Made by a program: the position numbers and the translations under genes
NCBI GenBank assembly: GCA_000739515.1
Contig: DF820455.1
Span: 1,304,712 to 1,368,711, forward strand
Direction: 5' to 3'
Length of the DNA stretch: 64,000 nt
Source: Candidatus Moduliflexus flocculans
GTDB taxonomy: Bacteria; Moduliflexota; Moduliflexia; Moduliflexales; Moduliflexaceae
Notes under the pieces: model-generated
What the model was told of the DNA's origin: nothing
Seen by the model: the letters and a program-made list of their open reading frames with translations, nothing else
Databases searched by the model: none
In this document: piece after piece, positions 1-64,000 of the stretch
Layout: the number at the start of each line of letters is the position of its first letter
Numbering within the stretch: position 1 is the stretch's first letter

Positions 1-557
1 GCAGCCGCTTCATGTTGCAGCTCTTTTTAAAAATTGCATTGCGCTATTTGAGTTATCTGAAAGAGATTAATCTGCGCACTGCGGAAATTGAAAAAGAATT
101 GCATCAGGCGATGAAAAATGAGGAATTGATCAAATTGCTCAATCTTGAAAAAAGCCTGGTTTTTTTCACAACATCGCTGAAATCCAATGAAATTGTGATG
201 GAACGGCTGCAAAAAATTCCCATGATCAAAATGTATCCCGACGATCAAGATTTATTGGAAGAGGTCATGATTGAAAACAAACAGGCCATTGAAATGGCCA
301 ATATTTACAGCAATATTCTCAGCGGCATGATGGACGCGTTTGCCTCAATTATTTCGAATAATCTGAACGTGGTGATGAAATTTTTGACCTCGGTCACCAT
401 TATTTTAGCTCTGCCGACATTGGTTGCCAGCATTTATGGCATGAATGTCGCGCTTCCGTTTCAGGATTTGCCCCATGCCTTTGCGATCACGATGTTTATC
501 TCGTTTGCCGTTGCTGGATACACAGTGTACTTATTTTTTCGGCAAAAATTTTTTTGA
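1..557 (+). CDS. corA: CorA family Mg2+/Co2+ transporter, C-terminal fragment; the 5' end lies upstream of the window
   Basis: ORF is open to position 3 in the same frame. Carries the C-terminal YGMNVALP (GMN) motif followed by two transmembrane helices. Confidence 0.8.
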   Translation, partial: SRFMLQLFLKIALRYLSYLKEINLRTAEIEKELHQAMKNEELIKLLNLEKSLVFFTTSLKSNEIVMERLQKIPMIKMYPDDQDLLEEVMIENKQAIEMANIYSNILSGMMDAFASIISNNLNVVMKFLTSVTIILALPTLVASIYGMNVALPFQDLPHAFAITMFISFAVAGYTVYLFFRQKFF

Positions 558-758
558 AATCACTGCTAAAAATAATAGAGTTGTTGCTCAATAATAAAAG
601 TTGACAACCATCGCCGTGACGTCAAGCTGATTCTTTCATGTATTGACAGAAAGATTCCAGGACACGAGGAGGGCAGAATGGCATGACGACGAGAAGACCT
701 GCACGATGAGCGACAATTCAAAGCCTTAACGGGGGTATCACACCAGGAGTTTCAGCAG

Positions 759-1199
759 TTGTTACCCGTGTTTACGACGAGCGACCAAGAGATGCAACAG
801 GAGCGCTACGCTGCCAAGCAAGCGCGCCGTCAACGTCAGCCGGGGGCCGGACAAAAAGGGAAACTCCCCACGAGTTCAGAGAAACTGGTGTTTATCCAGT
901 CCTATTGGAAAGTTTATCCGACGTATGATGTCTTAGGCTGTCAGTTTGGCTTGGCTCGGTCAAACGCCTGTACGAATGTGCATGCCTTGTGGTCGGTGCT
1001 GGAGCGCACGTTGAAGACGCTTGGCGTCTTCCCTGGGCGCTCGTTTTCCAGCGTGGAGGAACTACATGCCGCCTGTGGGGAGATTCGAGAACTCTTGATT
1101 GACGCCACAGAGCGGGAACAGAACCGTCCCCAGGATGACGAGAAACAACGGGATACCTACAGTGGGAAAAAAAACGCCATCCCGTCAAAAATATGGTGA
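759..1199 (+). CDS. IS transposase OrfA, the N-terminal HTH part
   Basis: 146-aa ORF ending ...YSGKKNAIPSKIW*. A -1 shift at the A8 run 1167-1174 reads ...YSGKKKRHPVK..., which restores the conserved IS5-family SGKKKRH motif. Confidence 0.65.
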   Translation: MLPVFTTSDQEMQQERYAAKQARRQRQPGAGQKGKLPTSSEKLVFIQSYWKVYPTYDVLGCQFGLARSNACTNVHALWSVLERTLKTLGVFPGRSFSSVEELHAACGEIRELLIDATEREQNRPQDDEKQRDTYSGKKNAIPSKIW

Positions 1200-1645
1200 T
1201 TGCGCCGCGGAAGAAATGGATTCTCTTCCTCGGCGATAGCGTGGCAGGCAGGATCCATGATTCTGCCCAATTCACGCAGGCGTTTCCGGTGGTCGAGCAG
1301 ACGAATGACCGCGTGAAGTGGTTTGAAGCCTTCGTGTTATGGCTTGATTTGGGCTATTTTGGAGCGCAAAAGACATACGTGGCGAAAGAGGTGAACATGC
1401 CGCACAAGAAGCCACGAACATCGAAAGGGAATCCATCTCCAGCCCTCACCGACGAGCAAAAGACGGAGAATCGTGAGATCAGTCGAATACGCGTTCTGGT
1501 GGAACAGGCCATGAGCGGCTTGAAACGCTGTCATATCGTGCCCCATCGGTTTCGGAATCGTCTGGAAGATTTTGTTGACACGGCGGTTCTTCTTGCTGCT
1601 GGACTGTGGAACTGGAAACTCAAATGTCAAGGAGTCACTAATTGA
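1193..1645 (+). CDS. IS transposase OrfB, the DDE catalytic part, expressed as an OrfAB fusion by programmed -1 frameshift
   Basis: -1 frame relative to OrfA. The frame is open upstream through the A8 run. Basic C-terminal region. Confidence 0.65.
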   Translation: MVIAPRKKWILFLGDSVAGRIHDSAQFTQAFPVVEQTNDRVKWFEAFVLWLDLGYFGAQKTYVAKEVNMPHKKPRTSKGNPSPALTDEQKTENREISRIRVLVEQAMSGLKRCHIVPHRFRNRLEDFVDTAVLLAAGLWNWKLKCQGVTN

Positions 1646-1792
1646 GCAACAACTCTAATGCCAATTGCGGGAAATTTGATCATATTGGCCTCATGATCGT
1701 AGAGGCGATCTCTTTGAACACAATTGGGATAACGTCATAGAAAAGACCTGTCAGGCTTTTCCGTCGAACGTATTTTTACCGCTGTTCAGGAG

Positions 1793-2921
1793 TTATTGAC
1801 TGACCTTACGCATACAACGTTTGAAGCTTTTGAAAGCTCGCTTTGAGCGCGGTCAGATAAATTTTACTGCGCAAGGCAAAATGATTCATGTGATGCTTGA
1901 GTTTCAATTGTTCACGTTTAAACACGGCATAAATCGCCGCAAAAACGTGTGTACTCTGCGTGGCTTTCGTTTGAGTTGGCGAATGTGTCAAGGCCGTATG
2001 CGATTTCAGGGATGTATGAAAGACTTCCACGTTCCATCGTGCCTGATAGAGGGTGGTGATTTGGTCGTACGTCAGCGAGGTCTCGCTTGTGACGACAGAC
2101 AGCACGCCTTCACTGCCGTCTTGGTTTCTCAAGACGTGTTTGCATACGGCGACGGGAAAAGAGACCCCTTTCAGAAACACGTGTTGCGTGACGTTCGGTT
2201 GAAGGTCACGCGTCTCAATCTGGACAAAACGACGATTCATGTTGTCCAGTGCGCTCAGAGCCACTGTCCGATTCCCTTGAATCGCCCTGACAAATGCTTT
2301 ATTCAGCGTGAGCCGGATAACGGTCATGTTGTCTTTGGAGGCAAACCAACTATCCATGAGGACAACACGGAAGGAGAGTTGGTTCCAGGTGCACACCTGG
2401 AGCATCTGGCGAGCCAATTCATTTTGGGTCACCTCGCTTTTGCGCTTTTCACGGCGTGTTTTCAGGTCGCAAAACCGAATCGGCTTGGTGATGAGTTCAA
2501 AGGCGACGGGGCTGTTCTTTCCGTCAATAGGGTAGAGGCAATTCAAGAGATTGCCCCCTGTCACCATGCGTCCTTTGCTATGGTCGAAATGCTACGTAAT
2601 GAGGTCATTTTCGTCAGTCCATGCGTTTTCAGCAATGGTGTCGTCCAGAATCACGCCCCCTTCCTGTTGGGTGATCGCACGCACAGTGGGCTTCACCAAG
2701 CGCCATAATTCGCGAGAGTTGCACTCGGTGTTGGCTAAAAAACGAGTGATTTTATCATGACTGATCGTGTGATCTAAGACGTCTGATAAACCGGTGGCGG
2801 TTGTTTGTCCAAATGAACTGAGCAGATAATCTGCATACAGGGCTAACAGTATTTTATCCATCATGCTACTATGTGAAAACACAGAATTTTTGCAATGAAA
2901 ATGCGTAAGGTCAGTTAGTAA
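1793..2921 (-). mobile_element. IS4/IS5-superfamily insertion sequence, about 1.13 kb, with 21-bp imperfect terminal IRs TTAYTRACTGACCTTACGCAT
   Basis: Left IR 1793-1813 and right IR 2901-2921 as reverse complements with 2 mismatches. Encloses a single transposase reading frame. Confidence 0.6.
1806..2882 (-). pseudogene. DDE transposase of the YREK type (motif YQARWNVEVFHTSLK), interrupted by an in-frame TAG at 2592-2594
   Basis: The 96-aa (2592-2882) and 253-aa (1806-2567) ORFs are in the same frame, separated only by one amber codon. Confidence 0.6.
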
Positions 2922-3075
2922 CTCATGTTACGCAGCCGATTCGAGACGAATGACCGCACACTCCCCTCCGGGGAGGGGTTGGGGGTGGGTTCTTGACACG
3001 AGCAATCACTCACGGACGAACCCACCCCTTGCCCCTCCCAGGAGGGGAATTGTCGGCGGCGCTGCGTAACATCAG
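2921..3075. repeat. MITE-like element family 1, copy A: 155 bp, 14-bp TIRs (ACT)CATGTTACGCAGC, GC-rich internal hairpin CCCCTCCGGGGAGGGG...
   Basis: Self-complementary internal structure. Identical at 154 of 155 positions to the reverse complement of 63846-64000. Flanked by TTAGTAA on both sides (2915-2921 and 3076-3082). Confidence 0.7.
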
Positions 3076-3078
3076 TTA

Positions 3079-3215
3079 GTAAAATGTAAAAAATAACTTC
3101 CACGTATCTGCCAACACCCCACCCCCAGCCCATCCCCAACGGGGAGGGGAGTTTCCCCCTCTCCTTCGGAGAGGGGCAGGGGGGAGGTTTTTGGAAGTTA
3201 TTTTTTCAACTTTAC
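3079..3215. repeat. MITE-like element family 2, G-rich-core variant: AT-rich TIRs GTAAAATGTAAAAAATAACTTCC / GGAAGTTATTTTTTCAACTTTAC
   Basis: TIRs are reverse complements. The core has GGGGAGGGG hairpins. The same TIRs bound the copies at 5333-5420, 10527-10614 and 54739-54803. Confidence 0.6.
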
Positions 3216-3226
3216 TTAGGAAAACT

Positions 3227-5215
3227 ATGATACAAGAACTGCCTTTTCGACACATTCATTTAGATTTTCATACCTCGCCGCAGATTCCGAACATCGGCAA
3301 ACATTTTGATCCAGAGACATTTATTGCCACGCTGCAACGCGCTCATGTCAATTCTATCGCGCTGTTTGCCAAATGCCATCACGGCATGTCGTATTATCCC
3401 ACGCGCCTCGGCGTGATGCATCCGCATCTTGATTTCGATTTGTTCGGCGGCATGGTGAACGCCTGCAAACAGGCTGGCATCCGGGTCGTGGCCTACACGA
3501 CGGTCACGCTTGACGAATATATGGCGACGCAGCATCCCGAATGGCGGCAGGTTGATGAACAGGGGCGGCTCGTCGGCAGAGCGCCGCTGAATGCCGATCA
3601 TTTCAGTTGGCAGTGGCTGTGCATGAATTCCCCGTATATTGATTACGTGGCGCGGCATACGCAGGAAATTCTCGAACGTTATCCTGTGGATGGAATTTTT
3701 TACGATATTATTCTGCAATCCCCCTGTTTATGCCGCCATTGCCAGGAAGGAATGCGGGCAGAAGGCTTATATCCTGGCAATTTAGCGGAGCGCGAGCGGT
3801 ACAGCCTGCAAGTGGCTGACCGCTGCATGGCGCGACTCAGTCGCGTGGTCTGGGATCATAACCCGGAATCAGCCGTCTTTTTTAACAGCCGCTTGCGTTT
3901 TGACACGTATGCCCGCAATAGTTCGCGCAACGAACAGCAGCGCTATTCGCACTGGGAAATCGAGTCGTTGGCGTCCGGCGAATGGGGCTATAATCATTTC
4001 CCGATTGCCGTGCGCTACTTTCAGGCCGTTGAGCCGAAACGCGCGATGACCGGGCATACCGGGCGATTTCATACCAGTTGGGGCGATTTCGGCGCATTAA
4101 AAAATCAGGCGGCGTTGGAATATGAATGCTTTCGCCTGATCGCCTCCGGCTGCGCCTGCACTATCGGCGATCAGCTTGCGCCGAACGGCACGCTTGACTC
4201 GGCGATTTATCAGCGCATCGGCGCAGTTTATGAACAGGTCGCCCGCAAAGAGGCGTGGTGCCGCGATGTGACGCCGCAAGTTGAAATCGGCGTTATGACT
4301 GCGCATACAGGCGATCATGGCGGACTGGCAAAGATTGATGAGGGCGTGATGCGGATGCTGTTAGAAACGCATTATCAATTCGAATTTCTTGACGCACAAT
4401 CGAATTTTCAGAAATATCCGATGTTGATTCTCCCCGATGACATCCGCCTGACGCCAGCATTGCGGGAAAAACTGACGGCGTATCTCGCGCAAGGCGGGAA
4501 ATTGCTGCTGAGCTATCATTCCGGCCTGATGCAGGATCGCGACGAATTCGGCGTAGATTGCGGCATCGCGTTTCAGCAGAATTACGAATTTACGCCGTCG
4601 TATATTCGGGCGCATGACGCCTTGCAGCAGGGCATCGAGCCGATGGATCACGTAATGTACGAGGCGTCGGCGCAGGTCGCCGCGCACGATGGCACAGCAG
4701 CGCTCGCCTCGATTGTGAAGCCGTATTTTAATCGGACGTGGGAGCATTTCTGCTCGCATCAGCATACGCCGCCGGAAACGATCACTAACATTCCGGCAGT
4801 CACACAGCGCGGAAATATCATCTACATCGCCAGCGCTATTTTCAACGCGTATATCGGATACGGCTATCGCCCCTATCGCGAAATCGTCCGCAACTGCATC
4901 GAACGGCTGCTTCCGAACAAGCTGATTTGCGGCAACCTGCCGACGACAGCAGAGACCACGCTGATGAAGCAGGGCAACTGCCTGATTTTACATGTTCTAC
5001 ATTATACGCCGCAGCGCACGGCAAAAAGAATTGACATTTTAGAAGAAGTGATCCCGCTCTACGATAGAACAATCAGCGTCAAAACCGACCAGCAACCAGC
5101 GAAAATCCTGCTGATTCCTGAGCAGCAGGAATTGGCGTTTACCTGGTCTGATCATTACGCGCATTTTACCATCCCTGAAATCCGGGGGCATCAGATGGTC
5201 TTGATCGTAATGTAG
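3227..5215 (+). CDS. Putative glycoside hydrolase, GHL6-like TIM-barrel family (N-terminal FRHIHLDFHTS signature)
   Basis: The 674-aa ORF starts at a TTG at 3191. The ATG at 3227 has RBS AGGAAAA 6 nt upstream. The family assignment is from memory of the RQxHLDFHTS N-terminus. Confidence 0.6.
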   Translation: MIQELPFRHIHLDFHTSPQIPNIGKHFDPETFIATLQRAHVNSIALFAKCHHGMSYYPTRLGVMHPHLDFDLFGGMVNACKQAGIRVVAYTTVTLDEYMATQHPEWRQVDEQGRLVGRAPLNADHFSWQWLCMNSPYIDYVARHTQEILERYPVDGIFYDIILQSPCLCRHCQEGMRAEGLYPGNLAERERYSLQVADRCMARLSRVVWDHNPESAVFFNSRLRFDTYARNSSRNEQQRYSHWEIESLASGEWGYNHFPIAVRYFQAVEPKRAMTGHTGRFHTSWGDFGALKNQAALEYECFRLIASGCACTIGDQLAPNGTLDSAIYQRIGAVYEQVARKEAWCRDVTPQVEIGVMTAHTGDHGGLAKIDEGVMRMLLETHYQFEFLDAQSNFQKYPMLILPDDIRLTPALREKLTAYLAQGGKLLLSYHSGLMQDRDEFGVDCGIAFQQNYEFTPSYIRAHDALQQGIEPMDHVMYEASAQVAAHDGTAALASIVKPYFNRTWEHFCSHQHTPPETITNIPAVTQRGNIIYIASAIFNAYIGYGYRPYREIVRNCIERLLPNKLICGNLPTTAETTLMKQGNCLILHVLHYTPQRTAKRIDILEEVIPLYDRTISVKTDQQPAKILLIPEQQELAFTWSDHYAHFTIPEIRGHQMVLIVM

Positions 5216-5223
5216 AAGCGCCT

Positions 5224-5286
5224 CGTACCACCAATGTCCTCGTCGGCGTTATTGAAGGAAAGGCCGACGGCGACGTCAGCGGTACG
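5224..5286. repeat. Palindromic element family 3, short form: stem CGTACCACCAATGTCCTCGTCGGC / GCCGACGGCGACGTCAGCGGTACG
   Basis: 24-bp imperfect inverted repeats. The same stem bounds the nested element at 41288-41440. Confidence 0.55.
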
Positions 5287-5332
5287 AAGTTCTTTTAAAA
5301 ATTAACGCGCCAAAATACTATAAAAACGCTAT

Positions 5333-5420
5333 GTAAAATGCAAAAAATAAATTCGAACAAAAGACCTCACAGGTCTTGAAGACCTGTGAGGTCTAAGTCG
5401 AAGTTATTTTTTAACTTTAC
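5333..5420. repeat. MITE family 2 copy with core palindrome AGACCTCACAGGTCTTGAAGACCTGTGAGGTCT
   Basis: TIRs GTAAAATGCAAAAAATAAATTCG / CGAAGTTATTTTTTAACTTTAC. The perfect 33-bp palindrome lies at 5362-5394. Confidence 0.65.
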
Positions 5421-5438
5421 TATACAAGGAACTGAGAT

Positions 5439-6776
5439 ATGATGTTAAATCGCTTTCGCAACCATCGAGGAAGACTTCGCGTCGCTGCTGACCATCGGCA
5501 TTTAGAATTTGAAGATGGGACGCCGTTTTTGTATCTTGGCGACACGGCCTGGGAATTATTTCATCGCTTAAATCGCGAGGAAACTCAGTATTACCTGAAT
5601 AACCGTGCGGCAAAGGGATTTACCGTCATCCAAGCGGTCGTGCTGGCCGAGTTAGACGGGATCAACATTCCCAATTCCTCTGGCGATTTGCCGCTTATAA
5701 ACCATGATCCGACCACGCCGAATGAAGCATATTTTCGCCATGTTGACGCTGTGGTGCGCGACGCCGAGGAATTGGGGCTATTCATCGGGATGCTGCCGAG
5801 TTGGGGCTCTGGCTGGAAGCAGGAAGCTGGCAATGACAGTTTTATTTTTACCGTTGAAAACGCGCGGATATATGGTCGTTTCCTGGGCGAGCGCTATCGC
5901 GATCATTCCGTTATCTGGATTTTAGGCGGAGATCGGAATATTGAACACGAGGAAGAATACGCAATTATTGAATCGATGGCGTTGGGGCTGAAAGAAGGAG
6001 ATCGCGGAGCGCATCTCATCACGTTTCATCCGCGCGGGCCGGGGCGTTCGGCGGCATTTCTTCACCACGCGGAATGGTTGGATTTTAATATGTGTCAAAC
6101 CTCGCACGGCGCGCGCGATCATGATAACGGGCTGTTCATCGCGCAGGATTACGCCCTTGAGCCGCCGAAACCAACCGTAGATGGCGAGCCGCGTTATGAA
6201 ACCATGCCGGTCGGCTTTTATTACAAAGATGTCAACCGCTATGATCGCTTCGACGATGACGATATGCGGCAGGCGGCGTATTGGGCAATGCTCGCGGGCG
6301 CATGCGGGCATACCTATGGCCATAACTGCGTCTGGCAGATGTGGACGCCAGATCGTGAATCGCGCCTGTGGGCCGCGACGCCCTGGCGGGAAGCGTTAGA
6401 TCATCCGGGCGCGTTTCAGATGGGGCTGCTGCGGCGATTATTCCAATCGCGGCCATTCCAGAAACTTCTGCCCGATCAAACGATGATTGTGGATGGGCCG
6501 GTGAGCGGCGGGGCGAAAATCCGGGCAGCGCGCGCAGCAGATGGGACATTTGCCGTCGTTTATTCTCCGCGCGGCGAGCAATTCACTCTTAACAAAGGCG
6601 CAATTCAGGCGCAGCGCATCAAGGAGTTCTGGTATGATCCGCGTTATGGGTCGCTGTATCATTTTCACAGCACCGATAACGCCGGATTTCAAACCTACGC
6701 GCCGCCAACCTCCGGACGCGGCAATGATTGGGTGCTGATTCTTGAAGATGTCCGACTGAACTTTCCGATTCCTTGA
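5439..6776 (+). CDS. Glycoside hydrolase, DUF4038/GH140-like, with a C-terminal collagenase-like binding domain
   Basis: GDTAWELFHRL motif and NRAAKGFTVIQAV. RBS AAGGA sits 8 nt upstream of the ATG. Confidence 0.65.
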   Translation: MMLNRFRNHRGRLRVAADHRHLEFEDGTPFLYLGDTAWELFHRLNREETQYYLNNRAAKGFTVIQAVVLAELDGINIPNSSGDLPLINHDPTTPNEAYFRHVDAVVRDAEELGLFIGMLPSWGSGWKQEAGNDSFIFTVENARIYGRFLGERYRDHSVIWILGGDRNIEHEEEYAIIESMALGLKEGDRGAHLITFHPRGPGRSAAFLHHAEWLDFNMCQTSHGARDHDNGLFIAQDYALEPPKPTVDGEPRYETMPVGFYYKDVNRYDRFDDDDMRQAAYWAMLAGACGHTYGHNCVWQMWTPDRESRLWAATPWREALDHPGAFQMGLLRRLFQSRPFQKLLPDQTMIVDGPVSGGAKIRAARAADGTFAVVYSPRGEQFTLNKGAIQAQRIKEFWYDPRYGSLYHFHSTDNAGFQTYAPPTSGRGNDWVLILEDVRLNFPIP

Positions 6777-6812
6777 ACCTGGCTGAGTGAGACGTTTCAA
6801 CGAGGTGATTGC

Positions 6813-7790
6813 ATGATAAAAGACGAGACAGTTTGCCTGCCCCAATCCGTTGCTTCTGGGATTCCCCTGATGCAGCGGATGCATTTGTTGTGGGAAAGTA
6901 TCACGCGGCATCCGGTGCTGTATGTGATGATGCTTCCCGGCCTGACCTTTTTTATCATGTTCAGGCTTATCCCGAGCTTCGGGAGCATTATTGCCTGGCA
7001 AAAATACAATGTGTTCAAAGGCATCCTGAAAAGTCCCTGGGTTGGGTGGGAAAATTTCGAGCGGATGTTTGCGTATCCCGATTTTGTTCGCATTATGTAT
7101 AACACGCTGGCCATTGGCGGAATGCTGGTCCTTTTCAGCTTTCCAGCGCCAATTCTGTTGGCGCTCCTTCTGAATGAAGTCCGTTCAAAACGCTTTAAGC
7201 GGGTGATTCAAACCGTCATCTACATGCCGCATTTCCTCAGTTGGGTGATTGTCGGGCAACTGGTCTATAGCGTGCTGTCGCCAACCTCCGGCATTGTCAA
7301 CGCCGTCATCCGCGCGTTAGGCGGGAAGAGCGTTTTTTTTATGGCGCAGAGTTCACTCTTTAAGCCGATTGCGGTGCTGGCATATATCTGGAAAGAAGCG
7401 GGATTCATGTCGATCGTTTATATTGCCGCAATCAGCGGGATTGATCAGAGTTTGTATGAAGCGGCGGAAATTGATGGCGCCGGACGCTGGACGAAAATGC
7501 GGCGCATCACCTTGCCTTTAATCATGCCGACGATTGTGATTATGCTCTTGCTGGATATCGGGCGCTTTTTGGAAGTTGGGTTCGATCATATCTGGAACTT
7601 GCTGAATCCGGTCGTCTGGAGTCAGGGAGATATTCTGAACACCTATATCTTTCGCGTCGGCTTGCAAGATGGACGATATTCCTTGACGACCGCCATTGGC
7701 ATATTTAAGGCATTTATCGGGCTTGTGCTGCTGCTCGGCGGCAATAAGCTCGCGGAAAAACTTACCGGGCGAGGATTTTTTCTACGATGA
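6813..7790 (+). CDS. lplB: ABC sugar transporter permease, LplB-like polysaccharide permease
   Basis: Multi-TM protein with the EAAxxDGA permease signature (EAAEIDGAGRW). The true start may be the internal Met near 6870. Confidence 0.8.
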   Translation: MIKDETVCLPQSVASGIPLMQRMHLLWESITRHPVLYVMMLPGLTFFIMFRLIPSFGSIIAWQKYNVFKGILKSPWVGWENFERMFAYPDFVRIMYNTLAIGGMLVLFSFPAPILLALLLNEVRSKRFKRVIQTVIYMPHFLSWVIVGQLVYSVLSPTSGIVNAVIRALGGKSVFFMAQSSLFKPIAVLAYIWKEAGFMSIVYIAAISGIDQSLYEAAEIDGAGRWTKMRRITLPLIMPTIVIMLLLDIGRFLEVGFDHIWNLLNPVVWSQGDILNTYIFRVGLQDGRYSLTTAIGIFKAFIGLVLLLGGNKLAEKLTGRGFFLR

Positions 7791-8677
7791 CGACGCCAAA
7801 AAAGAACATGAAACCGGCCTATTCGGAGTTTGCGATCTCTGCCGTATTAGCCGCAATCGCATTGACGATGGCGCTGCCATTCGTCCATGAGCTTGCCAAA
7901 TCCTTCAGCTATCCGACGGAAGTGGCAGCCGGTCGGGTGAGTCTCTGGCCGAGAGAATTTACCTGGGGAAATTATGGCTATTTTTACCAGAAACATCGCG
8001 CCACCTTAACGCGCTCGTTTGTAAATTCCCTCTATATTACCGGATTCGGCGTGTTCTGGAGCACGTTAAACGCCGCGCTTTTTGCCTTTCCATTGTCGCG
8101 TCCGCCCAAAGAATTCCGCCTCACAAAGCCAATCATGTACCTCGTGTTGTTTACGCTTGTGTTTTCGCCGCCAGTCATTCCCTATTTCCTCGCGGTGAAA
8201 TCGTATGGATTGATGGACACGCATTGGGCGATTATTTTGCCACATACGATTTTTCCGTTTGAGCTCATTTTAGTGATCTCATTCTTTCGGCAATTGCCGG
8301 AAGAGATGTTTGACGCCTGCCGGATTGACGGCGGCGGCGATTGGCATCTTTTCCGGCATGTGGCCGTTCCGCTTTCAAAAGCCGCGTTAGTCACTGTGGC
8401 GTTGTTTGCCTCAGTCGCGCTGTGGAATATCTTTTTTCATGCCATGCTCTTCATTCGCACTCCAGAATTACAGCCGTTGCAAGTCTTTGTGCGAGGCATT
8501 TTGCAGGCTGGCGGCGATATTGCCACCTCCGGCCAATTAATCAAGGACCCGTTTGCAGAAACGGAATCCACGAAAAGCGCAATCGTCATCCTGACGACGA
8601 TGCCCATTATTCTCGTCTATCCGCTGTTGCAGCGATATTTCGCAAAAGGTGTGCTGTTGGGCGCGATCAAAGAATAA
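7787..8677 (+). CDS. lplC: ABC sugar transporter permease, LplC-like
   Basis: Start overlaps the upstream permease by 4 nt. Multi-TM protein with DACRIDGGGDW signature. Confidence 0.8.
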   Translation: MTTPKKNMKPAYSEFAISAVLAAIALTMALPFVHELAKSFSYPTEVAAGRVSLWPREFTWGNYGYFYQKHRATLTRSFVNSLYITGFGVFWSTLNAALFAFPLSRPPKEFRLTKPIMYLVLFTLVFSPPVIPYFLAVKSYGLMDTHWAIILPHTIFPFELILVISFFRQLPEEMFDACRIDGGGDWHLFRHVAVPLSKAALVTVALFASVALWNIFFHAMLFIRTPELQPLQVFVRGILQAGGDIATSGQLIKDPFAETESTKSAIVILTTMPIILVYPLLQRYFAKGVLLGAIKE

Positions 8678-8901
8678 ACCTAGGGGGGAATTTTTTGGAG
8701 GTGATGCCGACATAATAATAACCGCATAAAACGACGCGTGATCCGATATATAGCAATCCTCAATGAGTTCGTGGCGTTCCCTGCGACACGCTCAGAGAAC
8801 GCGGCGCGCTGAGCGTATCCAGGCGTGACAACTCATTACGGTTCGCTATAACACAACAGAAACAGTTTCGTTCGTGTGTAAACTTCACATCAGAAGGAGA
8901 A

Positions 8902-10449
8902 ATGGTTATGAACAGCAAAAAAATGATCATCATTGGAATCATGGTGAGTTGTTGCGCGTTGATTGGCGCGCACGTTGCCCTTGCTGAGGAAGCGGCAGGC
9001 TATCGTTTTGTGTTTGCGCATGGGCCATGGGATCTTGCTCAGGGCAGGATTGATATAAAAGACCAGCCGCAGAATCCCTATTTTCAATATGTCGAAAAAA
9101 CATACGGCGCCGCCCCATTAACCATCTCCTGGGAATGGGATGGCATTAAGGGCTATATTCAGGGATTGCGGTTGTATATGGCGTCAGGAGAGGTGCCGGA
9201 AGCGATGAAAATTGTGGATTTACAATTCGCCTCCGAACTCATCGAGGCTGACATGCTGATCCCGTTAGATGATCTGCTGCCGCAATATGCGCCGGATTTA
9301 TGGAAATTCGTGCCGGAAGACGCCTGGAATATTATTCGCTCGATGGCGCCAGATCATAAGATTTATTACGTGCCGGATATTCCCCCGGTCTATTGGTCTC
9401 GCGCAGGTTTTATCCGCCAGGACTGGCTGGATCGCGTCGGCATGAACGTTCCCACGACCCGCGATGAATTAGTGGCTGTGTATAAAGCGTTTAAGGAAAA
9501 AGATGCCAACGGGAACGGCGATCCCAACGATGAAATTCCGGTGTCTGGACGCGAAGGCATGCGCTGGTGCGATGACTTATTTACGATTCACGGCGTCAGC
9601 ATGATAGAAGGCCATCCGCGCCTCAGTTGGGATGCGGAAAAAAAGCAGATGATTTCGCATCAGGTTTCGGATCAGATGAAAGCGGCGATTGAATTTTTGC
9701 GCTATTTGACTGAAGAAGGGCTAATGGACCCGGTCATGCCGATTCTCAAAAAACAGGATTGGGTTGCCAAGATTAACGCCAATCAGGTTGGCCATTACTT
9801 CCATGTCATTGGCGAGATGGAAAGCTACAGCGCGTTCAGAGAGAAAGACCCGCAGGCGAAATGGACGTATCTTCCGCTTGTCAGCGTACCTGGCGTTCCG
9901 CCGCAAAAGCATGTGTACGTGAATGGCGCTGCGCCGACCAATCCGGTCTTTGCGTTGACGAAAGCCGCCAAAGACCCGGAGAAAATTCTGCGCTGGTATA
10001 ATCAGAGCGTCACCACGATGGATGGCCTTTTATACAAAACACTTGGCATTCCTGAAAAGGACTGGAAGAAAGTGGGCGATCAGATTGAAATCATCAATAA
10101 AGAAACGCCGTATTATAAGTATGTTCCCATCGAAACGACTCAGTATTCACGTGACATTTTTGCGATGAGCGCGATGGGCGATATGAAAGCGCCGATTCTG
10201 GATAAGATGCTTGAAGTCGGCTTCACCGGGTATGATGACGCATCAATGCCGATCTCGATTTATGAAGGATATGAGGATTATGCGCCTGATAAAGCAACAC
10301 TCTATCGGGAATACTGCTCGAAGATGGTGCTTGGCGTGCTGCCGATGAGCGCATGGGATGACTATGTGAAAGAGTGGCATGCCAAAGGCGGCGATGAGGT
10401 CTTAAAACGGGCGACCGAATGGTATAAAAACGTGAACAATATTCAATAA
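8902..10449 (+). CDS. lplA: Extracellular solute-binding lipoprotein, LplA-like, about 515 aa
   Basis: Signal peptide ending in CC, typical of a lipobox. Size matches family-1 SBPs of the Lpl type. RBS GAAGGAGA precedes the start. Confidence 0.75.
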   Translation: MVMNSKKMIIIGIMVSCCALIGAHVALAEEAAGYRFVFAHGPWDLAQGRIDIKDQPQNPYFQYVEKTYGAAPLTISWEWDGIKGYIQGLRLYMASGEVPEAMKIVDLQFASELIEADMLIPLDDLLPQYAPDLWKFVPEDAWNIIRSMAPDHKIYYVPDIPPVYWSRAGFIRQDWLDRVGMNVPTTRDELVAVYKAFKEKDANGNGDPNDEIPVSGREGMRWCDDLFTIHGVSMIEGHPRLSWDAEKKQMISHQVSDQMKAAIEFLRYLTEEGLMDPVMPILKKQDWVAKINANQVGHYFHVIGEMESYSAFREKDPQAKWTYLPLVSVPGVPPQKHVYVNGAAPTNPVFALTKAAKDPEKILRWYNQSVTTMDGLLYKTLGIPEKDWKKVGDQIEIINKETPYYKYVPIETTQYSRDIFAMSAMGDMKAPILDKMLEVGFTGYDDASMPISIYEGYEDYAPDKATLYREYCSKMVLGVLPMSAWDDYVKEWHAKGGDEVLKRATEWYKNVNNIQ

Positions 10450-10470
10450 ACGTTTTTTCTTTGCAACTAT

Positions 10471-10665
10471 TTACCACGAACCACACGAAAGACACGAAAA
10501 TATGGGAAAAGAAATTTCCTGGTTAGTAACGTTGAAAAAATAACTTCGGCTCAGACCTCACAGGTCTCGAAGACCTGTGAGGTCTCTACCGCGAACGTAT
10601 TTTTTACATTTTATTTATCGAAAATAAGTCCTATTTTTTCGTGTCTTTCGTGTGGTTCGTGGTAA
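10471..10665. repeat. Composite repeat: 30-bp perfect outer IRs (TTACCACGAACCACACGAAAGACACGAAAA) enclosing a family-2 MITE at 10527-10614
   Basis: Outer IR at 10471-10500 and its reverse complement at 10636-10665. The inner element carries the GACCTCACAGGTCTCGAAGACCTGTGAGGTC palindrome. Confidence 0.65.
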
Positions 10666-10892
10666 ATAATTAAATAGAACAACCGCATCTTCTTGAAGGA
10701 ATTATTCAGGTCTCAGGCGTGTCAATGCGCGTTTTGGCGGTCAAAGCGCGCGTTGGCGCTTTTGAGACCTGAATAATTATGAAAAAACGCTTGTTTTTTA
10801 TGGCGTTGTAAATACGAATCGTGAAATCATAACCGATGTTGCGTAACACATTCGACATAATGTGATAACATAAAATAACGGAGGGTTCTCAT

Positions 10893-12200
10893 ATGTGTAA
10901 GCATTATCTATTCCATCAGCACGTTCGTCTGATGACGATTCTATCTGTTCTAACTTGTGTCAGCTTATTCAACATGCCGCCTGTGGCATTCGGGCAACAA
11001 TCTTCAGCCCCCGCCACAGTCACGATCTGGGGCTGGGATGAAAAATCTACGGTGCCGCTCCTGCCGGAATTCGAAAAGACCTATCCTGATATTAAAATAA
11101 ACTACGTGACCTTCGCGTCTGATAGCGAATGCATGCAAGCGTTTAAGGCCGCGTATGCCACCGGCGAGAAACTGCCTGATATTATGTGGCTGGAAATTCA
11201 AGCGATTGGCGAGTTTTTAGAGATGGATATCTGGGAGCGGCTGGACGCGCCTCCGTATCAGGCTGATCCGGCGCTGGAATTCGAATCGCTGCATCCGTCA
11301 ATCAAAAATGCCAAAGGCGAGTTAATCGGGCTGCGTTGGGACCTCCCCATTTCTGGCTTAGCGTATCGGCGCGAGTTAGCGAACATCTTTTTTGGCACGG
11401 ACGAGCCGGAAGCATTGGAAGCAATGCTGCCCACGTGGGATGCTGTTTTCGCCAAAGCCGTCGAAACCCGCAAACAGCATGGCGATCTTTTTTTGTTTGC
11501 CAGCCTGAAAGATGCGTTTCGCGTCATTGACGGACAGAATTCAACGCCCATGTTTGACGGCGACACGATGAATTTTCAAAACACGATTGGACGGACATAC
11601 GAACGCCTTGTCGCCATGCGCGACGCCGGTTTAGTGGATGCGCTGCTGCAATGGACGACGGAATGGAATGCGTCGTTCACGCAGAAAAAACATCTGTTCT
11701 ATCCCTGTCCGACCTGGTTTCCGCATTTTGTAATTGAATCCAACGATCCGCAAGGCAAGGGCGCCTGGGGAATGATGACGCCGCCGGAAGGCGGATTTTT
11801 CTGGGGCGGCACGATTCTGGCGATTCCGAAACAGAGCGAAGAGAAGGAGGCCGCCTGGAAATTTTTGCGTTGGTTCCTGTTCAGTCAGGAAGGGGGCAAT
11901 GCGAATAAACAGGCGAACGGCGTCTTTATCGGATTTAAGCCGCTTTATGACAATCCCGAATTTGCGTCATATCATAGCGATTGGTTTGGCGCGCAAGACC
12001 TCGGACAGAAATGGTTTCGCGACATTGCGCCGAAGGCGTCTCCCGTGCGTCCGCCGTCGAAATATGACGCGGTGGTCTCCGAAATCAACAATTTAATTCT
12101 GCAAGCGCTTTCGGAAGATCCAAACATGACGCTTCAAGACGCGCTGACGGGTTTCAAAGAAGAACTCGCCGCGCGATTGCCGGAACTTCGCATTAATTAA
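10893..12200 (+). CDS. ABC transporter extracellular solute-binding protein (family 1, sugar)
   Basis: Has a signal peptide. Length and conserved Trp-rich motifs are typical of sugar SBPs. Confidence 0.75.
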   Translation: MCKHYLFHQHVRLMTILSVLTCVSLFNMPPVAFGQQSSAPATVTIWGWDEKSTVPLLPEFEKTYPDIKINYVTFASDSECMQAFKAAYATGEKLPDIMWLEIQAIGEFLEMDIWERLDAPPYQADPALEFESLHPSIKNAKGELIGLRWDLPISGLAYRRELANIFFGTDEPEALEAMLPTWDAVFAKAVETRKQHGDLFLFASLKDAFRVIDGQNSTPMFDGDTMNFQNTIGRTYERLVAMRDAGLVDALLQWTTEWNASFTQKKHLFYPCPTWFPHFVIESNDPQGKGAWGMMTPPEGGFFWGGTILAIPKQSEEKEAAWKFLRWFLFSQEGGNANKQANGVFIGFKPLYDNPEFASYHSDWFGAQDLGQKWFRDIAPKASPVRPPSKYDAVVSEINNLILQALSEDPNMTLQDALTGFKEELAARLPELRIN

Positions 12201-12234
12201 TCTGACCTCTCATCATTATCAGAGGATACCTGCA

Positions 12235-12260
12235 CAGAACGCCCTTCTACGGGCGCTCTG
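12235..12260 (+). terminator. Hairpin CAGAACGCCCTTCTACGGGCGCTCTG downstream of the SBP gene
   Basis: GC-rich stem followed by a T-rich tract. Confidence 0.45.
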
Positions 12261-12289
12261 TGTGTCTCTGAGAAGGAGCAGCAGCGCGT

Positions 12290-14656
12290 ATGCTTTCGTT
12301 TTTCAGGCGACTGAGCATTCAATGGAAATTAGCCTTCTCATTTATGGCATTAAGTCTGTTTCCGCTGTTCGGTCTCGGGAGCATGGCCTATTTCACGTCC
12401 CAGGCGACGATTCGACAAAAAGTCGGTTTCTACTCCCAAAAGAACCTCGAACAAATCTGCCAGAATCTCCAGGGAACGCTGGAACAGATTGAAAAATTAT
12501 CGCGCTTAATCGTGTTAGATGGCAAGATGAGCGAACGCTTAGCGACGTTCTCAACCCAAACCACGCTGCAAAAACTCAAACGCACGCGCGATATCGAAGC
12601 AGAATTATCAGCGCTGGCAATATCGCATCCAGATGTGCGCCAGATTCTGCTTGCCCGCCGTCATGAACCGCTGCTTGCCTCAAAAGAGTCGCTTTTAGAA
12701 AAAGAACAGAATTATTTTTCCACAGACGATTTCTGGCAAAGCGATTTATATCAGGAAATTGCCAGGCTTCGCGGCCAGGTGATCTGGAAAAGCGGCATTC
12801 GCGGCAAATATACGGAATTCTACCTGCTCAGGCAGCTCATTGATCCCAACACCGCGCAGGAATTAGGCATCTTAGTTTTTGTCATCAAACCCGATTTATT
12901 GAATCGGGTTCTCATTCAGCAGACCCAAAGCGATGGCAGTCAGATGTTTGTCATCGAACAAAGCGCGAAGATTGTCGCCCATTCTCAAGCCTCCCTCACA
13001 GGAACGTCCGTGACGCAAACGTATCTGCCGGAAATCTTCCGCGATTCCCATGCGGGCTATTTTCAAACAGAAACAGCGCTGGTCGTCTTCAGCCCGCTTT
13101 CCAATCAATGGCATATCATCTGGGAAATTCCGCTCACGTTTCTTTTCGAGGAGATTAATCGCGTCGGCATGATTATTGTGCTGGCCGTCGTCGTGTGCGG
13201 CGCGCTGGCCGTCGCGCTCGGTCTTGCCATTTCAAGCGTCTATTCGCGCATCATCCGCGAGTTGGTTGATTCGGCCTCCGCGATTGCGAACGGCGAGTTA
13301 GATCATCCGCTTCAATTGAGCGGCGAAGACGAAATCGGCCAATTAGCCAAACAGTTTGCCACGATGCGGGATGCGATTCGCCAGAAAATCGAAGCGCTGC
13401 AAACGCTCAACAGTGAATTGGATATGCGGGTCGAGCAGCGGACTCTCGAGTTGAGCGCGGCCAATGCGGAACTCGCCCGAGGGCAATACATTTTGAATTG
13501 CTTCATGGACAACGTGCCGGATGGCATTTATTTCAAAGATCGAGATAGCCGTTTTTTCCGATTAAACAATTCGTTTGCCGCAAAATTTGGCGTAAACGAT
13601 CCCGCACTTTTAATCGGCAAATGCGACTTCGATTTTTTCTCGGAGGAATACGCTCGTCCGAAATATGAGCAAGAACAAGAGATTATTCGAACCGGGCAGC
13701 CGCTGTTGGCGTTTGAAGAGCCGGATTTCAACGGGCGCTGGGCGCTCTCCACGAAAATGCCGCTTCGTGATGAATATGGCGAAATTGTCGGCACATTCGG
13801 CATTTCCCGCGATATTACGCCGTTAAAAACCGCGCAAAAACAGATTGAAGATGCCTACGCAGAAATTCAGATATTAAATGAACAATTGAAGCAGGAAAAT
13901 CTGCGCATGAGCGCCGAACTTGATGTCGCCCGGCGCTTGCAGATGATGGTTTTGCCAAAGCCGCAAGAATTAACCCAAATTCCTGATTTAGACATTGTTG
14001 GCTATATGCAGCCCGCCGACGAAGTTGGCGGCGATTATTACGATGTGCTGCATTGCCAGCAGGGGCGCGTCTGTATCGGGATCGGCGATGTCACCGGGCA
14101 TGGCCTGGAAAGCGGCGTGTTGATGCTGATGACACAGACAGCGATTCGGACGCTGATAGATCGGGGAGAAATTGATCCTGTGATTTTTTTGGGTACCTTG
14201 AATCGCGTCCTCTATCAAAATATTCAGCGCATGGGCGGGGATCGCAGCCTGACACTTTCGATGGTGAGTTATCAGAACGGGCAAATCCGGATCATCGGCC
14301 AGCATGAAGAAGCGATTGTTGTGCGTCAAAATGGACAGATTGAGCGATTGGACACGATCGATCTCGGCTTTCCATTAGGCATGGTTGCTGATATTCGCGA
14401 ATGGGTGACTGAAGTAAACGTGACGTTACAGTCAGGAGATGGAGTGGTGCTTTATACTGATGGCATCACGGAAGCGCAAAATGCTCACAACCAATTTTAT
14501 GGCCTTGAACGGCTCTGCGCAGTCATCAGCGCGAACTGGCGCGGCGCGAGCGCGGAGACGGTGAAAGAGGCCATTATCGCCGATGTTCGCGCCTTTATCG
14601 GCAACGCCATCGTGTATGACGATGTCACTCTGGTCGTCTTAAAACAAACGGCCTAA
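12290..14656 (+). CDS. Membrane sensor with a periplasmic domain, HAMP, PAS and a PP2C (SpoIIE/RsbU-like) Ser/Thr phosphatase
   Basis: Two TM helices bracket a ~260-aa extracytoplasmic domain. HAMP sits after TM2, followed by a PAS domain. The C-terminal PPM domain carries ADEVGGDYYDV. Confidence 0.75.
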   Translation: MLSFFRRLSIQWKLAFSFMALSLFPLFGLGSMAYFTSQATIRQKVGFYSQKNLEQICQNLQGTLEQIEKLSRLIVLDGKMSERLATFSTQTTLQKLKRTRDIEAELSALAISHPDVRQILLARRHEPLLASKESLLEKEQNYFSTDDFWQSDLYQEIARLRGQVIWKSGIRGKYTEFYLLRQLIDPNTAQELGILVFVIKPDLLNRVLIQQTQSDGSQMFVIEQSAKIVAHSQASLTGTSVTQTYLPEIFRDSHAGYFQTETALVVFSPLSNQWHIIWEIPLTFLFEEINRVGMIIVLAVVVCGALAVALGLAISSVYSRIIRELVDSASAIANGELDHPLQLSGEDEIGQLAKQFATMRDAIRQKIEALQTLNSELDMRVEQRTLELSAANAELARGQYILNCFMDNVPDGIYFKDRDSRFFRLNNSFAAKFGVNDPALLIGKCDFDFFSEEYARPKYEQEQEIIRTGQPLLAFEEPDFNGRWALSTKMPLRDEYGEIVGTFGISRDITPLKTAQKQIEDAYAEIQILNEQLKQENLRMSAELDVARRLQMMVLPKPQELTQIPDLDIVGYMQPADEVGGDYYDVLHCQQGRVCIGIGDVTGHGLESGVLMLMTQTAIRTLIDRGEIDPVIFLGTLNRVLYQNIQRMGGDRSLTLSMVSYQNGQIRIIGQHEEAIVVRQNGQIERLDTIDLGFPLGMVADIREWVTEVNVTLQSGDGVVLYTDGITEAQNAHNQFYGLERLCAVISANWRGASAETVKEAIIADVRAFIGNAIVYDDVTLVVLKQTA

Positions 14657-14679
14657 ACATAGACGCGCATTTCATAAAA

Positions 14680-15690
14680 TCATAACGCTCGCACCGATTC
14701 CCGCATCACCATTTTCGTGTTGAGCGTCACCACTTGCGGAAAATCTTTATGATCGCCGCGCATCCGCTGCAGCAGCAGATCGGCAGCGGTTTGCGCCATT
14801 CGTTCGAGAGGTTGTTCCACTAAGGTCAGCGGCGGCTCGATGACATCAATCGGGTCAAAGCGGTCAAAGCCGATGACTGACACATCATGCGGAATGTTCA
14901 GGCGCAATTCATGAAGCGCTAATACCGTGCCGATGGTGGCGAAATAATTGGTGGCGTAAATCGCAGTCGGCGGCTGCGGGAGGTCGAACAGACTTTCGAT
15001 CATCACATATTCGCCCGGTTCGATGAAACTCCCTTCTTTCACCCAGCCGCTTTCGACCGGCAGGTTGTAGGTGCGCATGGCGTCGTAATAGCCGCGCAGC
15101 CGTTCGCGATAGACATAGACATCCGGCGAGCCGTTCACAATCGCGATGCGGGTATGTTTGTTGAAGATAAGCTGCTCGACAGCGCGAAATGAGGCGTGAG
15201 CGTTATCCACAATCACGGAATCGGTCTCAAAGCCAGGCAGCAGTTGGTCAATAAACACCACCGGAATATCTTCCGCCGCAAACTCTTCCAGAATCGGCAG
15301 GCTTCCTGCGTCGGCGTAGGAGGGAAAAACGATCAGGCCGTCAACTAAGCGCTCTTTCGCAAAGCGCAATTTCTGTTGCAGACGGTGGCGGTCATTTTCG
15401 TAATTGCAGAGGAGCAGGCTATAGTTTTTCTGTTCAAAAATCTGCTCCAAAATCGTGGTGATGGCCATGAAAAAGACAGCGCGATATTGCGGAATAATCA
15501 CGCCGATCATCATCGAGCGATTCCGGCGCACCGCCTGTGCTAACATGTTTTCCTTGAAGCCTGACGCCTGAATCGCCTGCTCGACTTTGAGGCGGTTATC
15601 TTCCCGCAATTGATAGCCATTCAAATAGCGGGAGACCGTCCCCAGCGACACATTCGCCAGTTTCGCCACATCACGAACCGTTGCAGCCAT
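14680..15690 (-). CDS. LacI-family transcriptional regulator
   Basis: N-terminal HTH (ATVRDVAKLANVSLGTVSRYLNG) plus a periplasmic-binding-protein-like sugar-binding core. Confidence 0.85.
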   Translation of the reverse strand: MAATVRDVAKLANVSLGTVSRYLNGYQLREDNRLKVEQAIQASGFKENMLAQAVRRNRSMMIGVIIPQYRAVFFMAITTILEQIFEQKNYSLLLCNYENDRHRLQQKLRFAKERLVDGLIVFPSYADAGSLPILEEFAAEDIPVVFIDQLLPGFETDSVIVDNAHASFRAVEQLIFNKHTRIAIVNGSPDVYVYRERLRGYYDAMRTYNLPVESGWVKEGSFIEPGEYVMIESLFDLPQPPTAIYATNYFATIGTVLALHELRLNIPHDVSVIGFDRFDPIDVIEPPLTLVEQPLERMAQTAADLLLQRMRGDHKDFPQVVTLNTKMVMRESVRAL

Positions 15691-15844
15691 ATATCACGTG
15701 AAATAGACAGGATTAACATGATTGTATTCGAAAACCCCTCTCAAGGTTTTGAACTCTGGCTAAATTACCCAATCAATAATCATGTCCATCATGTTAATCC
15801 TGTCTAATTCGTATCGTTGAATCGTCTTTTGTTCCCCAGAGATT

Positions 15845-18295
15845 TCAGCATATAGAGGGAATTTGCTGATTTATCGCGCTTCCGGCATATCGGATCACGC
15901 CGTCCGCGTCCGCTGTCGGTTCGACACCGACGCCGCGCCCTTGCCCCACAAGCACGACATGATAATCGCGCTGCGTGGTCAGGCCGTCGAAATTTCCCTG
16001 TCGGTCGGCAAAGGTCACACTGTTCTGCGCGTCATTCCAGGAAATTCCTGTCCAGGCAAACGCGCCGCGCTCGTAATTATAGTTGTCGCCTTCATCTTCG
16101 TACAGGTCAAAGCGCCCGTCTGCGCCGGGATACACGCGCAATTCGTATGCGGCGTCCGGCTGCTCATTCGCATATTGAATTTTCGGACCAAGCGGCAGAA
16201 TCGAACCGGCTTTCACGAAGAGCGGCAGAATCTCTAACGGCGCGGCGGCGTCAATCGTCTGCCCGCCGTGATAGCGCTTACCCGTCCAGAAATCGTACCA
16301 ATCACATCCGGCGGGGAGATAGACGATGCGCGTCTTTCTTGTTCCTTCCAATTTTGCTGAATTCGAGGTGTAATACATCGGCGTTGTCACCGGGCAGACC
16401 ATCAGCGCCGGGCCGAACATGAACTGATCGTTGATGTCATAGACGTTCGGATCGTGACGAAAATCAAACGCCAACATCCGCATCATGGTGTAGGCGTTAT
16501 GCGTTTCCCAACCTGCTAACGAATAGATGTAGGGGAGCAGGCGATAGCGCAGCACGTCGAATTTCACGAGCGTGTCATACGCGGCATCGCCCGGCTTGCC
16601 GAAGCGCCAGATTTCCCGTGGCGTGTCCGTGCCATGCGACCGGAACATCGGCAGAAATGCGCCAAGTTGAAACCAGCGCACATACAATTCACGATAACCT
16701 TCATCGTCGCATCCGTTCGGATAATCGCCCTGCCAGAACCAGAGTTCCGGCTTGTGGGCGACGAAAAATGCGCCGATGTCGAACGTCCATTTCGGGTTGC
16801 CAGTGACGCAGAGATTCAACCCCGCCGCAAGCTGTTTGCGGAAGGTTTCCCACGTGGCGGTCGTATCGCCCGACCAGACGACCGTGCCGTAGCGCTGCTG
16901 CCCCGGAAAATGGGAGCGCGTCAGATTCACCACGCGCTTGTCGGCGGTGACGCTGCGCTGGCCTTCATAGATGCCCTGCGAATGCAGCAGCGAATAGACG
17001 TTCAAATATTCCGGGTCAAGATACTTTTTCCCTTCTGCTGTGTTGATCAAGGCGCGCTTGGATGGTTCGGGCTTAAATGTACCGTTCCAGTCGGCTTCGA
17101 ATGGCTCGGTGCAGTCGCCCCACCAGGCGTCAACGCCATATTGAAACAACCCGTCGTATGCCTGTTTCCAGTATAACGCCCTTGCGCCAGGCAGAAACGG
17201 ATTGTAGTTGCTGTCGTTCGCTAATAGAAACCCTTGCGCCTTCATTTCGGCGTAATTCGGCGTGTTGCGGTTCATGTTCGGCCAGATCGAGATCATTAAA
17301 TGCGTATGTAAATCGTGCAGATCATCCGTCATCTGTTTGGGATCGGGAAAGCGTTCGGCGTCGAAACTCTTCTGCCCCCATTCCCCTTCCGGCCACGATT
17401 TCCAGTCTTGCACGATGCAATCGAGCGGAAGTTGCTTTTCGCGGTAGGTTTTGACGATGTCCAGCAGTTCGGCTTGCGAGGCGTACCGCTCTTTGGATTG
17501 CACGTAGCCGAACGCCCATCTCGGCAGCAGCGGCGCTTGTCCGGTCAACGCGCGGCATTCGGCGACAATCTGGTCGAATTCCGGGCCATAGAGAAAATAG
17601 AAATCCATCTCATCGTCAACTTCCGTCCAGAAATACGAGCCGTGCGCATCGTCATGAAACGCCGCCCACGAGTACGTATCCCAGAGGATGCCGTAGCCTT
17701 TGGTCGAAACAATCATCGGCGCGACGACTTTCATGTTCTGCTGATACAGGTCTTCGCGCTGGCCGCGATAATTCAGGATGCCTTCTTCGTGCTGACCGAG
17801 GCCGTAAATGGCTTCACCATCGGCGAATTCCAACTCAAATTTGGTGGAATACGCCATCCGATCAACCACCATTTTCGAAGAACTCGCCGTGATTCTCAGG
17901 CCGTCTGCTGTCTGCCGGGTTTCCATGCTGGCGGTTTCATCGAATACTGGCCGCTCCACCGGGATTTCATTCAGCCATTTGCCGCCTTGCTGCGGCTCGC
18001 GCACAAGCAGATTTCCGGCGGCGTCCTGCCAGGTGAACGCGCCGGTCGTTTTGCTGATCAGCATTCGAATCTGCGCGGTGCTTAACGTGATTGTTGCGGC
18101 GTCTTCTTGAAACGAAAAGGGCGCATTCGGACTGTTTTGCGGGAGAATCATCAGGCTCGGTTTCGCGCTGAATTGCTCGCGTTGCGTATAGACGACATGA
18201 ATGATGCGCTCGCTCAATACTTCAAGCTTGATGCGGCCTGCGGTGGTGAGCAAAATCAAACCTTGCGCCTGTTGCTGAACATCAATGATTTGCAT
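15845..18295 (-). CDS. Glycoside hydrolase family 31 (alpha-xylosidase/alpha-glucosidase type)
   Basis: 816 aa. Catalytic-region motifs WWGDCTEP and VWSGDTTATWE are typical of GH31. Confidence 0.8.
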   Translation of the reverse strand: MQIIDVQQQAQGLILLTTAGRIKLEVLSERIIHVVYTQREQFSAKPSLMILPQNSPNAPFSFQEDAATITLSTAQIRMLISKTTGAFTWQDAAGNLLVREPQQGGKWLNEIPVERPVFDETASMETRQTADGLRITASSSKMVVDRMAYSTKFELEFADGEAIYGLGQHEEGILNYRGQREDLYQQNMKVVAPMIVSTKGYGILWDTYSWAAFHDDAHGSYFWTEVDDEMDFYFLYGPEFDQIVAECRALTGQAPLLPRWAFGYVQSKERYASQAELLDIVKTYREKQLPLDCIVQDWKSWPEGEWGQKSFDAERFPDPKQMTDDLHDLHTHLMISIWPNMNRNTPNYAEMKAQGFLLANDSNYNPFLPGARALYWKQAYDGLFQYGVDAWWGDCTEPFEADWNGTFKPEPSKRALINTAEGKKYLDPEYLNVYSLLHSQGIYEGQRSVTADKRVVNLTRSHFPGQQRYGTVVWSGDTTATWETFRKQLAAGLNLCVTGNPKWTFDIGAFFVAHKPELWFWQGDYPNGCDDEGYRELYVRWFQLGAFLPMFRSHGTDTPREIWRFGKPGDAAYDTLVKFDVLRYRLLPYIYSLAGWETHNAYTMMRMLAFDFRHDPNVYDINDQFMFGPALMVCPVTTPMYYTSNSAKLEGTRKTRIVYLPAGCDWYDFWTGKRYHGGQTIDAAAPLEILPLFVKAGSILPLGPKIQYANEQPDAAYELRVYPGADGRFDLYEDEGDNYNYERGAFAWTGISWNDAQNSVTFADRQGNFDGLTTQRDYHVVLVGQGRGVGVEPTADADGVIRYAGSAINQQIPSIC

Positions 18296-18314
18296 ATTTG
18301 TTCCTTATAGCGTA

Positions 18315-18345
18315 GCTGTCAGACACCTTGAAGGTGTCTGACAGC
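18315..18345. repeat. Palindrome GCTGTCAGACACCTTGAAGGTGTCTGACAGC, the core hairpin of repeat family 4
   Basis: Perfect 13-bp stem. The same core recurs at 31637-31666, 41352-41384, 46460-46488, 46800-46830 and 58078-58108. Confidence 0.6.
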
Positions 18346-18427
18346 TTTTCTCTAAGTAATGCCGTTCGTTGAGCGAAGTCGAAACGAGCAAATGCGTTCC
18401 CTTCGACTTCGCTCAGGGAGCGCTGCA

Positions 18428-19528
18428 TTACCGATACGGTTCCACCATTTTGATCATGCGTTCAACGTCGGCTTCCTGGAGCGGTACGCCGTCGGCGGTG
18501 ATGACATTCAGATACACGCCTTTGCCGCCGATAGCGTCTAACAGCGGGATGACATCGTTCACGTCAATATTGGCGATCCAGACCGCTTTGTTGGCGTTCA
18601 GAATTTTGCGATACATCTCATACCAATAAGGATCGCCGCCGGGCGGCACTTGCGGGTCGGGCGTCCATTCAATCGCGTTCAGGTCTTCGATGTCGAGCAG
18701 ATGGTCAACGTGGCCGAGGCATTGATGCCCGTCCACATGGAACATCGAGTGTTGCAAAAACTGGCACGATTGCCGCAGATACGGCACGACAAAACGCTTG
18801 AACATGCGCGGAGAAATCATGGCCGCCACATCGCATTGCAGCAAGCCGGTTTTTCCCGCCCCCCAGAGCATGAAATAGCCGAACGCCATGCTGCCGTCGT
18901 CTAATTTAATCAGATCGTACATCCGGTCAAAGGCGAGCATGTAGGCGGCTTCGATTTCCTGAAGTTTTTCATGCACCCATTCCGCGCGATCTACGAGATC
19001 GGTCATCAACTGCGCCGCGCCGCGCAATTCTGACAGCACGTCGAGATTCGGAATAATGGCGGGCATGCCGACGAGATAATTTCCCTGACTCTGCGCAACC
19101 GTTTCGCGAACGATGGTTTCCAGCAATTGACAGGCTGGATGCGCCGCATCAAAGCGCAGCGGCGGATGCGTGTCGGGATCGGTAATACATTCATGATACC
19201 AGATATTTGTCTCGGCAAACTCCTGTGTTGCGCCTAAATACGGCGCAAGCGAGACCGTGCCGATGTCCGGCCAGCAGAGCGGCAAAATGTCCGCCGGCCA
19301 GATTTTCTGCGCCATGTCATAGCGAATATGCTGCGCGACAAATTGCGGGTCAGTGTGACGCTGTTCCGGCGTCGTTGGCGCGGGCGGCGGCGTGACAGCA
19401 ACATGCGGCGGGCGCGGGCTTTTCAGGCCGGTTCCCCAACTGCCGAGAACTAACCCTTCGCGACGCCACCACTGTTCGAAATGCAGTTTCGTTTCAGCCC
19501 AATTGGTTTTCCATAAAGTGTTTGTCAT
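18428..19528 (-). CDS. Uroporphyrinogen-decarboxylase (URO-D)-like family protein inside a sugar operon
   Basis: Length and the C-terminal MISPRMF / LHxDG-type motifs resemble the URO-D/MtaA fold. The sugar-operon context argues against true HemE. Confidence 0.45.
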   Translation of the reverse strand: MTNTLWKTNWAETKLHFEQWWRREGLVLGSWGTGLKSPRPPHVAVTPPPAPTTPEQRHTDPQFVAQHIRYDMAQKIWPADILPLCWPDIGTVSLAPYLGATQEFAETNIWYHECITDPDTHPPLRFDAAHPACQLLETIVRETVAQSQGNYLVGMPAIIPNLDVLSELRGAAQLMTDLVDRAEWVHEKLQEIEAAYMLAFDRMYDLIKLDDGSMAFGYFMLWGAGKTGLLQCDVAAMISPRMFKRFVVPYLRQSCQFLQHSMFHVDGHQCLGHVDHLLDIEDLNAIEWTPDPQVPPGGDPYWYEMYRKILNANKAVWIANIDVNDVIPLLDAIGGKGVYLNVITADGVPLQEADVERMIKMVEPYR

Positions 19529-19542
19529 ATTCTATTTTTAGA

Positions 19543-19572
19543 AACCTCACAGGTTTTTGAAACCTGTGAGGT
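19543..19572. repeat. REP-like intergenic hairpin AACCTCACAGGTTTTTGAAACCTGTGAGGT between the permease and URO-D-like genes
   Basis: Variant of the family-2 core palindrome, sitting within an operon. Confidence 0.5.
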
Positions 19573-19581
19573 GTGTTATTT

Positions 19582-20412
19582 TTACCCTTTCATCGCGCCG
19601 GCATACGCGCCCATTGAGATATTTTTTTGAAAAAACAGAAATAACGCTAAGGGGACGGCGGAGGCGGTCATGATCGCGGCGGTCAAGATGGTGTCATCTA
19701 CCCCATATTGGCCTTGCAGCATCGCAATGCCCTGCGTCACTGTCCGCAGCGTATCTTTTTGCAGCAGCAGCATCGAAAAGGGCAATTCATTCCACATGGA
19801 TTGAAAGCCAATGATTACGATAATCCCGACCATCGGTCGCGCAATCGGGACCATGATGCGGAGTAATAATTGCCAGGTGCTGGCGCCATCCAACCGGGCT
19901 GATTCAATGAGTTCCATCGGGACGCTGGCATAAAATGTCGTCATAATATACGTGCCGAACGGCGCAAAATACGCGACCCAGACGAGAATGATGCCGAGAT
20001 AGTTGTTGACGAGACGCAAGGCCCGGCAGACCTGAAAGATTTGAATCGAAAGAAGCATTTGCGGAAAGATCATGAGAAAGAGCATCGCTAAAAAAATTGG
20101 CAGCCGAAACGGGAACCGTAGTCGGCCAAATGCGAAGCCGGCCATAATGCAGACACACAGATACACCAGCATCGCCGCAGGCATGAGGATACAGTTATTC
20201 AAAAAATATTTCAGCAAACGGCCTTTTATCAAAACGGTCGTGTAATTTTCCAACGTGAGCTGCTTCGGCCATGACAGCTTGTTATCCATATACTCATGCG
20301 CTGTTTTCAGACTGGTCTGGAACGTAAAGAGAATGGGATAGATCGCGCATAACGTAAAGATAATTAACACGATATACATGATGATTTTCGTCACATTTTT
20401 ATTCATTGGCAT
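19582..20412 (-). CDS. Carbohydrate ABC transporter permease
   Basis: 6-TM protein with the ESARLDGAST permease signature. Confidence 0.8.
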   Translation of the reverse strand: MPMNKNVTKIIMYIVLIIFTLCAIYPILFTFQTSLKTAHEYMDNKLSWPKQLTLENYTTVLIKGRLLKYFLNNCILMPAAMLVYLCVCIMAGFAFGRLRFPFRLPIFLAMLFLMIFPQMLLSIQIFQVCRALRLVNNYLGIILVWVAYFAPFGTYIMTTFYASVPMELIESARLDGASTWQLLLRIMVPIARPMVGIIVIIGFQSMWNELPFSMLLLQKDTLRTVTQGIAMLQGQYGVDDTILTAAIMTASAVPLALFLFFQKNISMGAYAGAMKG

Positions 20413-21289
20413 TCCTCTGCATTAAACGCACTTGCATGATGGCGATCAGGGCGCAAAAGACAAATAATACGCTCGCCCAGGTGCAGGCATAGCCCATGTT
20501 GAAGGCGACAAAGCCTGCATTATAAATGCCGTATTCCAGCGTAAACGTGCCAAAACCAGGCCCCCCGCGAGTGAAGGTGTAAATAAACGGAAACGCTCTG
20601 GCCAGGGTTTCGGTAAAGGAAAGGACAACCCAGAATTCAATCGCAAAGTGAATCGAGGGAATCGTCACATTCCAAAAAGATGCCCACCACCCGGCGCCAT
20701 CAATCGTCGCTGCTTCATAAAGGCTCTCATCTACGGCGCTCATCGCAGCCAGAAAGTAGATACAGCCAAACCCTAATTTAATCCAGACGCCATAGGTAAG
20801 CCCTAAAATATTAATTGCCAACACTGATTTATTCAGCCAATCAAGGGCATAATTCTCCAGCCCGACAGCCGTTAAGAGCGCATTCAGCGGACCAATTTTT
20901 CTAAATAGAATGCTGAAAATTAACCCGATGATGACATACCCTAACACGTTAGGCAAATAAATCAACGCCCGGAAAAATGACCACCCTTTCAACCCCATGC
21001 GGAGAATGGCGGCAATCAGCACCGGAACCAGCGTTCCTAACGGAATATAGAGCAGCAAAATCGCGGTATTTTTTAATGAAATCCAAAAGCGTTCATCCTG
21101 CCATAACGTTTTATAATTGTTCCAACCGATAAATTGCGCCGTCCCCATCCCTTTCCATTTGGTAAAGCTATAATAAAAATTAGACAGAACCGGATAGAGA
21201 ATAAATATCAGCAGCAGCAACACCAACGGCGCGATCAAAAGGTATGCATCCCGCGCTTCGCGATTGGTCTTCCAGGTTTTTGCGTTCAC
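20399..21289 (-). CDS. Carbohydrate ABC transporter permease
   Basis: Multi-TM protein with EAATIDGAGWW signature. Overlaps the downstream permease. Confidence 0.8.
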   Translation of the reverse strand: MNAKTWKTNREARDAYLLIAPLVLLLLIFILYPVLSNFYYSFTKWKGMGTAQFIGWNNYKTLWQDERFWISLKNTAILLLYIPLGTLVPVLIAAILRMGLKGWSFFRALIYLPNVLGYVIIGLIFSILFRKIGPLNALLTAVGLENYALDWLNKSVLAINILGLTYGVWIKLGFGCIYFLAAMSAVDESLYEAATIDGAGWWASFWNVTIPSIHFAIEFWVVLSFTETLARAFPFIYTFTRGGPGFGTFTLEYGIYNAGFVAFNMGYACTWASVLFVFCALIAIMQVRLMQRNANE

Positions 21290-21357
21290 GAATTCCCTCT
21301 CTGCGTTAAAACGCCCCTGCCAGGAGTCTGTCCTGACAGGGGCGGCCTGCCGCTTGC

Positions 21358-22644
21358 CTAATTGGTTTTCGCGTTCTCTAACATCGTTTGCGCGGCTTCG
21401 ATGAACTTATCAAGCGTCATTTCGTTGGAAACATACGCCTGAGCGCAATAACGATCAAAATTCTGGTTGGCGTCTTCATTCGTCAGCAAGGTCACGAAAT
21501 CGCGATTGAATGACCGTTTCAGGATTTCGCCGACTAACGGATAGCCTAACTTGTTAATATCCAGATTTTTATTGGGGGATAACGCGCCGGTCTGCCCCAT
21601 CCAGATCGCTGCGCCTTCGCCGCGAGCGTAGCCTTCGATCACTTTCATTGCGGCTTCGGGATTCTTCGACCATTTCATAACGCTATACCCAATCCCGGCG
21701 GGCTGTCCGGCCTGTTGATCTTTATATTGAGCTTCCGGGAAATTGATGGTCGGGAAATAGCCGACATTTTCTTTGCCCAGCCCATCGCTGAAGACCTTCC
21801 AGTGGCACACATCGGATAACAGCCCAACAAACATCGCCCCTTTGCCAGCCGCAAAATTATTGGCGGCATCCATAAAATACGGCGTCGAAGAGCCATTCGG
21901 ATCCATATACCCTTTGTCGAACAGTTCCTTGACGATTTCGGTGGCTTTCTTAAAGCCCGCATTGTCTTTGAAATTCTGTCCGCCGGTGACGAGCGCCGCT
22001 GTGTCAGCGCCATAGATATTGGCGACTAACGTGCGGAAAAGGAAATCAACCGTAAATGGCGCGCCCTGCAACCCTGCGGTTATCGGAACGATTCCGGCTT
22101 GTTTCAGTTTCTCGCAGGCTTCCAAAAAGGCGGCCAAGTCAGTCGGCGCTTTTTCCGGATCAAGTCCCGCTTGTTTGAACAAGGCTTTGTTGTAATAAAT
22201 TCCCATGCCTTGCATCGTGATCGGCACCATGTGCACCGGCTTTTTCCCATCGCCGCCAGTGGAGCAGAACGCCCAGCTGAATTCCGAGATTTCATCGCGC
22301 CAGGGCTGGATATATGTATCTAATTCAAGTGTGAACTCATCAAATTCATACGCCTGCACTCCCCCATGAAACATGACCACGTCCGGGCCTTCGCCAGATT
22401 GTACGGCGGCTCGCACAAGTTGATAATATTCATTATTGGGTTGCGCGACATGCTCGATTTTGATGTTTGGATTTTGCTGCATAATCAAGTTGTCAACGGC
22501 CTGCATCGCGGCCTGCACGCCGCTGGTGGCGTCGCCATACTTGAAATCCCAGATCGTAATCGTGACCGGGTCTGCCGCAAACGCAACTGCGCTCAACATC
22601 AACGACATCGTAACTGCTAGTCCCAACATAGCTCTGATTTTCAT
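21358..22644 (-). CDS. ABC transporter extracellular solute-binding protein (sugar)
   Basis: Signal peptide MKIRAMLGLAVTMSLMLSAVAFA and SBP family-1 size. Confidence 0.8.
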   Translation of the reverse strand: MKIRAMLGLAVTMSLMLSAVAFAADPVTITIWDFKYGDATSGVQAAMQAVDNLIMQQNPNIKIEHVAQPNNEYYQLVRAAVQSGEGPDVVMFHGGVQAYEFDEFTLELDTYIQPWRDEISEFSWAFCSTGGDGKKPVHMVPITMQGMGIYYNKALFKQAGLDPEKAPTDLAAFLEACEKLKQAGIVPITAGLQGAPFTVDFLFRTLVANIYGADTAALVTGGQNFKDNAGFKKATEIVKELFDKGYMDPNGSSTPYFMDAANNFAAGKGAMFVGLLSDVCHWKVFSDGLGKENVGYFPTINFPEAQYKDQQAGQPAGIGYSVMKWSKNPEAAMKVIEGYARGEGAAIWMGQTGALSPNKNLDINKLGYPLVGEILKRSFNRDFVTLLTNEDANQNFDRYCAQAYVSNEMTLDKFIEAAQTMLENAKTN

Positions 22645-22694
22645 AACCTTCCTCCTGTGAAACTGTTAATATTGAAAAAACGCGAGGACGCTTT

Positions 22695-22913
22695 TTGAAC
22701 ACACTCAACAATATTTATATTGAACATGTTCAATTCTCGATTAAAAAATTCATTCATATCAGCCTGTCAAGAAAAATAATCGTAAAAATTATTTATCCGA
22801 TAATTGGAGAATTATTTTCTTATATCTATTTAAATATAAAGTATTTAAATATTATACAAATTTTTTAAAATCGTCCTCAACTTTTTGAAATTCTTTATGT
22901 TGAACGTGTTCAA
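22695..22913. promoter_or_regulatory. AT-rich divergent promoter region carrying operator-like palindromes TTGAACATGTTCAA (22720-22733) and TTGAACGTGTTCAA (22900-22913), plus half-site TTGAACAC at 22695
   Basis: A perfect and a near-perfect 14-bp palindrome, both preceded by CTTTTTGAA, lie upstream of the minus-strand SBP-permease-GH31-LacI operon. Confidence 0.4.
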
Positions 22914-23260
22914 AAATAGTGATAATCAAAATAGAACGCGATAAAGATTCACATCCTATCGCAAAAATGATCAATTCTTCGTTCGAAATGGCATTTTTCC
23001 GTCGAAATTTCAGCAAGCCACATCAAGACAAAAATTCGATTGAAACCGATATTATCTCTGTTGTTACGAATAGTACATCGTTCCGTAAATTTTTCATCGT
23101 TCGCAGGAGTGTCACATCTTGATTTGAAAGGCGAAATCGAGATTTCGCACTCCTAAAAATTACAGAAACAATGTAATAGGTACGCCGCCCAGAGGCAGAT
23201 TCTCAGCGTGACTGCTTCTGGATGCAGTTTATTTTTTACGCTCAACATCAGGAGATTTAC

Positions 23261-23833
23261 ATGATACAACAATTGGTTATTTTCATGGCAGTATTTGCGT
23301 TTTTCGTCAGCGCATTGTTTACGCAGGCGCAAGAGTTCCTCAGCAACGCTACTTTTATGATAAAAGAGCTTCCAGAATATCAGCTTGCGTATGTGGAGCA
23401 AGTTGGCGATTTTGAGGGAAATGGCGAAATTTACGATGTGCTGATTGAACGATTAGTGGCGTGGGCACTGCCCAAAAATCTCTGGGATTTTCCGGCGACT
23501 ACAAAAATGATTCTTGTATATCCTGATGATCCCGAGACTACGCCACAAGCCCAACAACGCCTGTGGTTAGGAATTACTGTGCCTGAAGACATGTCCACTC
23601 CCGAAGGCATTCAAAAACTGGCACTTCCCCGCGCCACGTATGCTGTCGGAACGTTTGAAATATCGGCGCAAGAGTTCGGCAGCGCCTGGGGATATATGTA
23701 TGAATGGATTTCACGACAAAATTATTCTGTTGCAGAAGGATATCGTTTCGAAGTGAAGAAAAACGATTCCGATGCACATCCTGAGAAAAAACATCTGGTT
23801 GACATTTGCATTCCGGTGCGTTCGAACAACTGA
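23261..23833 (+). CDS. GyrI-like / AraC-effector-binding-domain small-molecule-binding protein with an N-terminal TM or signal segment
   Basis: RBS AGGAG lies before the ATG at 23261. C-terminal GYRFEV-type fold signature. Confidence 0.5.
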   Translation: MIQQLVIFMAVFAFFVSALFTQAQEFLSNATFMIKELPEYQLAYVEQVGDFEGNGEIYDVLIERLVAWALPKNLWDFPATTKMILVYPDDPETTPQAQQRLWLGITVPEDMSTPEGIQKLALPRATYAVGTFEISAQEFGSAWGYMYEWISRQNYSVAEGYRFEVKKNDSDAHPEKKHLVDICIPVRSNN

Positions 23834-23880
23834 AAGACGCTCTTTTGAAGGAGAAAGCGGGCGCGATATTCCGCGTCCGC

Positions 23881-24957
23881 TTATTTCGAAACGGCATCAA
23901 TCACAGCTTTGGCAATTTCGCCTAACGGGAGGATTTTATCAACCGCGCCGCGTTTAATCGCTTCGTTCGGCATCCCGAACACGACGGATGTGGTTTCATC
24001 CTGGGCGATATTCATGGCCGCCCCGGCCTCTTTCATTTCCAACATGCCGCGCGCGCCGTCGTCGCCCATGCCGGTCATGATGACGCCGATTGCGTTTCGT
24101 CCGGCATAACGCGCGGCGGAGCGGAACAGCACATCCACTGAGGGGCGATGACGGCAGACGAGCGGGCCGTCGGTCACTTCGACGTAATATTTCGTGCCGC
24201 TGCGCCGAATCAGTGTGTGTTTGTTGCCCGGCGCAATCAGGGCGCGGCTTGGAATCACGGAATCGTTATTTTCCGCCTCCTTGACCGTGATTTTGCACAG
24301 GCCATCCAGCCGCTTGGCAAAGGCTTTGGTGAAGTGTTCGGGCATGTGCTGCACAATCACGATGCCAGGTGCATTCCAGGGCATGGCCTCTAAAAATTCC
24401 CGCAGCGCTTCCGTTCCGCCGGTTGACGCGCCGACCACGACAATCTTTTCAGTGGTTTGAATCATCGTGTTTCGCGTCGGCTTAGCAAGCACGACATCCG
24501 CTGTGAGTTTCGGCTCGACTTCACGGATTTTTATCACTTTTTTCGCGCGAGACTCCGCCGCCGCTTTCACAATATCGCAGATGCGGACGCTGTATTCTTC
24601 CAGGAACTCTTTGGTGCGCTCGCGCGGTTTTTGAATAATATCCACCGCGCCGTATTCCATCGCTTTGAGTGAGACTTCAGAACCTTCTTCTGACAATGCC
24701 GAGCAAATGACCACTGGAATCGGGTGTTCGCTCATGATTTTTTGTAAAAACGTCAATCCATCCATCCGGGGCATTTCGATGTCGAGCATCAACACATCCG
24801 GCATCTCTTTTTCCATTTTTTTCGCCGCAATCAGCGGATCGGGGGCGGTGGCGATAACCTCCACTTCCGGGTCTGTCGAGAGTACCGTTTTTAACGTCTG
24901 GCGCATCAATGCGGAATCGTCAACAATCACGACTTTTACAGGTGGTTTTTTTAGCAT
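23881..24957 (-). CDS. cheB: Chemotaxis response regulator protein-glutamate methylesterase CheB
   Basis: N-terminal REC ([11 protein letters not shown]...DIEMPRMDG) plus the methylesterase domain. Confidence 0.9.
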
Positions 24958-24989
24958 GCGTCACGTAACGCTGGGCGCAGAGAGCGAAC

Positions 24990-26390
24990 TTATGCTCCCC
25001 AGCCAGGTTCTGAAGCGGAGTTGATACGTTTCAATAAGACCTCGCCTGTTTGGGTATAAAATAAAATTTTTCGACCTAAATGTCCACCCACGTCAGAGAC
25101 GATTAATTCAAGATTATGCGCCTTGATCGCCTGCAACACCGCATCAATATTCGACTTGCCGACCGGCTGCATATTCGGATTGCCGGTTCTGACCGTCAAC
25201 ATATCTGCCCCGCCAAATAACTTCACTTCCAGGTCTTTCGGCTCAGAGCCATAGGTTTTCAGCCGTTGCAGCATCAGCGGGATGACCGTCTGCACGTATT
25301 TATAGGAGAGATTTTCAGTCGTGGCGGCGTGCTGATCCAGCGCCTCATTTCCTTGTGGCAGCAGCGCGTGACACATTGCGGCCACGCCGAGGCGCTTATC
25401 AAACATCGTCACTGCCATGCATGAGCCTAACACGGTGCGCACAATCGCCGGATGATCGCTGATATAGAGTTCAGCGGGTTTCAGCGTGATGACAGGGAGA
25501 TGCGGCGCAAGATGGGCGCTGACTTCTTTTTGATACACCGTATGCGCGACCGCCTTCAGCGGAACCGACAGGCCATTCAGCGTCTCCGAATGGCCGGTGA
25601 AGAGATAGCCGCCCGGACTTAAATGCTGGTAGAGCCGACTAATAACCTGTTCCTGAATGTCGCGGTTGAAATAGATAATCACATTGCGGCAGAAAATGAT
25701 GTCCATTGTTTCGCGAAATCCGAACTCGCCGCGCACCAAATTCACCGAACGGAAACGGACAAAAGCGCGAATTTCAGGGGAAATCCGCACCATGCTTTTT
25801 TCGCGTTCTTTGCTTTTTAACAGATAGCGCTTGCGGAATTCCACCGGGATCGGATCCGCGTTTTCTTCTTCATAAATGCCGAGTCGGGCTTTTTCCAGCA
25901 CTCGCGAAGAGACATCCGTCGCTAAAATCAGAAAATGGAATCCTGGATGTTGCAGGCTGAAATCGTGCAGCACCATCGCCAGACTATATGGCTCTTCGCC
26001 AGAAGAACAGCCGGCGCACCAAAACATGTACTGCCGGTCAGCGCCCTGTCGGCTGATAATTTCTGGAAGGACGCGCTCGATAAGATATTCGAAATGATTC
26101 GGCTCGCGAAAAAAATCGGTTTTGTTCGTTGTTACAACATCAATCATTTGTTGGAGTTCAAGCTCGCGGCCTTCTGGACTAAATACATAATTGTAATACT
26201 CGTCAAAGGATTCGATCTCCAACTTCCACAGCCGTTTTTGAAGCCGTGCTTGAAGCATGGTTTTTTTGGCAATCGGCATTTTGATGCCTAATTCCGCTTC
26301 GATAAATTCACTGAAGCGATAAAAAGACTCATCACTCATGCTTTCGACGTTCGTTCTACGCACACTCTCTTCATTCATAATCGTACTCAC
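24990..26390 (-). CDS. cheR: CheR methyltransferase fused to CheD chemoreceptor deamidase (CheR-CheD fusion)
   Basis: N-terminal CheR signature (TDFFREP, WCAGCSSGEEPYSLAM). C-terminal CheD signature (LGSCMAVTMFD...AAMCHALLP). Confidence 0.8.
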   Translation of the reverse strand: MSTIMNEESVRRTNVESMSDESFYRFSEFIEAELGIKMPIAKKTMLQARLQKRLWKLEIESFDEYYNYVFSPEGRELELQQMIDVVTTNKTDFFREPNHFEYLIERVLPEIISRQGADRQYMFWCAGCSSGEEPYSLAMVLHDFSLQHPGFHFLILATDVSSRVLEKARLGIYEEENADPIPVEFRKRYLLKSKEREKSMVRISPEIRAFVRFRSVNLVRGEFGFRETMDIIFCRNVIIYFNRDIQEQVISRLYQHLSPGGYLFTGHSETLNGLSVPLKAVAHTVYQKEVSAHLAPHLPVITLKPAELYISDHPAIVRTVLGSCMAVTMFDKRLGVAAMCHALLPQGNEALDQHAATTENLSYKYVQTVIPLMLQRLKTYGSEPKDLEVKLFGGADMLTVRTGNPNMQPVGKSNIDAVLQAIKAHNLELIVSDVGGHLGRKILFYTQTGEVLLKRINSASEPGWGA

Positions 26391-26438
26391 ATAATGTTCG
26401 ATTCATCGTTCATGAACCTTGACAGGTTATGGGCGTCA

Positions 26439-29105
26439 CTATCGCCGTCGTCCCTGTTTTTTGAGCAGCATGGCTTCAAGGGATTTCAAAACTTCTTCAC
26501 GATCAAGTTTGATCTGGTATTCATCAATGCCGACTTCGAACCCGCGCCGCCGGTCTTCTTCGCCACTGAGCGAGGTCAAGGCCATAACCGGCAAATGTTT
26601 CCATTCCGGCGTGGTTTTAATGATTTTCGTCAGTTCAAAGCCATTGCAATACGGCATATCCAAATCGGTGATGACCACATCCACATGATGCGCCGCGAGT
26701 TTTTCCTGCGCGTCGTTCCCATTAATCGCTGTAATGACGTGATAGCCAGCGGCTTCTAAATAGGATTTTTCGATATTCAGGAAAAACATCGAATCCTCGA
26801 CAATTAACACATCAAGCTTGCTGCGTTCTTCTTCGGTGATTTTGCTGACGAAAAACTTTTTATACCAGGTCGGATAGGCCAATTCGATTAATCCGTGAAT
26901 ATCAAGGATCATCACGGAATGCCCGTCAACAATTGTCGAGCCGAGAATCCCTTTCTGCTTGAACGTTTCTGTATCAATATGCGTATCAATTTCGATGGTG
27001 TTGACAATCTCGGATACGACCAGTCCAATCTGTTTTTCCACAGCAAATACAATGAGCGATAAGGTTTCCTGCGGTGGTGCGGCAGGAATATTGAAATATT
27101 GTTCCAGGCGAATGAGTGGCAAGATTTCATGCCGGTACTGCATGACTTCGCGTCCGCCGGAATATTCGATTTGCGATGCGGGAAACTCTTCCAGCCGCAC
27201 CACAAACGCTAACGGTACGCCATAATATTCATTATTCCCAACACGGAACAGCACAACCGTCTGCCGATGTTCGCGCATGTCAGTTTCACTGATGGCTTCA
27301 GCCTGTTCACCGCCCTGTTGATCGGCCTTTTTAATTTCATCCGATGACAACTGCACGGAACTGTACAATCCTGACGTGTTCAAAATCAACGAAATTCCGC
27401 CGTCTCCCATAATCGTTGCGCCATCGTAATAGGGGAGTTGCTTGATATGACTGCTTAAGGGTTTGACCACGATTTCTTCGGTATCTCCGACATCATCCAC
27501 CACTAAGCCAAAATGCAGTTCCCCAGCAGACAACACGACAATGTTGAGTAAATTATCCGTCGCGCCTTCAGGCTGAGGCAGCGCAAAAACGTCGCGCAAT
27601 CGAATAATTGGCAGGAGTTCGCCGCGCAGCCGATAGACTTCCGCGCCGTAAATGCGCTCGATAGTATGAGATTCGTCTGTGTCGGTCTGCAACATAATCA
27701 ACTCTTCCAGATTTACTTGCGGAATGGCAAACCGCTGTTTTCCGGCGGCGACAATCAGCACGGGAATAATGGCCAGCGTAATCGGCACGCGCAATTTCAT
27801 GGTCGTGCCTTTATGCAATTCGGTCTGCACATCAATCGTGCCGCCGATCCGGTCGAGATTGCGTTTCACAACGTCCATGCCCACGCCGCGCCCTGAAATC
27901 TTGGTAATCTGTTCGGCGGTTGAAAAACCTGGGCGGAAAATGAGCGTGATTAACTGCCGTTCTGTCATCTCTTCCGCTTGCTGCGGCGTCACCAAGCCTT
28001 GCTGAATCGCTTTTGCCTTGACGCGCTGCAAGTCAATCCCCGCGCCATCATCCGCGACTTCGATATGTACCAAACCGGCTTCATGAAACGCGCGAATCTG
28101 AATTTTCGCCGTCGGCGATTTTCCCAATCGTTCGCGGATATTCGGCGCTTCCACGCCATGATCAATTGAATTCCGCACCAAATGCGTCAGCGGGTCTTTA
28201 ATCGCTTCGATTAAGGTCTTGTCCAGTTCAGTCGCCTGTCCTTCCATCACAAGCTGCACGTTTTTCCCCTGCATCATCGAGAGATCACGCACTAAACGCG
28301 GGAACATGCCGAACACCTTTTTAATCGGCTGCATGCGTGTCTTCATGACCGTTTCCTGCAATTCAGTCACCACGACATTCATCCGTTGCGCAATATCGCG
28401 CAAATTCCGTTCCTCGCTTTTCGTGGAGAGCTGCATGACCTGATTGCGCGCAAGGACAAGTTCGGCGGTTAAATTCATTAATTGATCGAGCAAGGCGACA
28501 TCTACATGAATCCGGCTTTCTTCGACTGACGAGAGGGTGCGTTCGATGATTTCAGAGGCTGATTTGGTTGATATATCGCTGGCAACGGACATCGGGGATT
28601 CTTCCTGAATGCTCGATGCGTCCTGCGGTTTTAGCGGTTTCGCGATTTTAGAAAATGGCGCAGATTTTTCCGAGAGCGTTGCTTTGGCGGCTGTTCGATC
28701 TTCAGGAGCAGTGCGAATTTTTTCAGCGATAGATTTTAACGCTTTCAAGACGGGATCAACGTCATGTTCTCCTTCATGACCGGTTTTTTCAATCGTCAGC
28801 AAAATAGATTTAATTGTATCTACCGCGCTCAGCAGCACAGTCGTAATATCGGAATTCAGCCGTAGCGATCCTTCTCGCAGTTTGGAAAGCACGTCTTCGG
28901 CATAGTGTGACACTTGCTCTAACGTGACGAGACTCAGAAACCCCGCGCTCCCTTTGATGGTATGGATAATCCTGAAAATATCCGCCAATAAATCGGCATT
29001 CGACGGGTTTTGTTCAAGCGCGACAAATTCATGATCCAACCGCTCAAGATTTTCCTGCGATTCCATCACAAAGTCGCGAAGTACTCGATCTAATCCATCG
29101 TTCAT
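26439..29105 (-). CDS. cheA: Hybrid CheA histidine kinase: Hpt - dimerisation - HATPase - CheW-like (P5) - second CheW-like domain - C-terminal REC
   Basis: Hpt motif IIHTIKGSAGFL. HATPase motifs DDGAGID and GRGVGMD. Two CheW-like domains. Terminal REC (LIVEDS...TDLDMPYCNG). Confidence 0.85.
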   Translation of the reverse strand: MNDGLDRVLRDFVMESQENLERLDHEFVALEQNPSNADLLADIFRIIHTIKGSAGFLSLVTLEQVSHYAEDVLSKLREGSLRLNSDITTVLLSAVDTIKSILLTIEKTGHEGEHDVDPVLKALKSIAEKIRTAPEDRTAAKATLSEKSAPFSKIAKPLKPQDASSIQEESPMSVASDISTKSASEIIERTLSSVEESRIHVDVALLDQLMNLTAELVLARNQVMQLSTKSEERNLRDIAQRMNVVVTELQETVMKTRMQPIKKVFGMFPRLVRDLSMMQGKNVQLVMEGQATELDKTLIEAIKDPLTHLVRNSIDHGVEAPNIRERLGKSPTAKIQIRAFHEAGLVHIEVADDGAGIDLQRVKAKAIQQGLVTPQQAEEMTERQLITLIFRPGFSTAEQITKISGRGVGMDVVKRNLDRIGGTIDVQTELHKGTTMKLRVPITLAIIPVLIVAAGKQRFAIPQVNLEELIMLQTDTDESHTIERIYGAEVYRLRGELLPIIRLRDVFALPQPEGATDNLLNIVVLSAGELHFGLVVDDVGDTEEIVVKPLSSHIKQLPYYDGATIMGDGGISLILNTSGLYSSVQLSSDEIKKADQQGGEQAEAISETDMREHRQTVVLFRVGNNEYYGVPLAFVVRLEEFPASQIEYSGGREVMQYRHEILPLIRLEQYFNIPAAPPQETLSLIVFAVEKQIGLVVSEIVNTIEIDTHIDTETFKQKGILGSTIVDGHSVMILDIHGLIELAYPTWYKKFFVSKITEEERSKLDVLIVEDSMFFLNIEKSYLEAAGYHVITAINGNDAQEKLAAHHVDVVITDLDMPYCNGFELTKIIKTTPEWKHLPVMALTSLSGEEDRRRGFEVGIDEYQIKLDREEVLKSLEAMLLKKQGRRR

Positions 29106-29211
29106 GATGTTTTCTCCTCAATAAACGGCGATGAATGGGATACCATTTGCTTTTCTGAATTGGTATAGCGCATTCACAGCATTTTGTCAATGGATTGGCG
29201 CAAAAACATCG

Positions 29212-31392
29212 TTAATAGCGCTCGAAATCTTTATCATGTTCGTCTTCCGCGATGGAGGGCATCGCCGAAAAAAACGTCTCACGGTCACTTTTCAGGCGTG
29301 TATTCTTTTGGGAATCAGGCCGCGCGTCGGGCGAAATCCTGGATTTTGGCTGGCGCGGCGATGCGGCGTCTGGAATCGGCGCATCGAAAGACTCCATGGA
29401 TTCAGGGACATGGAAGAATCCGATAATCGTGCGAAGCTGTCCAGCTTGCGCCGCTAATTCTTCGGCGGTTGACGCGACTTCTTCCGACATCGCGGCGTTT
29501 TGCTGCACGATCTGATCTAATTGTTGGATGGCGCGGTTGATTTGTTCGGTTCCGGCGTTTTGTTCGCGGCTTGCCGCCGTAATTTCCTGCACAAGTTCGG
29601 AGGTTTTTTGAATATCCGGCACTAAGCGCGACAGCATATTCCCGGCTTGTTCTGCGATAGAGATGCTGTTGATGGCTAAATGATTGATTTCTTCTGACGC
29701 GGTTTGGCTTCGTTCCGCTAATGAGCGCACCTCTGCGGCGACGACCGCAAAGCCTTTGCCATGCTCTTGCGCTCGCGCGGCCTCAATCGTGGCATTGAGC
29801 GACAGAAGGCGCGTTTGGCGGGCAATGTCTTCGATAATGGAGACGCGCTTCGAAATCTCATGCATCGCAGACACCGTTTCCAGGACTGCCGCGCCGCTGG
29901 CGCGTGCGTCTTCAGCGGATTTGATTGCAAGTTTTTCGGTCTGGAGGGCATTTTCGGCATTTTGCCGGATATTCGCAGCCATTTGTTCAATGGAGGACGA
30001 GGCTTGTTCTGCGGCGGCGGCCTGCTGAGAGGCGCCTTGCGACATTGCTTGTGCGCTGGAACTCAAATTCTGGCTGCCACTTGCGACCTGAAATGCCGCT
30101 TTCTGGATGCTGATTGTCACGTCGCGTAATTTTTCAATCATCACATTGACCACCGTTTGAAATCGTCCGATTTCATCGGAGCGCGTCATGGCTATGCGGA
30201 CATCAAGGTTTCCTTCGGAAAGCTTCTCTGTCGCGGTAATCGCCTGTATAATCGGAATGCTCAGGTTTTTGGCTAAGAGAAAAATCGCCGCGAGCGCAAG
30301 CAACGCGCAGCCTGCGCTTATGCCGATTAAGACAAATGTTTTCTGCCTGCTTTCCTTGAGAAGCGCGTCTGCTTCGGCAGTAATGCGCGCGCGGGGGATA
30401 TTGATATTCACGATCCAGGGCGTTGCGCTCTGTCCGATATGAATAGGGGTAAACACTTCAAGCGCGTTCTCTAAGAGCATGACCGATTCTTCTTCGCTCT
30501 GAATGATGTTTAATAGATGGGTATGCTCGTCTTCGTGGGATTGAGCAGAATTGTTGGCTTGGTTCTCCGTGTGTTCGTGGCCGCCATGCAGCGTATCAAT
30601 CATCTGCCCAGCCAATTGCGGCTGATTTTTGGCCGCGACAATGGTGCCGTTATGGCTGAATAGGACAAACTGCGCTTCCCCTCCGTATAGATCAGGCAGC
30701 GTGTCAATCATGTGCTGCAATACCGCTAATCGCATATCCACGGTGATCACGCCGTAAAAATTGTCTTGAAATATAATCGGCGCGGTAAGGGTCGTCATGA
30801 AAATATTTTTCCCCTGCACAGGGTAAAGGTAGGGATCAATCACGCATTCGCGTTTCGTTTGTTTCGGGCAAAAGTAGTATTCTCCTTTGCCTTCGATGGC
30901 ATAATTTTCTAATGGAGCAAGCGTGATCGTGTCGTTTTCGCCACGCGACCAATATGGGATAAACCGTCCTGTTGCATCATGGCCAGGTTCATTGGCATAG
31001 CCGGAATCTAATTCGTCAAAGGCGTTTGGTTCCCAGGCGGTTCCGATGCCGACAAAATTATCATTTTCCGAGAGAACCGTTTTGAGCAGTCCATTGACCT
31101 GATCGCGATCAATTTGTAAGCCAATGTCAGGGTTTTTGATTCCTTGAAGACTCTGCGCTAATGTTCGCGCCGTATCCATCGCAGTTTCCATCTCGGCTTT
31201 GATGGCATTTGCATATTGTTGCGCTAACGTTCTGACGTAATTCTGAGTATCGCGAAGTGCTGTCTCTCTCTCAGAAAACGCCTGTTTCCGCATATCAACG
31301 ACAATATACGCGACAATCACAGTGGTCGTCAGAAGTAGGCACAACCCCATCCACGACGCAATTCTGACTTGAAGTCGTTTGTAGAATTTCAT
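29212..31392 (-). CDS. Methyl-accepting chemotaxis protein with a Cache-like periplasmic sensor and HAMP; C-terminus ...DFERY
   Basis: TM1, ~300-aa periplasmic domain, TM2, HAMP, then the MCP signalling domain (ARTLAQS...[13 protein letters not shown]). Confidence 0.85.
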
Positions 31393-31618
31393 ATCCCTCC
31401 CCCTGTTTCCCCAGGGCTGTTACGTTCTGTCATTGCGCGGAGCGTCAGCGACAAAGCAATCCCTGATCTTCGCGAGATTGCTTCGTCGTTGTCACTCCTC
31501 GCAATGACAACGTCGTGACGAGAACTTCACAACCCTGCTCTGTTTCTCTGCATAAACCGATTTGTCTCCCCTGATTCTTTCCTGTGTATGCTTTTCATGG
31601 TATGGCGTTATTCCCTTG

Positions 31619-31696
31619 CATTGAACGGGCCAAAACCTGTCAGACACCGTGAAGGTATCTGACAGGTCTGTTCAATCATCGTGCATAATGCTGTAT
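31619..31696. repeat. Repeat family 4, long form (CATTGAACGGG...CTGTCAGACACCGTGAAGGTATCTGACAG...CTGTTCAATCATCGTGCATAATGCTGTA)
   Basis: Homologous copies at 41336-41412 (same orientation) and about 46429-46512 (inverted). Confidence 0.6.
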
Positions 31697-31744
31697 GCCA
31701 CCGGCAGATATTGTCCATGAAAAAACACAACATTTTCATTTCGA

Positions 31745-32914
31745 TCATGACGCCGTTGATACCGTTGTGCGCTTGACCGAACGCGGCGGATAGGCTGGGC
31801 GCTCAAAGATAATGGCAACTTTTGTGCCTTGCGCGCTCTCGATGGTAATCTCTCCTTTTAATTGACGCACCAGCATTTTTACCAAGCGCAGCCCAAACGA
31901 GAGCGCCTGATGTTCTTCTGAAAGAATGTGCGGAAAACCGATCCCATTGTCTTTCACCTCTAATAATAACATCGCGGTGTCATACGTTTGCAACGCGATC
32001 TGAATTTCATTGGGCGGCTGGAGGGGCTGGCATTTCTGGGGAAAGGCATATTTCAAACTATTGGACATCAATTCGTTGATAATTAGCCCACATGAGATTG
32101 CTGTGTCCACATCGAGAGAAACAGGGGTGACATCAATCGCTAACGAAATGTTGGTTTTCCCATAGGATTGCAACAATGTATGCGCTAACTGCGTGATATA
32201 CGCATGCACGTCTAACTCGGCCAGGTTGCTGGATTGGTAGAGTTGTTCGTGAATATGCGCGATTGAGCGGATGCGGTTCTGCGCTTCTAAGAAAATATCA
32301 CGCGCCAGAGGGTCTTTAATATCTTCTGATTGCAAATCCAATAAACTGGAAATGACTTGTAAATTGTTTTTGACGCGATGGTGGAGTTCTCGAAGCAAGA
32401 CTTCCTTTTCTTTGAGCGATGCCTGAAGTTCTTCCTGGGTTCGCGTTCGCTCATAAATTTCATTTTTCAATTCTTGCGTCCGCTGTGCCACCAGTTCTTC
32501 AAGGCGTTCGCGGTGCTTTTGGAGTTCCAACTCATTCTGTTTGCGCTGAATAGCATTTTCAACGGTCAACGCCAATGTTTTTAAATAATTGCCTTCCTGA
32601 TCTTTGATCAAATAGTCATATGCCCCGGCTTTCATGGCTTTGACAGCGATCTCTTCGTTGCCGATGCCGGTGACAAGAATAATGGGAATGCCTGCCAAAT
32701 CATCAAAGAGATCGAAGGCCACGCCGTCTCCTAACACATAATCCACGACAGCGGCATCAACAGGCGTCGTTCGGAGCAGTTGGCGCGTCTGTTCGACTGA
32801 GCCGGCAATGACGTATTCATAGGGAAAATGTTCGCGCCTGGCAAACCGCTCGAACGCCATCTGGTCAACTTTGTCATCTTCAACAAACACAATCTTGTAA
32901 GGAGCGCATTCCAT
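31745..32914 (-). CDS. Hybrid histidine kinase: N-terminal REC, HisKA_2-type phosphoacceptor (HHRVKNNLQ) and HATPase
   Basis: REC motif IVFVEDDKVD. The HHRVKNNLQVISSLL H-box. C-terminal ATPase G-boxes. Confidence 0.8.
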   Translation of the reverse strand: MECAPYKIVFVEDDKVDQMAFERFARREHFPYEYVIAGSVEQTRQLLRTTPVDAAVVDYVLGDGVAFDLFDDLAGIPIILVTGIGNEEIAVKAMKAGAYDYLIKDQEGNYLKTLALTVENAIQRKQNELELQKHRERLEELVAQRTQELKNEIYERTRTQEELQASLKEKEVLLRELHHRVKNNLQVISSLLDLQSEDIKDPLARDIFLEAQNRIRSIAHIHEQLYQSSNLAELDVHAYITQLAHTLLQSYGKTNISLAIDVTPVSLDVDTAISCGLIINELMSNSLKYAFPQKCQPLQPPNEIQIALQTYDTAMLLLEVKDNGIGFPHILSEEHQALSFGLRLVKMLVRQLKGEITIESAQGTKVAIIFERPAYPPRSVKRTTVSTAS

Positions 32915-32917
32915 AAC

Positions 32918-33367
32918 TTATTCCTCGTCAGGCATCTCACTCAACGTCCAATAGAGATTGATCGTGCGAACGACTTCAACAAACTGCTGATAATCAACAG
33001 GTTTGATCATGTATCCGGCGACGCCTAAATCAAAGCTTTCAAACTTGTCCTGATCGTTTTTAGAAGCAGTTAGCACGACGACTGGAACTTTTTTTAACGA
33101 GGGGTCTTTTTTAATAATCTGGAGGAGTTCCAGACCATTCATTTTCGGCATATTCAGGTCTAACAGGATGATACAGGGGCGTTCTGTATTCGGCTGGTGT
33201 AAAAACTGCAATGCCTCTTCCCCGTTACCCGCCACAAACACGTCATTCGTGACGTGAATCTCCCGCAGCGACCGCTTCACAGTCATCGCATCCACTTTAT
33301 CATCTTCAACCAATAAAATAGGCTTTTTGCTATTCATCATCATAGCTCCTTCACATTGCATTGCCAA
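32918..33367 (-). CDS. Single-domain CheY-like response regulator
   Basis: 149 aa, REC only (ILLVEDDKVD...DLNMPKMNG). Confidence 0.85.
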   Translation of the reverse strand: MAMQCEGAMMMNSKKPILLVEDDKVDAMTVKRSLREIHVTNDVFVAGNGEEALQFLHQPNTERPCIILLDLNMPKMNGLELLQIIKKDPSLKKVPVVVLTASKNDQDKFESFDLGVAGYMIKPVDYQQFVEVVRTINLYWTLSEMPDEE

Positions 33368-33858
33368 ACCGCTATGCCGCCCCCCGGCATACGGGTAGGG
33401 GTATCGTTGTATGCATCCTTTTAATCTGTCTGAGCGATAGCGAACCTCAATACATGATCACGCTTCGACAACGCATTGAGGACGGCTATACTGAAAAAAT
33501 ATATCCGTTATCGCAATATTGCAAGATGGCGTCAATGAAATTCTCCATTCAATTCATGCAATGACATAAGAACGTCATTTTTATGCGCGTCGTTCTGAGA
33601 TTTTTGTGGAGATGGAAGACTTGCCAGACCGTTCACTATGTCAACCCAAACTGGCGATCACATTCGAGGTCTGATTCAATCCAGGTTCGGTCTCCATCGA
33701 AGCGAATAAAAGATTGCTCATAATTTTCGACACGTTCGCGGCTGAATTGGTTAATATTGCGTCTGGCATTTATCGCGCCGATAGTGGCGAATTGACGAAA
33801 ATTTCTGCGGTGTTCCGCGCGATTTCCTCCTGTTCGCAAATCGTCTGCGGGTTGTGTT

Positions 33859-35112
33859 TCATGAAGATTTGGGCAGAGTGAAAAAAAATTTGCTCCCCTG
33901 ATTCAGTTCGGACTCTACCCAGATAGTCCCACCATAAAGCGTAATAATCTTTTTCACAATTGCAAGCCCTAATCCAATCTGTTTATCGTTGTCATGGGTA
34001 TGCAGTGTTTGAAATAGGTGAAAAATTTTGTCGTGATATTCCGCAGGAATCCCTGCGCCGTTATCAGCCACTTCAAACTGCCAAAATCCTCCATGATCGC
34101 GACAGGCAATTGTCACCTGTCCTTGAGGGCGTCCCATAAATAAAATTGCGTTATCTATCAGGTTGCCAAACAGGGCTGACAGGTGTTCTTTCTTGCCAGA
34201 GATGACAGGGAGAGGGGTCAGGATACAACACACGATCGTCTCTGGCGGCATGAGATTTTCGAATATCTGCGGAATCAGGGCGTTCAGATCAATCGGCTTG
34301 ACTTTCTCTGGCTGCCGGACAATGCTGATGTATTCCGCGATGCCATCAAGCAGACTATTCATCCGTTTGACGCGCTGAACCAACCAGGAGAGCATTTCCT
34401 GGGCGCGCGCATCAAAGAGATGGCTATAATCATCTTTCAGCCATTGCGCCAATTGCCCGATCCCGCGCAGCGGCGTTTTCAAATCGTGCGAAACCGTCGA
34501 GATGACATTTCGAAGATCATCATTGGCCGCTTCTAATTCTGCCGTGCGTTCTCGCACACGCTGTTCGAGGCGCGCATTCATCTGGCGCACGGCCTCTTCG
34601 GCTTCTTGTCGCTGGCGAATTTCTTGCTGCAAGATTGAATTCTGTTTCTGGAGCGAGCGTTGCAGCCGACTCAGTTTTAAATGCGTGTGTACCCGCAGCA
34701 ACACTTCATCGGCCTGAAACGGTTTGGTAATGTAATCTACGCCACCGATTTGGAAGGCGTAAGCTTTGTCCTGAATATCATCTTTCGCGCTGATAAAAAT
34801 AATTGGGATATCACGAGTCCGCGCGTCATTTTTGAGTTGACGGCAAATCTCATAGCCGGAAATTTCTGGCATCATAATATCCAGCAATATCAAATCCGGC
34901 GGCTGCGTCTGTGCGCTGACGAGAGCTAAGTGTCCATGAGAAACCGGTCGCACCACATGCTGTTGGGATTTCAATATCTCCATCAACATGCGAAGATTGG
35001 CCGGAATATCATCAACGATCATGATCGCGCCGACCAATCTTTCCTGAGGGGCTGTTGCATCAACATGATTCATATCCGGGTTTGTCTTGATGATCGCGCA
35101 GACATTTGACAC
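33859..35112 (-). CDS. Hybrid histidine kinase: REC - coiled coil - HisKA - HATPase
   Basis: REC (IMIVDDIPANLRM...DIMMPEISG). H-box VSHDLKTPL. G-box GLGLAIVKKI. Confidence 0.8.
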   Translation of the reverse strand: MSNVCAIIKTNPDMNHVDATAPQERLVGAIMIVDDIPANLRMLMEILKSQQHVVRPVSHGHLALVSAQTQPPDLILLDIMMPEISGYEICRQLKNDARTRDIPIIFISAKDDIQDKAYAFQIGGVDYITKPFQADEVLLRVHTHLKLSRLQRSLQKQNSILQQEIRQRQEAEEAVRQMNARLEQRVRERTAELEAANDDLRNVISTVSHDLKTPLRGIGQLAQWLKDDYSHLFDARAQEMLSWLVQRVKRMNSLLDGIAEYISIVRQPEKVKPIDLNALIPQIFENLMPPETIVCCILTPLPVISGKKEHLSALFGNLIDNAILFMGRPQGQVTIACRDHGGFWQFEVADNGAGIPAEYHDKIFHLFQTLHTHDNDKQIGLGLAIVKKIITLYGGTIWVESELNQGSKFFFTLPKSS

Positions 35113-35145
35113 TTTCTGCGGCCTGCCTATCCATTCACGTCCCCG

Positions 35146-37161
35146 TCAGCGATTCAGCAATTTATGGATAATTCCATCCAATTTGCGCAAATTGACAGGT
35201 TTGCTCATATACTCGTTCGCGCCAGCCTCGATGCACCGTTCGCGGTCTCCAGGCATGGCAAGAGCGGTCAACGCGATAATCGCAGGGGACATGTCCGGCA
35301 GGGCGCGAATATGCTGAATCGCTTCGAGGCCCCCCATGACCGGCATCTGAATATCCATCAGAATGGCCGCAGGTCGCATCTGAATCGTTTGTTCAAGCGC
35401 CTCTTTCCCATCTTTTGCGATAGCGACGGCATAGCCTTTCAATTTGAGATACTCAGCTAACATCTCCGCATTGGTTTCATGATCGTCGGCGACAAGAATC
35501 ATCGGCGCGGTCGTCGAATTGTTCGGAGCGCTATCGTTGGCAATCCCCGGCGAGATCGTTGATTCTTCCTGAATCTGCTCTTGATGCTGAACAAGCGACG
35601 CATTGTGGACGGGCAAAGAAACCGTAAACCGGCTTCCTTTGCCGACAGTGCTTGTCACGCTGATATGCCCGCCATGCATTTCTACCATTCGGGAAACCAA
35701 CGACAGCCCTAACCCCGTTCCCGGGTGTCGGCGAGTAAATGTGCCATCTAACTGAACAAATGGCTGAAATAAGCGCTGAATATCTTCGGGCGAGATGCCA
35801 ATGCCGGTATCCCAGACAGTAAAATGCACCTGGTGATCATGTTCCGAACGGACATCGAGGCCGACCTGTCCGCCTTCTGGCGTAAATTTCACCGCATTGC
35901 TCAGCAGATTGACGAAAATTTGTTTGAGACGCCGTTCATCGGCATCAAGCGTTGGCATTGCGGCCTGAAAATCAAATGAAATGGCAATCCGTTTTTTGCT
36001 CGCCTCTTGTTTGATAAAGCGTAAACTTGCCTGACAGACGTTCTCGATATTGACCGGGGAGATCAGCAGTTCTAACTTCCCTGCGCCAATTTTGGCTAAA
36101 TCCAAAATATCGCGAATAATCGCAAGCAAATGGCGGCCACTTTCATCAATGCTGTTCAATGCATCCCGCTGTTTCTGCGTTAATGCGCCGAAAATCTCTT
36201 CTTGCAATGCCTCGGTCATGCCCAGAATTGTATGGAGCGGCGTGCGAAATTCATGGCTCATCGTGGCGAGAAATTCATCCTTCATTCGGGCAGCGCGGGC
36301 AAGTTCGGCATTGGCTTGCTGGAGTTCGGCGGTACGTTCTTCGACACGCCGGGTTAGCGATTCGCGTTCTTGCTGCAACGCTAATTCGCTTTCTTTTCGT
36401 TCGGTAATATCCTGAACCAGGCCATCGTAAGAGATCAGCACGCCTTGTTTATCGTGATGCAGCACTGACGTATTTCTTACCCAGCGCACTGCGCCGTCTT
36501 TTCGAATAATCCGATGCTCGTATGGCTCGACATTCTGCCCCTCCATCAGGCGCTCTGTGCGTTCGATCACCATCTGGCAATCCGCGTCATAGACCATTTG
36601 AATCCAAAGATGCGGATTTTTTCGAAATTCTTCTTGCGTATATCCTGTCACTGCGATACAAGTCGCGCTATGTTCTGTTGATTCTGCGCGGCCATCTTGC
36701 ACGCGCACCGTATAAATGTAATCCGTCACCGCTGCAATTAACCGACGGTAGCGCTCCTCGCTATCTTTCAACATCCGCTCCAATTGATGCCGATAAATCG
36801 CCATTTCGATGCAACTGTGTAATTCCCTGGTCTGAAATGGTTTAATCAGATAGCCAAACGGCTCAGCCAATTTCGCGCGTTGAAGTGTTTTTTCATCGGC
36901 ATAGGCGGTGAGATAGATGACCGGGACATCATACAGCAAGTGAAGATGTTTCGCGGCGTCAATGCCATCGATCTTTCCCTCAAGTTCAATATCCATCAAC
37001 ACCACATCCACCTGATATTTAAGCGCTTTTTGAATGGCTTGCTCGCCCGTGCTGACGACATCCGCAATCGCATACCCCAATCGCTCTAATTTGGTTCTGA
37101 TATTTTCAGCGACGATCACTTCGTCTTCCACAATAAGAATACTGGTCTGCGTTTGCGCCAT
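35146..37161 (-). CDS. Hybrid sensor histidine kinase: REC - PAS - HisKA - HATPase - REC
   Basis: N-terminal REC (ILIVEDEVIV...DIELEGKIDG). H-box MSHEFRTPL. ATPase motifs. C-terminal REC (ILVADDHETN...DIQMPVMGG). Confidence 0.8.
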   Translation of the reverse strand: MAQTQTSILIVEDEVIVAENIRTKLERLGYAIADVVSTGEQAIQKALKYQVDVVLMDIELEGKIDGIDAAKHLHLLYDVPVIYLTAYADEKTLQRAKLAEPFGYLIKPFQTRELHSCIEMAIYRHQLERMLKDSEERYRRLIAAVTDYIYTVRVQDGRAESTEHSATCIAVTGYTQEEFRKNPHLWIQMVYDADCQMVIERTERLMEGQNVEPYEHRIIRKDGAVRWVRNTSVLHHDKQGVLISYDGLVQDITERKESELALQQERESLTRRVEERTAELQQANAELARAARMKDEFLATMSHEFRTPLHTILGMTEALQEEIFGALTQKQRDALNSIDESGRHLLAIIRDILDLAKIGAGKLELLISPVNIENVCQASLRFIKQEASKKRIAISFDFQAAMPTLDADERRLKQIFVNLLSNAVKFTPEGGQVGLDVRSEHDHQVHFTVWDTGIGISPEDIQRLFQPFVQLDGTFTRRHPGTGLGLSLVSRMVEMHGGHISVTSTVGKGSRFTVSLPVHNASLVQHQEQIQEESTISPGIANDSAPNNSTTAPMILVADDHETNAEMLAEYLKLKGYAVAIAKDGKEALEQTIQMRPAAILMDIQMPVMGGLEAIQHIRALPDMSPAIIALTALAMPGDRERCIEAGANEYMSKPVNLRKLDGIIHKLLNR

Positions 37162-37354
37162 ATCGTATATGGATCACGTTTTCTGCCAGGGAACGCCCCT
37201 GATAGATAAGGATATATGCTTGCAATTTCTGGTGTGTTGCGCGTTCGGAAAAGACGGCAGAAAACACACCAGAACGCGGCGGTTCTGTCAATGGGAATTT
37301 GCGTCACCGCGAGTTTTTCCTCGTCGGCAACCGCAACGCCTCTCATGTTCGGCG

Positions 37355-40300
37355 TTAATATCGCTCGAATTCCTCGTCCCGCTCATCGCCGAGCGCGAAA
37401 GGATGCCGCACAGGAATCGGCGTGTCTGCCGCGCCATTTTCAGCCCGGCTGACAGCGCGGACGATTTTTTTCGCCGCCGCCTCTTCCCGGCGTCTCTCTT
37501 TAACAGGCAAGGCGTCGTTCTCCCGTTTTCGAGGAAGATTGGAGAGGCTTTTTTCGTCTTCATATCCGATATTAAAAAAACTCATGGTGACTTGTAATTG
37601 TTCGGCTTGACTGGCCAATTCTTCCGAGGTGGACGCCACTTCTTCGGCAGTCGCCGCATTTTGCTGAATCACTTGATCCAACTGCTGAATAGCCCGATTG
37701 ATCTGTCCCGCGCCGGAATCTTGTTCTTTGCTGGCTGCGCTGATTTCCTGGACAAGTTCGGCGGTTTTTTGAATGTCCGGCACGAGGCGGGCGAGCATTT
37801 CTCCGGCATATTTCGCGATTTTGACGCTGGCGTTCGCGAGATTATTGATGTCTTCCGCGGCGGCCTGGCTGCGTTCCGCTAACGAGCGCACTTCCGCCGC
37901 CACCACCGCAAAGCCTTTGCCTTGTTCCGCCGCCTTGGCCGCCTCAATCGTAGCATTCAGCGACAACAGGCGCGTCTGGCGGGCAATATCTTCAATAATC
38001 GCAATCCGCTTCGCAATGTCTTGCATGGCAGCCACCGTATCCGCAACGGCTTTGCCGCTTTCCTGCGCGTCTGCTGCCGATTTTAACGCGATCTTGTCTG
38101 TCTGCGTGGCATTTTCCGCATTCTGACGAATATTGGCAGCCATTTCTTCCATAGATGACGACGCTTCTTCTGCCGCTGCCGCCTGTTCGGTCGTGCCTTG
38201 CGAAAGCTGCTGCGCGCTGGAACTCAATTGCTGGCTGCCGCCAGAAACGTAATTCGCCGCAAATTTGACGCTGGTCACGACATCGCGCAGTTTCCTGACC
38301 ATCGCGCCGAGCGCTCGCATCAAGCCATCGCGCTCTGAACGCGCCTCAACCTGAATCGTTAAATTCCCATTCGCCAATTCCTCGGCCATGTGCGTGATGT
38401 CCGCCATCACTTGAATCAGCACATTCAGGTTCGTTTTGATCTCGTTGAAGTCACCGAAGTAAGTCTCCTGGATTGGTTCTGGCAGGTCGCCTTTCGAGAT
38501 GCGATCCACATACGTCGCCGCGACATTTAATGGGGTAATGATCGCGTCGAGCGTGTTGTTGACGCCTTCGACGATTCGTGCAAAATCGCCGCTGAACCGC
38601 CCGACTTCGCCGCGCGTGGCAAGCTGCCCTTGCGTTGCCGCATTCGTCAGGCGGATTGCCTCCGCAACTAAGCCGTTGATGGCATCAATGCATTGATTCA
38701 GATTATTTTTAATGTCGTTAAAATCGCCGTGATACATTTCGGTGATTTTGTCTGGAATATCCCCTTTCGAAATGCGATTCACATACGCTGCCGTCAGTTG
38801 AATCGGCTTGACAAACGCATCAATCAACAGGTTAATCCCTTCAACCGTGTCGCGCCAGCCGCCGGAGAATTTAGCGAGATTGCTCCGCATCGTCAGATTT
38901 CCCTGCCGCGTTGCGTTAATCAATTCATTCGTTTCCTGGAGAATTTGATGAATGCATTGGATCATCAGGTTCAACGAACGCATCAACGTGTCATGTTCGG
39001 AACACTCGCGCGCTTCAATCTTGAGGTTGCCGCTGGCAATGGATTCAGCAATCCGCGTGGTCTCATTGGTCGCATCAATCAGGAGATTCAGATTATTGAT
39101 CATCGTCACGAAATCCCCTTGATAGGCTGAAGTGATTTTCTCTGGAATATCTCCTTTCGCAATACGATCCAGATGGGCAGCGGTAAGCGCGAAGGGTTGC
39201 GTAAACGCGTCAATTACGTTATTCACGCCGCCGATCATCTCGCACCAGCCGCCAACAAATTGACTGGCATTGCCTCGCATGGCAAGCTGCCCGGTCTGAA
39301 TGGCTTGCGTTAAGACTCCCATTTCCTTCAGCACGGCGCGGATCGTGCTTTGCATGTCGCGAAATGCTTGCGCGAGGCTGCCGATTTCATCGCTGCGGAT
39401 CAGGCGAATCTCTTTGCGGGTTTCGCCTGCCGCCAGCTCGTTCGCCAGGCCAACGATCTGCGTTAGCGGCTTCGTGATCGAGCGGCTGAAAATGCTGAAT
39501 CCCACGATCACCATCAATGCTGCGGCAATGAATGTGACCAGGCCAGTGCGCGTGGCGAATGGGATTCTTGCGGCGACGGCGGCCTGCATCTGCTGCTGTT
39601 CTTCTCGGATCGAATTTTCGAGCACATTGAGGCTCTGGCGGATCGGATCGCTATACCCATCTAATTCATCATCAATATTCACAAATTCCGCATTGATTTG
39701 CGCGGCGGCGACGGCGCTTTCTTGAATCAACCGCGCCAACGTCTCTTGCACTCCTGTGGCGAGCTTCGGAAACGTCTCGCGAATCATTCGAGCCGCCTCT
39801 TTTTCATTCTCTGTCTCAACGAATCCATCCAGTTGAGCGACGGCCAGGCGCATCGTCTGAATAGCATTCTGAATCGTTTTCAGGCGTTCCTCCTGGATGC
39901 GGCCTTCATCTTTGTCTATAATCGAATCCATCGAGGCTAACATGAGTTTAGCATGAAATTCTGCAAACGTGCTCAACAGATTGACCTGTTCACTGCGGCG
40001 CAGCAATTCCTGCGAGGCGTTGCTCACCTTCTTTTCAACCGATGTCATCAGTATCTCGAATTGTGTTTGAATCTGTTTTCCGAGATCGCCCAACGCGCCA
40101 TTTAGCGCGGCAAACGCTGCGTCATTCTGCGCGCCAGACGCCGCGCTTTCCTGAAGCAGTTTGACCAAATCGGTTAAAATGCCCTTCTCCAATTGCGGCA
40201 GCAGCGTTCTGATTTGATTGACTGACGCCTGTTCCTCGCTCGTATCCGCAAGCGCATCCAGTTGGGAGAACCGAGTTTGAATGAATTGCAAGCTGCTGGA

Positions 40301-40990
40301 AATCTGGTGCAGGCGCTGCTCGCTGATTTTGCCGGATTGTCGATCAATCATGGACTGTATGGCCTCTAACATGAGCAGATGATGCATTTGCAGACATTCT
40401 CGCAAAAAGCGAGCGTGTTGATTGAATGTTGCGGCAATATTGGCGGCAGTCTCCTGTTTTTCATGCAACGACGAGCGCAACGTAGTGATCGCCGCGTCAA
40501 TTTGAGCGCCATCCTGATCGAGTTCGTTATCAATTTGTTCGAAAGCTTTTGTAATATCCTGAAGTTGCGCCGCGCTCTGTTCGATCAAGCGCACCAAACG
40601 CTCTTGAATGCCAACTTGTAATTTGGGAAAGATATCCTCAGCTTTTTGAAAGGCGATTTTTTCCTCATCGGTATCAACAATTGCGCCCAACTCCTGAAAC
40701 CGCTGCTTCAATGCGGCGATATTTTCGGTGATGACTTTCATGCGCTCATCGCGAATGCGGCCTTCGTCTTTATCAATGACGGAATCCATTGCCGCCAATA
40801 CCAGATCAACCAGCAGCGTCCGCGCTTGAATGGCGCGCTCTAATTGGCGCTCGCGTTCAGCCATTGCCTCATTCGTCTGCCTGATGAGTTGGTTTGTTCG
40901 AAATGAAATCCCGCCCATTGCGCCTAAAATGATGATAATCATCATGCCCATAATCAACATTTTTTTGCCAATCGTCCATCTCATGTTCAT
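37355..40990 (-). CDS. Giant methyl-accepting chemotaxis protein (1211 aa): triple-repeat helical periplasmic sensor, poly-HAMP array, MCP signalling domain; C-terminus ...EEFERY
   Basis: Two TM segments bracket a ~450-aa periplasmic region holding three ~115-aa repeats. Cytoplasmic HAMP follows, then three ~78-aa HAMP-like repeats ([12 protein letters not shown]...YxGDF) and two more HAMP-like units. Confidence 0.8.
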
Positions 40991-41287
40991 TCCTCCTCAT
41001 GTTCGTTTTTCAGGGTTATCACGTGTCATGAATCGCGTTCAAACTCATCGTCACGCTCATTTCCGTTCCCATGAGACGAGGCGCGATGTACGGTTTTTTT
41101 CAAAAATGATCGCATTGTTCATTGCGATTGAACAAGAGCGCAAAAGCCATTGAATGATGCTGTATGTACCATTTATTGCACTTCGAGCGCATGTCAAGAA
41201 TCTTTTTTGCGGGGATTCGGAGAGAGGGATCGCGAGCAGCGCGCAATCCCAACGATGACACGGGATCATTCGTTTTTATGAATATGT

Positions 41288-41440
41288 CGTACCGCCGACG
41301 TCCTCGTCGGCCTCTCTTACAGCATTATTCACTTGCATTGAACGGGACGAAACCTGTCAGACACCTTGAAGGTGTCTGACAGGTCTGTTTAATCATCACG
41401 CTTAATGCTGTACAGCGCCGACGAGGACGTCGGCGGTACG
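41288..41440. repeat. Nested repeat: family-3 palindrome arms (41288-41311 and 41417-41440) with a family-4 element (41336-41412) in the loop
   Basis: Outer 24-bp arms CGTACCGCCGACGTCCTCGTCGGC / GCCGACGAGGACGTCGGCGGTACG. The inner core is the ACCTGTCAGACACCTTGAAGGTGTCTGACAGGT palindrome. Confidence 0.6.
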
Positions 41441-41556
41441 AAATGCCATTAAAATCTCATGAAACAGTGCGCTGTTCTAAGGAAAGGCTGGACGGGTTCT
41501 AAAAATCTGAGCGACGTTTATCGAACGGGAAAACGGCGATGTTAGGCACGCATTTT

Positions 41557-44019
41557 TCAGAATCGCTCGAATTGATCGTCGTACTCGTCTGGTTCTGTCA
41601 GGTCGCTAACGCTGCGCTGAGACGGGCGTCCCCAGCTCTTCTCTCTTTGCGAGGCAACAATTTTTTTCATCATTTTGTCTGAGGGGTGCGGCCTCTCTTC
41701 AGGCTGTTCTGGCAGATCGCCATCCCAATGCTCGTCATTGACTTTGAAATAGTTCATCGCAATTTGTAGTTGGCGCGCCTGACCGGTCAACTGTTCCGCC
41801 ATAGAAGCCATTTCTTCGGCAGTCGCAGTATTTTGTTGAATGACATGATCCAATTGCTGAATCGCGTTATTAATTTGCGCGGATCCGGAGCTTTGTTCGC
41901 TGGTGGCCGCAGTGATTTCCATCACCAACTCAGATGTTTTTCGAATATCGGGAACAAGCTGCGCTAACATCTCACCCGCCACGCTGGAGACGGCAAGGCT
42001 GGATCGCGTCAATTCGTTGATTTCTTCCGCCGCGTCGTGACTGCGCTGCGCTAATGCACGCACTTCAGCAGCGACAACAGCAAAGCCCCTGCCGTGTTCC
42101 TGCGCTCTGGCCGCTTCGATTGTGGCGTTCAACGATAACAGCCGGGTTTCCTGCGCGATTTCCTCGATAATCGTAATTTTTTTGGCGATTTGCTGCATCG
42201 CCTGAACGGTCTGCGCCACGGCTTCTCCGCTCTTCTGCGCATCCGCCGCAGATTTCATCGCGATTTTTTCCGTCTGTATCGCGTTGTCCGCGCTTTGCCT
42301 GATGTTCGACGCCATTTGCTCCATTGATGCGGAAGCCTGCTCAGCGGCAGCGGATTGCTGACTTGCGCCATCCGCCACTTCCTGTGCGCTGAGGTTCATT
42401 TGCATGCTTCCATCCGCGACATTTCGCGCGGCGGCTTTGACACTGATCACAATTTCATGCAGTCGTTTCACCATCGCGTTCAACGCGATCATTAAGCGAT
42501 CATGTTCGCTGCGCTCCCGCACATCCACCGTCAAATTTCCGGCAGCGATCTCTTCCGCCATGCCAACAACATCGGTCAACGCCGCGATCATGCGATTCAG
42601 CGCACTCATGAGTCGATCCTGCTCAGAACGTTCTTTCGCCGCAACCGTCAGATTTCCGTTTGCAATCTGTTCGGCAATTGCCGAGATGTCATTCATGGCG
42701 TCAATCAGCCCGTTGACATGCTCCTGAATCTCGTTGAAATCACCAGCATACTGATGCGTGAGCCGTTCGGGAATATCGCCTCTGGCAATTCGTTTCAGGC
42801 TCTCCGCTGTCACTTGAAACGGATCCATAAACGCATCAATCATTCCATTCATCCCGACAATCAAATCCCGCCAACACCCTTGAAATTTCGCGGCGCTTCC
42901 TCGCTCATGCAGCGTTCCGGCCTGAATTGTGCGAGTCAGGCGTTCAGTTTCTCGCAGGGCTTCTTGAATGCGACTTTTCATCCCTCCCAATGCAATTGCG
43001 AGTTCGCCGATTTCGTCGCTTCGACGGACATTTAATTCGGCTTGAATATCGCCGCTCGCAATCGCTTTGGCAAACGCGACGCCTCTCACCAATGGCCGTG
43101 TTAAGTTTTTCGCCACCAGCCAGATAACGAGCGAAACGCCGCCAATCATCGCCAGGGTCAGCGCGAACACCGTCTGGCGAAGATGAGCCACCGGGCTGAA
43201 CATATCGTTCATGTCCGCGCCGACTGCCACTGTCCAACCCGTTAATGGAACTTGCGATAGATAGACCTGTTTAGGATTCCCTTTCCAGACATAGGTGAAC
43301 AAGCCTTCGTGAGCCGCCAGCAAATCCTGTCCAAATTCGAAATCGGTGATTTTCTGGTCTAAAATTCGCTCTTTTTCAGGGTGGGAAATAAATGTTCCAT
43401 CCTTTTCCAGCATATACGCATAGCCTTTTTCACCGATGTGAATCGGAGCAATAAATTTATCGGTGACGGAATTTAAGCTGATGGAGACCAAAAAAACGCC
43501 GATGACACGTTCCTCCGACAACACTGGCGCAGAACACGCAAGCACAGGCTCGCCAGTCGTCCGGCTGCGAATTACCGACGAGATCGCGACTTTCCCCGCC
43601 AGGCTTTCCTGGAAATACGCGCGGTCATCATACCGGGCGGTTCCGACATTTTCCGCTGTCGAAGACGCAAGCGTCATGCCGTCAAGATTGACGATATTCG
43701 CTACCACATATTGATAGCGCTCTTTCAGTCTTTTCAACGCCAGATTCGCGGTTTGAATCCCTTGCCAGTCATTTGGATTTTTCAGTACATTGACGGTGAT
43801 ATTCCGCTCGCTTTGCTGTAGGACATCGAGCTGTAGGTTGCGCAGCCATTCTTCGATTTGCCCGGCAAGCCGTTCACTGGCCTGCTCCATTTCGCGCGTA
43901 ATTTCTGTCTGTAACGCCGATCTGGCCGACGTGTACGCCACAAACATAATCACGCCCGCCCCGATAATGATCGTGCTGAGTGTCGGGATAAAAAATCGGT
44001 TAAATACATTCCATCGCAT
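41557..44019 (-). CDS. Methyl-accepting chemotaxis protein with a dCache-like sensor, multiple HAMP-like repeats and the MCP signalling domain; C-terminus ...DQFERF
   Basis: TM1, ~280-aa periplasmic domain, TM2, HAMP, one 78-aa repeat, two HAMP-like units, then the signalling domain ([13 protein letters not shown]). Confidence 0.85.
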
Positions 44020-44147
44020 AGTCTCTCCTTCTCGATTCTGCCTGAACTCTGTTGTCTGGTGATTGCCGATCTTCCAGATTGTCTTTTGAGAACAGACTCT
44101 TAAAATCGTCAGGAGATTAAAAAAATTTTCATGGAACGGCTTCTTTC

Positions 44148-44999
44148 TCAGGAGAGACTCTCAGGGAACTGCCGCTTTTTAAACACAAATTGATTGCAGG
44201 CTGTCGGAATATTGGCTGGAATAACGCGCACTGTGTCGAAACCAAGTCGGCAGATGAAATTGCAGACAGCTTCTGCGCTGGCGTATTCATACGGATAACC
44301 GCCGACCCAATCTACCACATCGTAAAAAAAATCCATGCCACGCTGTTTGTGTTTCGGGTTCTGTCCAGTAACAAGGAATTTGGTGAGGTAAATGATCGGA
44401 TAAAACAGGAGAACGAACAGGCGCTGCGCGACGCATGGCGCATGATTATAGCTCCATTTTATCAGTCGCCACAGCGGCGAAGACCAGTGCTGGTTGTAGA
44501 TGGAAAGAATGAACACGCCATCAGGTTTGACCAATCTGGCGGCATTACAAATCGCCTGCCACATGTCACCGGTATGATGCAACACGCCCCAGGAATGCAC
44601 GATATCGAATTCTCCGCGATGGCGCAACTCTTCGACCAGGTTGTCATCTAAAATTGAAGCAATGCGATACGGCGGAGAGCAGGAAAAGTTGAACGCGGTA
44701 AGCGTTTTTTGCAACGACGGCACATTTTCGTTATCAATATCAATGCCAAGCACCTTCGCGCCCATTTCATGGGCTAAACAGAGTGCTAATCCCTGCCCAA
44801 ACCCAATGTCTAAAAATGTGCGATCCTGGAATGCCACCCCGTCGCATAACTGCCGAAATGCCTGCCGCGCTTGCTCGATTTTCTCCGGGGTTAACGCATA
44901 CTCGACGTACTGCTGCCAATTTCTGCCAAACGCAAATTGTCTCGTCTTCACAGCGATTCCGCCAAGCGAAGAATAAGTTATCAAAAATATCAGCGTCAA
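44148..44999 (-). CDS. Class I SAM-dependent methyltransferase
   Basis: SAM-binding motif I LDIGFGQG and an acidic beta-2 end (VLGIDID). Confidence 0.7.
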
Positions 45000-46210
45000 G
45001 AAAATATGCCGTTCGCTCGGGGAGTCATTTTCTGCCGCTTTCGAGTCTGCTCATATAGCCGGACGTAGGCTTCTGCAACCGATTCCCAGGAGTAATTGCG
45101 AGAAATCTGTTTGCTGCGAAGCCCCATTTTCTCTCGCATGCCACGCTGATTAATCAGGGCGATCAGGGATTCCGCTAACGCATGAACAGCGCGCGGCTCG
45201 ATCAGAAATCCATTCTCGCCGTCACACACAAGCTCTTCGTTTCCTGCGACTCGCGTTGCCACCACCGGCAGACCGCTTCCAATAGCTTCCAATACGACAT
45301 TCGGCATGCCTTCCGCTAATGATGGCAGAATAAACACATCAGCGTCAAGATAATACTCCGGGAGTTTGCCATGATCCACATAGCCGAGAAACCGCAGGTA
45401 ACCGCCAACGCCAAGTTCTTCGGCCTGCGCGGCAAAGCTCTCCTTGTCCGGCCCATCGCCGACGATTTTAATCACAAACGGATATTTTGCTTCTTTCACA
45501 ATTTGTGGAATCGCGTCAATCAAAAACTGCAATCCTTTTCTGCGGATCAGCCGCGAGACAAACAAAATGCGCACTTCTTCCGCCGGGCAACGGGCATGGC
45601 CGTTGGTAAAACGATCCAAATCCACGCCATTTGGAATCACCTGAATCGGCAGACTCGGAAACGCTTTTACCGCCATGTCACGCAATCCATCGCTATTTGC
45701 AACAAGAAAATCCGCGTTGCGCCATAAAATATTGAACGCCGGTTTCAAAATTTTGTAAAGATGTTTGTATTGAAACGGGCGAAAGCCCGGCACATCGCCG
45801 CCGCCCATGCGGATGATGTATGGAATGCCGAACAGCTTTTTGGCGATGTAACCTAATGGTCCGCTCGGCACGCCAAAAAAGATGTGAATCAGATCGTATT
45901 TTTGGGTGAAAACCAGGTAGAGTAACATGGGCAGGGAACTGAGAATAAACGACGCCATTTCGATGACGCTACAATAATCGCGGCGCTTGCGCAATACTGG
46001 GACGCGGAATATTTCGATATCTTCAATCGTTTCGCGCCAGCGCAGTTCGCGGAAATGGGAAGTCAGCACATTGACGCGATGACCTTTGTAGGCCAGTTCC
46101 CGCGCGATATAATAGGTCGCAATCCCGCCCCCTCCGCCAATCGGAGGAAATTCGTAATTGATGATGAGCACATTCATTGTCATTTTCCGGGTGTCCCGCC
46201 GACTTCGCAA
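44996..46210 (-). CDS. Glycosyltransferase family 4 (GT-B, group 1)
   Basis: C-terminal EX7E-like region (FILPSLAEGMPNVVLEAIGSGLPVVATRVAGNEE). Confidence 0.8.
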   Translation of the reverse strand: MRSRRDTRKMTMNVLIINYEFPPIGGGGGIATYYIARELAYKGHRVNVLTSHFRELRWRETIEDIEIFRVPVLRKRRDYCSVIEMASFILSSLPMLLYLVFTQKYDLIHIFFGVPSGPLGYIAKKLFGIPYIIRMGGGDVPGFRPFQYKHLYKILKPAFNILWRNADFLVANSDGLRDMAVKAFPSLPIQVIPNGVDLDRFTNGHARCPAEEVRILFVSRLIRRKGLQFLIDAIPQIVKEAKYPFVIKIVGDGPDKESFAAQAEELGVGGYLRFLGYVDHGKLPEYYLDADVFILPSLAEGMPNVVLEAIGSGLPVVATRVAGNEELVCDGENGFLIEPRAVHALAESLIALINQRGMREKMGLRSKQISRNYSWESVAEAYVRLYEQTRKRQKMTPRANGIFS

Positions 46211-46428
46211 GAACGCCTCTCTCCTCCATACGGCGCGGTGCTTAAATTCGGAATGATGTTTGGCAGAATTCCATTGCTTAATATTTCATTTTTTATGCCA
46301 ACATTATTTTCGGCCTACCGCCATCCTATCGCAAACCACAATGAATGGTCACGCCTCAGCGCGCGGCGATCCCTGAGCGTGCTGAAGGGAGTGCGGCCAC
46401 CACTCAGCGAGCATGGCGATATCAACAG

Positions 46429-46512
46429 ATACAGCATTATGCGCGATGATTGAACAGATCTGTCAGACACCTTCAAAGTGTCTGACAGGTTTCGTCCCGC
46501 TTAATGCATGTG
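46429..46512. repeat. Repeat family 4, long form, inverted copy
   Basis: The reverse complement aligns with 31619-31696 and 41336-41412. A further core-only hairpin lies at 46800-46830. Confidence 0.55.
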
Positions 46513-47070
46513 AATAACGCGGTATTGAGCGGATATGCTCTCGTATCAGGCAATACGTTAGGGGGAGGAAACGCGATCCCTTTCGGGTATCTGACAACGT
46601 TGCGCGAACGATCTGAATCAATCTGATTTGGATGTTGTCTGAATAACATTGCATAATACGATATTCATTAGAATAATGGGCAAATTTTCAGAATGAAGAA
46701 CAGTTTTTGCTCGATAGTATGCATAGGCATTCATAACTTTTTGAAATCATTTTCATAGGCCGTAAATGTGATAACACAGAGCGTTATGGCGAGGAAATAG
46801 CTGTCAGATACCTTCAAGGTGTCTGACAGCTTGTCCATAACCTTATGTGTCAATACACGTAAACGTTATGAAAATAAACTGATGGAGTTTGGCAAACAGG
46901 CACGCGGCAAAAGCAAGCGTTTGCGATCCGGTTCAATCGCAATGAATGACGCTGTATATCGCTCCGTTTGATTTACGTCTTGCTTCGGGACAACCGACAG
47001 AGAGATAGAGGGGGGGACGGCTACTTGGGGAACTGTCGCGTGTGGTTGGGAATTTTAAGCGGTTCGATCA

Positions 47071-47109
47071 CAAAAAACCCCTGCCAGAGGTTGAAACTCT
47101 GACAGGGGT
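47071..47109 (-). terminator. Rho-independent terminator downstream of rplS
   Basis: On the minus strand CACCCCTGTCAGAG...CTCTGGCAGGGG is followed by TTTTTT. Confidence 0.6.
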
Positions 47110-47117
47110 GAATGCAC

Positions 47118-47498
47118 TCAGGCTGTTGCAGCAGCCTCGGTTTTCGGAACATCCACAAGGCGACGTTCTTTGATGCGCGCATCTTTGCCGCGTTTTTTGC
47201 GCAGATAATATAATTTCGCGCGGCGCACTTTCCCGCGACGCACGACTTCGATCTGGGCGATATTGGGTGAATGCAGCGGGAAAATGCGTTCCACTCCGAC
47301 TCCGAAGGACATTTTGCGGACGGTGAACGTGGAGCGTTTCATTCCGCGTCGTTTGCGGATGACGATCCCTTCAAACACTTGAATGCGTTCTTTGCCGCGC
47401 TCCCGGACTTTTGCATGAACTTTTACCGTGTCTCCCGAACGAAAATCCGGGATGTCGGTGCGCATTTGCTCTCGATCAATGGCTTCTATCAACGTCAT
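47118..47498 (-). CDS. rplS: 50S ribosomal protein L19
   Basis: Conserved L19 sequence ([14 protein letters not shown]...[14 protein letters not shown]). Confidence 0.95.
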
Positions 47499-47619
47499 GA
47501 TATTTCCCCTTGTCTAATTAGACATCTCTGTCACAACACGTTCAAGATGTCTGGACGATTTGTGCCGACCATTCGGCGCGTGTGCAGAGCGCAAACGGGA
47601 TGTTTGCGATGCAACGGAT

Positions 47620-48309
47620 TTACACATCACGCGCAAAGAGGCGATCAATCATGATCGCCGCTGCGCTACGCACGGACAGGTGATTATAATCCCCAAGTCC
47701 GCGAATTGGCTCTAACACGACATCGCCATGCGTTTTGATGCATTCCGTCTCCAGGCCATATCCCGTGCCGAGCACGATCACATAGGGCGTGGCGGTGTCT
47801 TCTTTCATGGTCATCCCGGCTTCCTTGAAACGCCATAATGGTTTTTGGCACAATGTGGCGACATATTCCCGCGCGCTGGTAATGACCACCGTCGGTTTTT
47901 TGCCGCACTTTTCATGAAGCTCGCGAATCACATCTTCTAACGAATCAACTAAATAGGTGGTGGCAAATGCCACCTGCCGCGTCTGATTATACTGACTGCC
48001 AAACCCTTCAACCCAATGCTTGATGATGCGCCGGCAGAGTTCCTGCTGCGAAATCAGCGGCGTCACCATATAATAGCCGCCTAAATCATACGTGCGCACC
48101 AATCGCGAAATATCATGAATATCGTGATTGGTAATCGAAGTGGATACGACAACGCCGTTTTTATCGTACACCGGATAATGAACTAATGCGACAAAAATAT
48201 TCGAATACACCTTGCACGTCTCCGGAAGCTCATCTCCACTGCCGCTCACGATGACAATAAATCTGGTCGGCGCTGTCTTGTGCGTTGCAACGCCTGTTCG
48301 CGACGCCAC
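47620..48309 (-). CDS. Putative SPOUT-superfamily RNA methyltransferase-like protein
   Basis: C-terminal motifs resemble SPOUT cores (YVIVLGTGYGL...HLSVRSAAAIMIDRL). The family is uncertain. The annotated 5' end overlaps trmD by 64 nt, so the true start is probably internal. Confidence 0.4.
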   Translation of the reverse strand: MASRTGVATHKTAPTRFIVIVSGSGDELPETCKVYSNIFVALVHYPVYDKNGVVVSTSITNHDIHDISRLVRTYDLGGYYMVTPLISQQELCRRIIKHWVEGFGSQYNQTRQVAFATTYLVDSLEDVIRELHEKCGKKPTVVITSAREYVATLCQKPLWRFKEAGMTMKEDTATPYVIVLGTGYGLETECIKTHGDVVLEPIRGLGDYNHLSVRSAAAIMIDRLFARDV

Positions 48310-48929
48310 GCCTCGATTTGTTTGTGATGACCTGACAACAGCACGTCTGGCACGGCCATGCCGCGAAATTCCTGCGGACGGGTGTAATGCGGGTAATCTA
48401 ACAACCCATCATAAAACGAGTCGCTGATCACGGATTGTGCGTTCCCGATCACATCGGGAATCATGCGCGACACCACATCAATCACGACCATTGCCGCAAG
48501 CTCGCCGCCGGTCATGACATAATCGCCAATCGAAATTTCCTGATGCACTAACGCTGTTCGCACCCGTTCGTCAATCTCTTCATAATGGCCGCATAAGAGA
48601 ATAAGTTCCTCATGCGTGGCTAATGTTCGGGCGACATGTTGCGTTAATGTTTCGCCTTGCGGCGTTAAATAAACAATATGCGGCGCTGTCAACTGATGCG
48701 CGGCGATCACATGCTCAACAGCCAAAAAAATCGGCTCAGCTTTCATCACCATGCCGCCGCCGCCGCCATACGGAACATCATCTGTCGTCTTGTGCTTATC
48801 CTGCGCAAAATCCCGAATATTATACAGATGCACTTCGAGCAAATTCCGGTCGCGTGCCCGCTTCAACATGCTATGCTGCAACACGCCGTCAAACATGCCA
48901 GGAAACAACGTCAGCACAAAGACTTTCAT
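48246..48929 (-). CDS. trmD: tRNA (guanine37-N1)-methyltransferase TrmD
   Basis: MKVFVLTLFPGMF start and the YGGGGGMVM motif. The start at 48929 abuts the rimM stop. Confidence 0.9.
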   Translation of the reverse strand: MKVFVLTLFPGMFDGVLQHSMLKRARDRNLLEVHLYNIRDFAQDKHKTTDDVPYGGGGGMVMKAEPIFLAVEHVIAAHQLTAPHIVYLTPQGETLTQHVARTLATHEELILLCGHYEEIDERVRTALVHQEISIGDYVMTGGELAAMVVIDVVSRMIPDVIGNAQSVISDSFYDGLLDYPHYTRPQEFRGMAVPDVLLSGHHKQIEAWRREQALQRTRQRRPDLLSS

Positions 48930-48930
48930 C

Positions 48931-49461
48931 TTATAATTCAAGCAACCCGCAGATCGGACGGATGAGAATTTTTTTCTGTTCCCGATCAATCGTCAGAACA
49001 ATCTCGTTGGTTGACGGAATAAGATATTCTTTCTCTTCGCGGCGCACGACATACACATCATGGCTGCCTGTTTCGAGAATATCCGTCACGTTGCCAAGGT
49101 AGTCGCCCTGCTCCGTGTACACATCAGCATCGAGAATTTCATAATGATAATAGACACCTTCCGGCAATTTCGGCGAGGTTGCGCGATCAACTGCTAACGA
49201 ACATCCGACCAATTGCTCCGACTGCTCAATCGAGGAATACCCCTCGAAACAGAGAAACACCCCTCCATGATGATAACTCGCATTCTCAATGACAAGCTGT
49301 TGAACGCGGCCATCAGGCCACATGACATGCACGCTGTTAAGATACTCGAAGCGATCGGGGATATCCGTCAACGGAAGGACTTTAACTTCTCCGCGAATTC
49401 CGCGTGTTTTGACAATTTTCCCGATGGTAATCCATTCGGTTCGGCGCTCGGTGTGTTTCAC
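48931..49461 (-). CDS. rimM: 16S rRNA processing protein RimM
   Basis: N-terminal GKIVKTRGIRGEVKV signature, followed by a PRC barrel. Confidence 0.85.
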   Translation of the reverse strand: MKHTERRTEWITIGKIVKTRGIRGEVKVLPLTDIPDRFEYLNSVHVMWPDGRVQQLVIENASYHHGGVFLCFEGYSSIEQSEQLVGCSLAVDRATSPKLPEGVYYHYEILDADVYTEQGDYLGNVTDILETGSHDVYVVRREEKEYLIPSTNEIVLTIDREQKKILIRPICGLLEL

Positions 49462-49509
49462 AAATTTCCCTTCTCCTGCGGCGAACCCCGGAAAAGACGA
49501 CCTGCAACG

Positions 49510-49740
49510 TTATTCCAAAATCTCGAGAACCGTGCGTTTCTCCATTTTTGCGCTAGCCGCATTCAGAATTGTGCGGATGGCATGAGCGGTTCGCCCTTGC
49601 TTCCCGATCACTTTTCCCATATCTTCTTTCGCGACCCGCAATTCGAGGATGCGGCTCTGTTCTCCTTCCACTTCCTTTACATCAACCAATTCAGGATGAT
49701 CTACTAATGCGCGCACAATCGTTGCAATCAAGTCTTTCAT
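49510..49740 (-). CDS. KH-domain RNA-binding protein (YlqC/UPF0109 family)
   Basis: 76 aa with a [14 protein letters not shown] (GxxG) KH motif, in the conserved position between rpsP and rimM. Confidence 0.8.
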
Positions 49741-49768
49741 GCCGTGTCTCTCCAGGCTTCATCGGGGG

Positions 49769-50062
49769 TTAGGCTGTTGCCGTTTCGGTCGCTGTGGCTC
49801 TTTCGCTCAGTTTCTGCGATTTTGGCGAAATATTATTTTTCTTCAACAGCGCGGCAACCGTATCAGTCGGCTGGACACCATTATTCAGCCAATATCTGAC
49901 GCGATCTTCTTTTAATTTGACTTCTGCTGGATTTTTCAACGGATCGTATGTTCCAACCGTTTCAAGAAATTTTCCGTCCCGCGGAGCGGTTGAGTTCGCC
50001 ACAACAATACGATAAAAAGGTTTTTTCTTTGCGCCGATACGTTTCAGTCGTAATTTTACCAA
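49769..50062 (-). CDS. rpsP: 30S ribosomal protein S16
   Basis: [23 protein letters not shown]-terminus. Confidence 0.95.
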
Positions 50063-50187
50063 GATAGCTCCTCCATCATCAAGTAAAATGCGTCCGCGGT
50101 GCTTCCGAGATGCCTGGCATTCGGCAGCCCTGACGCTGGTGATAAATAATAAGAAATGCCTGCGCTGACAGACATTTCTCTGGCTGT

Positions 50188-51537
50188 TTAAAACGGCCTC
50201 TTGCCGCGTGAAAATCGTTTTGGCAGATGCCGAAAACGCTTTCCTCCGCTTTCAGTCAGCTTTTTCATCAATTTTCGCGCTTGATCGAACTGCCGCAGCA
50301 GATTGTTCACATCGCGAATATCTGTGCCGCTCCCTTTGGCGATGCGCTGTTTGCGCTTGCTGTTGATCAAGCGCGCATCAAAACGCTCTTGCGGCGTCAT
50401 CGAATTGATCATCGCCTCTAAGCGGGCGAATTGTTTTTCATCCACTTGCAAATCTTTCAGGGCGGCTCGATTCACTCCCGGCAGCATCCCCAATAACTGA
50501 TCAATCGGTCCCATCTGCCGAACCTGACGCAATTGTTCGCGGAAATCGTCAAGCGAAAAACTCTGTTCGCGAATTTTACGCTCTAATTCTTCGGCCTTTT
50601 TCTCATCCATCGCTTTTTCAACTTTTTCGATGAATGACAACACATCGCCCATGCCTAAAATCCGCGACGCCATTCGTTCGGGATGGAACCGTTCGAGTTG
50701 GTCTAATTTTTCGCCGACGCCGACAAATTTGATTGGGCGATTCGTTACTGCTTTAATCGAAAGCGCCGCGCCACCACGGGCGTCACCATCCATTTTTGTC
50801 AGAATGACGCCGGTAATATCTAAATCTTTATTGAATTGATCCGCGACGGTGACGGCGTCCTGACCGGTCATGGCATCCGCGACAAACAGCACTTCTTTCG
50901 GCGCTAACTGCGCTTTCAGGTCGCGAAGTTCTTGCATGAGTGTCTGGTCAATGTGCAAGCGTCCCGCCGTATCCACCAGCATGACATCAAAGCCTTCGGC
51001 TTTCGCTTTCTGATGCGCCATCTGGCAGATTTTGCGCGGGTCTTTCTCTTCTAAATCAGCATACACGTCAAGCCCCAATTGCTGCCCTAATACTTGCAAT
51101 TGCGTGATCGCGGCAGGACGATACACGTCAGCGGCGACCATCAGGGGTTTGTGGTGCTCTTTGGATAACATGCTGGACAATTTTCCGACAGAGGTTGTTT
51201 TTCCTGAGCCTTGCAAGCCAACTAACATGAGGACGGTTGGCGCAGTTTCCGCAAACGTCAAGCCAACATATTCTTTCCCCATCAAGGCGGTTAATTCTTC
51301 ATTAACAACTTTGATCAGTTGCTGTCCCGGCGTCAGGCTTTTCAGCACTTCTTGTCCAATGGCGCGGATGCGGACGCGCTCGACAAAATCCTTGACAACA
51401 TGAAAATTCACGTCCGCCTCCAATAAGGCCATGCGAACATCTTTGAGCGCAACTTTGATATTCTGTTCGCTGAGTTTGCCATGTCCGCGAAGTGTCTTGA
51501 ATGCTGATTGTAACTTGTCGGCTAAATTATCAAACAT
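50188..51537 (-). CDS. ffh: Signal recognition particle protein Ffh
   Basis: N-domain, G-domain (GLQGSGKTT) and a Met-rich M-domain. Confidence 0.95.
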
Positions 51538-51749
51538 GACGATGTCTTTCGATTCAAAATATGCGTAAAACCCTTTTATAATGGGATAAACAGCGATTTT
51601 TGCAAAATGCGTGTCACACTCTATGGATGGTCATAGAATTGTCAAGAGGAAAATCAATCTTGCGAGAGACGCATCGCGGATTCGAATGAAATGCGCGGGA
51701 AAAGCTCCCGCGCCATGTCCAATCCGTTCACGTTCTTGTGTGCCTGATC

Positions 51750-52697
51750 TCAGAAATCAATAATGTATTTCGTCGGGTTAGTGGCAACGCCTCTCACCCT
51801 GACTTCATAATGCAGGTGCGAGCCGGTGCTGCTGCCGGTGTTGCCGACATACGCGACCACGTCGCCGCGTTTGACTTTGTCCCCGACTTTTTTGTCTAAT
51901 TTCGAGCAATGACCGTAAAATGTTTGATAGCCATAGCCATGATCGATCACCAGCACTAATCCATACGCGCCTTTATAGTCGGAATATGATACAACGCCAT
52001 CGGCAGGGGCAGCAATCGGCGTGCCCGTTTTGGTGGAAATATCAATTCCGGCATGCATGGTTTGTTTTCCGGTAAACGGCGATTTGCGCTTGCCGAAACC
52101 GGAGGTAATCCAGCCGCGTACTGGCCAAACCGAGGGTGTCGAGGCCAACAATGTATGCTGATCTTGGAAAAATTCCATTAAGCGTTGCGATTGTTCTTCT
52201 TGATCAATTGCGGTGTTTTTCAATTTTTCCAGATTAGCAATTTTTTCTGTCATACTTTCTTCACTTTCTTGCTTAAAACTTTCGATGACATCTGTAAACG
52301 CAGAGAGGTCTTCGCCTCCCATGGCAAAATTGAGATCATTTCCCAACGGATTTTCTACGCCTGCCATCAGCATTAATTTGGCATTGACTAATTTCAACCG
52401 CGATACCATCTGCCGTAATTCTGCCGTATCTTTTTCATACTGTTCGATCAGGTTCTTTTGCTCCCGCGTTGATTTTCTGATGGTGGGAAGTTCCTGTATT
52501 GTCTGCTGCATTACCTGATAGCGCGTCACCATAAAATATGCTGTCGCCGCCCCGCCAATAATCAGCGCCAGAATGAGCGCGATCAGGCCGCGCGTCAGCA
52601 AATAGGGGACTTTGATCTGACGAAAATGTGAAGTCGCGTCAGGCACAATAATTAATGTAAAATATTTTTTTGACATCGCTCGTTTTACATGCGGCAT
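51750..52697 (-). CDS. M23-family peptidoglycan DD-metalloendopeptidase with an N-terminal TM and coiled coil
   Basis: LytM motifs HAGIDI and GSHLHYEV. Confidence 0.85.
   Translation of the reverse strand: MPHVKRAMSKKYFTLIIVPDATSHFRQIKVPYLLTRGLIALILALIIGGAATAYFMVTRYQVMQQTIQELPTIRKSTREQKNLIEQYEKDTAELRQMVSRLKLVNAKLMLMAGVENPLGNDLNFAMGGEDLSAFTDVIESFKQESEESMTEKIANLEKLKNTAIDQEEQSQRLMEFFQDQHTLLASTPSVWPVRGWITSGFGKRKSPFTGKQTMHAGIDISTKTGTPIAAPADGVVSYSDYKGAYGLVLVIDHGYGYQTFYGHCSKLDKKVGDKVKRGDVVAYVGNTGSSTGSHLHYEVRVRGVATNPTKYIIDF

Positions 52698-64000: not shown

Follow-up and report, generated by a model that had tools for sequence, protein, structure and literature searches.

A chemosensory locus of a Moduliflexus-like bacterium in which CheA may control three receiver-gated kinases

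The che locus described here most probably represents a variation on a known scheme, with a chemotaxis kinase that controls other kinases and not the flagellar motor. Its best explanation, to which we give a probability of about one half, is a non-flagellar pathway whose CheA would control three receiver-gated kinases. The 64-kb window (the whole stretch of DNA analysed) comes from a Moduliflexus-like wastewater bacterium of the phylum Moduliflexota/KSB3, reported to be gliding and flagella-less on the basis of published KSB3 genomes. From 44019 to 23881 the genes (Table 1) are ordered MCP_C, MCP_B, HK3, HK2, RR, HK1, MCP_A, CheA, CheRD, CheB. The original prediction had listed these parts without their order, which is supplied here; its inventory held gene for gene, with every domain call reproduced with Pfam, as did its claim of a full chemosensory gene set, in which the adaptation branch proves to be intact. 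By sequence inspection, all seven REC domains retain D12/13, D57, T/S87 and K109, no His box is missing, and catalytic and phospho-acceptor residues are intact across all parts of the locus.

Table 1. Features of the che locus, with domains from Pfam and solubility and transmembrane (TM) helices from hydropathy.
Feature	Coordinates	Strand	Content
Whole che locus	44019 to 23881	-	all genes on the minus strand
MCP_C, 820 aa	41557..44019	-	two TM helices, periplasmic dCache_1, HAMP, HAMP_2, 34H signalling domain, C-terminal QFERF
REP/MITE-like palindromic repeat	41353..41383	.	in 566-bp gap MCP_C/MCP_B
MCP_B, 1211 aa	37355..40990	-	two TM helices, HAMP + 3 HAMP_2, 34H signalling domain, C-terminal EFERY
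HK3, 671 aa	35146..37161	-	soluble; REC-PAS_3-HisKA-HATPase-REC; His303 and both acceptor Asp intact
HK2, 417 aa	33859..35112	-	soluble; REC, coiled coil, HisKA (motif SHDLKTPL), HATPase
RR, ~141 aa	32918..33343	-	single-domain REC; ORF extends to 33367; acceptor pocket intact
HK1, 389 aa	31745..32914	-	soluble; REC, coiled coil, HisKA_2, HATPase
REP/MITE-like palindrome, second copy	31636..31666	.	in 352-bp gap HK1/MCP_A
MCP_A, 726 aa	29212..31392	-	two TM helices, PDC/dCache sensor, HAMP, 34H signalling domain, C-terminal DFERY
CheA, 888 aa	26439..29105	-	Hpt (His48), dimerisation, HATPase, P5, second CheW-like, REC (Asp814)
Second CheW-like domain of CheA (W2, aa 617-741)	26883..27257	-	Pfam CheW
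CheR-CheD fusion (CheRD), 466 aa	24990..26390	-	CheR_N + CheR (aa 23-283), CheD deamidase (aa ~300-458)
CheB, 358 aa	23881..24957	-	REC, CheB_methylest (Pfam 5e-65)

CheA lacks a P2 domain, and its P5 CheW-like domain (aa 449-583) is followed by W2 which, scanned alone against Pfam CheW, scores 5.5e-20 and 71.8 bits (cut-off 23.5). W2 is strongly conserved among 34 homologues; its similarity to stand-alone CheW proteins is weak, and, of the two CheW-like domains of Azospirillum CheA1, it aligns to the second at 1e-20 and to the P5 at only 0.017. The best chromid match of the whole protein is this CheA1 of Azospirillum Che1, with 41% identity over 92% of the length and collinear domain for domain, whereas a Ralstonia chromid hybrid kinase, possibly Wsp-like, reaches 29%. 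The Hpt-dim-HATPase-CheW-CheW-REC arrangement is identical to that of the F5-type CheA.V proteins (Azospirillum brasilense/lipoferum Che1 CheA1, R. centenum CheA1, Azorhizobium caulinodans CheA; Vass et al. 2022), and the domain-by-domain match extends to their divergent second (“Class 5”) CheW-like domain. A published survey assigns this CheA.V architecture to the flagellar class F5, while forms with a single CheW plus REC (CheA.III/IV) go with ACF/F3. The FrzE/WspE-like, ACF-typical architecture originally proposed for CheA is therefore not supported. The Wsp (WspE) and Frz (FrzE) systems do share with this locus a CheA-receiver fusion, a non-flagellar function and an output that does not pass through a motor-binding CheY, but ACF clusters typically have separate CheW genes and CheR-TPR fusions (the latter from PMC3447774), whereas CheR is here fused to CheD. 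The original prediction had noted the lack of a stand-alone CheW, and tblastn and an HMM search of all six-frame ORF fragments indeed detected no CheW-like sequence outside the two CheA domains anywhere in the 64-kb window, nor do the intergenic gaps hold a suitable ORF.

Azospirillum Che1 also differs from this locus. There, cheA-cheW-cheY-cheB-cheR adjoin flagellar genes without extra kinases; here, CheW and a motor-type CheY are absent, CheD is present, the receptors are of the 34H class, the lineage is flagella-less, and CheB and CheR share no more than 31-33% identity with their Che1 counterparts. By sequence, the adaptation enzymes are intact. CheB has its active residues (the GASTGG Ser, His, Asp) and is 83-97% identical among orthologous loci, and the CheR-CheD fusion scores 5e-58 for CheR and 5.5e-25 for CheD, matches 1AF7 (CheR, 7e-45) and 2F9Z_C (CheD, 7e-16) in the PDB and retains the GSC Cys and the His of CheD.

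The three receptors share one-heptad symmetric deletions relative to Tsr, an indel pattern that places them in class 34H, as well as near-identical tips, a conserved methylation consensus (MCP_A included) and xZxxZ C-termini, all with a pentapeptide of the xFERY/F type. The periplasmic part of MCP_B is a ~450-aa helical domain with three internal repeats for which no confident Pfam family was found; its orthologue in L001 has 1209 aa. Genes similar to MCP_C (52-57% identity) lie upstream of CheA or HK3 in L004, L018 and L020. Receptors of class 34H with C-terminal pentapeptides have been reported for an F8 system, as in Pseudomonas syringae cluster II, where a minor 34H-class receptor with a C-terminal pentapeptide is encoded in the cluster (PMC11253619). 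In the CheR part of the fusion, the beta-subdomain loop is also of the longer form linked with pentapeptide binding. However, F8 blocs go with a simple CheA.I plus CheW and not with CheA.V, the pentapeptides here are not of the W...F type, and the glycines of the Salmonella CheR loop are not conserved.

These class assignments could suggest an ordinary F-class (F5- or F8-like) flagellar chemotaxis system with the kinases as irrelevant neighbours, as could the position of the Azospirillum Che1 CheA gene near fliI and fliJ and the presence of homologues with 45% identity in a cheY-B-R-A...W cluster of Thermodesulfatator. We consider this highly improbable, given that the mixture of F5 (CheA) and F8 (MCP) features fits no single class and that the 64-kb window contains neither CheW, nor a motor-type CheY, nor any flagellar gene. 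In addition, the KSB3 lineage is reported to lack flagellar genes (in two published genomes), to glide in sugar gradients and to possess more than 60 MCPs (PMC4312070). It is because of this lineage, and not of the CheA architecture, that a role other than ordinary flagellar chemotaxis, as first proposed, is retained.

The kinase block may offer CheA another set of partners. HK1 scores 5e-28 for HisKA_2 and weakly (1e-5) for HWE_HK, and by domain content its kinase type is CheS3-like. Pfam found no input or sensor domain besides REC in HK1 and HK2, which must therefore be switched by another kinase. The H-box motif of HK2 presumably resembles that of Cph1. The single REC, previously called CheY, was misnamed: its best PDB matches are phytochrome response regulators (5IC5 at 1e-29, 5BRJ, RcpA/RcpB, Rcp1 at 1e-24), making it an Rcp1-like regulator, whereas true CheY scores only ~1e-11. 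Its true start probably lies at Met9 or Met10, for a length of 140-141 aa that matches its orthologues, and it is separated from HK1 by 3 bp. As in the Cph1-Rcp1 and bacteriophytochrome-BRR pairs, the solved regulators of which resemble it most, its gene directly follows that of a kinase, HK2; unlike phytochrome kinases, HK2 is devoid of phytochrome, GAF and PAS modules, so that its signal has to come from another kinase through the receiver. Orthologues of HK3 occur in L001 (84%), L007 (81%), L011 (81%) and L020 (61%), and those of HK2 in L001, L007, L003 and L020.

A CheA-to-kinase route has an experimental precedent, on which we draw by analogy, in R. centenum Che3, where CheA3 phosphorylates REC1 of CheS3 (a REC-REC-PAS-HWE kinase) and CheY3 is phosphorylated by CheS3~P only (He et al. 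2013, PMC3868531). In both systems CheA carries a C-terminal receiver and the cluster, which does not encode its output, holds a single-domain regulator, MCP, CheB, CheR and a soluble HWE/HisKA_2-type kinase with an N-terminal receiver that is phosphorylated by CheA in R. centenum, as we propose for this locus. The differences are also numerous: three receiver-kinases instead of one, an HK1 that, compared by domain content, has neither the PAS nor the degenerate second REC of CheS3, two CheW-like domains in CheA whereas the paper describes CheA3 as a plain CheA-CheY hybrid, no cheW gene instead of two, a CheR fused to CheD, three MCPs and another phylum.

In the proposed wiring, the three 34H receptors, with their large periplasmic sensors and pentapeptide tethers, would form one array with CheA. 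Having no motor-type CheY to serve, CheA~P would phosphorylate the N-terminal REC of HK1, HK2 and HK3 and turn these kinases up or down, by analogy with the CheA3-CheS3-CheY3 route, and the kinases would then determine how far the neighbouring Rcp1-type regulator is phosphorylated. HK2 is the likely cognate kinase of this regulator, whereas HK1, presumably coupled to it in translation, may act as a second kinase, phosphatase or phosphotransferase; a multistep phosphorelay is possible. The receiver of CheA itself is probably a phosphate sink, and CheB would close the adaptation loop. The regulator would have its target outside the locus, the candidates being a response to sugar gradients by gliding or type IV pili and a programme of growth or aggregation. 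In line with the earlier view that the locus does not encode its output, the neighbourhood holds no conserved output gene.

Gene adjacency alone is no proof of such wiring, but it is well conserved. HK1 adjoins CheA, on the same strand and within the che string, in all seven related loci examined, from Moduliflexus-type relatives (L001, L007, L011, L003, L020, L023 and L021), with identities from 88% to 55% for HK1 and from 90% to 57% for CheA. Around every HK1 homologue of at least 55% identity whose neighbourhood was examined, a CheA gene lies at most 3.5 kb downstream on the same strand; by contrast, among 80 loci surrounding HK1 homologues of greater distance, just 3 have any che gene. Five loci (L001, L007, L011, L003, L020) have the single REC immediately before HK1, a 69%-identical one lies ~3.3 kb upstream of HK1 in L023, and none was found beside HK1 in L021. 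In Vecturithrix the orthologous genes run MCP_C-CheA-CheRD-CheB, with no kinases among them, implying insertion of the block between the MCP and CheA genes, and comparison with L020 (MCP_C-HK3-...-HK2-RR-HK1-CheA) places it within the string of che genes. Conservation of the hybrid kinases and of the single REC in the che cluster of related genomes agrees with the original prediction.

The same comparisons show that a cassette composed of a HisKA kinase with an HK2-like core, a 139-aa RR and a REC-HisKA_2 kinase also exists under other sensors, such as a PAS/GAF kinase in L022, where it is found without che genes; in L022, L023, L025 and L007 the same RR comes after a kinase whose core is HK2-like but whose inputs are PAS/GAF. 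The cassette is a portable module, fitted here with a receiver as its input domain, and kinase-regulator pair duplications are seen in L003 and L020. The kinase block might accordingly be an independent two-component module that landed in the che cluster, with CheA signalling only to CheB, its own receiver and an unlinked CheY/PatA-like regulator, and with HK3, thanks to its PAS, or an unlinked kinase controlling HK1, HK2 and RR. The kinase-free Vecturithrix locus, the long intergenic gaps, the absence of HK2 from L011 and the phytochrome-type nature of RR all agree with this reading, which we nonetheless hold to be unlikely, although deserving serious attention, in view of the constant association of HK1 with CheA, of the receiver as sole input of HK1 and HK2, and of the REC-HisKA_2 kinases that accompany che genes again in L027, L025 and R. 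centenum Che3, which belong to unrelated lineages. As counterpoints to control by CheA, the L022 cassette can work on its own, the Vecturithrix pathway works without the block, and HK3 could take the place of CheA upstream of HK1 and HK2.

Phosphate could also flow in the opposite direction, the three kinases being extra inputs to the C-terminal receiver of CheA, to CheB or, via the C-terminal REC of HK3, to the CheA Hpt, and tuning receptor adaptation or kinase output. The locus has a single Hpt domain, the P1 of CheA; HK3 bears a PAS sensor and ends in a REC of a type that usually hands phosphate on to an Hpt, and REC-to-Hpt transfer, reverse or internal, has been described for ChpA. This reversal seems to us quite doubtful, since HK1 and HK2, being sensorless, cannot be primary inputs and the direction tested in R. 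centenum is from CheA to the kinase. We also know of no precedent for an external kinase feeding a CheA receiver.

Three intergenic gaps of 350-570 bp suggest several transcription units, which speaks against control by CheA; a promoter and terminator scan of the locus gave a signal at chance level. The REP/MITE-like palindrome has five copies in the window, all intergenic, with 10 half-site matches against 0.03 expected, and the HK1/MCP_A gap that holds one of them measures 122 bp in L001.

The ORF map and Pfam searches confirmed ten consecutive minus-strand genes between 44019 and 23881, encoding three receptors, three hybrid kinases, a single-domain response regulator (RR), a CheA, a CheR-CheD fusion, and a CheB, and every domain statement made for them in the original prediction was correct. 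Their functional residues are intact: the acidic pocket, acceptor Asp, Thr/Ser, and Lys are kept in all seven receiver domains, and the translations show the phospho-His of the CheA P1 (Hpt) domain and of the three kinase H-boxes as well as the CheB Ser/His/Asp, the CheR SAM motif, and the CheD Cys/His. The three receptors (MCP_A, MCP_B, and MCP_C) each have two TM helices, and the three kinases (HK1, HK2, and HK3) are soluble. We could not detect a P2 domain in CheA. Besides these ten genes, the window encodes sugar hydrolases, ABC transporters, and housekeeping functions; pilus, flagellar, and gliding genes are absent from this remainder of the 64 kb.

Features of the window and of one comparison locus, with the che genes in order of transcription
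Feature	Coordinates	Strand	Order	Content
MCP_C		minus	1st	dCache-HAMP-HAMP_2-MCPsignal, 820 aa
MCP_B	37355-40990	minus	2nd	two TM helices, ~450-aa periplasmic domain (residues ~30-480), HAMP, three HAMP_2, MCPsignal, 1211 aa
HK3		minus	3rd	REC-PAS-HisKA-HATPase-REC, 671 aa
HK2		minus	4th	REC-HisKA-HATPase, 417 aa
RR		minus	5th	single REC protein
HK1		minus	6th	REC-HisKA_2-HATPase, 389 aa
MCP_A		minus	7th	PDC/dCache-HAMP-MCPsignal, 726 aa
CheA		minus	8th	Hpt, dimerisation, HATPase, two CheW-like domains, REC, 888 aa
CheR-CheD fusion		minus	9th	466 aa
CheB		minus	10th	358 aa
REP/MITE-like repeat copies	18315-18345, 31636-31666, 41353-41383, 46459-46489, 46800-46830			palindrome
Sugar-use genes, dense	3191-22644			GHL6, apiosidase-like protein, GH31, LacI, three solute-binding proteins with permeases
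Membrane sensor phosphatase	12290-14656	plus		dCache-HAMP-PAS-SpoIIE (PP2C), between two sugar ABC transporter loci
MVP-like protein	60063-62609	minus		848 aa; eukaryote-type Major Vault Protein shoulder (PF11978, 2e-27), Vault_3 repeat, SPFH/Band 7
L027 (SDBS01017877.1, unrelated lineage)	1-6741			CheW-CheC/X-Hpt-REC_HisKA_2-REC_PAS_HisKA_2-REC_PAS_HD-GYP

The Pfam domain content of CheA is that of the CheA.V architecture, known from A. caulinodans CheA, A. brasilense CheA1, and R. centenum CheA1 (Vass et al. 2022). The same survey of CheW-like domains links CheA.V to class F5, and receiver hybrids carrying only one CheW-like domain (CheA.III/IV) to the alternative-cellular-function (ACF) class and F3. 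The second CheW-like domain (W2) is among the best-conserved parts of the protein and, scanned alone, gave a Pfam CheW match of 5.5e-20. In a search of 72,556 plasmids and chromids, this CheA matched Azospirillum CheA proteins best (41% identity over 92% of the length), and it aligns collinearly with Azospirillum CheA1, its first CheW-like domain (P5) pairing with P5 (4e-24) and W2 with the second CheW of that protein (1e-20, versus 0.017 for W2 against its P5). The survey sets the second CheW-like domain of CheA.V apart as a divergent 'Class 5' kind, unlike P5 or CheW proteins, and W2 may belong to it. In A. lipoferum, the matching gene comes first in a cheA-cheW-cheY-cheB-cheR operon, close to fliI and fliJ, and we take this operon to be Che1. 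Because the surveyed architecture and this collinear alignment agree, we assign the window CheA, on sequence grounds, to the CheA.V family and not to a FrzE/WspE-like type; the ACF assignment originally deduced from the CheA architecture is rejected, the survey and the alignment both placing that architecture with F5.

The predicted absence of a stand-alone CheW held up throughout the 64 kb, where neither tblastn nor an HMM search of all six-frame ORF fragments revealed CheW-like sequence beyond the two CheA domains. Likewise, no cheW gene occurs in the orthologous loci examined (the window, L001, L007, L011, L003, L020, L004/L008, and L018). In paralogous CheA.V clusters of the same MAGs (L009, L010, L012, and L015) cheW directly follows cheA, and it comes after cheA in locus L021 too. 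CheW may be borrowed in trans. Since these CheA.V paralogues keep CheW, W2 is no obvious substitute for it. We also considered W2 as a recent CheW fusion replacing the missing gene, an idea weakened by its closer similarity to P5 and to the second CheA1 domain than to stand-alone CheW proteins, which it resembles weakly. Three CheA paralogues sharing this architecture (about 87, 65, and 53% identity) are present in each Moduliflexus MAG. In clusters of the 62-65% CheA.V paralogue of Moduliflexota (L009, L010, L012, L005/L013, and L014), where we saw no CheR, CheW and a tandem pair of CheB genes come after CheA, the CheB products having 26-28% and 36-38% identity to the CheB of the window; in the Vecturithrix cluster an MCP also follows CheW.

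Relative to the 36H receptor Tsr of E. coli, the three MCPs share one seven-residue deletion per arm, symmetric about the tip, and are therefore all 34H, a minor receptor class that the literature places in F8. Their C-termini (QFERF, EFERY, and DFERY in MCP_C, MCP_B, and MCP_A) have the xZxxZ form (Z = F, W, or Y) by which CheR/CheB-tethering pentapeptides are recognized, making these tails candidate CheR/CheB tethers. Beyond the hairpin tip lie about 180-190 residues, versus 134 in tail-less relatives; the xFERY/F ending is common to the orthologous and one paralogous set of Moduliflexus MCPs and missing from another paralogous cluster, whose MCPs are tail-less. The beta-subdomain loop of CheR is as long as in Salmonella, exceeding that of the pentapeptide-independent P. 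aeruginosa CheR1 by three residues. The CheR-CheD fusion cannot be regarded as a novelty: proteins of fusion length occur in at least 35 of the best 150 clusters at 50% identity, and CheR_N, CheR, and CheD were present in all ten fusion-length clusters scanned (one from Ca. Eisenbacteria); a literature search on 'CheR-CheD' gave irrelevant matches only. The periplasmic domain of MCP_B has no confident Pfam family, but by eye it comprises three ~140-residue helical repeats with motifs like FPKLxxGxQExLxxLIQESA and may be a triple four-helix-bundle sensor.

Judged by these proteins, no single published chemosensory class fits the locus. The CheA-REC of ACF systems has one CheW-like domain (CheA.III/IV) and that of the window two. 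The locus shares with F5 a receiver-bearing CheA with two CheW-like domains that is closest, in the plasmid and chromid collection, to alphaproteobacterial CheA1, but F5 clusters include cheW and cheY and control flagella, whereas the window holds no CheW, CheY-type regulator, or flagellar gene. With F8 it shares cluster-encoded 34H receptors (all three MCPs), but not the simple CheA (CheA.I) accompanied by CheW. The locus is real and conserved; the original prediction was right that it is non-canonical, but misclassified it by CheA architecture.

The kinase block was compared across seven loci of related genomes. Gene order in L001 (CheA 90% identical) is that of the window, and L007 (87%) adds a PAS kinase with an HK2-like core before RR, no remnant of which was found in the 515-bp HK2-RR gap of the window. 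The order is HK3-RR-HK1-CheA in L011 (80%); in L003 (72%) an extra PAS-kinase/RR pair is followed by HK2-RR-HK1-CheA-CheRD-CheB (CheRD, the CheR-CheD fusion), and L020 (73%) is similar, with an MCP_C-like gene and HK3 further upstream. HK1 (58%) precedes a CheA cut by the contig end in L023, and L021 (CheA 65%) reads HK1 (55%)-x-MCP-CheA-CheW-CheRD-CheB. The original prediction had named a lack of conservation of this neighbourhood as a refutation; within the clade, hybrid kinases are in fact kept beside che genes. Since the orthologous Vecturithrix loci (67%) consist of MCP_C-CheA-CheRD-CheB without kinases, the block was inserted in the Moduliflexus branch, between cheA and the receptor gene, and has been retained at that position. 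The locus itself encodes no output, and no conserved output genes flank the cluster, whose neighbours differ in every relative. An HK1-alignment scan of metagenomes returned relatives of 35-53% identity and no close orthologues, and a che-type gene was present in 3 of 80 control loci (778 kb) around these distant homologues. One of the three, L027, is itself suggestive: it is another che-linked REC-HisKA_2 kinase set, with a possible output via c-di-GMP, to judge from its HD-GYP domain.

The RR does not deserve the CheY label it was initially given: its closest solved structures are phytochrome response regulators (5IC5 at 1e-29, 5BRJ, RcpA/B, and Rcp1), and real CheY proteins match at ~1e-11. 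The joint duplication of kinase-RR pairs in L003 and L020 points to the HK2-type kinases as the cognate donors of RR, and the 3-bp RR-HK1 spacing in the window, replaced by an overlap in L020, suggests translational coupling of these two genes. The kinase block might be an independent module merely adjacent to the chemosensory genes. A triplet of a HisKA kinase with an HK2-like core, a 139-aa RR, and a REC-HisKA_2 kinase stands in L022 behind a PAS/GAF kinase of 1478 aa, with no che genes nearby and an RR 69% identical to that of the window; the triplet also lies in L025 beside MCP-CheW only. Given the conserved linkage to cheA within the clade, we consider such independence unlikely, though a serious contender. 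The input domain of HK2-type kinases in the Moduliflexus lineage is a receiver, as is the only input of HK1, so that both need an upstream kinase. Reverse flow, with the kinases feeding CheA or CheB, seems improbable to us.

To our knowledge, a CheA-to-kinase route has been demonstrated only in R. centenum. In its Che3 system, CheA3 (CheA-REC) phosphorylates REC1 of the REC-REC-PAS-HWE kinase CheS3, shutting CheS3 down, CheY3 is phosphorylated by CheS3~P only, and the CheA3 receiver serves as a phosphate sink (PMC3868531). The window combines the same components (a CheA-REC hybrid, a REC-HWE/HisKA_2 kinase, and a single-domain RR in one che cluster), and they are conserved in relatives. By analogy, the locus is best seen as a variant of this design in which CheA gates a kinase, combining an F5-type CheA with F8-type receptors, in a phylum without flagella. 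Transferring the R. centenum logic, the receptors would form one array, CheA would pass phosphate to the kinase receivers, and HK2 and HK1 would phosphorylate RR, so that three CheA-gated kinases would converge on an Rcp1-type regulator. A bolder reading, to which we give a probability of roughly one in four, is that gliding, flagella-less Moduliflexota possess a chemosensory kinase hub whose array, lacking a dedicated CheW and using the tandem CheW-like domains of CheA instead, is the master input to three receiver-gated kinases and sets a phytochrome-type regulator for filament gliding or for the overgrowth behind sludge bulking.

The lineage supports a non-flagellar role. Named CheA homologues belong to candidate division KSB3/Ca. 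Vecturithrix, and in a scan of species-representative genomes, orthologues 87-91% identical turned up in MAGs bearing the name uncultured Ca. Moduliflexus sp., a genus of the phylum Moduliflexota. According to the founding genome paper, there are no flagellar genes, the type IV pilus set is incomplete, >60 MCPs and many Che proteins are encoded, and gliding takes place in glucose or maltose gradients only (PMC4312070). Plain flagellar taxis, the role that F5 membership of CheA would evoke, is consequently most improbable, a conclusion that stems from lineage biology (no flagellar genes reported, gliding) and not from architecture. The sugar-use genes flanking the che locus fit the reported gliding to glucose and maltose; they are not conserved beyond the closest relative. 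In no more than a handful of systems is it understood how arrays couple to non-flagellar outputs, and this locus would be a second, independently assembled CheA-to-kinase case, in another phylum, with another CheA lineage and three gated kinases. It would offer a testable model for how CheA chooses among receiver domains, for the role of the second CheW-like domain, and for the steering of uncultured bulking filaments in sugar gradients. In practical terms the locus is of modest interest: failure of anaerobic reactors is caused by KSB3 filaments, whose sensing is held to be the trigger.

The intergenic gaps of the che locus measure, in transcription order, 566, 193, 33, about 515, 3, 352, 106, 48, and 32 bp, and several transcription units are likely. 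A consensus promoter and terminator scan was indistinguishable from shuffled sequence and yielded no operon map. Two of the long gaps each hold one copy of a REP/MITE-like palindrome (core CCTGTCAGACACCTT-N-AAGGTGTCTGACAGG), all five window copies of which are intergenic; its half-sites gave 10 matches versus 0.03 expected, similarity reaches ~40 bp on either side, and the copy at 41353 lies within a second, outer inverted repeat. Elsewhere in the window, a PDB sequence search with the 848-aa protein gave no match, and its domains identify it as a bacterial MVP-like protein. The sensor phosphatase gene between the sugar transporter loci encodes what is presumably the input type of partner-switching cascades.

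Follow-up and report, generated by a model that had tools for sequence, protein, structure and literature searches.

Chemosensory genes and receptor C-termini

The window, that is, the whole stretch of 64,000 nucleotides analysed, contains a chemosensory gene cluster encoding a CheB methylesterase (23881-24957), a CheR-CheD fusion of 466 aa (24990-26390), a CheA-CheW-REC hybrid kinase (26439-29105) and three MCPs, the only ones in the window, all on the minus strand; the cluster also holds four extra kinase or regulator genes. CheB has the Pfam domains REC and CheB_methylest and scored 436 bits against the NCBIfam CheB model (cut-off 293), and its gene lies directly downstream of cheR-cheD. 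The hybrid kinase matched Pfam Hpt, H-kinase_dim, HATPase_c, CheW (in two stretches) and Response_reg. Based on this hybrid architecture, the kinases embedded in the cluster and the lack of flagella in KSB3 (PMC4312070), an alternative, non-flagellar output of the cluster is likely.

According to Pfam, MCP1 (29212-31392, 726 aa) combines a PDC/dCache-type sensor, a HAMP domain and a signalling domain at 29407-30111; MCP2 (37355-40990, 1211 aa) has a 4HB sensor, HAMP, three HAMP_2 units and a signalling domain; and MCP3 (41557-44019, 820 aa) has a dCache_1 sensor, HAMP, HAMP_2 and a signalling domain. The Pfam MCPsignal domain was present in all three, and MCP1 has consensus methylation sites. 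A phmmer alignment of MCP1 with the 36H receptor Tsr (6s1k, 3zx6, 1qu7) contained exactly two symmetric gaps of 7 residues, and the signalling domains of MCP1, MCP2 and MCP3 aligned without gaps over 235 residues. Since MCP1 lacks one heptad per arm relative to Tsr and the other two align with it gap-free, all three receptors are class 34H, with one heptad fewer per arm than 36H, in the scheme of Alexander & Zhulin, the class being read from the alignment to Tsr. Receptors of class 34H have been assigned to F8 systems (PMC11253619; also PMC7184735).

Translation of the three ORFs gave DFERY (29215-29229), EFERY (37358-37372) and QFERF (41560-41574) as the C-terminal pentapeptides of MCP1, MCP2 and MCP3, respectively, which bears out a preliminary description in which all MCPs of the cluster end in xFER(Y/F); the intervals used there (29212-29232, 37355-37375 and 41557-41577) comprise the stop codon and the last six codons. 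The last five residues of each receptor fit the definition of a CheR/CheB tether as a C-terminal xZxxZ, with F, W or Y at Z, that is, x-[FWY]-x-x-[FWY] (Perez & Stock, as quoted in PMC7390727, PMC7698151 and PMC7184735). Of the 53 ORFs in the window that reach 150 aa and end with a stop codon, only MCP1-3 have an ending of the type [FYW]xx[FYW], and FER[FY] was likewise restricted to them. With a C-terminal FER[FY] expected in ~1.5e-5 of proteins from the amino-acid composition of the window, and given this restriction to three of 53 ORFs, chance was rejected as the source of the three endings.

In each receptor the helical signalling domain is followed by a tail of 60-70 residues that runs into the pentapeptide: 64 residues of flexible linker and peptide in MCP1 (29215-29406), 70 in MCP2 (37358-37567) and 60 in MCP3 (41560-41739), all on the minus strand. 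The preliminary description of the tails as acidic and flexible holds for the flexibility of the linker and for the last 15 residues, with a net charge of -4 to -6; the central part of every tail, in contrast, is basic (net +2 to +6). The resulting order negative-positive-negative has been reported for pentapeptide linkers (bioRxiv 10.1101/2024.03.07.583918). AlphaFold2 (AF2) assigned the linker a pLDDT below 50 both with the CheR module and with the full fusion, and the tails of MCP1-3 thus place an unstructured, poorly conserved linker after the signalling domain, as expected of a tether.

Conservation and distribution of the ending

The last 10 residues were invariant in MCP1 orthologs with 71-97% identity (P0121-P0125), in which the linker differed in both sequence and length. 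At one syntenic locus (L081) orthologs of all three receptors have kept their endings, with DEHDEEFERY at the C-terminus of the MCP2 ortholog; at a further locus (L083) the MCP3 ortholog ends in DEYDSEFERF. The MCP1 ortholog at the latter locus (P0126) has lost the motif (its C-terminus reads ...FNDVERV), which some receptors can therefore do without. The expected conservation of F-E-R-aromatic was therefore seen in P0121-P0125 and L081 and failed in P0126. It spans about ten residues, D-x-x-D-x-[DE]-F-E-[KR]-[FY], corresponding to 29215-29244, 37358-37387 and 41560-41589 (minus strand) in MCP1, MCP2 and MCP3.

Among the 120 closest homologs, 64 of the 74 class 34H receptors whose tails reach 35 aa or more have the motif, against 0 of 33 with shorter tails (Fisher p = 4e-19), where class calls come from best single-domain matches only and the heptad estimate from extra residues is unreliable where HAMP repeats split the profile match. 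Long tail and peptide thus occur jointly or are both absent, a sequence pattern that supports CheR docking.

The distribution of the ending was followed in 80 reference-genome loci found through CheR similarity. Across many phyla in this set, the receptor immediately upstream ends in ...D.[DE]FE[KR][FY], and the ending adjoins cheR-cheD in at least six phyla, including Nitrospirota, Desulfobacterota, Acidobacteriota, Verrucomicrobiota, Bacteroidota and some Alphaproteobacteria. In these loci the same motif goes with cheR and cheD as two genes, which in most cases overlap. Candidate fusions in the set, suggested by tblastn matches over residues 18-460, resolved into neighbouring cheR and cheD genes that overlap. 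Alphaproteobacterial relatives of the receptors end in ...SA, ...YA or ...AA and look degron-like.

These observations bear on the reading given in the preliminary description, that the pentapeptide is a different one and a lineage-specific tether, possibly serving the CheR-CheD fusion. In its favour, the ending is on all three receptors of a cluster that encodes the fusion, and the fusion itself is confined to ~60 protein clusters whose named members are KSB3/Vecturithrix-like. However, xFER[YF] fits xZxxZ and equals the class 34H form xF/YxxF/Y, known from Geobacter since 2008 (PMC2577667); it stands beside separate cheR and cheD genes in at least six phyla, and AF2 docked the peptide on the CheR module without CheD. 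Neither the lineage specificity nor the dependence on the fusion was upheld, and a tether newly evolved for CheR-CheD is highly improbable.

The CheR-CheD fusion and the predicted docking site

The proposed docking partner is the CheR methyltransferase module of the fusion (25521-26390, minus strand; residues 1-290; Pfam CheR_N and CheR). It matched Salmonella CheR with E = 7e-45, and its model superposed best on that pentapeptide-dependent enzyme (1bc5_A; TM 0.92, rmsd 2.4 A). The beta-subdomain segment KRYLLKSKEREKSMVRI (25782-25832, minus strand) is where the pentapeptide is predicted to bind; it comprises residues 187-203, the counterpart of Salmonella 182-198. It aligned gap-free with Salmonella CheR across 182-198, and P. 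aeruginosa CheR1 showed gaps of 1 and 2 residues there; the segment thus has the length of pentapeptide-dependent CheRs, including the three residues absent from pentapeptide-independent CheRs. R202 (Salmonella R197) is invariant among fusion homologs, and Salmonella R187 is conservatively replaced by K192. Of the other positions listed as important in Salmonella, Q182 is replaced by K, and G188, G190 and G194 by S, E and S. Group B CheRs of Geobacter have the same type of beta-subdomain segment.

The triplet K192-S193-K194 co-varies with the pentapeptide of the neighbouring receptor. Where [RK][SG][RK] occupied Salmonella positions 187-189, the neighbouring receptor had a canonical pentapeptide in 38 cases and none in 4; where the triplet was lacking, the counts were 5 and 17 (Fisher p = 7e-8, for a pattern picked post hoc and with kinship ignored). 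The co-variation includes contrasts inside the Alphaproteobacteria.

The link with one CheR subfamily also counts against a role of the C-terminus as a localisation or proteolysis signal. Such roles exist among chemoreceptors, an example being the McpA degron of Caulobacter. Polar targeting of H. pylori TlpD is another use of a C-terminus (PMC13001251), and the endings of the Alphaproteobacterial relatives would suit a ClpXP-type degron. However, the window peptides share with NWETF and GWEEF the aromatics at positions 2 and 5 and the Glu at position 3, they are tightly linked to and co-vary with one CheR subfamily, and the clusters have no conserved protease or localisation factor, making such a signal very unlikely.

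The remainder of the fusion is a CheD deamidase module (25011-25493, minus strand; residues ~300-460) supported by Pfam CheD, NCBIfam CheD models and structural similarity to 2f9z_C (TM 0.85). A frameshift artefact as the origin of the fusion was rejected, the fusion recurring in ~60 independent clusters at 41-99% identity.

AF2 modelling of the CheR module with a natural tail gave a mean pLDDT of 86 for the last five residues, with FER as a beta-strand, and the full fusion with tail followed the same trend. The terminal FER is thus predicted to dock to the CheR module in beta-strand form, with no need for CheD, although AF2 may simply have learned this mode of binding from 1BC5 in training.

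Both the docking and the co-variation concern CheR, which argues against the peptide chiefly recruiting CheB or another partner with CheR binding secondary or absent. Pentapeptides do bind CheB as well in E. coli and P. aeruginosa (PMC7698151, PMC8609364), and the position of cheB next to cheR-cheD would fit such a function; in Pectobacterium, however, some CheBs bind no pentapeptide although receptors carry one (PMC7698151). We consider a primarily CheB-directed peptide unlikely. Its roles towards CheB and CheR are not mutually exclusive. The CheB of the cluster may also make use of the tether; no sequence signature separates pentapeptide-dependent from pentapeptide-independent CheBs (PMC7698151).

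Proposed tethering and comparison with known systems

Together, the conservation pattern, the gene linkage to one CheR subfamily, the co-variation with the beta-subdomain and the AF2 docking make a role of the motif as a CheR tether very probable, as the preliminary description had suggested. Specifically, with a probability of about 0.8, the xFER(Y/F) ending is the class 34H (Phe/Tyr) form of the known CheR-tethering pentapeptide and binds the CheR module of its own cluster; the binding itself we infer from sequence and modelling. The disordered linker of 55-65 residues would keep the peptide away from the helical bundle of the receptor. The peptide, probably with the preceding acidic residues (D-x-x-D-x-[DE]-F-E-[KR]-[FY]), would add a beta-strand to the CheR beta-subdomain, and docking would raise the local concentration of CheR around the sites of methylation. 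Through the fusion present in this lineage, CheD would travel with CheR on one tether.

The closest known counterparts are the class 34H receptors of Geobacter, which have an xF/YxxF/Y pentapeptide with the consensus EFEKF and are encoded beside 'group B' CheRs (Tran et al. 2008, PMC2577667). The window receptors share their class, F at position 2, E at position 3, a basic residue at position 4 (K to R being the only change) and F/Y at position 5, as well as a co-located CheR that retains pentapeptide-type features in its beta-subdomain. Three of the reference loci (L005, L007 and L010) have Geobacteraceae CheRs that are 49-59% identical to the window CheR module and stand beside receptors ending in ...SFEKF. 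Unlike in Geobacter, the window peptides have Arg at position 4 and mostly Tyr at position 5, CheR and CheD form one protein, the cluster includes a CheA-CheW-REC hybrid and four extra kinase/regulator genes, and the host is KSB3-like.

The NWETF peptide of the E. coli/Salmonella receptors Tar and Tsr (36H; 1BC5) likewise has aromatics at positions 2 and 5, Glu at position 3, a disordered linker and the same charge pattern. The likeness of the window CheR to Salmonella CheR, with equal beta-subdomain length, R187 and R197 kept as K and R and a TM of 0.92, would extend to docking by strand addition, as AF2 predicts for the window peptide. In contrast to NWETF, position 2 is Phe rather than Trp and position 4 is Arg/Lys rather than Thr; the receptors are 34H rather than 36H, their linkers are about twofold longer (55-65 aa versus ~30-35 in Tar/Tsr), about ten residues are conserved, and Q182, G188, G190 and G194 of Salmonella CheR are not.

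Pathway-specific targeting has been described for the P. aeruginosa receptor McpB/Aer2, with GWEEF, and CheR2/CheB2, and for P. syringae PSPTO_0912 (34H, F8) and the CheR PSPTO_0910 (PMC7390727, PMC7698151, PMC11253619), the 34H receptor being the sole pentapeptide receptor of that P. syringae strain (PMC11253619). In these systems a pentapeptide distinguishes the receptors of a single pathway, and the beta-subdomain insertion is restricted to the CheR of the same cluster. The likeness is in these features; as to insulation between pathways, the window shows one cluster of this genome only. Such targeting would be useful here because KSB3 genomes carry >60 MCPs (PMC4312070).

The one mildly new point is that the fusion would bring CheD to the receptors on the tether of CheR. 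A wider proposal is possible but doubtful: one receptor-borne peptide would deliver both a methyltransferase and a glutamine deamidase, the decapeptide being read by the basic triplet of CheR in a code orthogonal to xWxxF/36H that insulates the pathway in a glider with >60 receptors. If correct, recruitment of CheR-CheD would be the first case of a tethered CheD. The natural fusion would be a handy reagent for asking whether CheD gains from tethering. In our literature search, EFEKF-type strings appeared in the Geobacter genomics paper alone, and the pentapeptide-CheR affinities found were all for Trp-type peptides of 36H receptors, with no binding measurement for an F-type (34H) pentapeptide. 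The Phe-type 34H peptide, widespread across phyla, conserved over ten residues and co-varying with CheR, thus seems never to have had its binding measured, and such a measurement would tell whether Phe- and Trp-type peptides are orthogonal. The main use of the present analysis is in annotation, where the three receptors, CheR-CheD and probably CheB can be grouped into one 34H-type adaptation module of a KSB3-like, non-flagellated gliding bacterium.

C-termini of the McpA-like type x-V-x-x-F, non-aromatic at position 2 and conserved, do not bind CheR (PMC7184735). They are, like the window endings, strongly conserved on an extension, and the window receptors differ from them by the aromatic at position 2. 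McpA-like endings of the form [IVL]-E-L-F, absent from the window, occur on other short soluble MCPs of related clusters.

Conserved endings of the three chemoreceptors

A profile scan identified MCP3 (41557-44019), MCP2 (37355-40990) and MCP1 (29212-31392), all on the minus strand, as the only chemoreceptor genes of the window. Translation of the three ORFs confirmed that they end in QFERF, EFERY and DFERY, respectively, the xFER(Y/F) pentapeptide that a preliminary description had put forward as a tether for CheR and CheB. A C-terminal [FYW]xx[FYW] motif was present in 3 of the 53 window ORFs of at least 150 aa, these three being the MCPs, and FER[FY] at a C-terminus is expected at about 1.5e-5 per protein from the window composition, which rules out a chance origin of the shared endings. 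The signalling domains aligned with one another without gaps over 235 residues, ending ...FF[HNK]V, and were followed by tails of 64 (MCP1), 70 (MCP2) and 60 (MCP3) residues having only roughly the last ten in common. The earlier characterization of these tails as acidic held for the final 15 residues (net charge -4 to -6 in all three) but not for the whole tail, the middle being basic in every receptor (net +2 to +6); the first 15 residues were acidic in MCP1 (-4) and MCP3 (-7) and about neutral in MCP2 (+1). Linkers of receptors with a pentapeptide are reported to run from negative through positive to negative charge (bioRxiv 10.1101/2024.03.07.583918). Consensus methylation sites containing E-Q or Q-Q pairs, which are acted on by both a methyltransferase and a deamidase, occurred in each of the three MCPs.

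Conservation in orthologs, for which the preliminary description had called, was found in all but one case. The five closest full-length MCP1 homologs (P0121-P0125, 71-97% identity) all had the same final decapeptide, with linkers differing in both sequence and length, and on a syntenic contig (L081, MCP1 ortholog 77% identical) the endings were kept in all three receptor orthologs. In the more distant locus L083 (MCP1 ortholog 71% identical), the MCP3 ortholog ended DEYDSEFERF, an MCP2 ortholog was absent from the cluster, and the MCP1 ortholog had lost the pentapeptide, with a degenerate ending ...PPFNDVERV. The motif can thus be lost on individual receptors, as is likewise the case for the low-abundance receptors of E. 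coli. The embedded kinases of L083 also included an additional, inserted PocR-PAS histidine kinase; judged by the changes at this locus (10001-12148 and 6269-8329), the che cluster is evolving quickly.

Receptor class and distribution of the motif

E. coli Tsr is a class 36H receptor, and class 34H is defined by one heptad fewer per arm. Alignment of MCP1 with Tsr (PDB 6s1k, 3zx6, 1qu7) ran from one end to the other, broken only by two gaps of 7 residues that flanked the hairpin tip symmetrically, indicating that MCP1 belongs to class 34H, as do MCP2 and MCP3, which aligned to MCP1 without gaps. Two kinds of pentapeptide MCP have been described (Tran et al., 2008, PMC2577667): those of class 36H end in xWxxF and those of class 34H in xF/YxxF/Y, a form specific to that class. 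The 34H receptors of Geobacter have the consensus EFEKF and their genes adjoin a distinct 'group B' CheR (PMC2577667); xFER[YF] of the window departs from this consensus only by Arg in place of Lys at position 4 and by the common occurrence of Tyr at position 5. The definitions used in later censuses cover it as well, namely xZxxZ, where Z is F, W or Y (PMC7390727, PMC7698151), and x-[HFYW]-x2-[HFYW] (PMC7184735). The 34H receptors have been assigned to F8-class systems, and in P. syringae the lone 34H receptor is the only one with a pentapeptide and adjoins the only CheR with a beta-subdomain insertion (PMC11253619).

Among the 120 best homologs, 107 were of class 34H, as judged by a best-domain match without extra residues against the window profile. 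Where the tail measured 35 residues or more, 64 of 74 ended in [FYW]xx[FYW]; of the 33 whose tails were shorter, none did (Fisher p = 4e-19). The 64 endings gave the consensus D-x-x-D-x-[ED]-F-E-[RK]-[YF], in which 57 had Asp at -7, 61 had Phe at -4 and 58 had Glu at -3, so conservation extends upstream of the final five residues.

The protein collection held about 60 fused relatives (protein clusters) of the CheR-CheD fusion of the window (466 aa), with identities as low as about 40%; the few with names came from Candidatus Vecturithrix or candidate division KSB3. The CheR half alone was 56-62% identical to stand-alone CheRs of Desulfobacterales, Nitrospirota and Geobacteraceae. A scan of species-representative genomes yielded 80 loci in which cheR and cheD were unfused, as a rule with an overlap of a few bases; in some, cheD lay about 1 kb away or was missing. 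The 34H-domain profile of the window, run against every ORF of the 80 loci, showed that the receptor directly upstream of cheR ended ...D.[DE]FE[KR][FY] in Nitrospirota, Desulfobacterota, Geobacteraceae, Acidobacteriota, Verrucomicrobiota, Methylacidiphilaceae, Ignavibacteriales, some Alphaproteobacteria and Bacteroidota, in the last often as YEKF. With this spread over many phyla, beside separate cheR and cheD genes, the motif is class-wide. The proposal of a different, lineage-specific pentapeptide is therefore not sustained, the 34H form xF/YxxF/Y having also been described already (PMC2577667), and neither is its suggested dedication to the fused enzyme. The window adds a KSB3-like organism to a known pairing of class 34H pentapeptide and CheR.

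Short soluble MCPs of another class in related clusters shared a different conserved ending, x-[IVL]-[ED]-L-F (SIELF and NVELF, for example), and had MCPsignal as their sole Pfam domain (L026 3304-4629, L029 3170-4465, L030 2756-4105, L059 534-1538, L066 331-1575, L067 1008-2225 and L078 586-2517); no such protein was found within the window. Similar non-aromatic C-termini of the McpA-like type reportedly do not bind CheR (PMC7184735).

The CheR module as proposed binding partner

The CheR module (residues 1-290 of the fusion) matched Salmonella CheR (1af7, 1bc5) with E = 7e-45 and without gaps across the beta-subdomain, from which three residues are deleted in the pentapeptide-independent CheR1 of P. 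aeruginosa. In the part of PMC2577667 that cites Perez & Stock, residues important for NWETF binding are listed. Their counterparts in the window, numbered five higher than in Salmonella, include R202 (Salmonella R197), invariant among the fusion homologs, and K192 (R187), a conservative change; K187 (Q182), S193 (G188), E195 (G190) and S199 (G194) were changed.

At 64 loci (63 genome loci and the window) having a CheR and a complete neighbouring receptor, the ending of that receptor was compared with the three CheR residues at Salmonella positions 187-189. A canonical pentapeptide was present at 38 of the 42 loci with an [RK][SG][RK] triplet vs 5 of the 22 without (Fisher p = 7e-8), a supportive rather than decisive association, the pattern having been defined post hoc and kinship ignored. 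Within Alphaproteobacteria, Lichenicola, Rhodospirillaceae and Telmatospirillum combined an RSR triplet with FERY, FKEY or FEQF endings, and Rhizobium, Sinorhizobium, Sphingomonas, Methylobacterium and Bradyrhizobium had neither triplet nor pentapeptide; Caulobacter (L065) fitted poorly, having no triplet and yet receptors ending DFTEY and EFTEY.

The 34H receptors of Rhizobium, Sinorhizobium, Caulobacter, Sphingomonas, Methylobacterium and Bradyrhizobium retained an acidic D-x-x-D-x-x-F core and ended ...F-R-[EQ]-S-A, ...F-R-E-Y-A, ...F-[VI]-R-A-A or ...D-F-Q-R, the terminal aromatic residue being missing (L052, L053, L056, L061-L065, L067, L068, L072, L073, L076, L077 and L080, in receptors upstream of cheR at about position 10000). 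The adjacent CheRs had no basic triplet at 187-189. Such endings could reflect recognition of a derived kind or serve another function; those in ...AA, ...SA and ...YA have a degron-like look.

Two constructs were modelled with AlphaFold2. In the first, the exact window sequence of CheR-CheD with the natural 64-residue MCP1 tail (alignment of 55 homologs), pLDDT exceeded 90 over most of both enzyme modules and was 31-37 in the linker and 61 for the last ten residues, of which 528-529 formed a strand; confidence was low at the CheR-CheD junction (residues ~288-300). The CheR module superposed best on Salmonella CheR (1bc5_A, TM 0.92, rmsd 2.4 A), compared with 0.81 for B. subtilis CheR and 0.69 for full-length P. 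aeruginosa CheR1, and the CheD module matched T. maritima CheD (2f9z_C, TM 0.85). The second construct joined the CheR module alone to the same tail. Here, linker residues 306-342 had pLDDT below 50, residues 341-350 averaged 66 and the final DFERY averaged 86, the model placing a short helix at EHDKD and a beta-strand at F-E-R. With no folded domain other than CheR in this construct, the predicted strand would have to pair with it, as in the binding mode of the Salmonella CheR-NWETF crystal structure (PMC2577667, PMC7390727), although AlphaFold2 may have learned this mode from 1BC5.

Comparative evidence and modelling thus lend good support to the xFER(Y/F) endings as a CheR tether, the CheR part of the original proposal. 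For CheB (23881-24957, minus strand), a standard REC-methylesterase by domain content, pentapeptide-dependent and -independent forms are indistinguishable by sequence (PMC7698151). Fusion to a tethered CheR would allow the deamidase CheD to reach receptors on the same peptide; we found no description of such co-tethering, although a literature search on the fusion was uninformative. The remaining interest of the system lies in this possible co-tethering and in F-type pentapeptides, which have apparently never been measured biochemically.

Organization of the che cluster

From MCP3 to CheB, all genes of the cluster lay on the minus strand. MCP3 and MCP2 were followed by genes for a hybrid kinase (REC-PAS-HisKA-HATPase-REC, 35146-37161), a REC-HisKA-HATPase kinase (33859-35112), a single REC protein (32918-33367) and a REC-HisKA_2 kinase (31745-32914), then by MCP1, a CheA fused to CheW and REC (26439-29105), CheR-CheD (24990-26390) and CheB. 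The four two-component genes embedded between the receptors (31745-37161), together with this CheA, suggest a phosphorelay with a non-flagellar output, in keeping with a host that glides without flagella; KSB3/Modulibacteria are filamentous gliders lacking flagellar genes, with >60 MCPs per genome (PMC4312070). MCP2 was unusually long (1211 aa), with an N-terminal helical region of about 480 residues matched weakly by Pfam 4HB_MCP_1 and three tandem HAMP_2 units ahead of the signalling domain; MCP3 also had one HAMP_2. Elsewhere in the window, an ORF with the Pfam domain Methyltrn_RNA_4, a predicted SAM-dependent RNA methyltransferase (47620-48309, minus strand), sat between trmD (48246-48989), the end of which it overlapped as listed, and rplS (47118-47498) in the rimM-trmD-rplS operon.

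What the first reader, a model, noticed from the sequence alone, without database searches (positions are those of the whole stretch)
37355..40990. 1211-aa chemoreceptor with a triplicated periplasmic helical module and a poly-HAMP array
The periplasmic region (roughly 39670-40870) contains three tandem ~115-aa repeats: ...[20 protein letters not shown]..., ...[20 protein letters not shown]..., ...[20 protein letters not shown].... The cytoplasmic part has a canonical HAMP, then three ~78-aa repeats with the signature RI(S/A)KGD(I/L)PExI...Y(H/Q/F)GDF, then two more HAMP-like units, and only then the methylation/signalling domain. The neighbouring 820-aa MCP (41557-44019) carries one copy of the same 78-aa repeat. 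The result is an unusually long signal-conversion rod with an undefined sensor type.
Basis: seen in the sequence. Interest (0 to 1): 0.65.

Follow-up and report, generated by a model that had tools for sequence, protein, structure and literature searches.

The report
Chemoreceptor with three-tier helical sensor tower
This is a real, very long bacterial chemoreceptor whose outer sensor is predicted to be a tower of three stacked four-helix bundles, built from a repeat unit that is in no domain library, and whose inner part is a chain of up to nine known HAMP relay domains; the ligand is unknown.

Summary
The ORF is real: 37355-40990, minus strand, GAK49904.1 of Candidatus Moduliflexus flocculans. 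It is a transmembrane methyl-accepting chemotaxis protein in a che gene cluster.

The periplasmic triplication is confirmed, but the period is 143 aa, not ~115 (29-38% identity, z about 24-26). The repeats are old, so this is not an assembly artefact.

The repeat unit passes no Pfam threshold and matches no solved structure by sequence. It defines a small family (510 representatives among 1.84 billion proteins) with 1-6 tandem copies per receptor.

AlphaFold2 (pLDDT 87) predicts very long continuous helices with one break, in the middle repeat. Helix-length arithmetic closes at the membrane only as a three-tier stack ordered R1 (proximal), R3, R2 (apex). The only significant Foldseek hit is McpZ, described in 2025 as the first tri-modular sensor structure. 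A two-repeat relative models as an HBM/TorS-like two-tier domain.

The middle repeat here keeps 1 of 7 signature acidic residues.

The cytoplasmic "78-aa repeats" are known di-HAMP modules (Pfam HAMP_2, matching the AskA poly-HAMP crystal structures). I count up to nine HAMPs.

Verdict: a new variant of known kinds. The ligand is unknown. Interest is moderate.

The parts
37355..40990 (-). Whole MCP gene (1211-aa ORF; the likely start is the ATG at 40984, giving 1209 aa = GAK49904.1)
40901..40963 (-). TM1 (about aa 10-30)
   Evidence: hydropathy scan; part of helix 7-75 in the AF2 model
40475..40897 (-). Periplasmic module R1 (aa 32-172). Signature [13 protein letters not shown] ... F..IDNELD..G, with 6 of 7 acidic signature residues. 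Predicted membrane-proximal tier.
40046..40468 (-). Periplasmic module R2 (aa 175-315). Degenerate signature ([12 protein letters not shown] ... F..LNGALG..G), with 1 of 7 acidic residues. Predicted apex tier.
40124..40135 (-). SGAQ (aa 286-289): the only break inside the long helices of the model; inferred apex turn of the tower
   Evidence: junction-variant pattern in relatives
39617..40039 (-). Periplasmic module R3 (aa 318-458). Full signature (7 of 7). Predicted middle tier; its last helix runs into TM2.
39491..39565 (-). TM2 (about aa 476-500)
   Evidence: inside helix 394-520
39338..39490 (-). HAMP 1, canonical (aa 501-551)
   Evidence: PF00672 at 42.8-68.8 bits
39071..39334 (-). di-HAMP 1 (aa 553-640): B-type unit plus A-type unit (RIAKGDIPE)
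   Evidence: HAMP_2 at 89.9 bits; per-unit scan; homology to AskA poly-HAMP
38942..39070 (-). HAMP-like unit C1 (aa 641-683)
   Evidence: sub-threshold only: HAMP_2 13.4 bits, E 0.078; pattern ..A.GNL...(E/V).AR..E.D.L matches unit C2 and two units of the neighbouring MCP (sequence)
38678..38941 (-). di-HAMP 2 (aa 684-771; RISKGDIPD)
   Evidence: HAMP_2 at 112.5 bits; aligned to 9trk/9trj
38405..38677 (-). di-HAMP 3 (aa 772-862; RISKGDLPE)
   Evidence: HAMP_2 at 109.1 bits
38276..38404 (-). HAMP-like unit C2 (aa 863-905)
   Evidence: PF00672 at 16.2 bits, E 0.013, sub-threshold
37541..38275 (-). Methylation/signalling hairpin (aa 906 to about 1150). Four methylation-consensus sites at aa 916, 937, 1085 and 1112; tip motif [19 protein letters not shown] at aa 1000.
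   Evidence: PF00015 at 93.6 bits
37358..37372 (-). C-terminal pentapeptide EFERY at the end of a tail of about 60 aa
   Evidence: the same (D/E)FE(R/K)(Y/F) ending is seen in many relatives and as QFERF in the neighbouring MCP
41557..44019 (-). Neighbouring MCP (GAK49905.1): dCache_1, HAMP, one di-HAMP (HAMP_2) and two HAMP-like units, then MCPsignal
23881..37161 (-). Rest of the chemosensory cluster on the same strand: three REC/histidine-kinase hybrids, a third MCP (PDC sensor), CheA-CheW-REC, a CheR-CheD fusion and CheB

Best explanation
The gene encodes a transmembrane methyl-accepting chemoreceptor of the non-flagellated, gliding filament Candidatus Moduliflexus flocculans.

Sensor. The periplasmic sensor is three tandem copies of a 143-aa helical module from a small family that is in no domain library and is at most a remote relative of 4HB_MCP. 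The copies are not three separate beads. They are predicted to unfold into two long limbs that run up from TM1 and back down to TM2. Each limb carries short return hairpins. Wherever a hairpin meets the opposite limb, a four-helix node forms. This gives a tower of about 200 Å with three tiers, ordered R1 (membrane-proximal), R3 (middle) and R2 (apex).

Acidic sites (inferred). By helix-length arithmetic, each node brings together the conserved loop D-x3-D-K-D-E-G of one module and the F-x3-D-D-x2-D-x2-G stretch of a module on the other limb. For R1 and R3 these partners are exchanged. R2 pairs with itself. That would place a cluster of up to seven carboxylates at each node.

Signalling (inferred). 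I infer that a ligand, possibly cationic, binds at the two nodes that keep this signature. The apex node has lost it and would serve as a structural cap. Binding would displace the last helix, which is continuous with TM2, relative to TM1. The signal would then pass through one canonical HAMP, three di-HAMP modules and two further HAMP-like units (up to nine HAMPs) to a standard signalling hairpin. That hairpin has methylation sites and a C-terminal EFERY tether for CheR/CheB, and it controls the CheA-CheW-REC kinase of the same cluster.

Status of each step. Shown: the repeats, the domain content, the family and its copy-number range, the predicted helix layout, the fold matches and the gene context. 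Inferred: the tier order, the composite acidic sites, any ligand, and the direction and mode of signalling.
For: Repeats: period 143 aa, z 24-26; each copy scores 148-161 bits to the family profile.

Family: 510 representatives among 1.84e9 proteins, with 1-6 tandem copies.

Model of aa 1-560 (17-sequence alignment, pLDDT 87.1, pTM 0.57): helices 7-75, 81-104, 108-215, 224-247, 251-285|290-361, 367-387 and 394-520. The rise is 45-24+108-24+35 = 140 residues and the descent is 72-21+82 = 133 residues. The chain therefore returns to the membrane only if 286-289 is the apex turn.

Independent sequence support: relatives carry a short, Pro/Gly-containing alpha3-alpha4 junction (S) or a long one (L) in positions that fit this geometry. 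Singles are S in 77 of 89. Doubles are LL with a Gly/Pro linker in 77 of 88. Triples are LSL in 18 and LLL in 9. One five-copy protein is LLSLL.

A two-copy relative models with the predicted six-helix layout, which closes at 45-24+74-32+22-89 = -4. It aligns over 206 of 236 residues with the McpS HBM domain and over 206-210 residues with TorS.

Acidic signature: 6, 1 and 7 of 7 in R1, R2 and R3. Single-copy proteins average 6.5 and none has 3 or fewer. In multi-copy proteins 12-29% of modules are degenerate.

Cytoplasmic part: HAMP, HAMP_2 x3 and MCPsignal; alignment to AskA poly-HAMP crystal structures 9trk/9trj, E 4e-18; di-HAMP concept from PMC13446029; methylation sites and tip motif.

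Context: CheA-CheW-REC, CheR-CheD and CheB on the same strand. The organism lacks flagella, glides and has more than 60 MCPs (PMC4312070).
Against: - I could not inspect coordinates. The tier order and the swapped acidic sites rest on helix lengths, not on measured contacts.
- The model is a monomer built from a shallow alignment of 17 sequences, with pTM only 0.57. The real receptor should be a dimer.
- The structural match to McpZ is moderate (TM-score 0.42 by target, rmsd 10.5 Å).
- A co-degeneration test of the proposed loop/alpha4 pairings gave mixed results. In triples, R1 loop with R3 alpha4 (rho 0.70) and R2 with R2 (0.71) fit, but R3 loop correlates better with its own alpha4 (0.68) than with that of R1 (0.45). 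In doubles nothing is discriminated.
- No ligand evidence exists. The acidic residues could equally be helix caps or inter-helix salt bridges.
- Units C1 and C2 are below Pfam thresholds, so the count of nine HAMPs is an upper estimate.
- No conserved neighbour besides che genes points to a ligand.
Confidence: 0.7

Rival explanations
1. The three modules fold as three independent four-helix bundles lying side by side (beads on a string) between TM1 and TM2, not as one stacked tower.
For: Each module resembles a complete single-copy sensor of about 550-aa relatives. Some multi-copy relatives from Planctomycetota do have Gly/Pro-rich linkers between modules.
Confidence: 0.1
2. The tower does not bind a small ligand itself. 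It is either a docking platform for a ligand-loaded periplasmic binding protein, as TorS is for TorT, or a spacer that places a contact site deep in the periplasm near the peptidoglycan or outer membrane.
For: TorS, a stacked-bundle sensor that works through TorT, is among the best structural matches. A tower of about 140 helical residues (about 200 Å) is tall for a periplasm (inference). A sugar ABC transporter with its binding protein and a GH31 glucosidase lie next to the che cluster, and the organism glides toward maltose and glucose.
Against: No binding-protein gene recurs next to family members in 80 loci; only che genes recur. The strong conservation of a defined acidic signature in single-copy members (6.5 of 7) looks more like a small-ligand or ion site. 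Adjacency to the sugar locus may be coincidental.
Confidence: 0.2
3. The repeats are an assembly artefact, i.e. collapsed or mis-joined paralogous MCP genes.
For: The genome was binned from a metagenome. Repeats are a known cause of mis-assembly.
Against: The repeats share only 29-38% protein identity and 62-78% identity over short DNA stretches. The frame is uninterrupted. A 95%-identical protein of the same length occurs in an independent assembly. An unrelated metagenome holds a protein (P0024, 47% identical over the full length) with the same architecture of three modules and three di-HAMPs.
Confidence: 0.01

Closest known systems
McpZ periplasmic domain of Sinorhizobium meliloti (PDB 8F7N; Salar et al. 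2023, Proteins 91:1394). [quoted passage not shown]
   Different: No sequence similarity is detectable: phmmer and the profile search of the PDB list nothing for 8f7n at E up to 10, and structural alignment gives 10-14% identity. The structural overlap is moderate (TM 0.42). The sensor here is an obvious triple sequence repeat, about 80 aa longer, from a family with 1-6 copies found in Desulfobacterota, Planctomycetota, Alphaproteobacteria and Moduliflexus. From my memory of the abstract, McpZ's fold was reported to have arisen within Rhizobiaceae; the paper is not held in the library.
HBM (helical bimodular) domain of McpS (PDB 2YFA; Pfam PF16591) and the TorS sensor domain (3I9W/3O1H)
   Same: Both are stacked four-helix bundles formed by long helices that run through several tiers plus short return helices. 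The two-copy relative of this family aligns over 206 of 236 McpS residues and 206-210 TorS residues. The window model aligns over 245 TorS residues. In McpS both tiers bind ligands (PMC11804620).
   Different: There is no Pfam HBM hit at E up to 1. The window sensor has three tiers, not two, and a clear internal sequence repeat.
4HB_MCP_1 (PF12729), single four-helix-bundle chemoreceptor sensors (e.g. PcaY_PP 6S18, MCP2201 9KUP, Vc1313 8BSA)
   Different: The scores are below the curated cut-off (23.5 bits for the whole protein and 13-14 bits per module, against 27). The family has its own signature ([13 protein letters not shown]; F..IDD.LD..G) and is concatenated up to six times.
Poly-HAMP and multi-HAMP arrays built from di-HAMP modules (Aer2; AskA 9TRK/9TRJ; Dunin-Horkawicz & Lupas 2010; Coles et al. 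2026, PMC13446029)
   Same: There are alternating canonical-like and divergent HAMP units. The array aligns to the AskA crystal structures at E 4e-18 and to Aer2 at E 0.003. Pfam HAMP_2 is found three times. Relatives differ in the number of di-HAMP units.
   Different: Coles et al. describe soluble receptors with long arrays of nearly identical di-HAMPs. Here the receptor is transmembrane, the three di-HAMPs are diverged and are interrupted by other HAMP-like units, which fits their 'multi-HAMP' class better.

Membership tests
Methyl-accepting chemotaxis protein | MCP signalling domain (PF00015) above the curated cut-off, with a conserved hairpin tip | tested here: met
   93.6 bits against a cut-off of 34.6; tip motif [19 protein letters not shown] at aa 1000
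Methyl-accepting chemotaxis protein | Methylation-site consensus and the adaptation enzymes CheR and CheB available | tested here: met
   Four consensus sites; CheR-CheD and CheB in the cluster; C-terminal EFERY pentapeptide. Methylation itself was not tested.
HAMP (PF00672) | Profile match above the cut-off directly after TM2 | tested here: met
   aa 501-551; 68.8 bits for the whole protein and 42.8 bits for the unit alone, against a cut-off of 25
HAMP_2 (PF18947) | Profile match above the cut-off | tested here: met
   Three stretches, 281 bits in total, 90-112 bits each, against a cut-off of 24.3
Poly-HAMP array sensu Coles et al. 2026 | Repeating di-HAMP modules of one canonical and one divergent HAMP | tested here: met
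   Three B-A pairs; aligned to AskA 9trk/9trj over two consecutive HAMPs
Poly-HAMP array sensu Coles et al. 2026 | Long, uninterrupted array of highly similar di-HAMPs in a soluble receptor | tested here: not met
   The receptor is transmembrane. There are only three di-HAMPs, interrupted by unit C1. The DNA copies are 62-75% identical. It fits their 'multi-HAMP' description.
4HB_MCP_1 (PF12729) | Profile match above the gathering score | tested here: not met
   23.5 bits for the whole protein and 13-14 bits per module, against a cut-off of 27. Four of 15 family modules match at E below 0.1.
4HB_MCP_1 (PF12729) | Antiparallel four-helix-bundle fold | tested here: met
HBM (PF16591) | Profile match | tested here: not met
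   No hit at E up to 1-10 on the whole protein or on the sensor alone
HBM (PF16591) | Two stacked four-helix bundles made from six helices | tested here: inconclusive
   The two-copy relative has this layout and aligns with McpS over 206 of 236 residues. The window protein has three tiers.
McpZ-type helical tri-modular sensor | Three stacked four-helix-bundle tiers between TM1 and TM2 | tested here: met
McpZ-type helical tri-modular sensor | Sequence homology to McpZ | tested here: not met
   No match to 8f7n with phmmer or with the family profile at E up to 10
McpZ-type helical tri-modular sensor | Restriction to Rhizobiaceae, as reported by Salar et al. (recalled from the abstract; paper not held) | tested here: not met
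   The source is Candidatus Moduliflexus. Multi-copy relatives are in Desulfobacterota and Planctomycetota.

The most novel reading that the evidence does not exclude
The 143-aa unit is a concatenable sensor repeat, a periplasmic counterpart of poly-HAMP. Adding copies adds four-helix tiers, and a simple grammar decides where the chain turns back: a short turn-type or long helical alpha3-alpha4 junction, and Gly/Pro or helical linkers between modules. Receptors with 1 to 6 copies would then form towers of graded height, up to more than 300 Å for the LLSLL five-copy form. That height could reach the peptidoglycan or outer membrane. Each tier would carry a composite acidic site assembled from two different repeats. 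This would be a new sensor-domain superfamily with a tunable number of binding sites and tunable reach.
Probability: 0.3. Interest if true: 0.7.

Novelty: new variant of a known kind. Interest (0 to 1): 0.5.

Why it matters
Multi-tier helical sensors are barely explored. A 2025 paper (PMC11804620) describes the 2023 McpZ structure as the first tri-modular sensor structure, and its ligand and mechanism are still unknown.

This family offers a natural series of 1, 2, 3, 4, 5 and 6 tiers built from one recognisable repeat. The series has intact and degenerate sites in known positions. That makes three questions directly testable:
- how signals from several stacked sites are combined;
- how far a piston or scissor movement can travel along a tower of about 200 Å;
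- how such sensors evolve by internal duplication.

The window protein pairs the tower with one of the longest HAMP relays among transmembrane family members: only 4 of about 240 family proteins combine three modules with three di-HAMPs. It is therefore an extreme test case for long-range signal conduction on both sides of the membrane.

It belongs to a filamentous bacterium that causes bulking in anaerobic wastewater reactors and has no flagella. The output is therefore not flagellar rotation.

Tried and rejected
- Self-BLAST of the protein returned only the identity hit. Segment-wise alignment was needed.
- Word-indexed homologue searches were insensitive: 12 hits, then 3 hits. The exhaustive profile search recovered the family.
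- Exact look-ups of the ORF in assemblies failed with both start codons. The cluster look-up identified the source.
- Pfam, NCBIfam and PDB sequence searches gave no family for the sensor.
- The afdb50 fold library was not available. Model coordinates are not exposed, so I could not measure contacts, tower height or the acidic clusters.
- The McpZ paper is not in the library. What I say about its content beyond the title and the citation in PMC11804620 is from memory.
- The co-degeneration test of swapped against self pairing of the two signature halves was mixed for triples and uninformative for doubles.
- Neighbourhood clustering of 80 loci found only che genes and kinases as recurrent neighbours, with no ligand clue.
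- Assembly artefact was rejected.
- An EF-hand-like reading of DKDEG was considered. The loop is one residue shorter than the EF-hand consensus and nothing supports the reading, so it stays a speculation.
Full report
**1. Observation**

The minus-strand ORF 37355-40990 is intact and encodes 1211 aa. From its third residue it is identical to GAK49904.1 / UniRef A0A0S6VRN9, annotated 'methyl-accepting chemotaxis sensory transducer' of Candidatus Moduliflexus flocculans, 1209 aa. The GGAGGA ribosome-binding site lies 8-9 nt before the second ATG at 40984, so the shorter form is the likelier product.

Two hydrophobic segments (about aa 10-30 and 476-500) bracket a periplasmic region of about 445 aa. 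The period is therefore 143 aa, not ~115. Pairwise alignments of the three segments give 29-38% identity with z-scores of 23.7-26.3 against shuffled sequence.

At the DNA level only short stretches of 62-78% identity remain. An independent assembly holds a 95%-identical protein of the same length. A protein 47% identical over its full length and with the same overall architecture (P0024) comes from another metagenome. The triplication is therefore real and old, not an assembly collapse.

**2. Cytoplasmic part**

Pfam finds HAMP (PF00672, aa 501-551), HAMP_2 (PF18947, three stretches, 281 bits) and MCPsignal. When I scanned the units one by one, the model turned out to cover the second helix of one HAMP plus a complete divergent HAMP.

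The region aligns at E = 4e-18 to the crystal structures of the AskA poly-HAMP array (9trk, 9trj), over two consecutive HAMP domains per repeat. It aligns weakly to Aer2. [quoted passage not shown]

The layout is as follows:

| Unit | Residues | Support |
|---|---|---|
| HAMP1 | 501-551 | above Pfam cut-off |
| di-HAMP 1 | 553-640 | HAMP_2 above cut-off |
| HAMP-like C1 | 641-683 | 13.4 bits, sub-threshold |
| di-HAMP 2 | 684-771 | HAMP_2 above cut-off |
| di-HAMP 3 | 772-862 | HAMP_2 above cut-off |
| HAMP-like C2 | 863-905 | 16.2 bits, sub-threshold |

This gives up to nine HAMPs, of which two are sub-threshold. The motif spacings of 130 and 91 aa follow from this order.

After the HAMPs comes a normal signalling hairpin with four methylation-consensus sites and the conserved tip. 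It is followed by a tail of about 60 aa ending in EFERY. The neighbouring MCP ends in QFERF, and many relatives end in (D/E)FE(R/K)(Y/F). This resembles the aromatic pentapeptide that tethers CheR and CheB in other receptors (established knowledge; binding not tested here).

**3. Periplasmic module and its family**

No Pfam or NCBIfam model passes its cut-off on the sensor. 4HB_MCP_1 reaches 23.5 bits on the whole protein and 13-14 bits on single modules, against a cut-off of 27. HBM and TarH do not appear. No solved structure matches by sequence, with either the protein or the family profile.

A first homologue search found receptors with one or two copies of the unit. From these I built a 143-position profile (A1). 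An exhaustive search of 1.84 billion cluster representatives found only 510 proteins (394 at E ≤ 1e-10).

The number of tandem copies per protein ranges from 1 to 6. Single copies dominate in Alphaproteobacteria. Forms with two to four copies occur in Desulfobacterota and Planctomycetota.

The signature is [13 protein letters not shown] at the end of the first helix and F-x3-DD-x2-D-x2-G about 80 residues later.

**4. Predicted structure**

AlphaFold2 on aa 1-560 with a 17-sequence alignment of three-copy relatives gave pLDDT 87.1 and pTM 0.57 (above 90 through most of the sensor). The helices are 7-75, 81-104, 108-215, 224-247, 251-285|290-361, 367-387 and 394-520.

The module boundaries are not breaks. 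Helices of 108-127 residues run across them. The only interruption of a long helix is SGAQ at 286-289, in the middle module.

Counting residues along the axis:
- The chain rises 45-24+108-24+35 = 140 residues to that point.
- It descends 72-21+82 = 133 residues to TM2.
- It therefore returns to the membrane only if 286-289 is the apex.

In that geometry each short return hairpin, together with the passing helix of the opposite limb, gives a four-helix node. The nodes lie at heights of about 21-45 residues (R1), 68-89 (R3) and 105-140 (R2).

I could not inspect coordinates, so this tier order is an inference. It is supported in three ways.

(b) The family shows a junction grammar that fits the geometry. 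The alpha3-alpha4 junction is either short and rich in Pro/Gly/Asp (S, a turn) or five residues longer (L, helical). The counts are in the table below. The turn sits where the geometry needs it. In the window protein the middle module is L-length but carries the Ser-Gly kink.

| Copies | Dominant pattern | Count |
|---|---|---|
| 1 | S | 77 of 89 |
| 2 | LL with a Gly/Pro linker between modules | 77 of 88 |
| 3 | LSL (LLL in 9 others) | 18 |
| 5 | LLSLL | 1 protein |

(c) A two-copy relative (P0002) was modelled as a test (pLDDT 87.8, pTM 0.66). It shows the expected six helices with the turn in the inter-module linker, and it closes at 45-24+74-32+22-89 = -4. It aligns over 206 of 236 residues of the McpS HBM domain and 206-210 residues of TorS.

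The family thus yields a four-helix bundle with one copy, an HBM/TorS-like two-tier domain with two copies, and a McpZ-like three-tier tower with three.

**5. Acidic signature**

By the same arithmetic, the F-x3-DD-x2-D stretch of R3 (aa 436-447) lies beside the DKDEG loop of R1. That of R1 (150-161) lies beside the loop of R3. That of R2 lies beside its own loop. The two halves of the signature would therefore meet at every node.

The window protein keeps 6 of 7 signature acidic residues in R1 and 7 of 7 in R3, but only 1 of 7 in R2. Both halves of R2 are lost together. The 95%-identical variant shows the same.

Single-copy receptors average 6.5 of 7 and are never degenerate. In multi-copy receptors 12-29% of modules are degenerate. 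In several Phycisphaerae proteins the central module has decayed beyond detection.

A correlation test of the proposed pairings was only partly supportive. In triples, R1 loop with R3 alpha4 gave rho 0.70 and R2 with R2 gave 0.71. But R3 loop with R1 alpha4 gave 0.45, against 0.68 for R3 with itself. Doubles gave no discrimination.

What binds there is unknown. A cationic ligand or metal ion is a reasonable guess, but helix capping or salt bridges are not excluded.

**6. Context**

The gene lies in a same-strand cluster:
- the dCache MCP;
- this MCP;
- three REC/histidine-kinase hybrids;
- a PDC-type MCP;
- CheA-CheW-REC;
- a CheR-CheD fusion;
- CheB.

A third of family loci elsewhere also sit beside che genes, and no other neighbour recurs. 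The organism has no flagellar genes, glides toward glucose or maltose, and encodes more than 60 MCPs (PMC4312070). The output is therefore probably gliding or another cellular function.

A sugar ABC transporter and a GH31 glucosidase follow the cluster. This may be coincidental.

**7. Comparison and novelty**

The cytoplasmic relay is a known kind. By the definitions of PMC13446029 it fits 'multi-HAMP' better than 'poly-HAMP'.

The sensor works like the HBM, TorS and McpZ class of stacked helical sensors. It is not a member of the HBM or 4HB_MCP_1 families by their profiles, and it shows no sequence relation to McpZ.

PMC11804620 (2025) cites McpZ as the first trimodular sensor structure. I found no description of a repeat family with 1-6 stackable copies in the held literature. 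That is not proof of absence.

I rate the finding as a new variant of a known kind with moderate interest (0.5). The protein is an extreme but interpretable receptor. The wider value lies in the modular family that it led to.

Noticed in passing
window 24990-26390 (-): A single ORF fuses CheR (N-terminal and SAM-binding domains) to CheD. The adjacent CheA (26439-29105) carries CheW-like domains and a C-terminal receiver.
   Followed up: no
window 31745-37161 (-): Three receiver/histidine-kinase hybrids (one with PAS, one with HisKA_2) lie between the MCP genes and cheA. This suggests the chemosensory pathway feeds a phosphorelay rather than a flagellar motor.
   Followed up: no
window 37358-37372 and 41560-41574 (-): Both MCPs end in an aromatic pentapeptide (EFERY, QFERF). 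Many relatives of the sensor family end in (D/E)FE(R/K)(Y/F). This is probably a CheR/CheB tether of unusual sequence.
   Followed up: partly
window 41026-41115 (-): A 29-aa intergenic ORF ends in ...NERDDEFERDS, resembling the MCP C-terminal tails ([11 protein letters not shown]). The DNA is 71% identical over 28 nt. It may be a relic of a lost or rearranged MCP 3' end.
   Followed up: no
window 41352-41384: A perfect palindrome with a 15-bp stem and 3-nt loop lies between the two MCP genes, about 170 nt after the stop of the upstream one. It could be a terminator or a repeat element.
   Followed up: no
window 40984-40990: The Shine-Dalgarno sequence GGAGGA fits the second ATG. The protein is probably 1209 aa, as in GenBank, rather than 1211 aa.
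   Followed up: yes
window 15845-22644 (-): A sugar-type ABC transporter (SBP_bac_1 plus two permeases) and a GH31 alpha-glucosidase lie directly downstream of the che cluster. The organism is reported to glide toward maltose and glucose.
   Followed up: partly
P0046, P0054, P0055, P0065, P0076, P0077, P0084; loci L017, L032, L036: In these Phycisphaerae-type relatives two recognisable modules are separated by about 130 aa. A central third module appears to have decayed beyond profile detection, which parallels the degenerate middle module of the window protein.
   Followed up: partly
P0016, P0039, P0056, P0083 (1357-1409 aa): These relatives have five or six modules. After TM2 they also carry a long Glu/Arg/Lys-rich low-complexity stretch between two HAMP-like regions, an architecture different from the di-HAMP type.
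   Followed up: no
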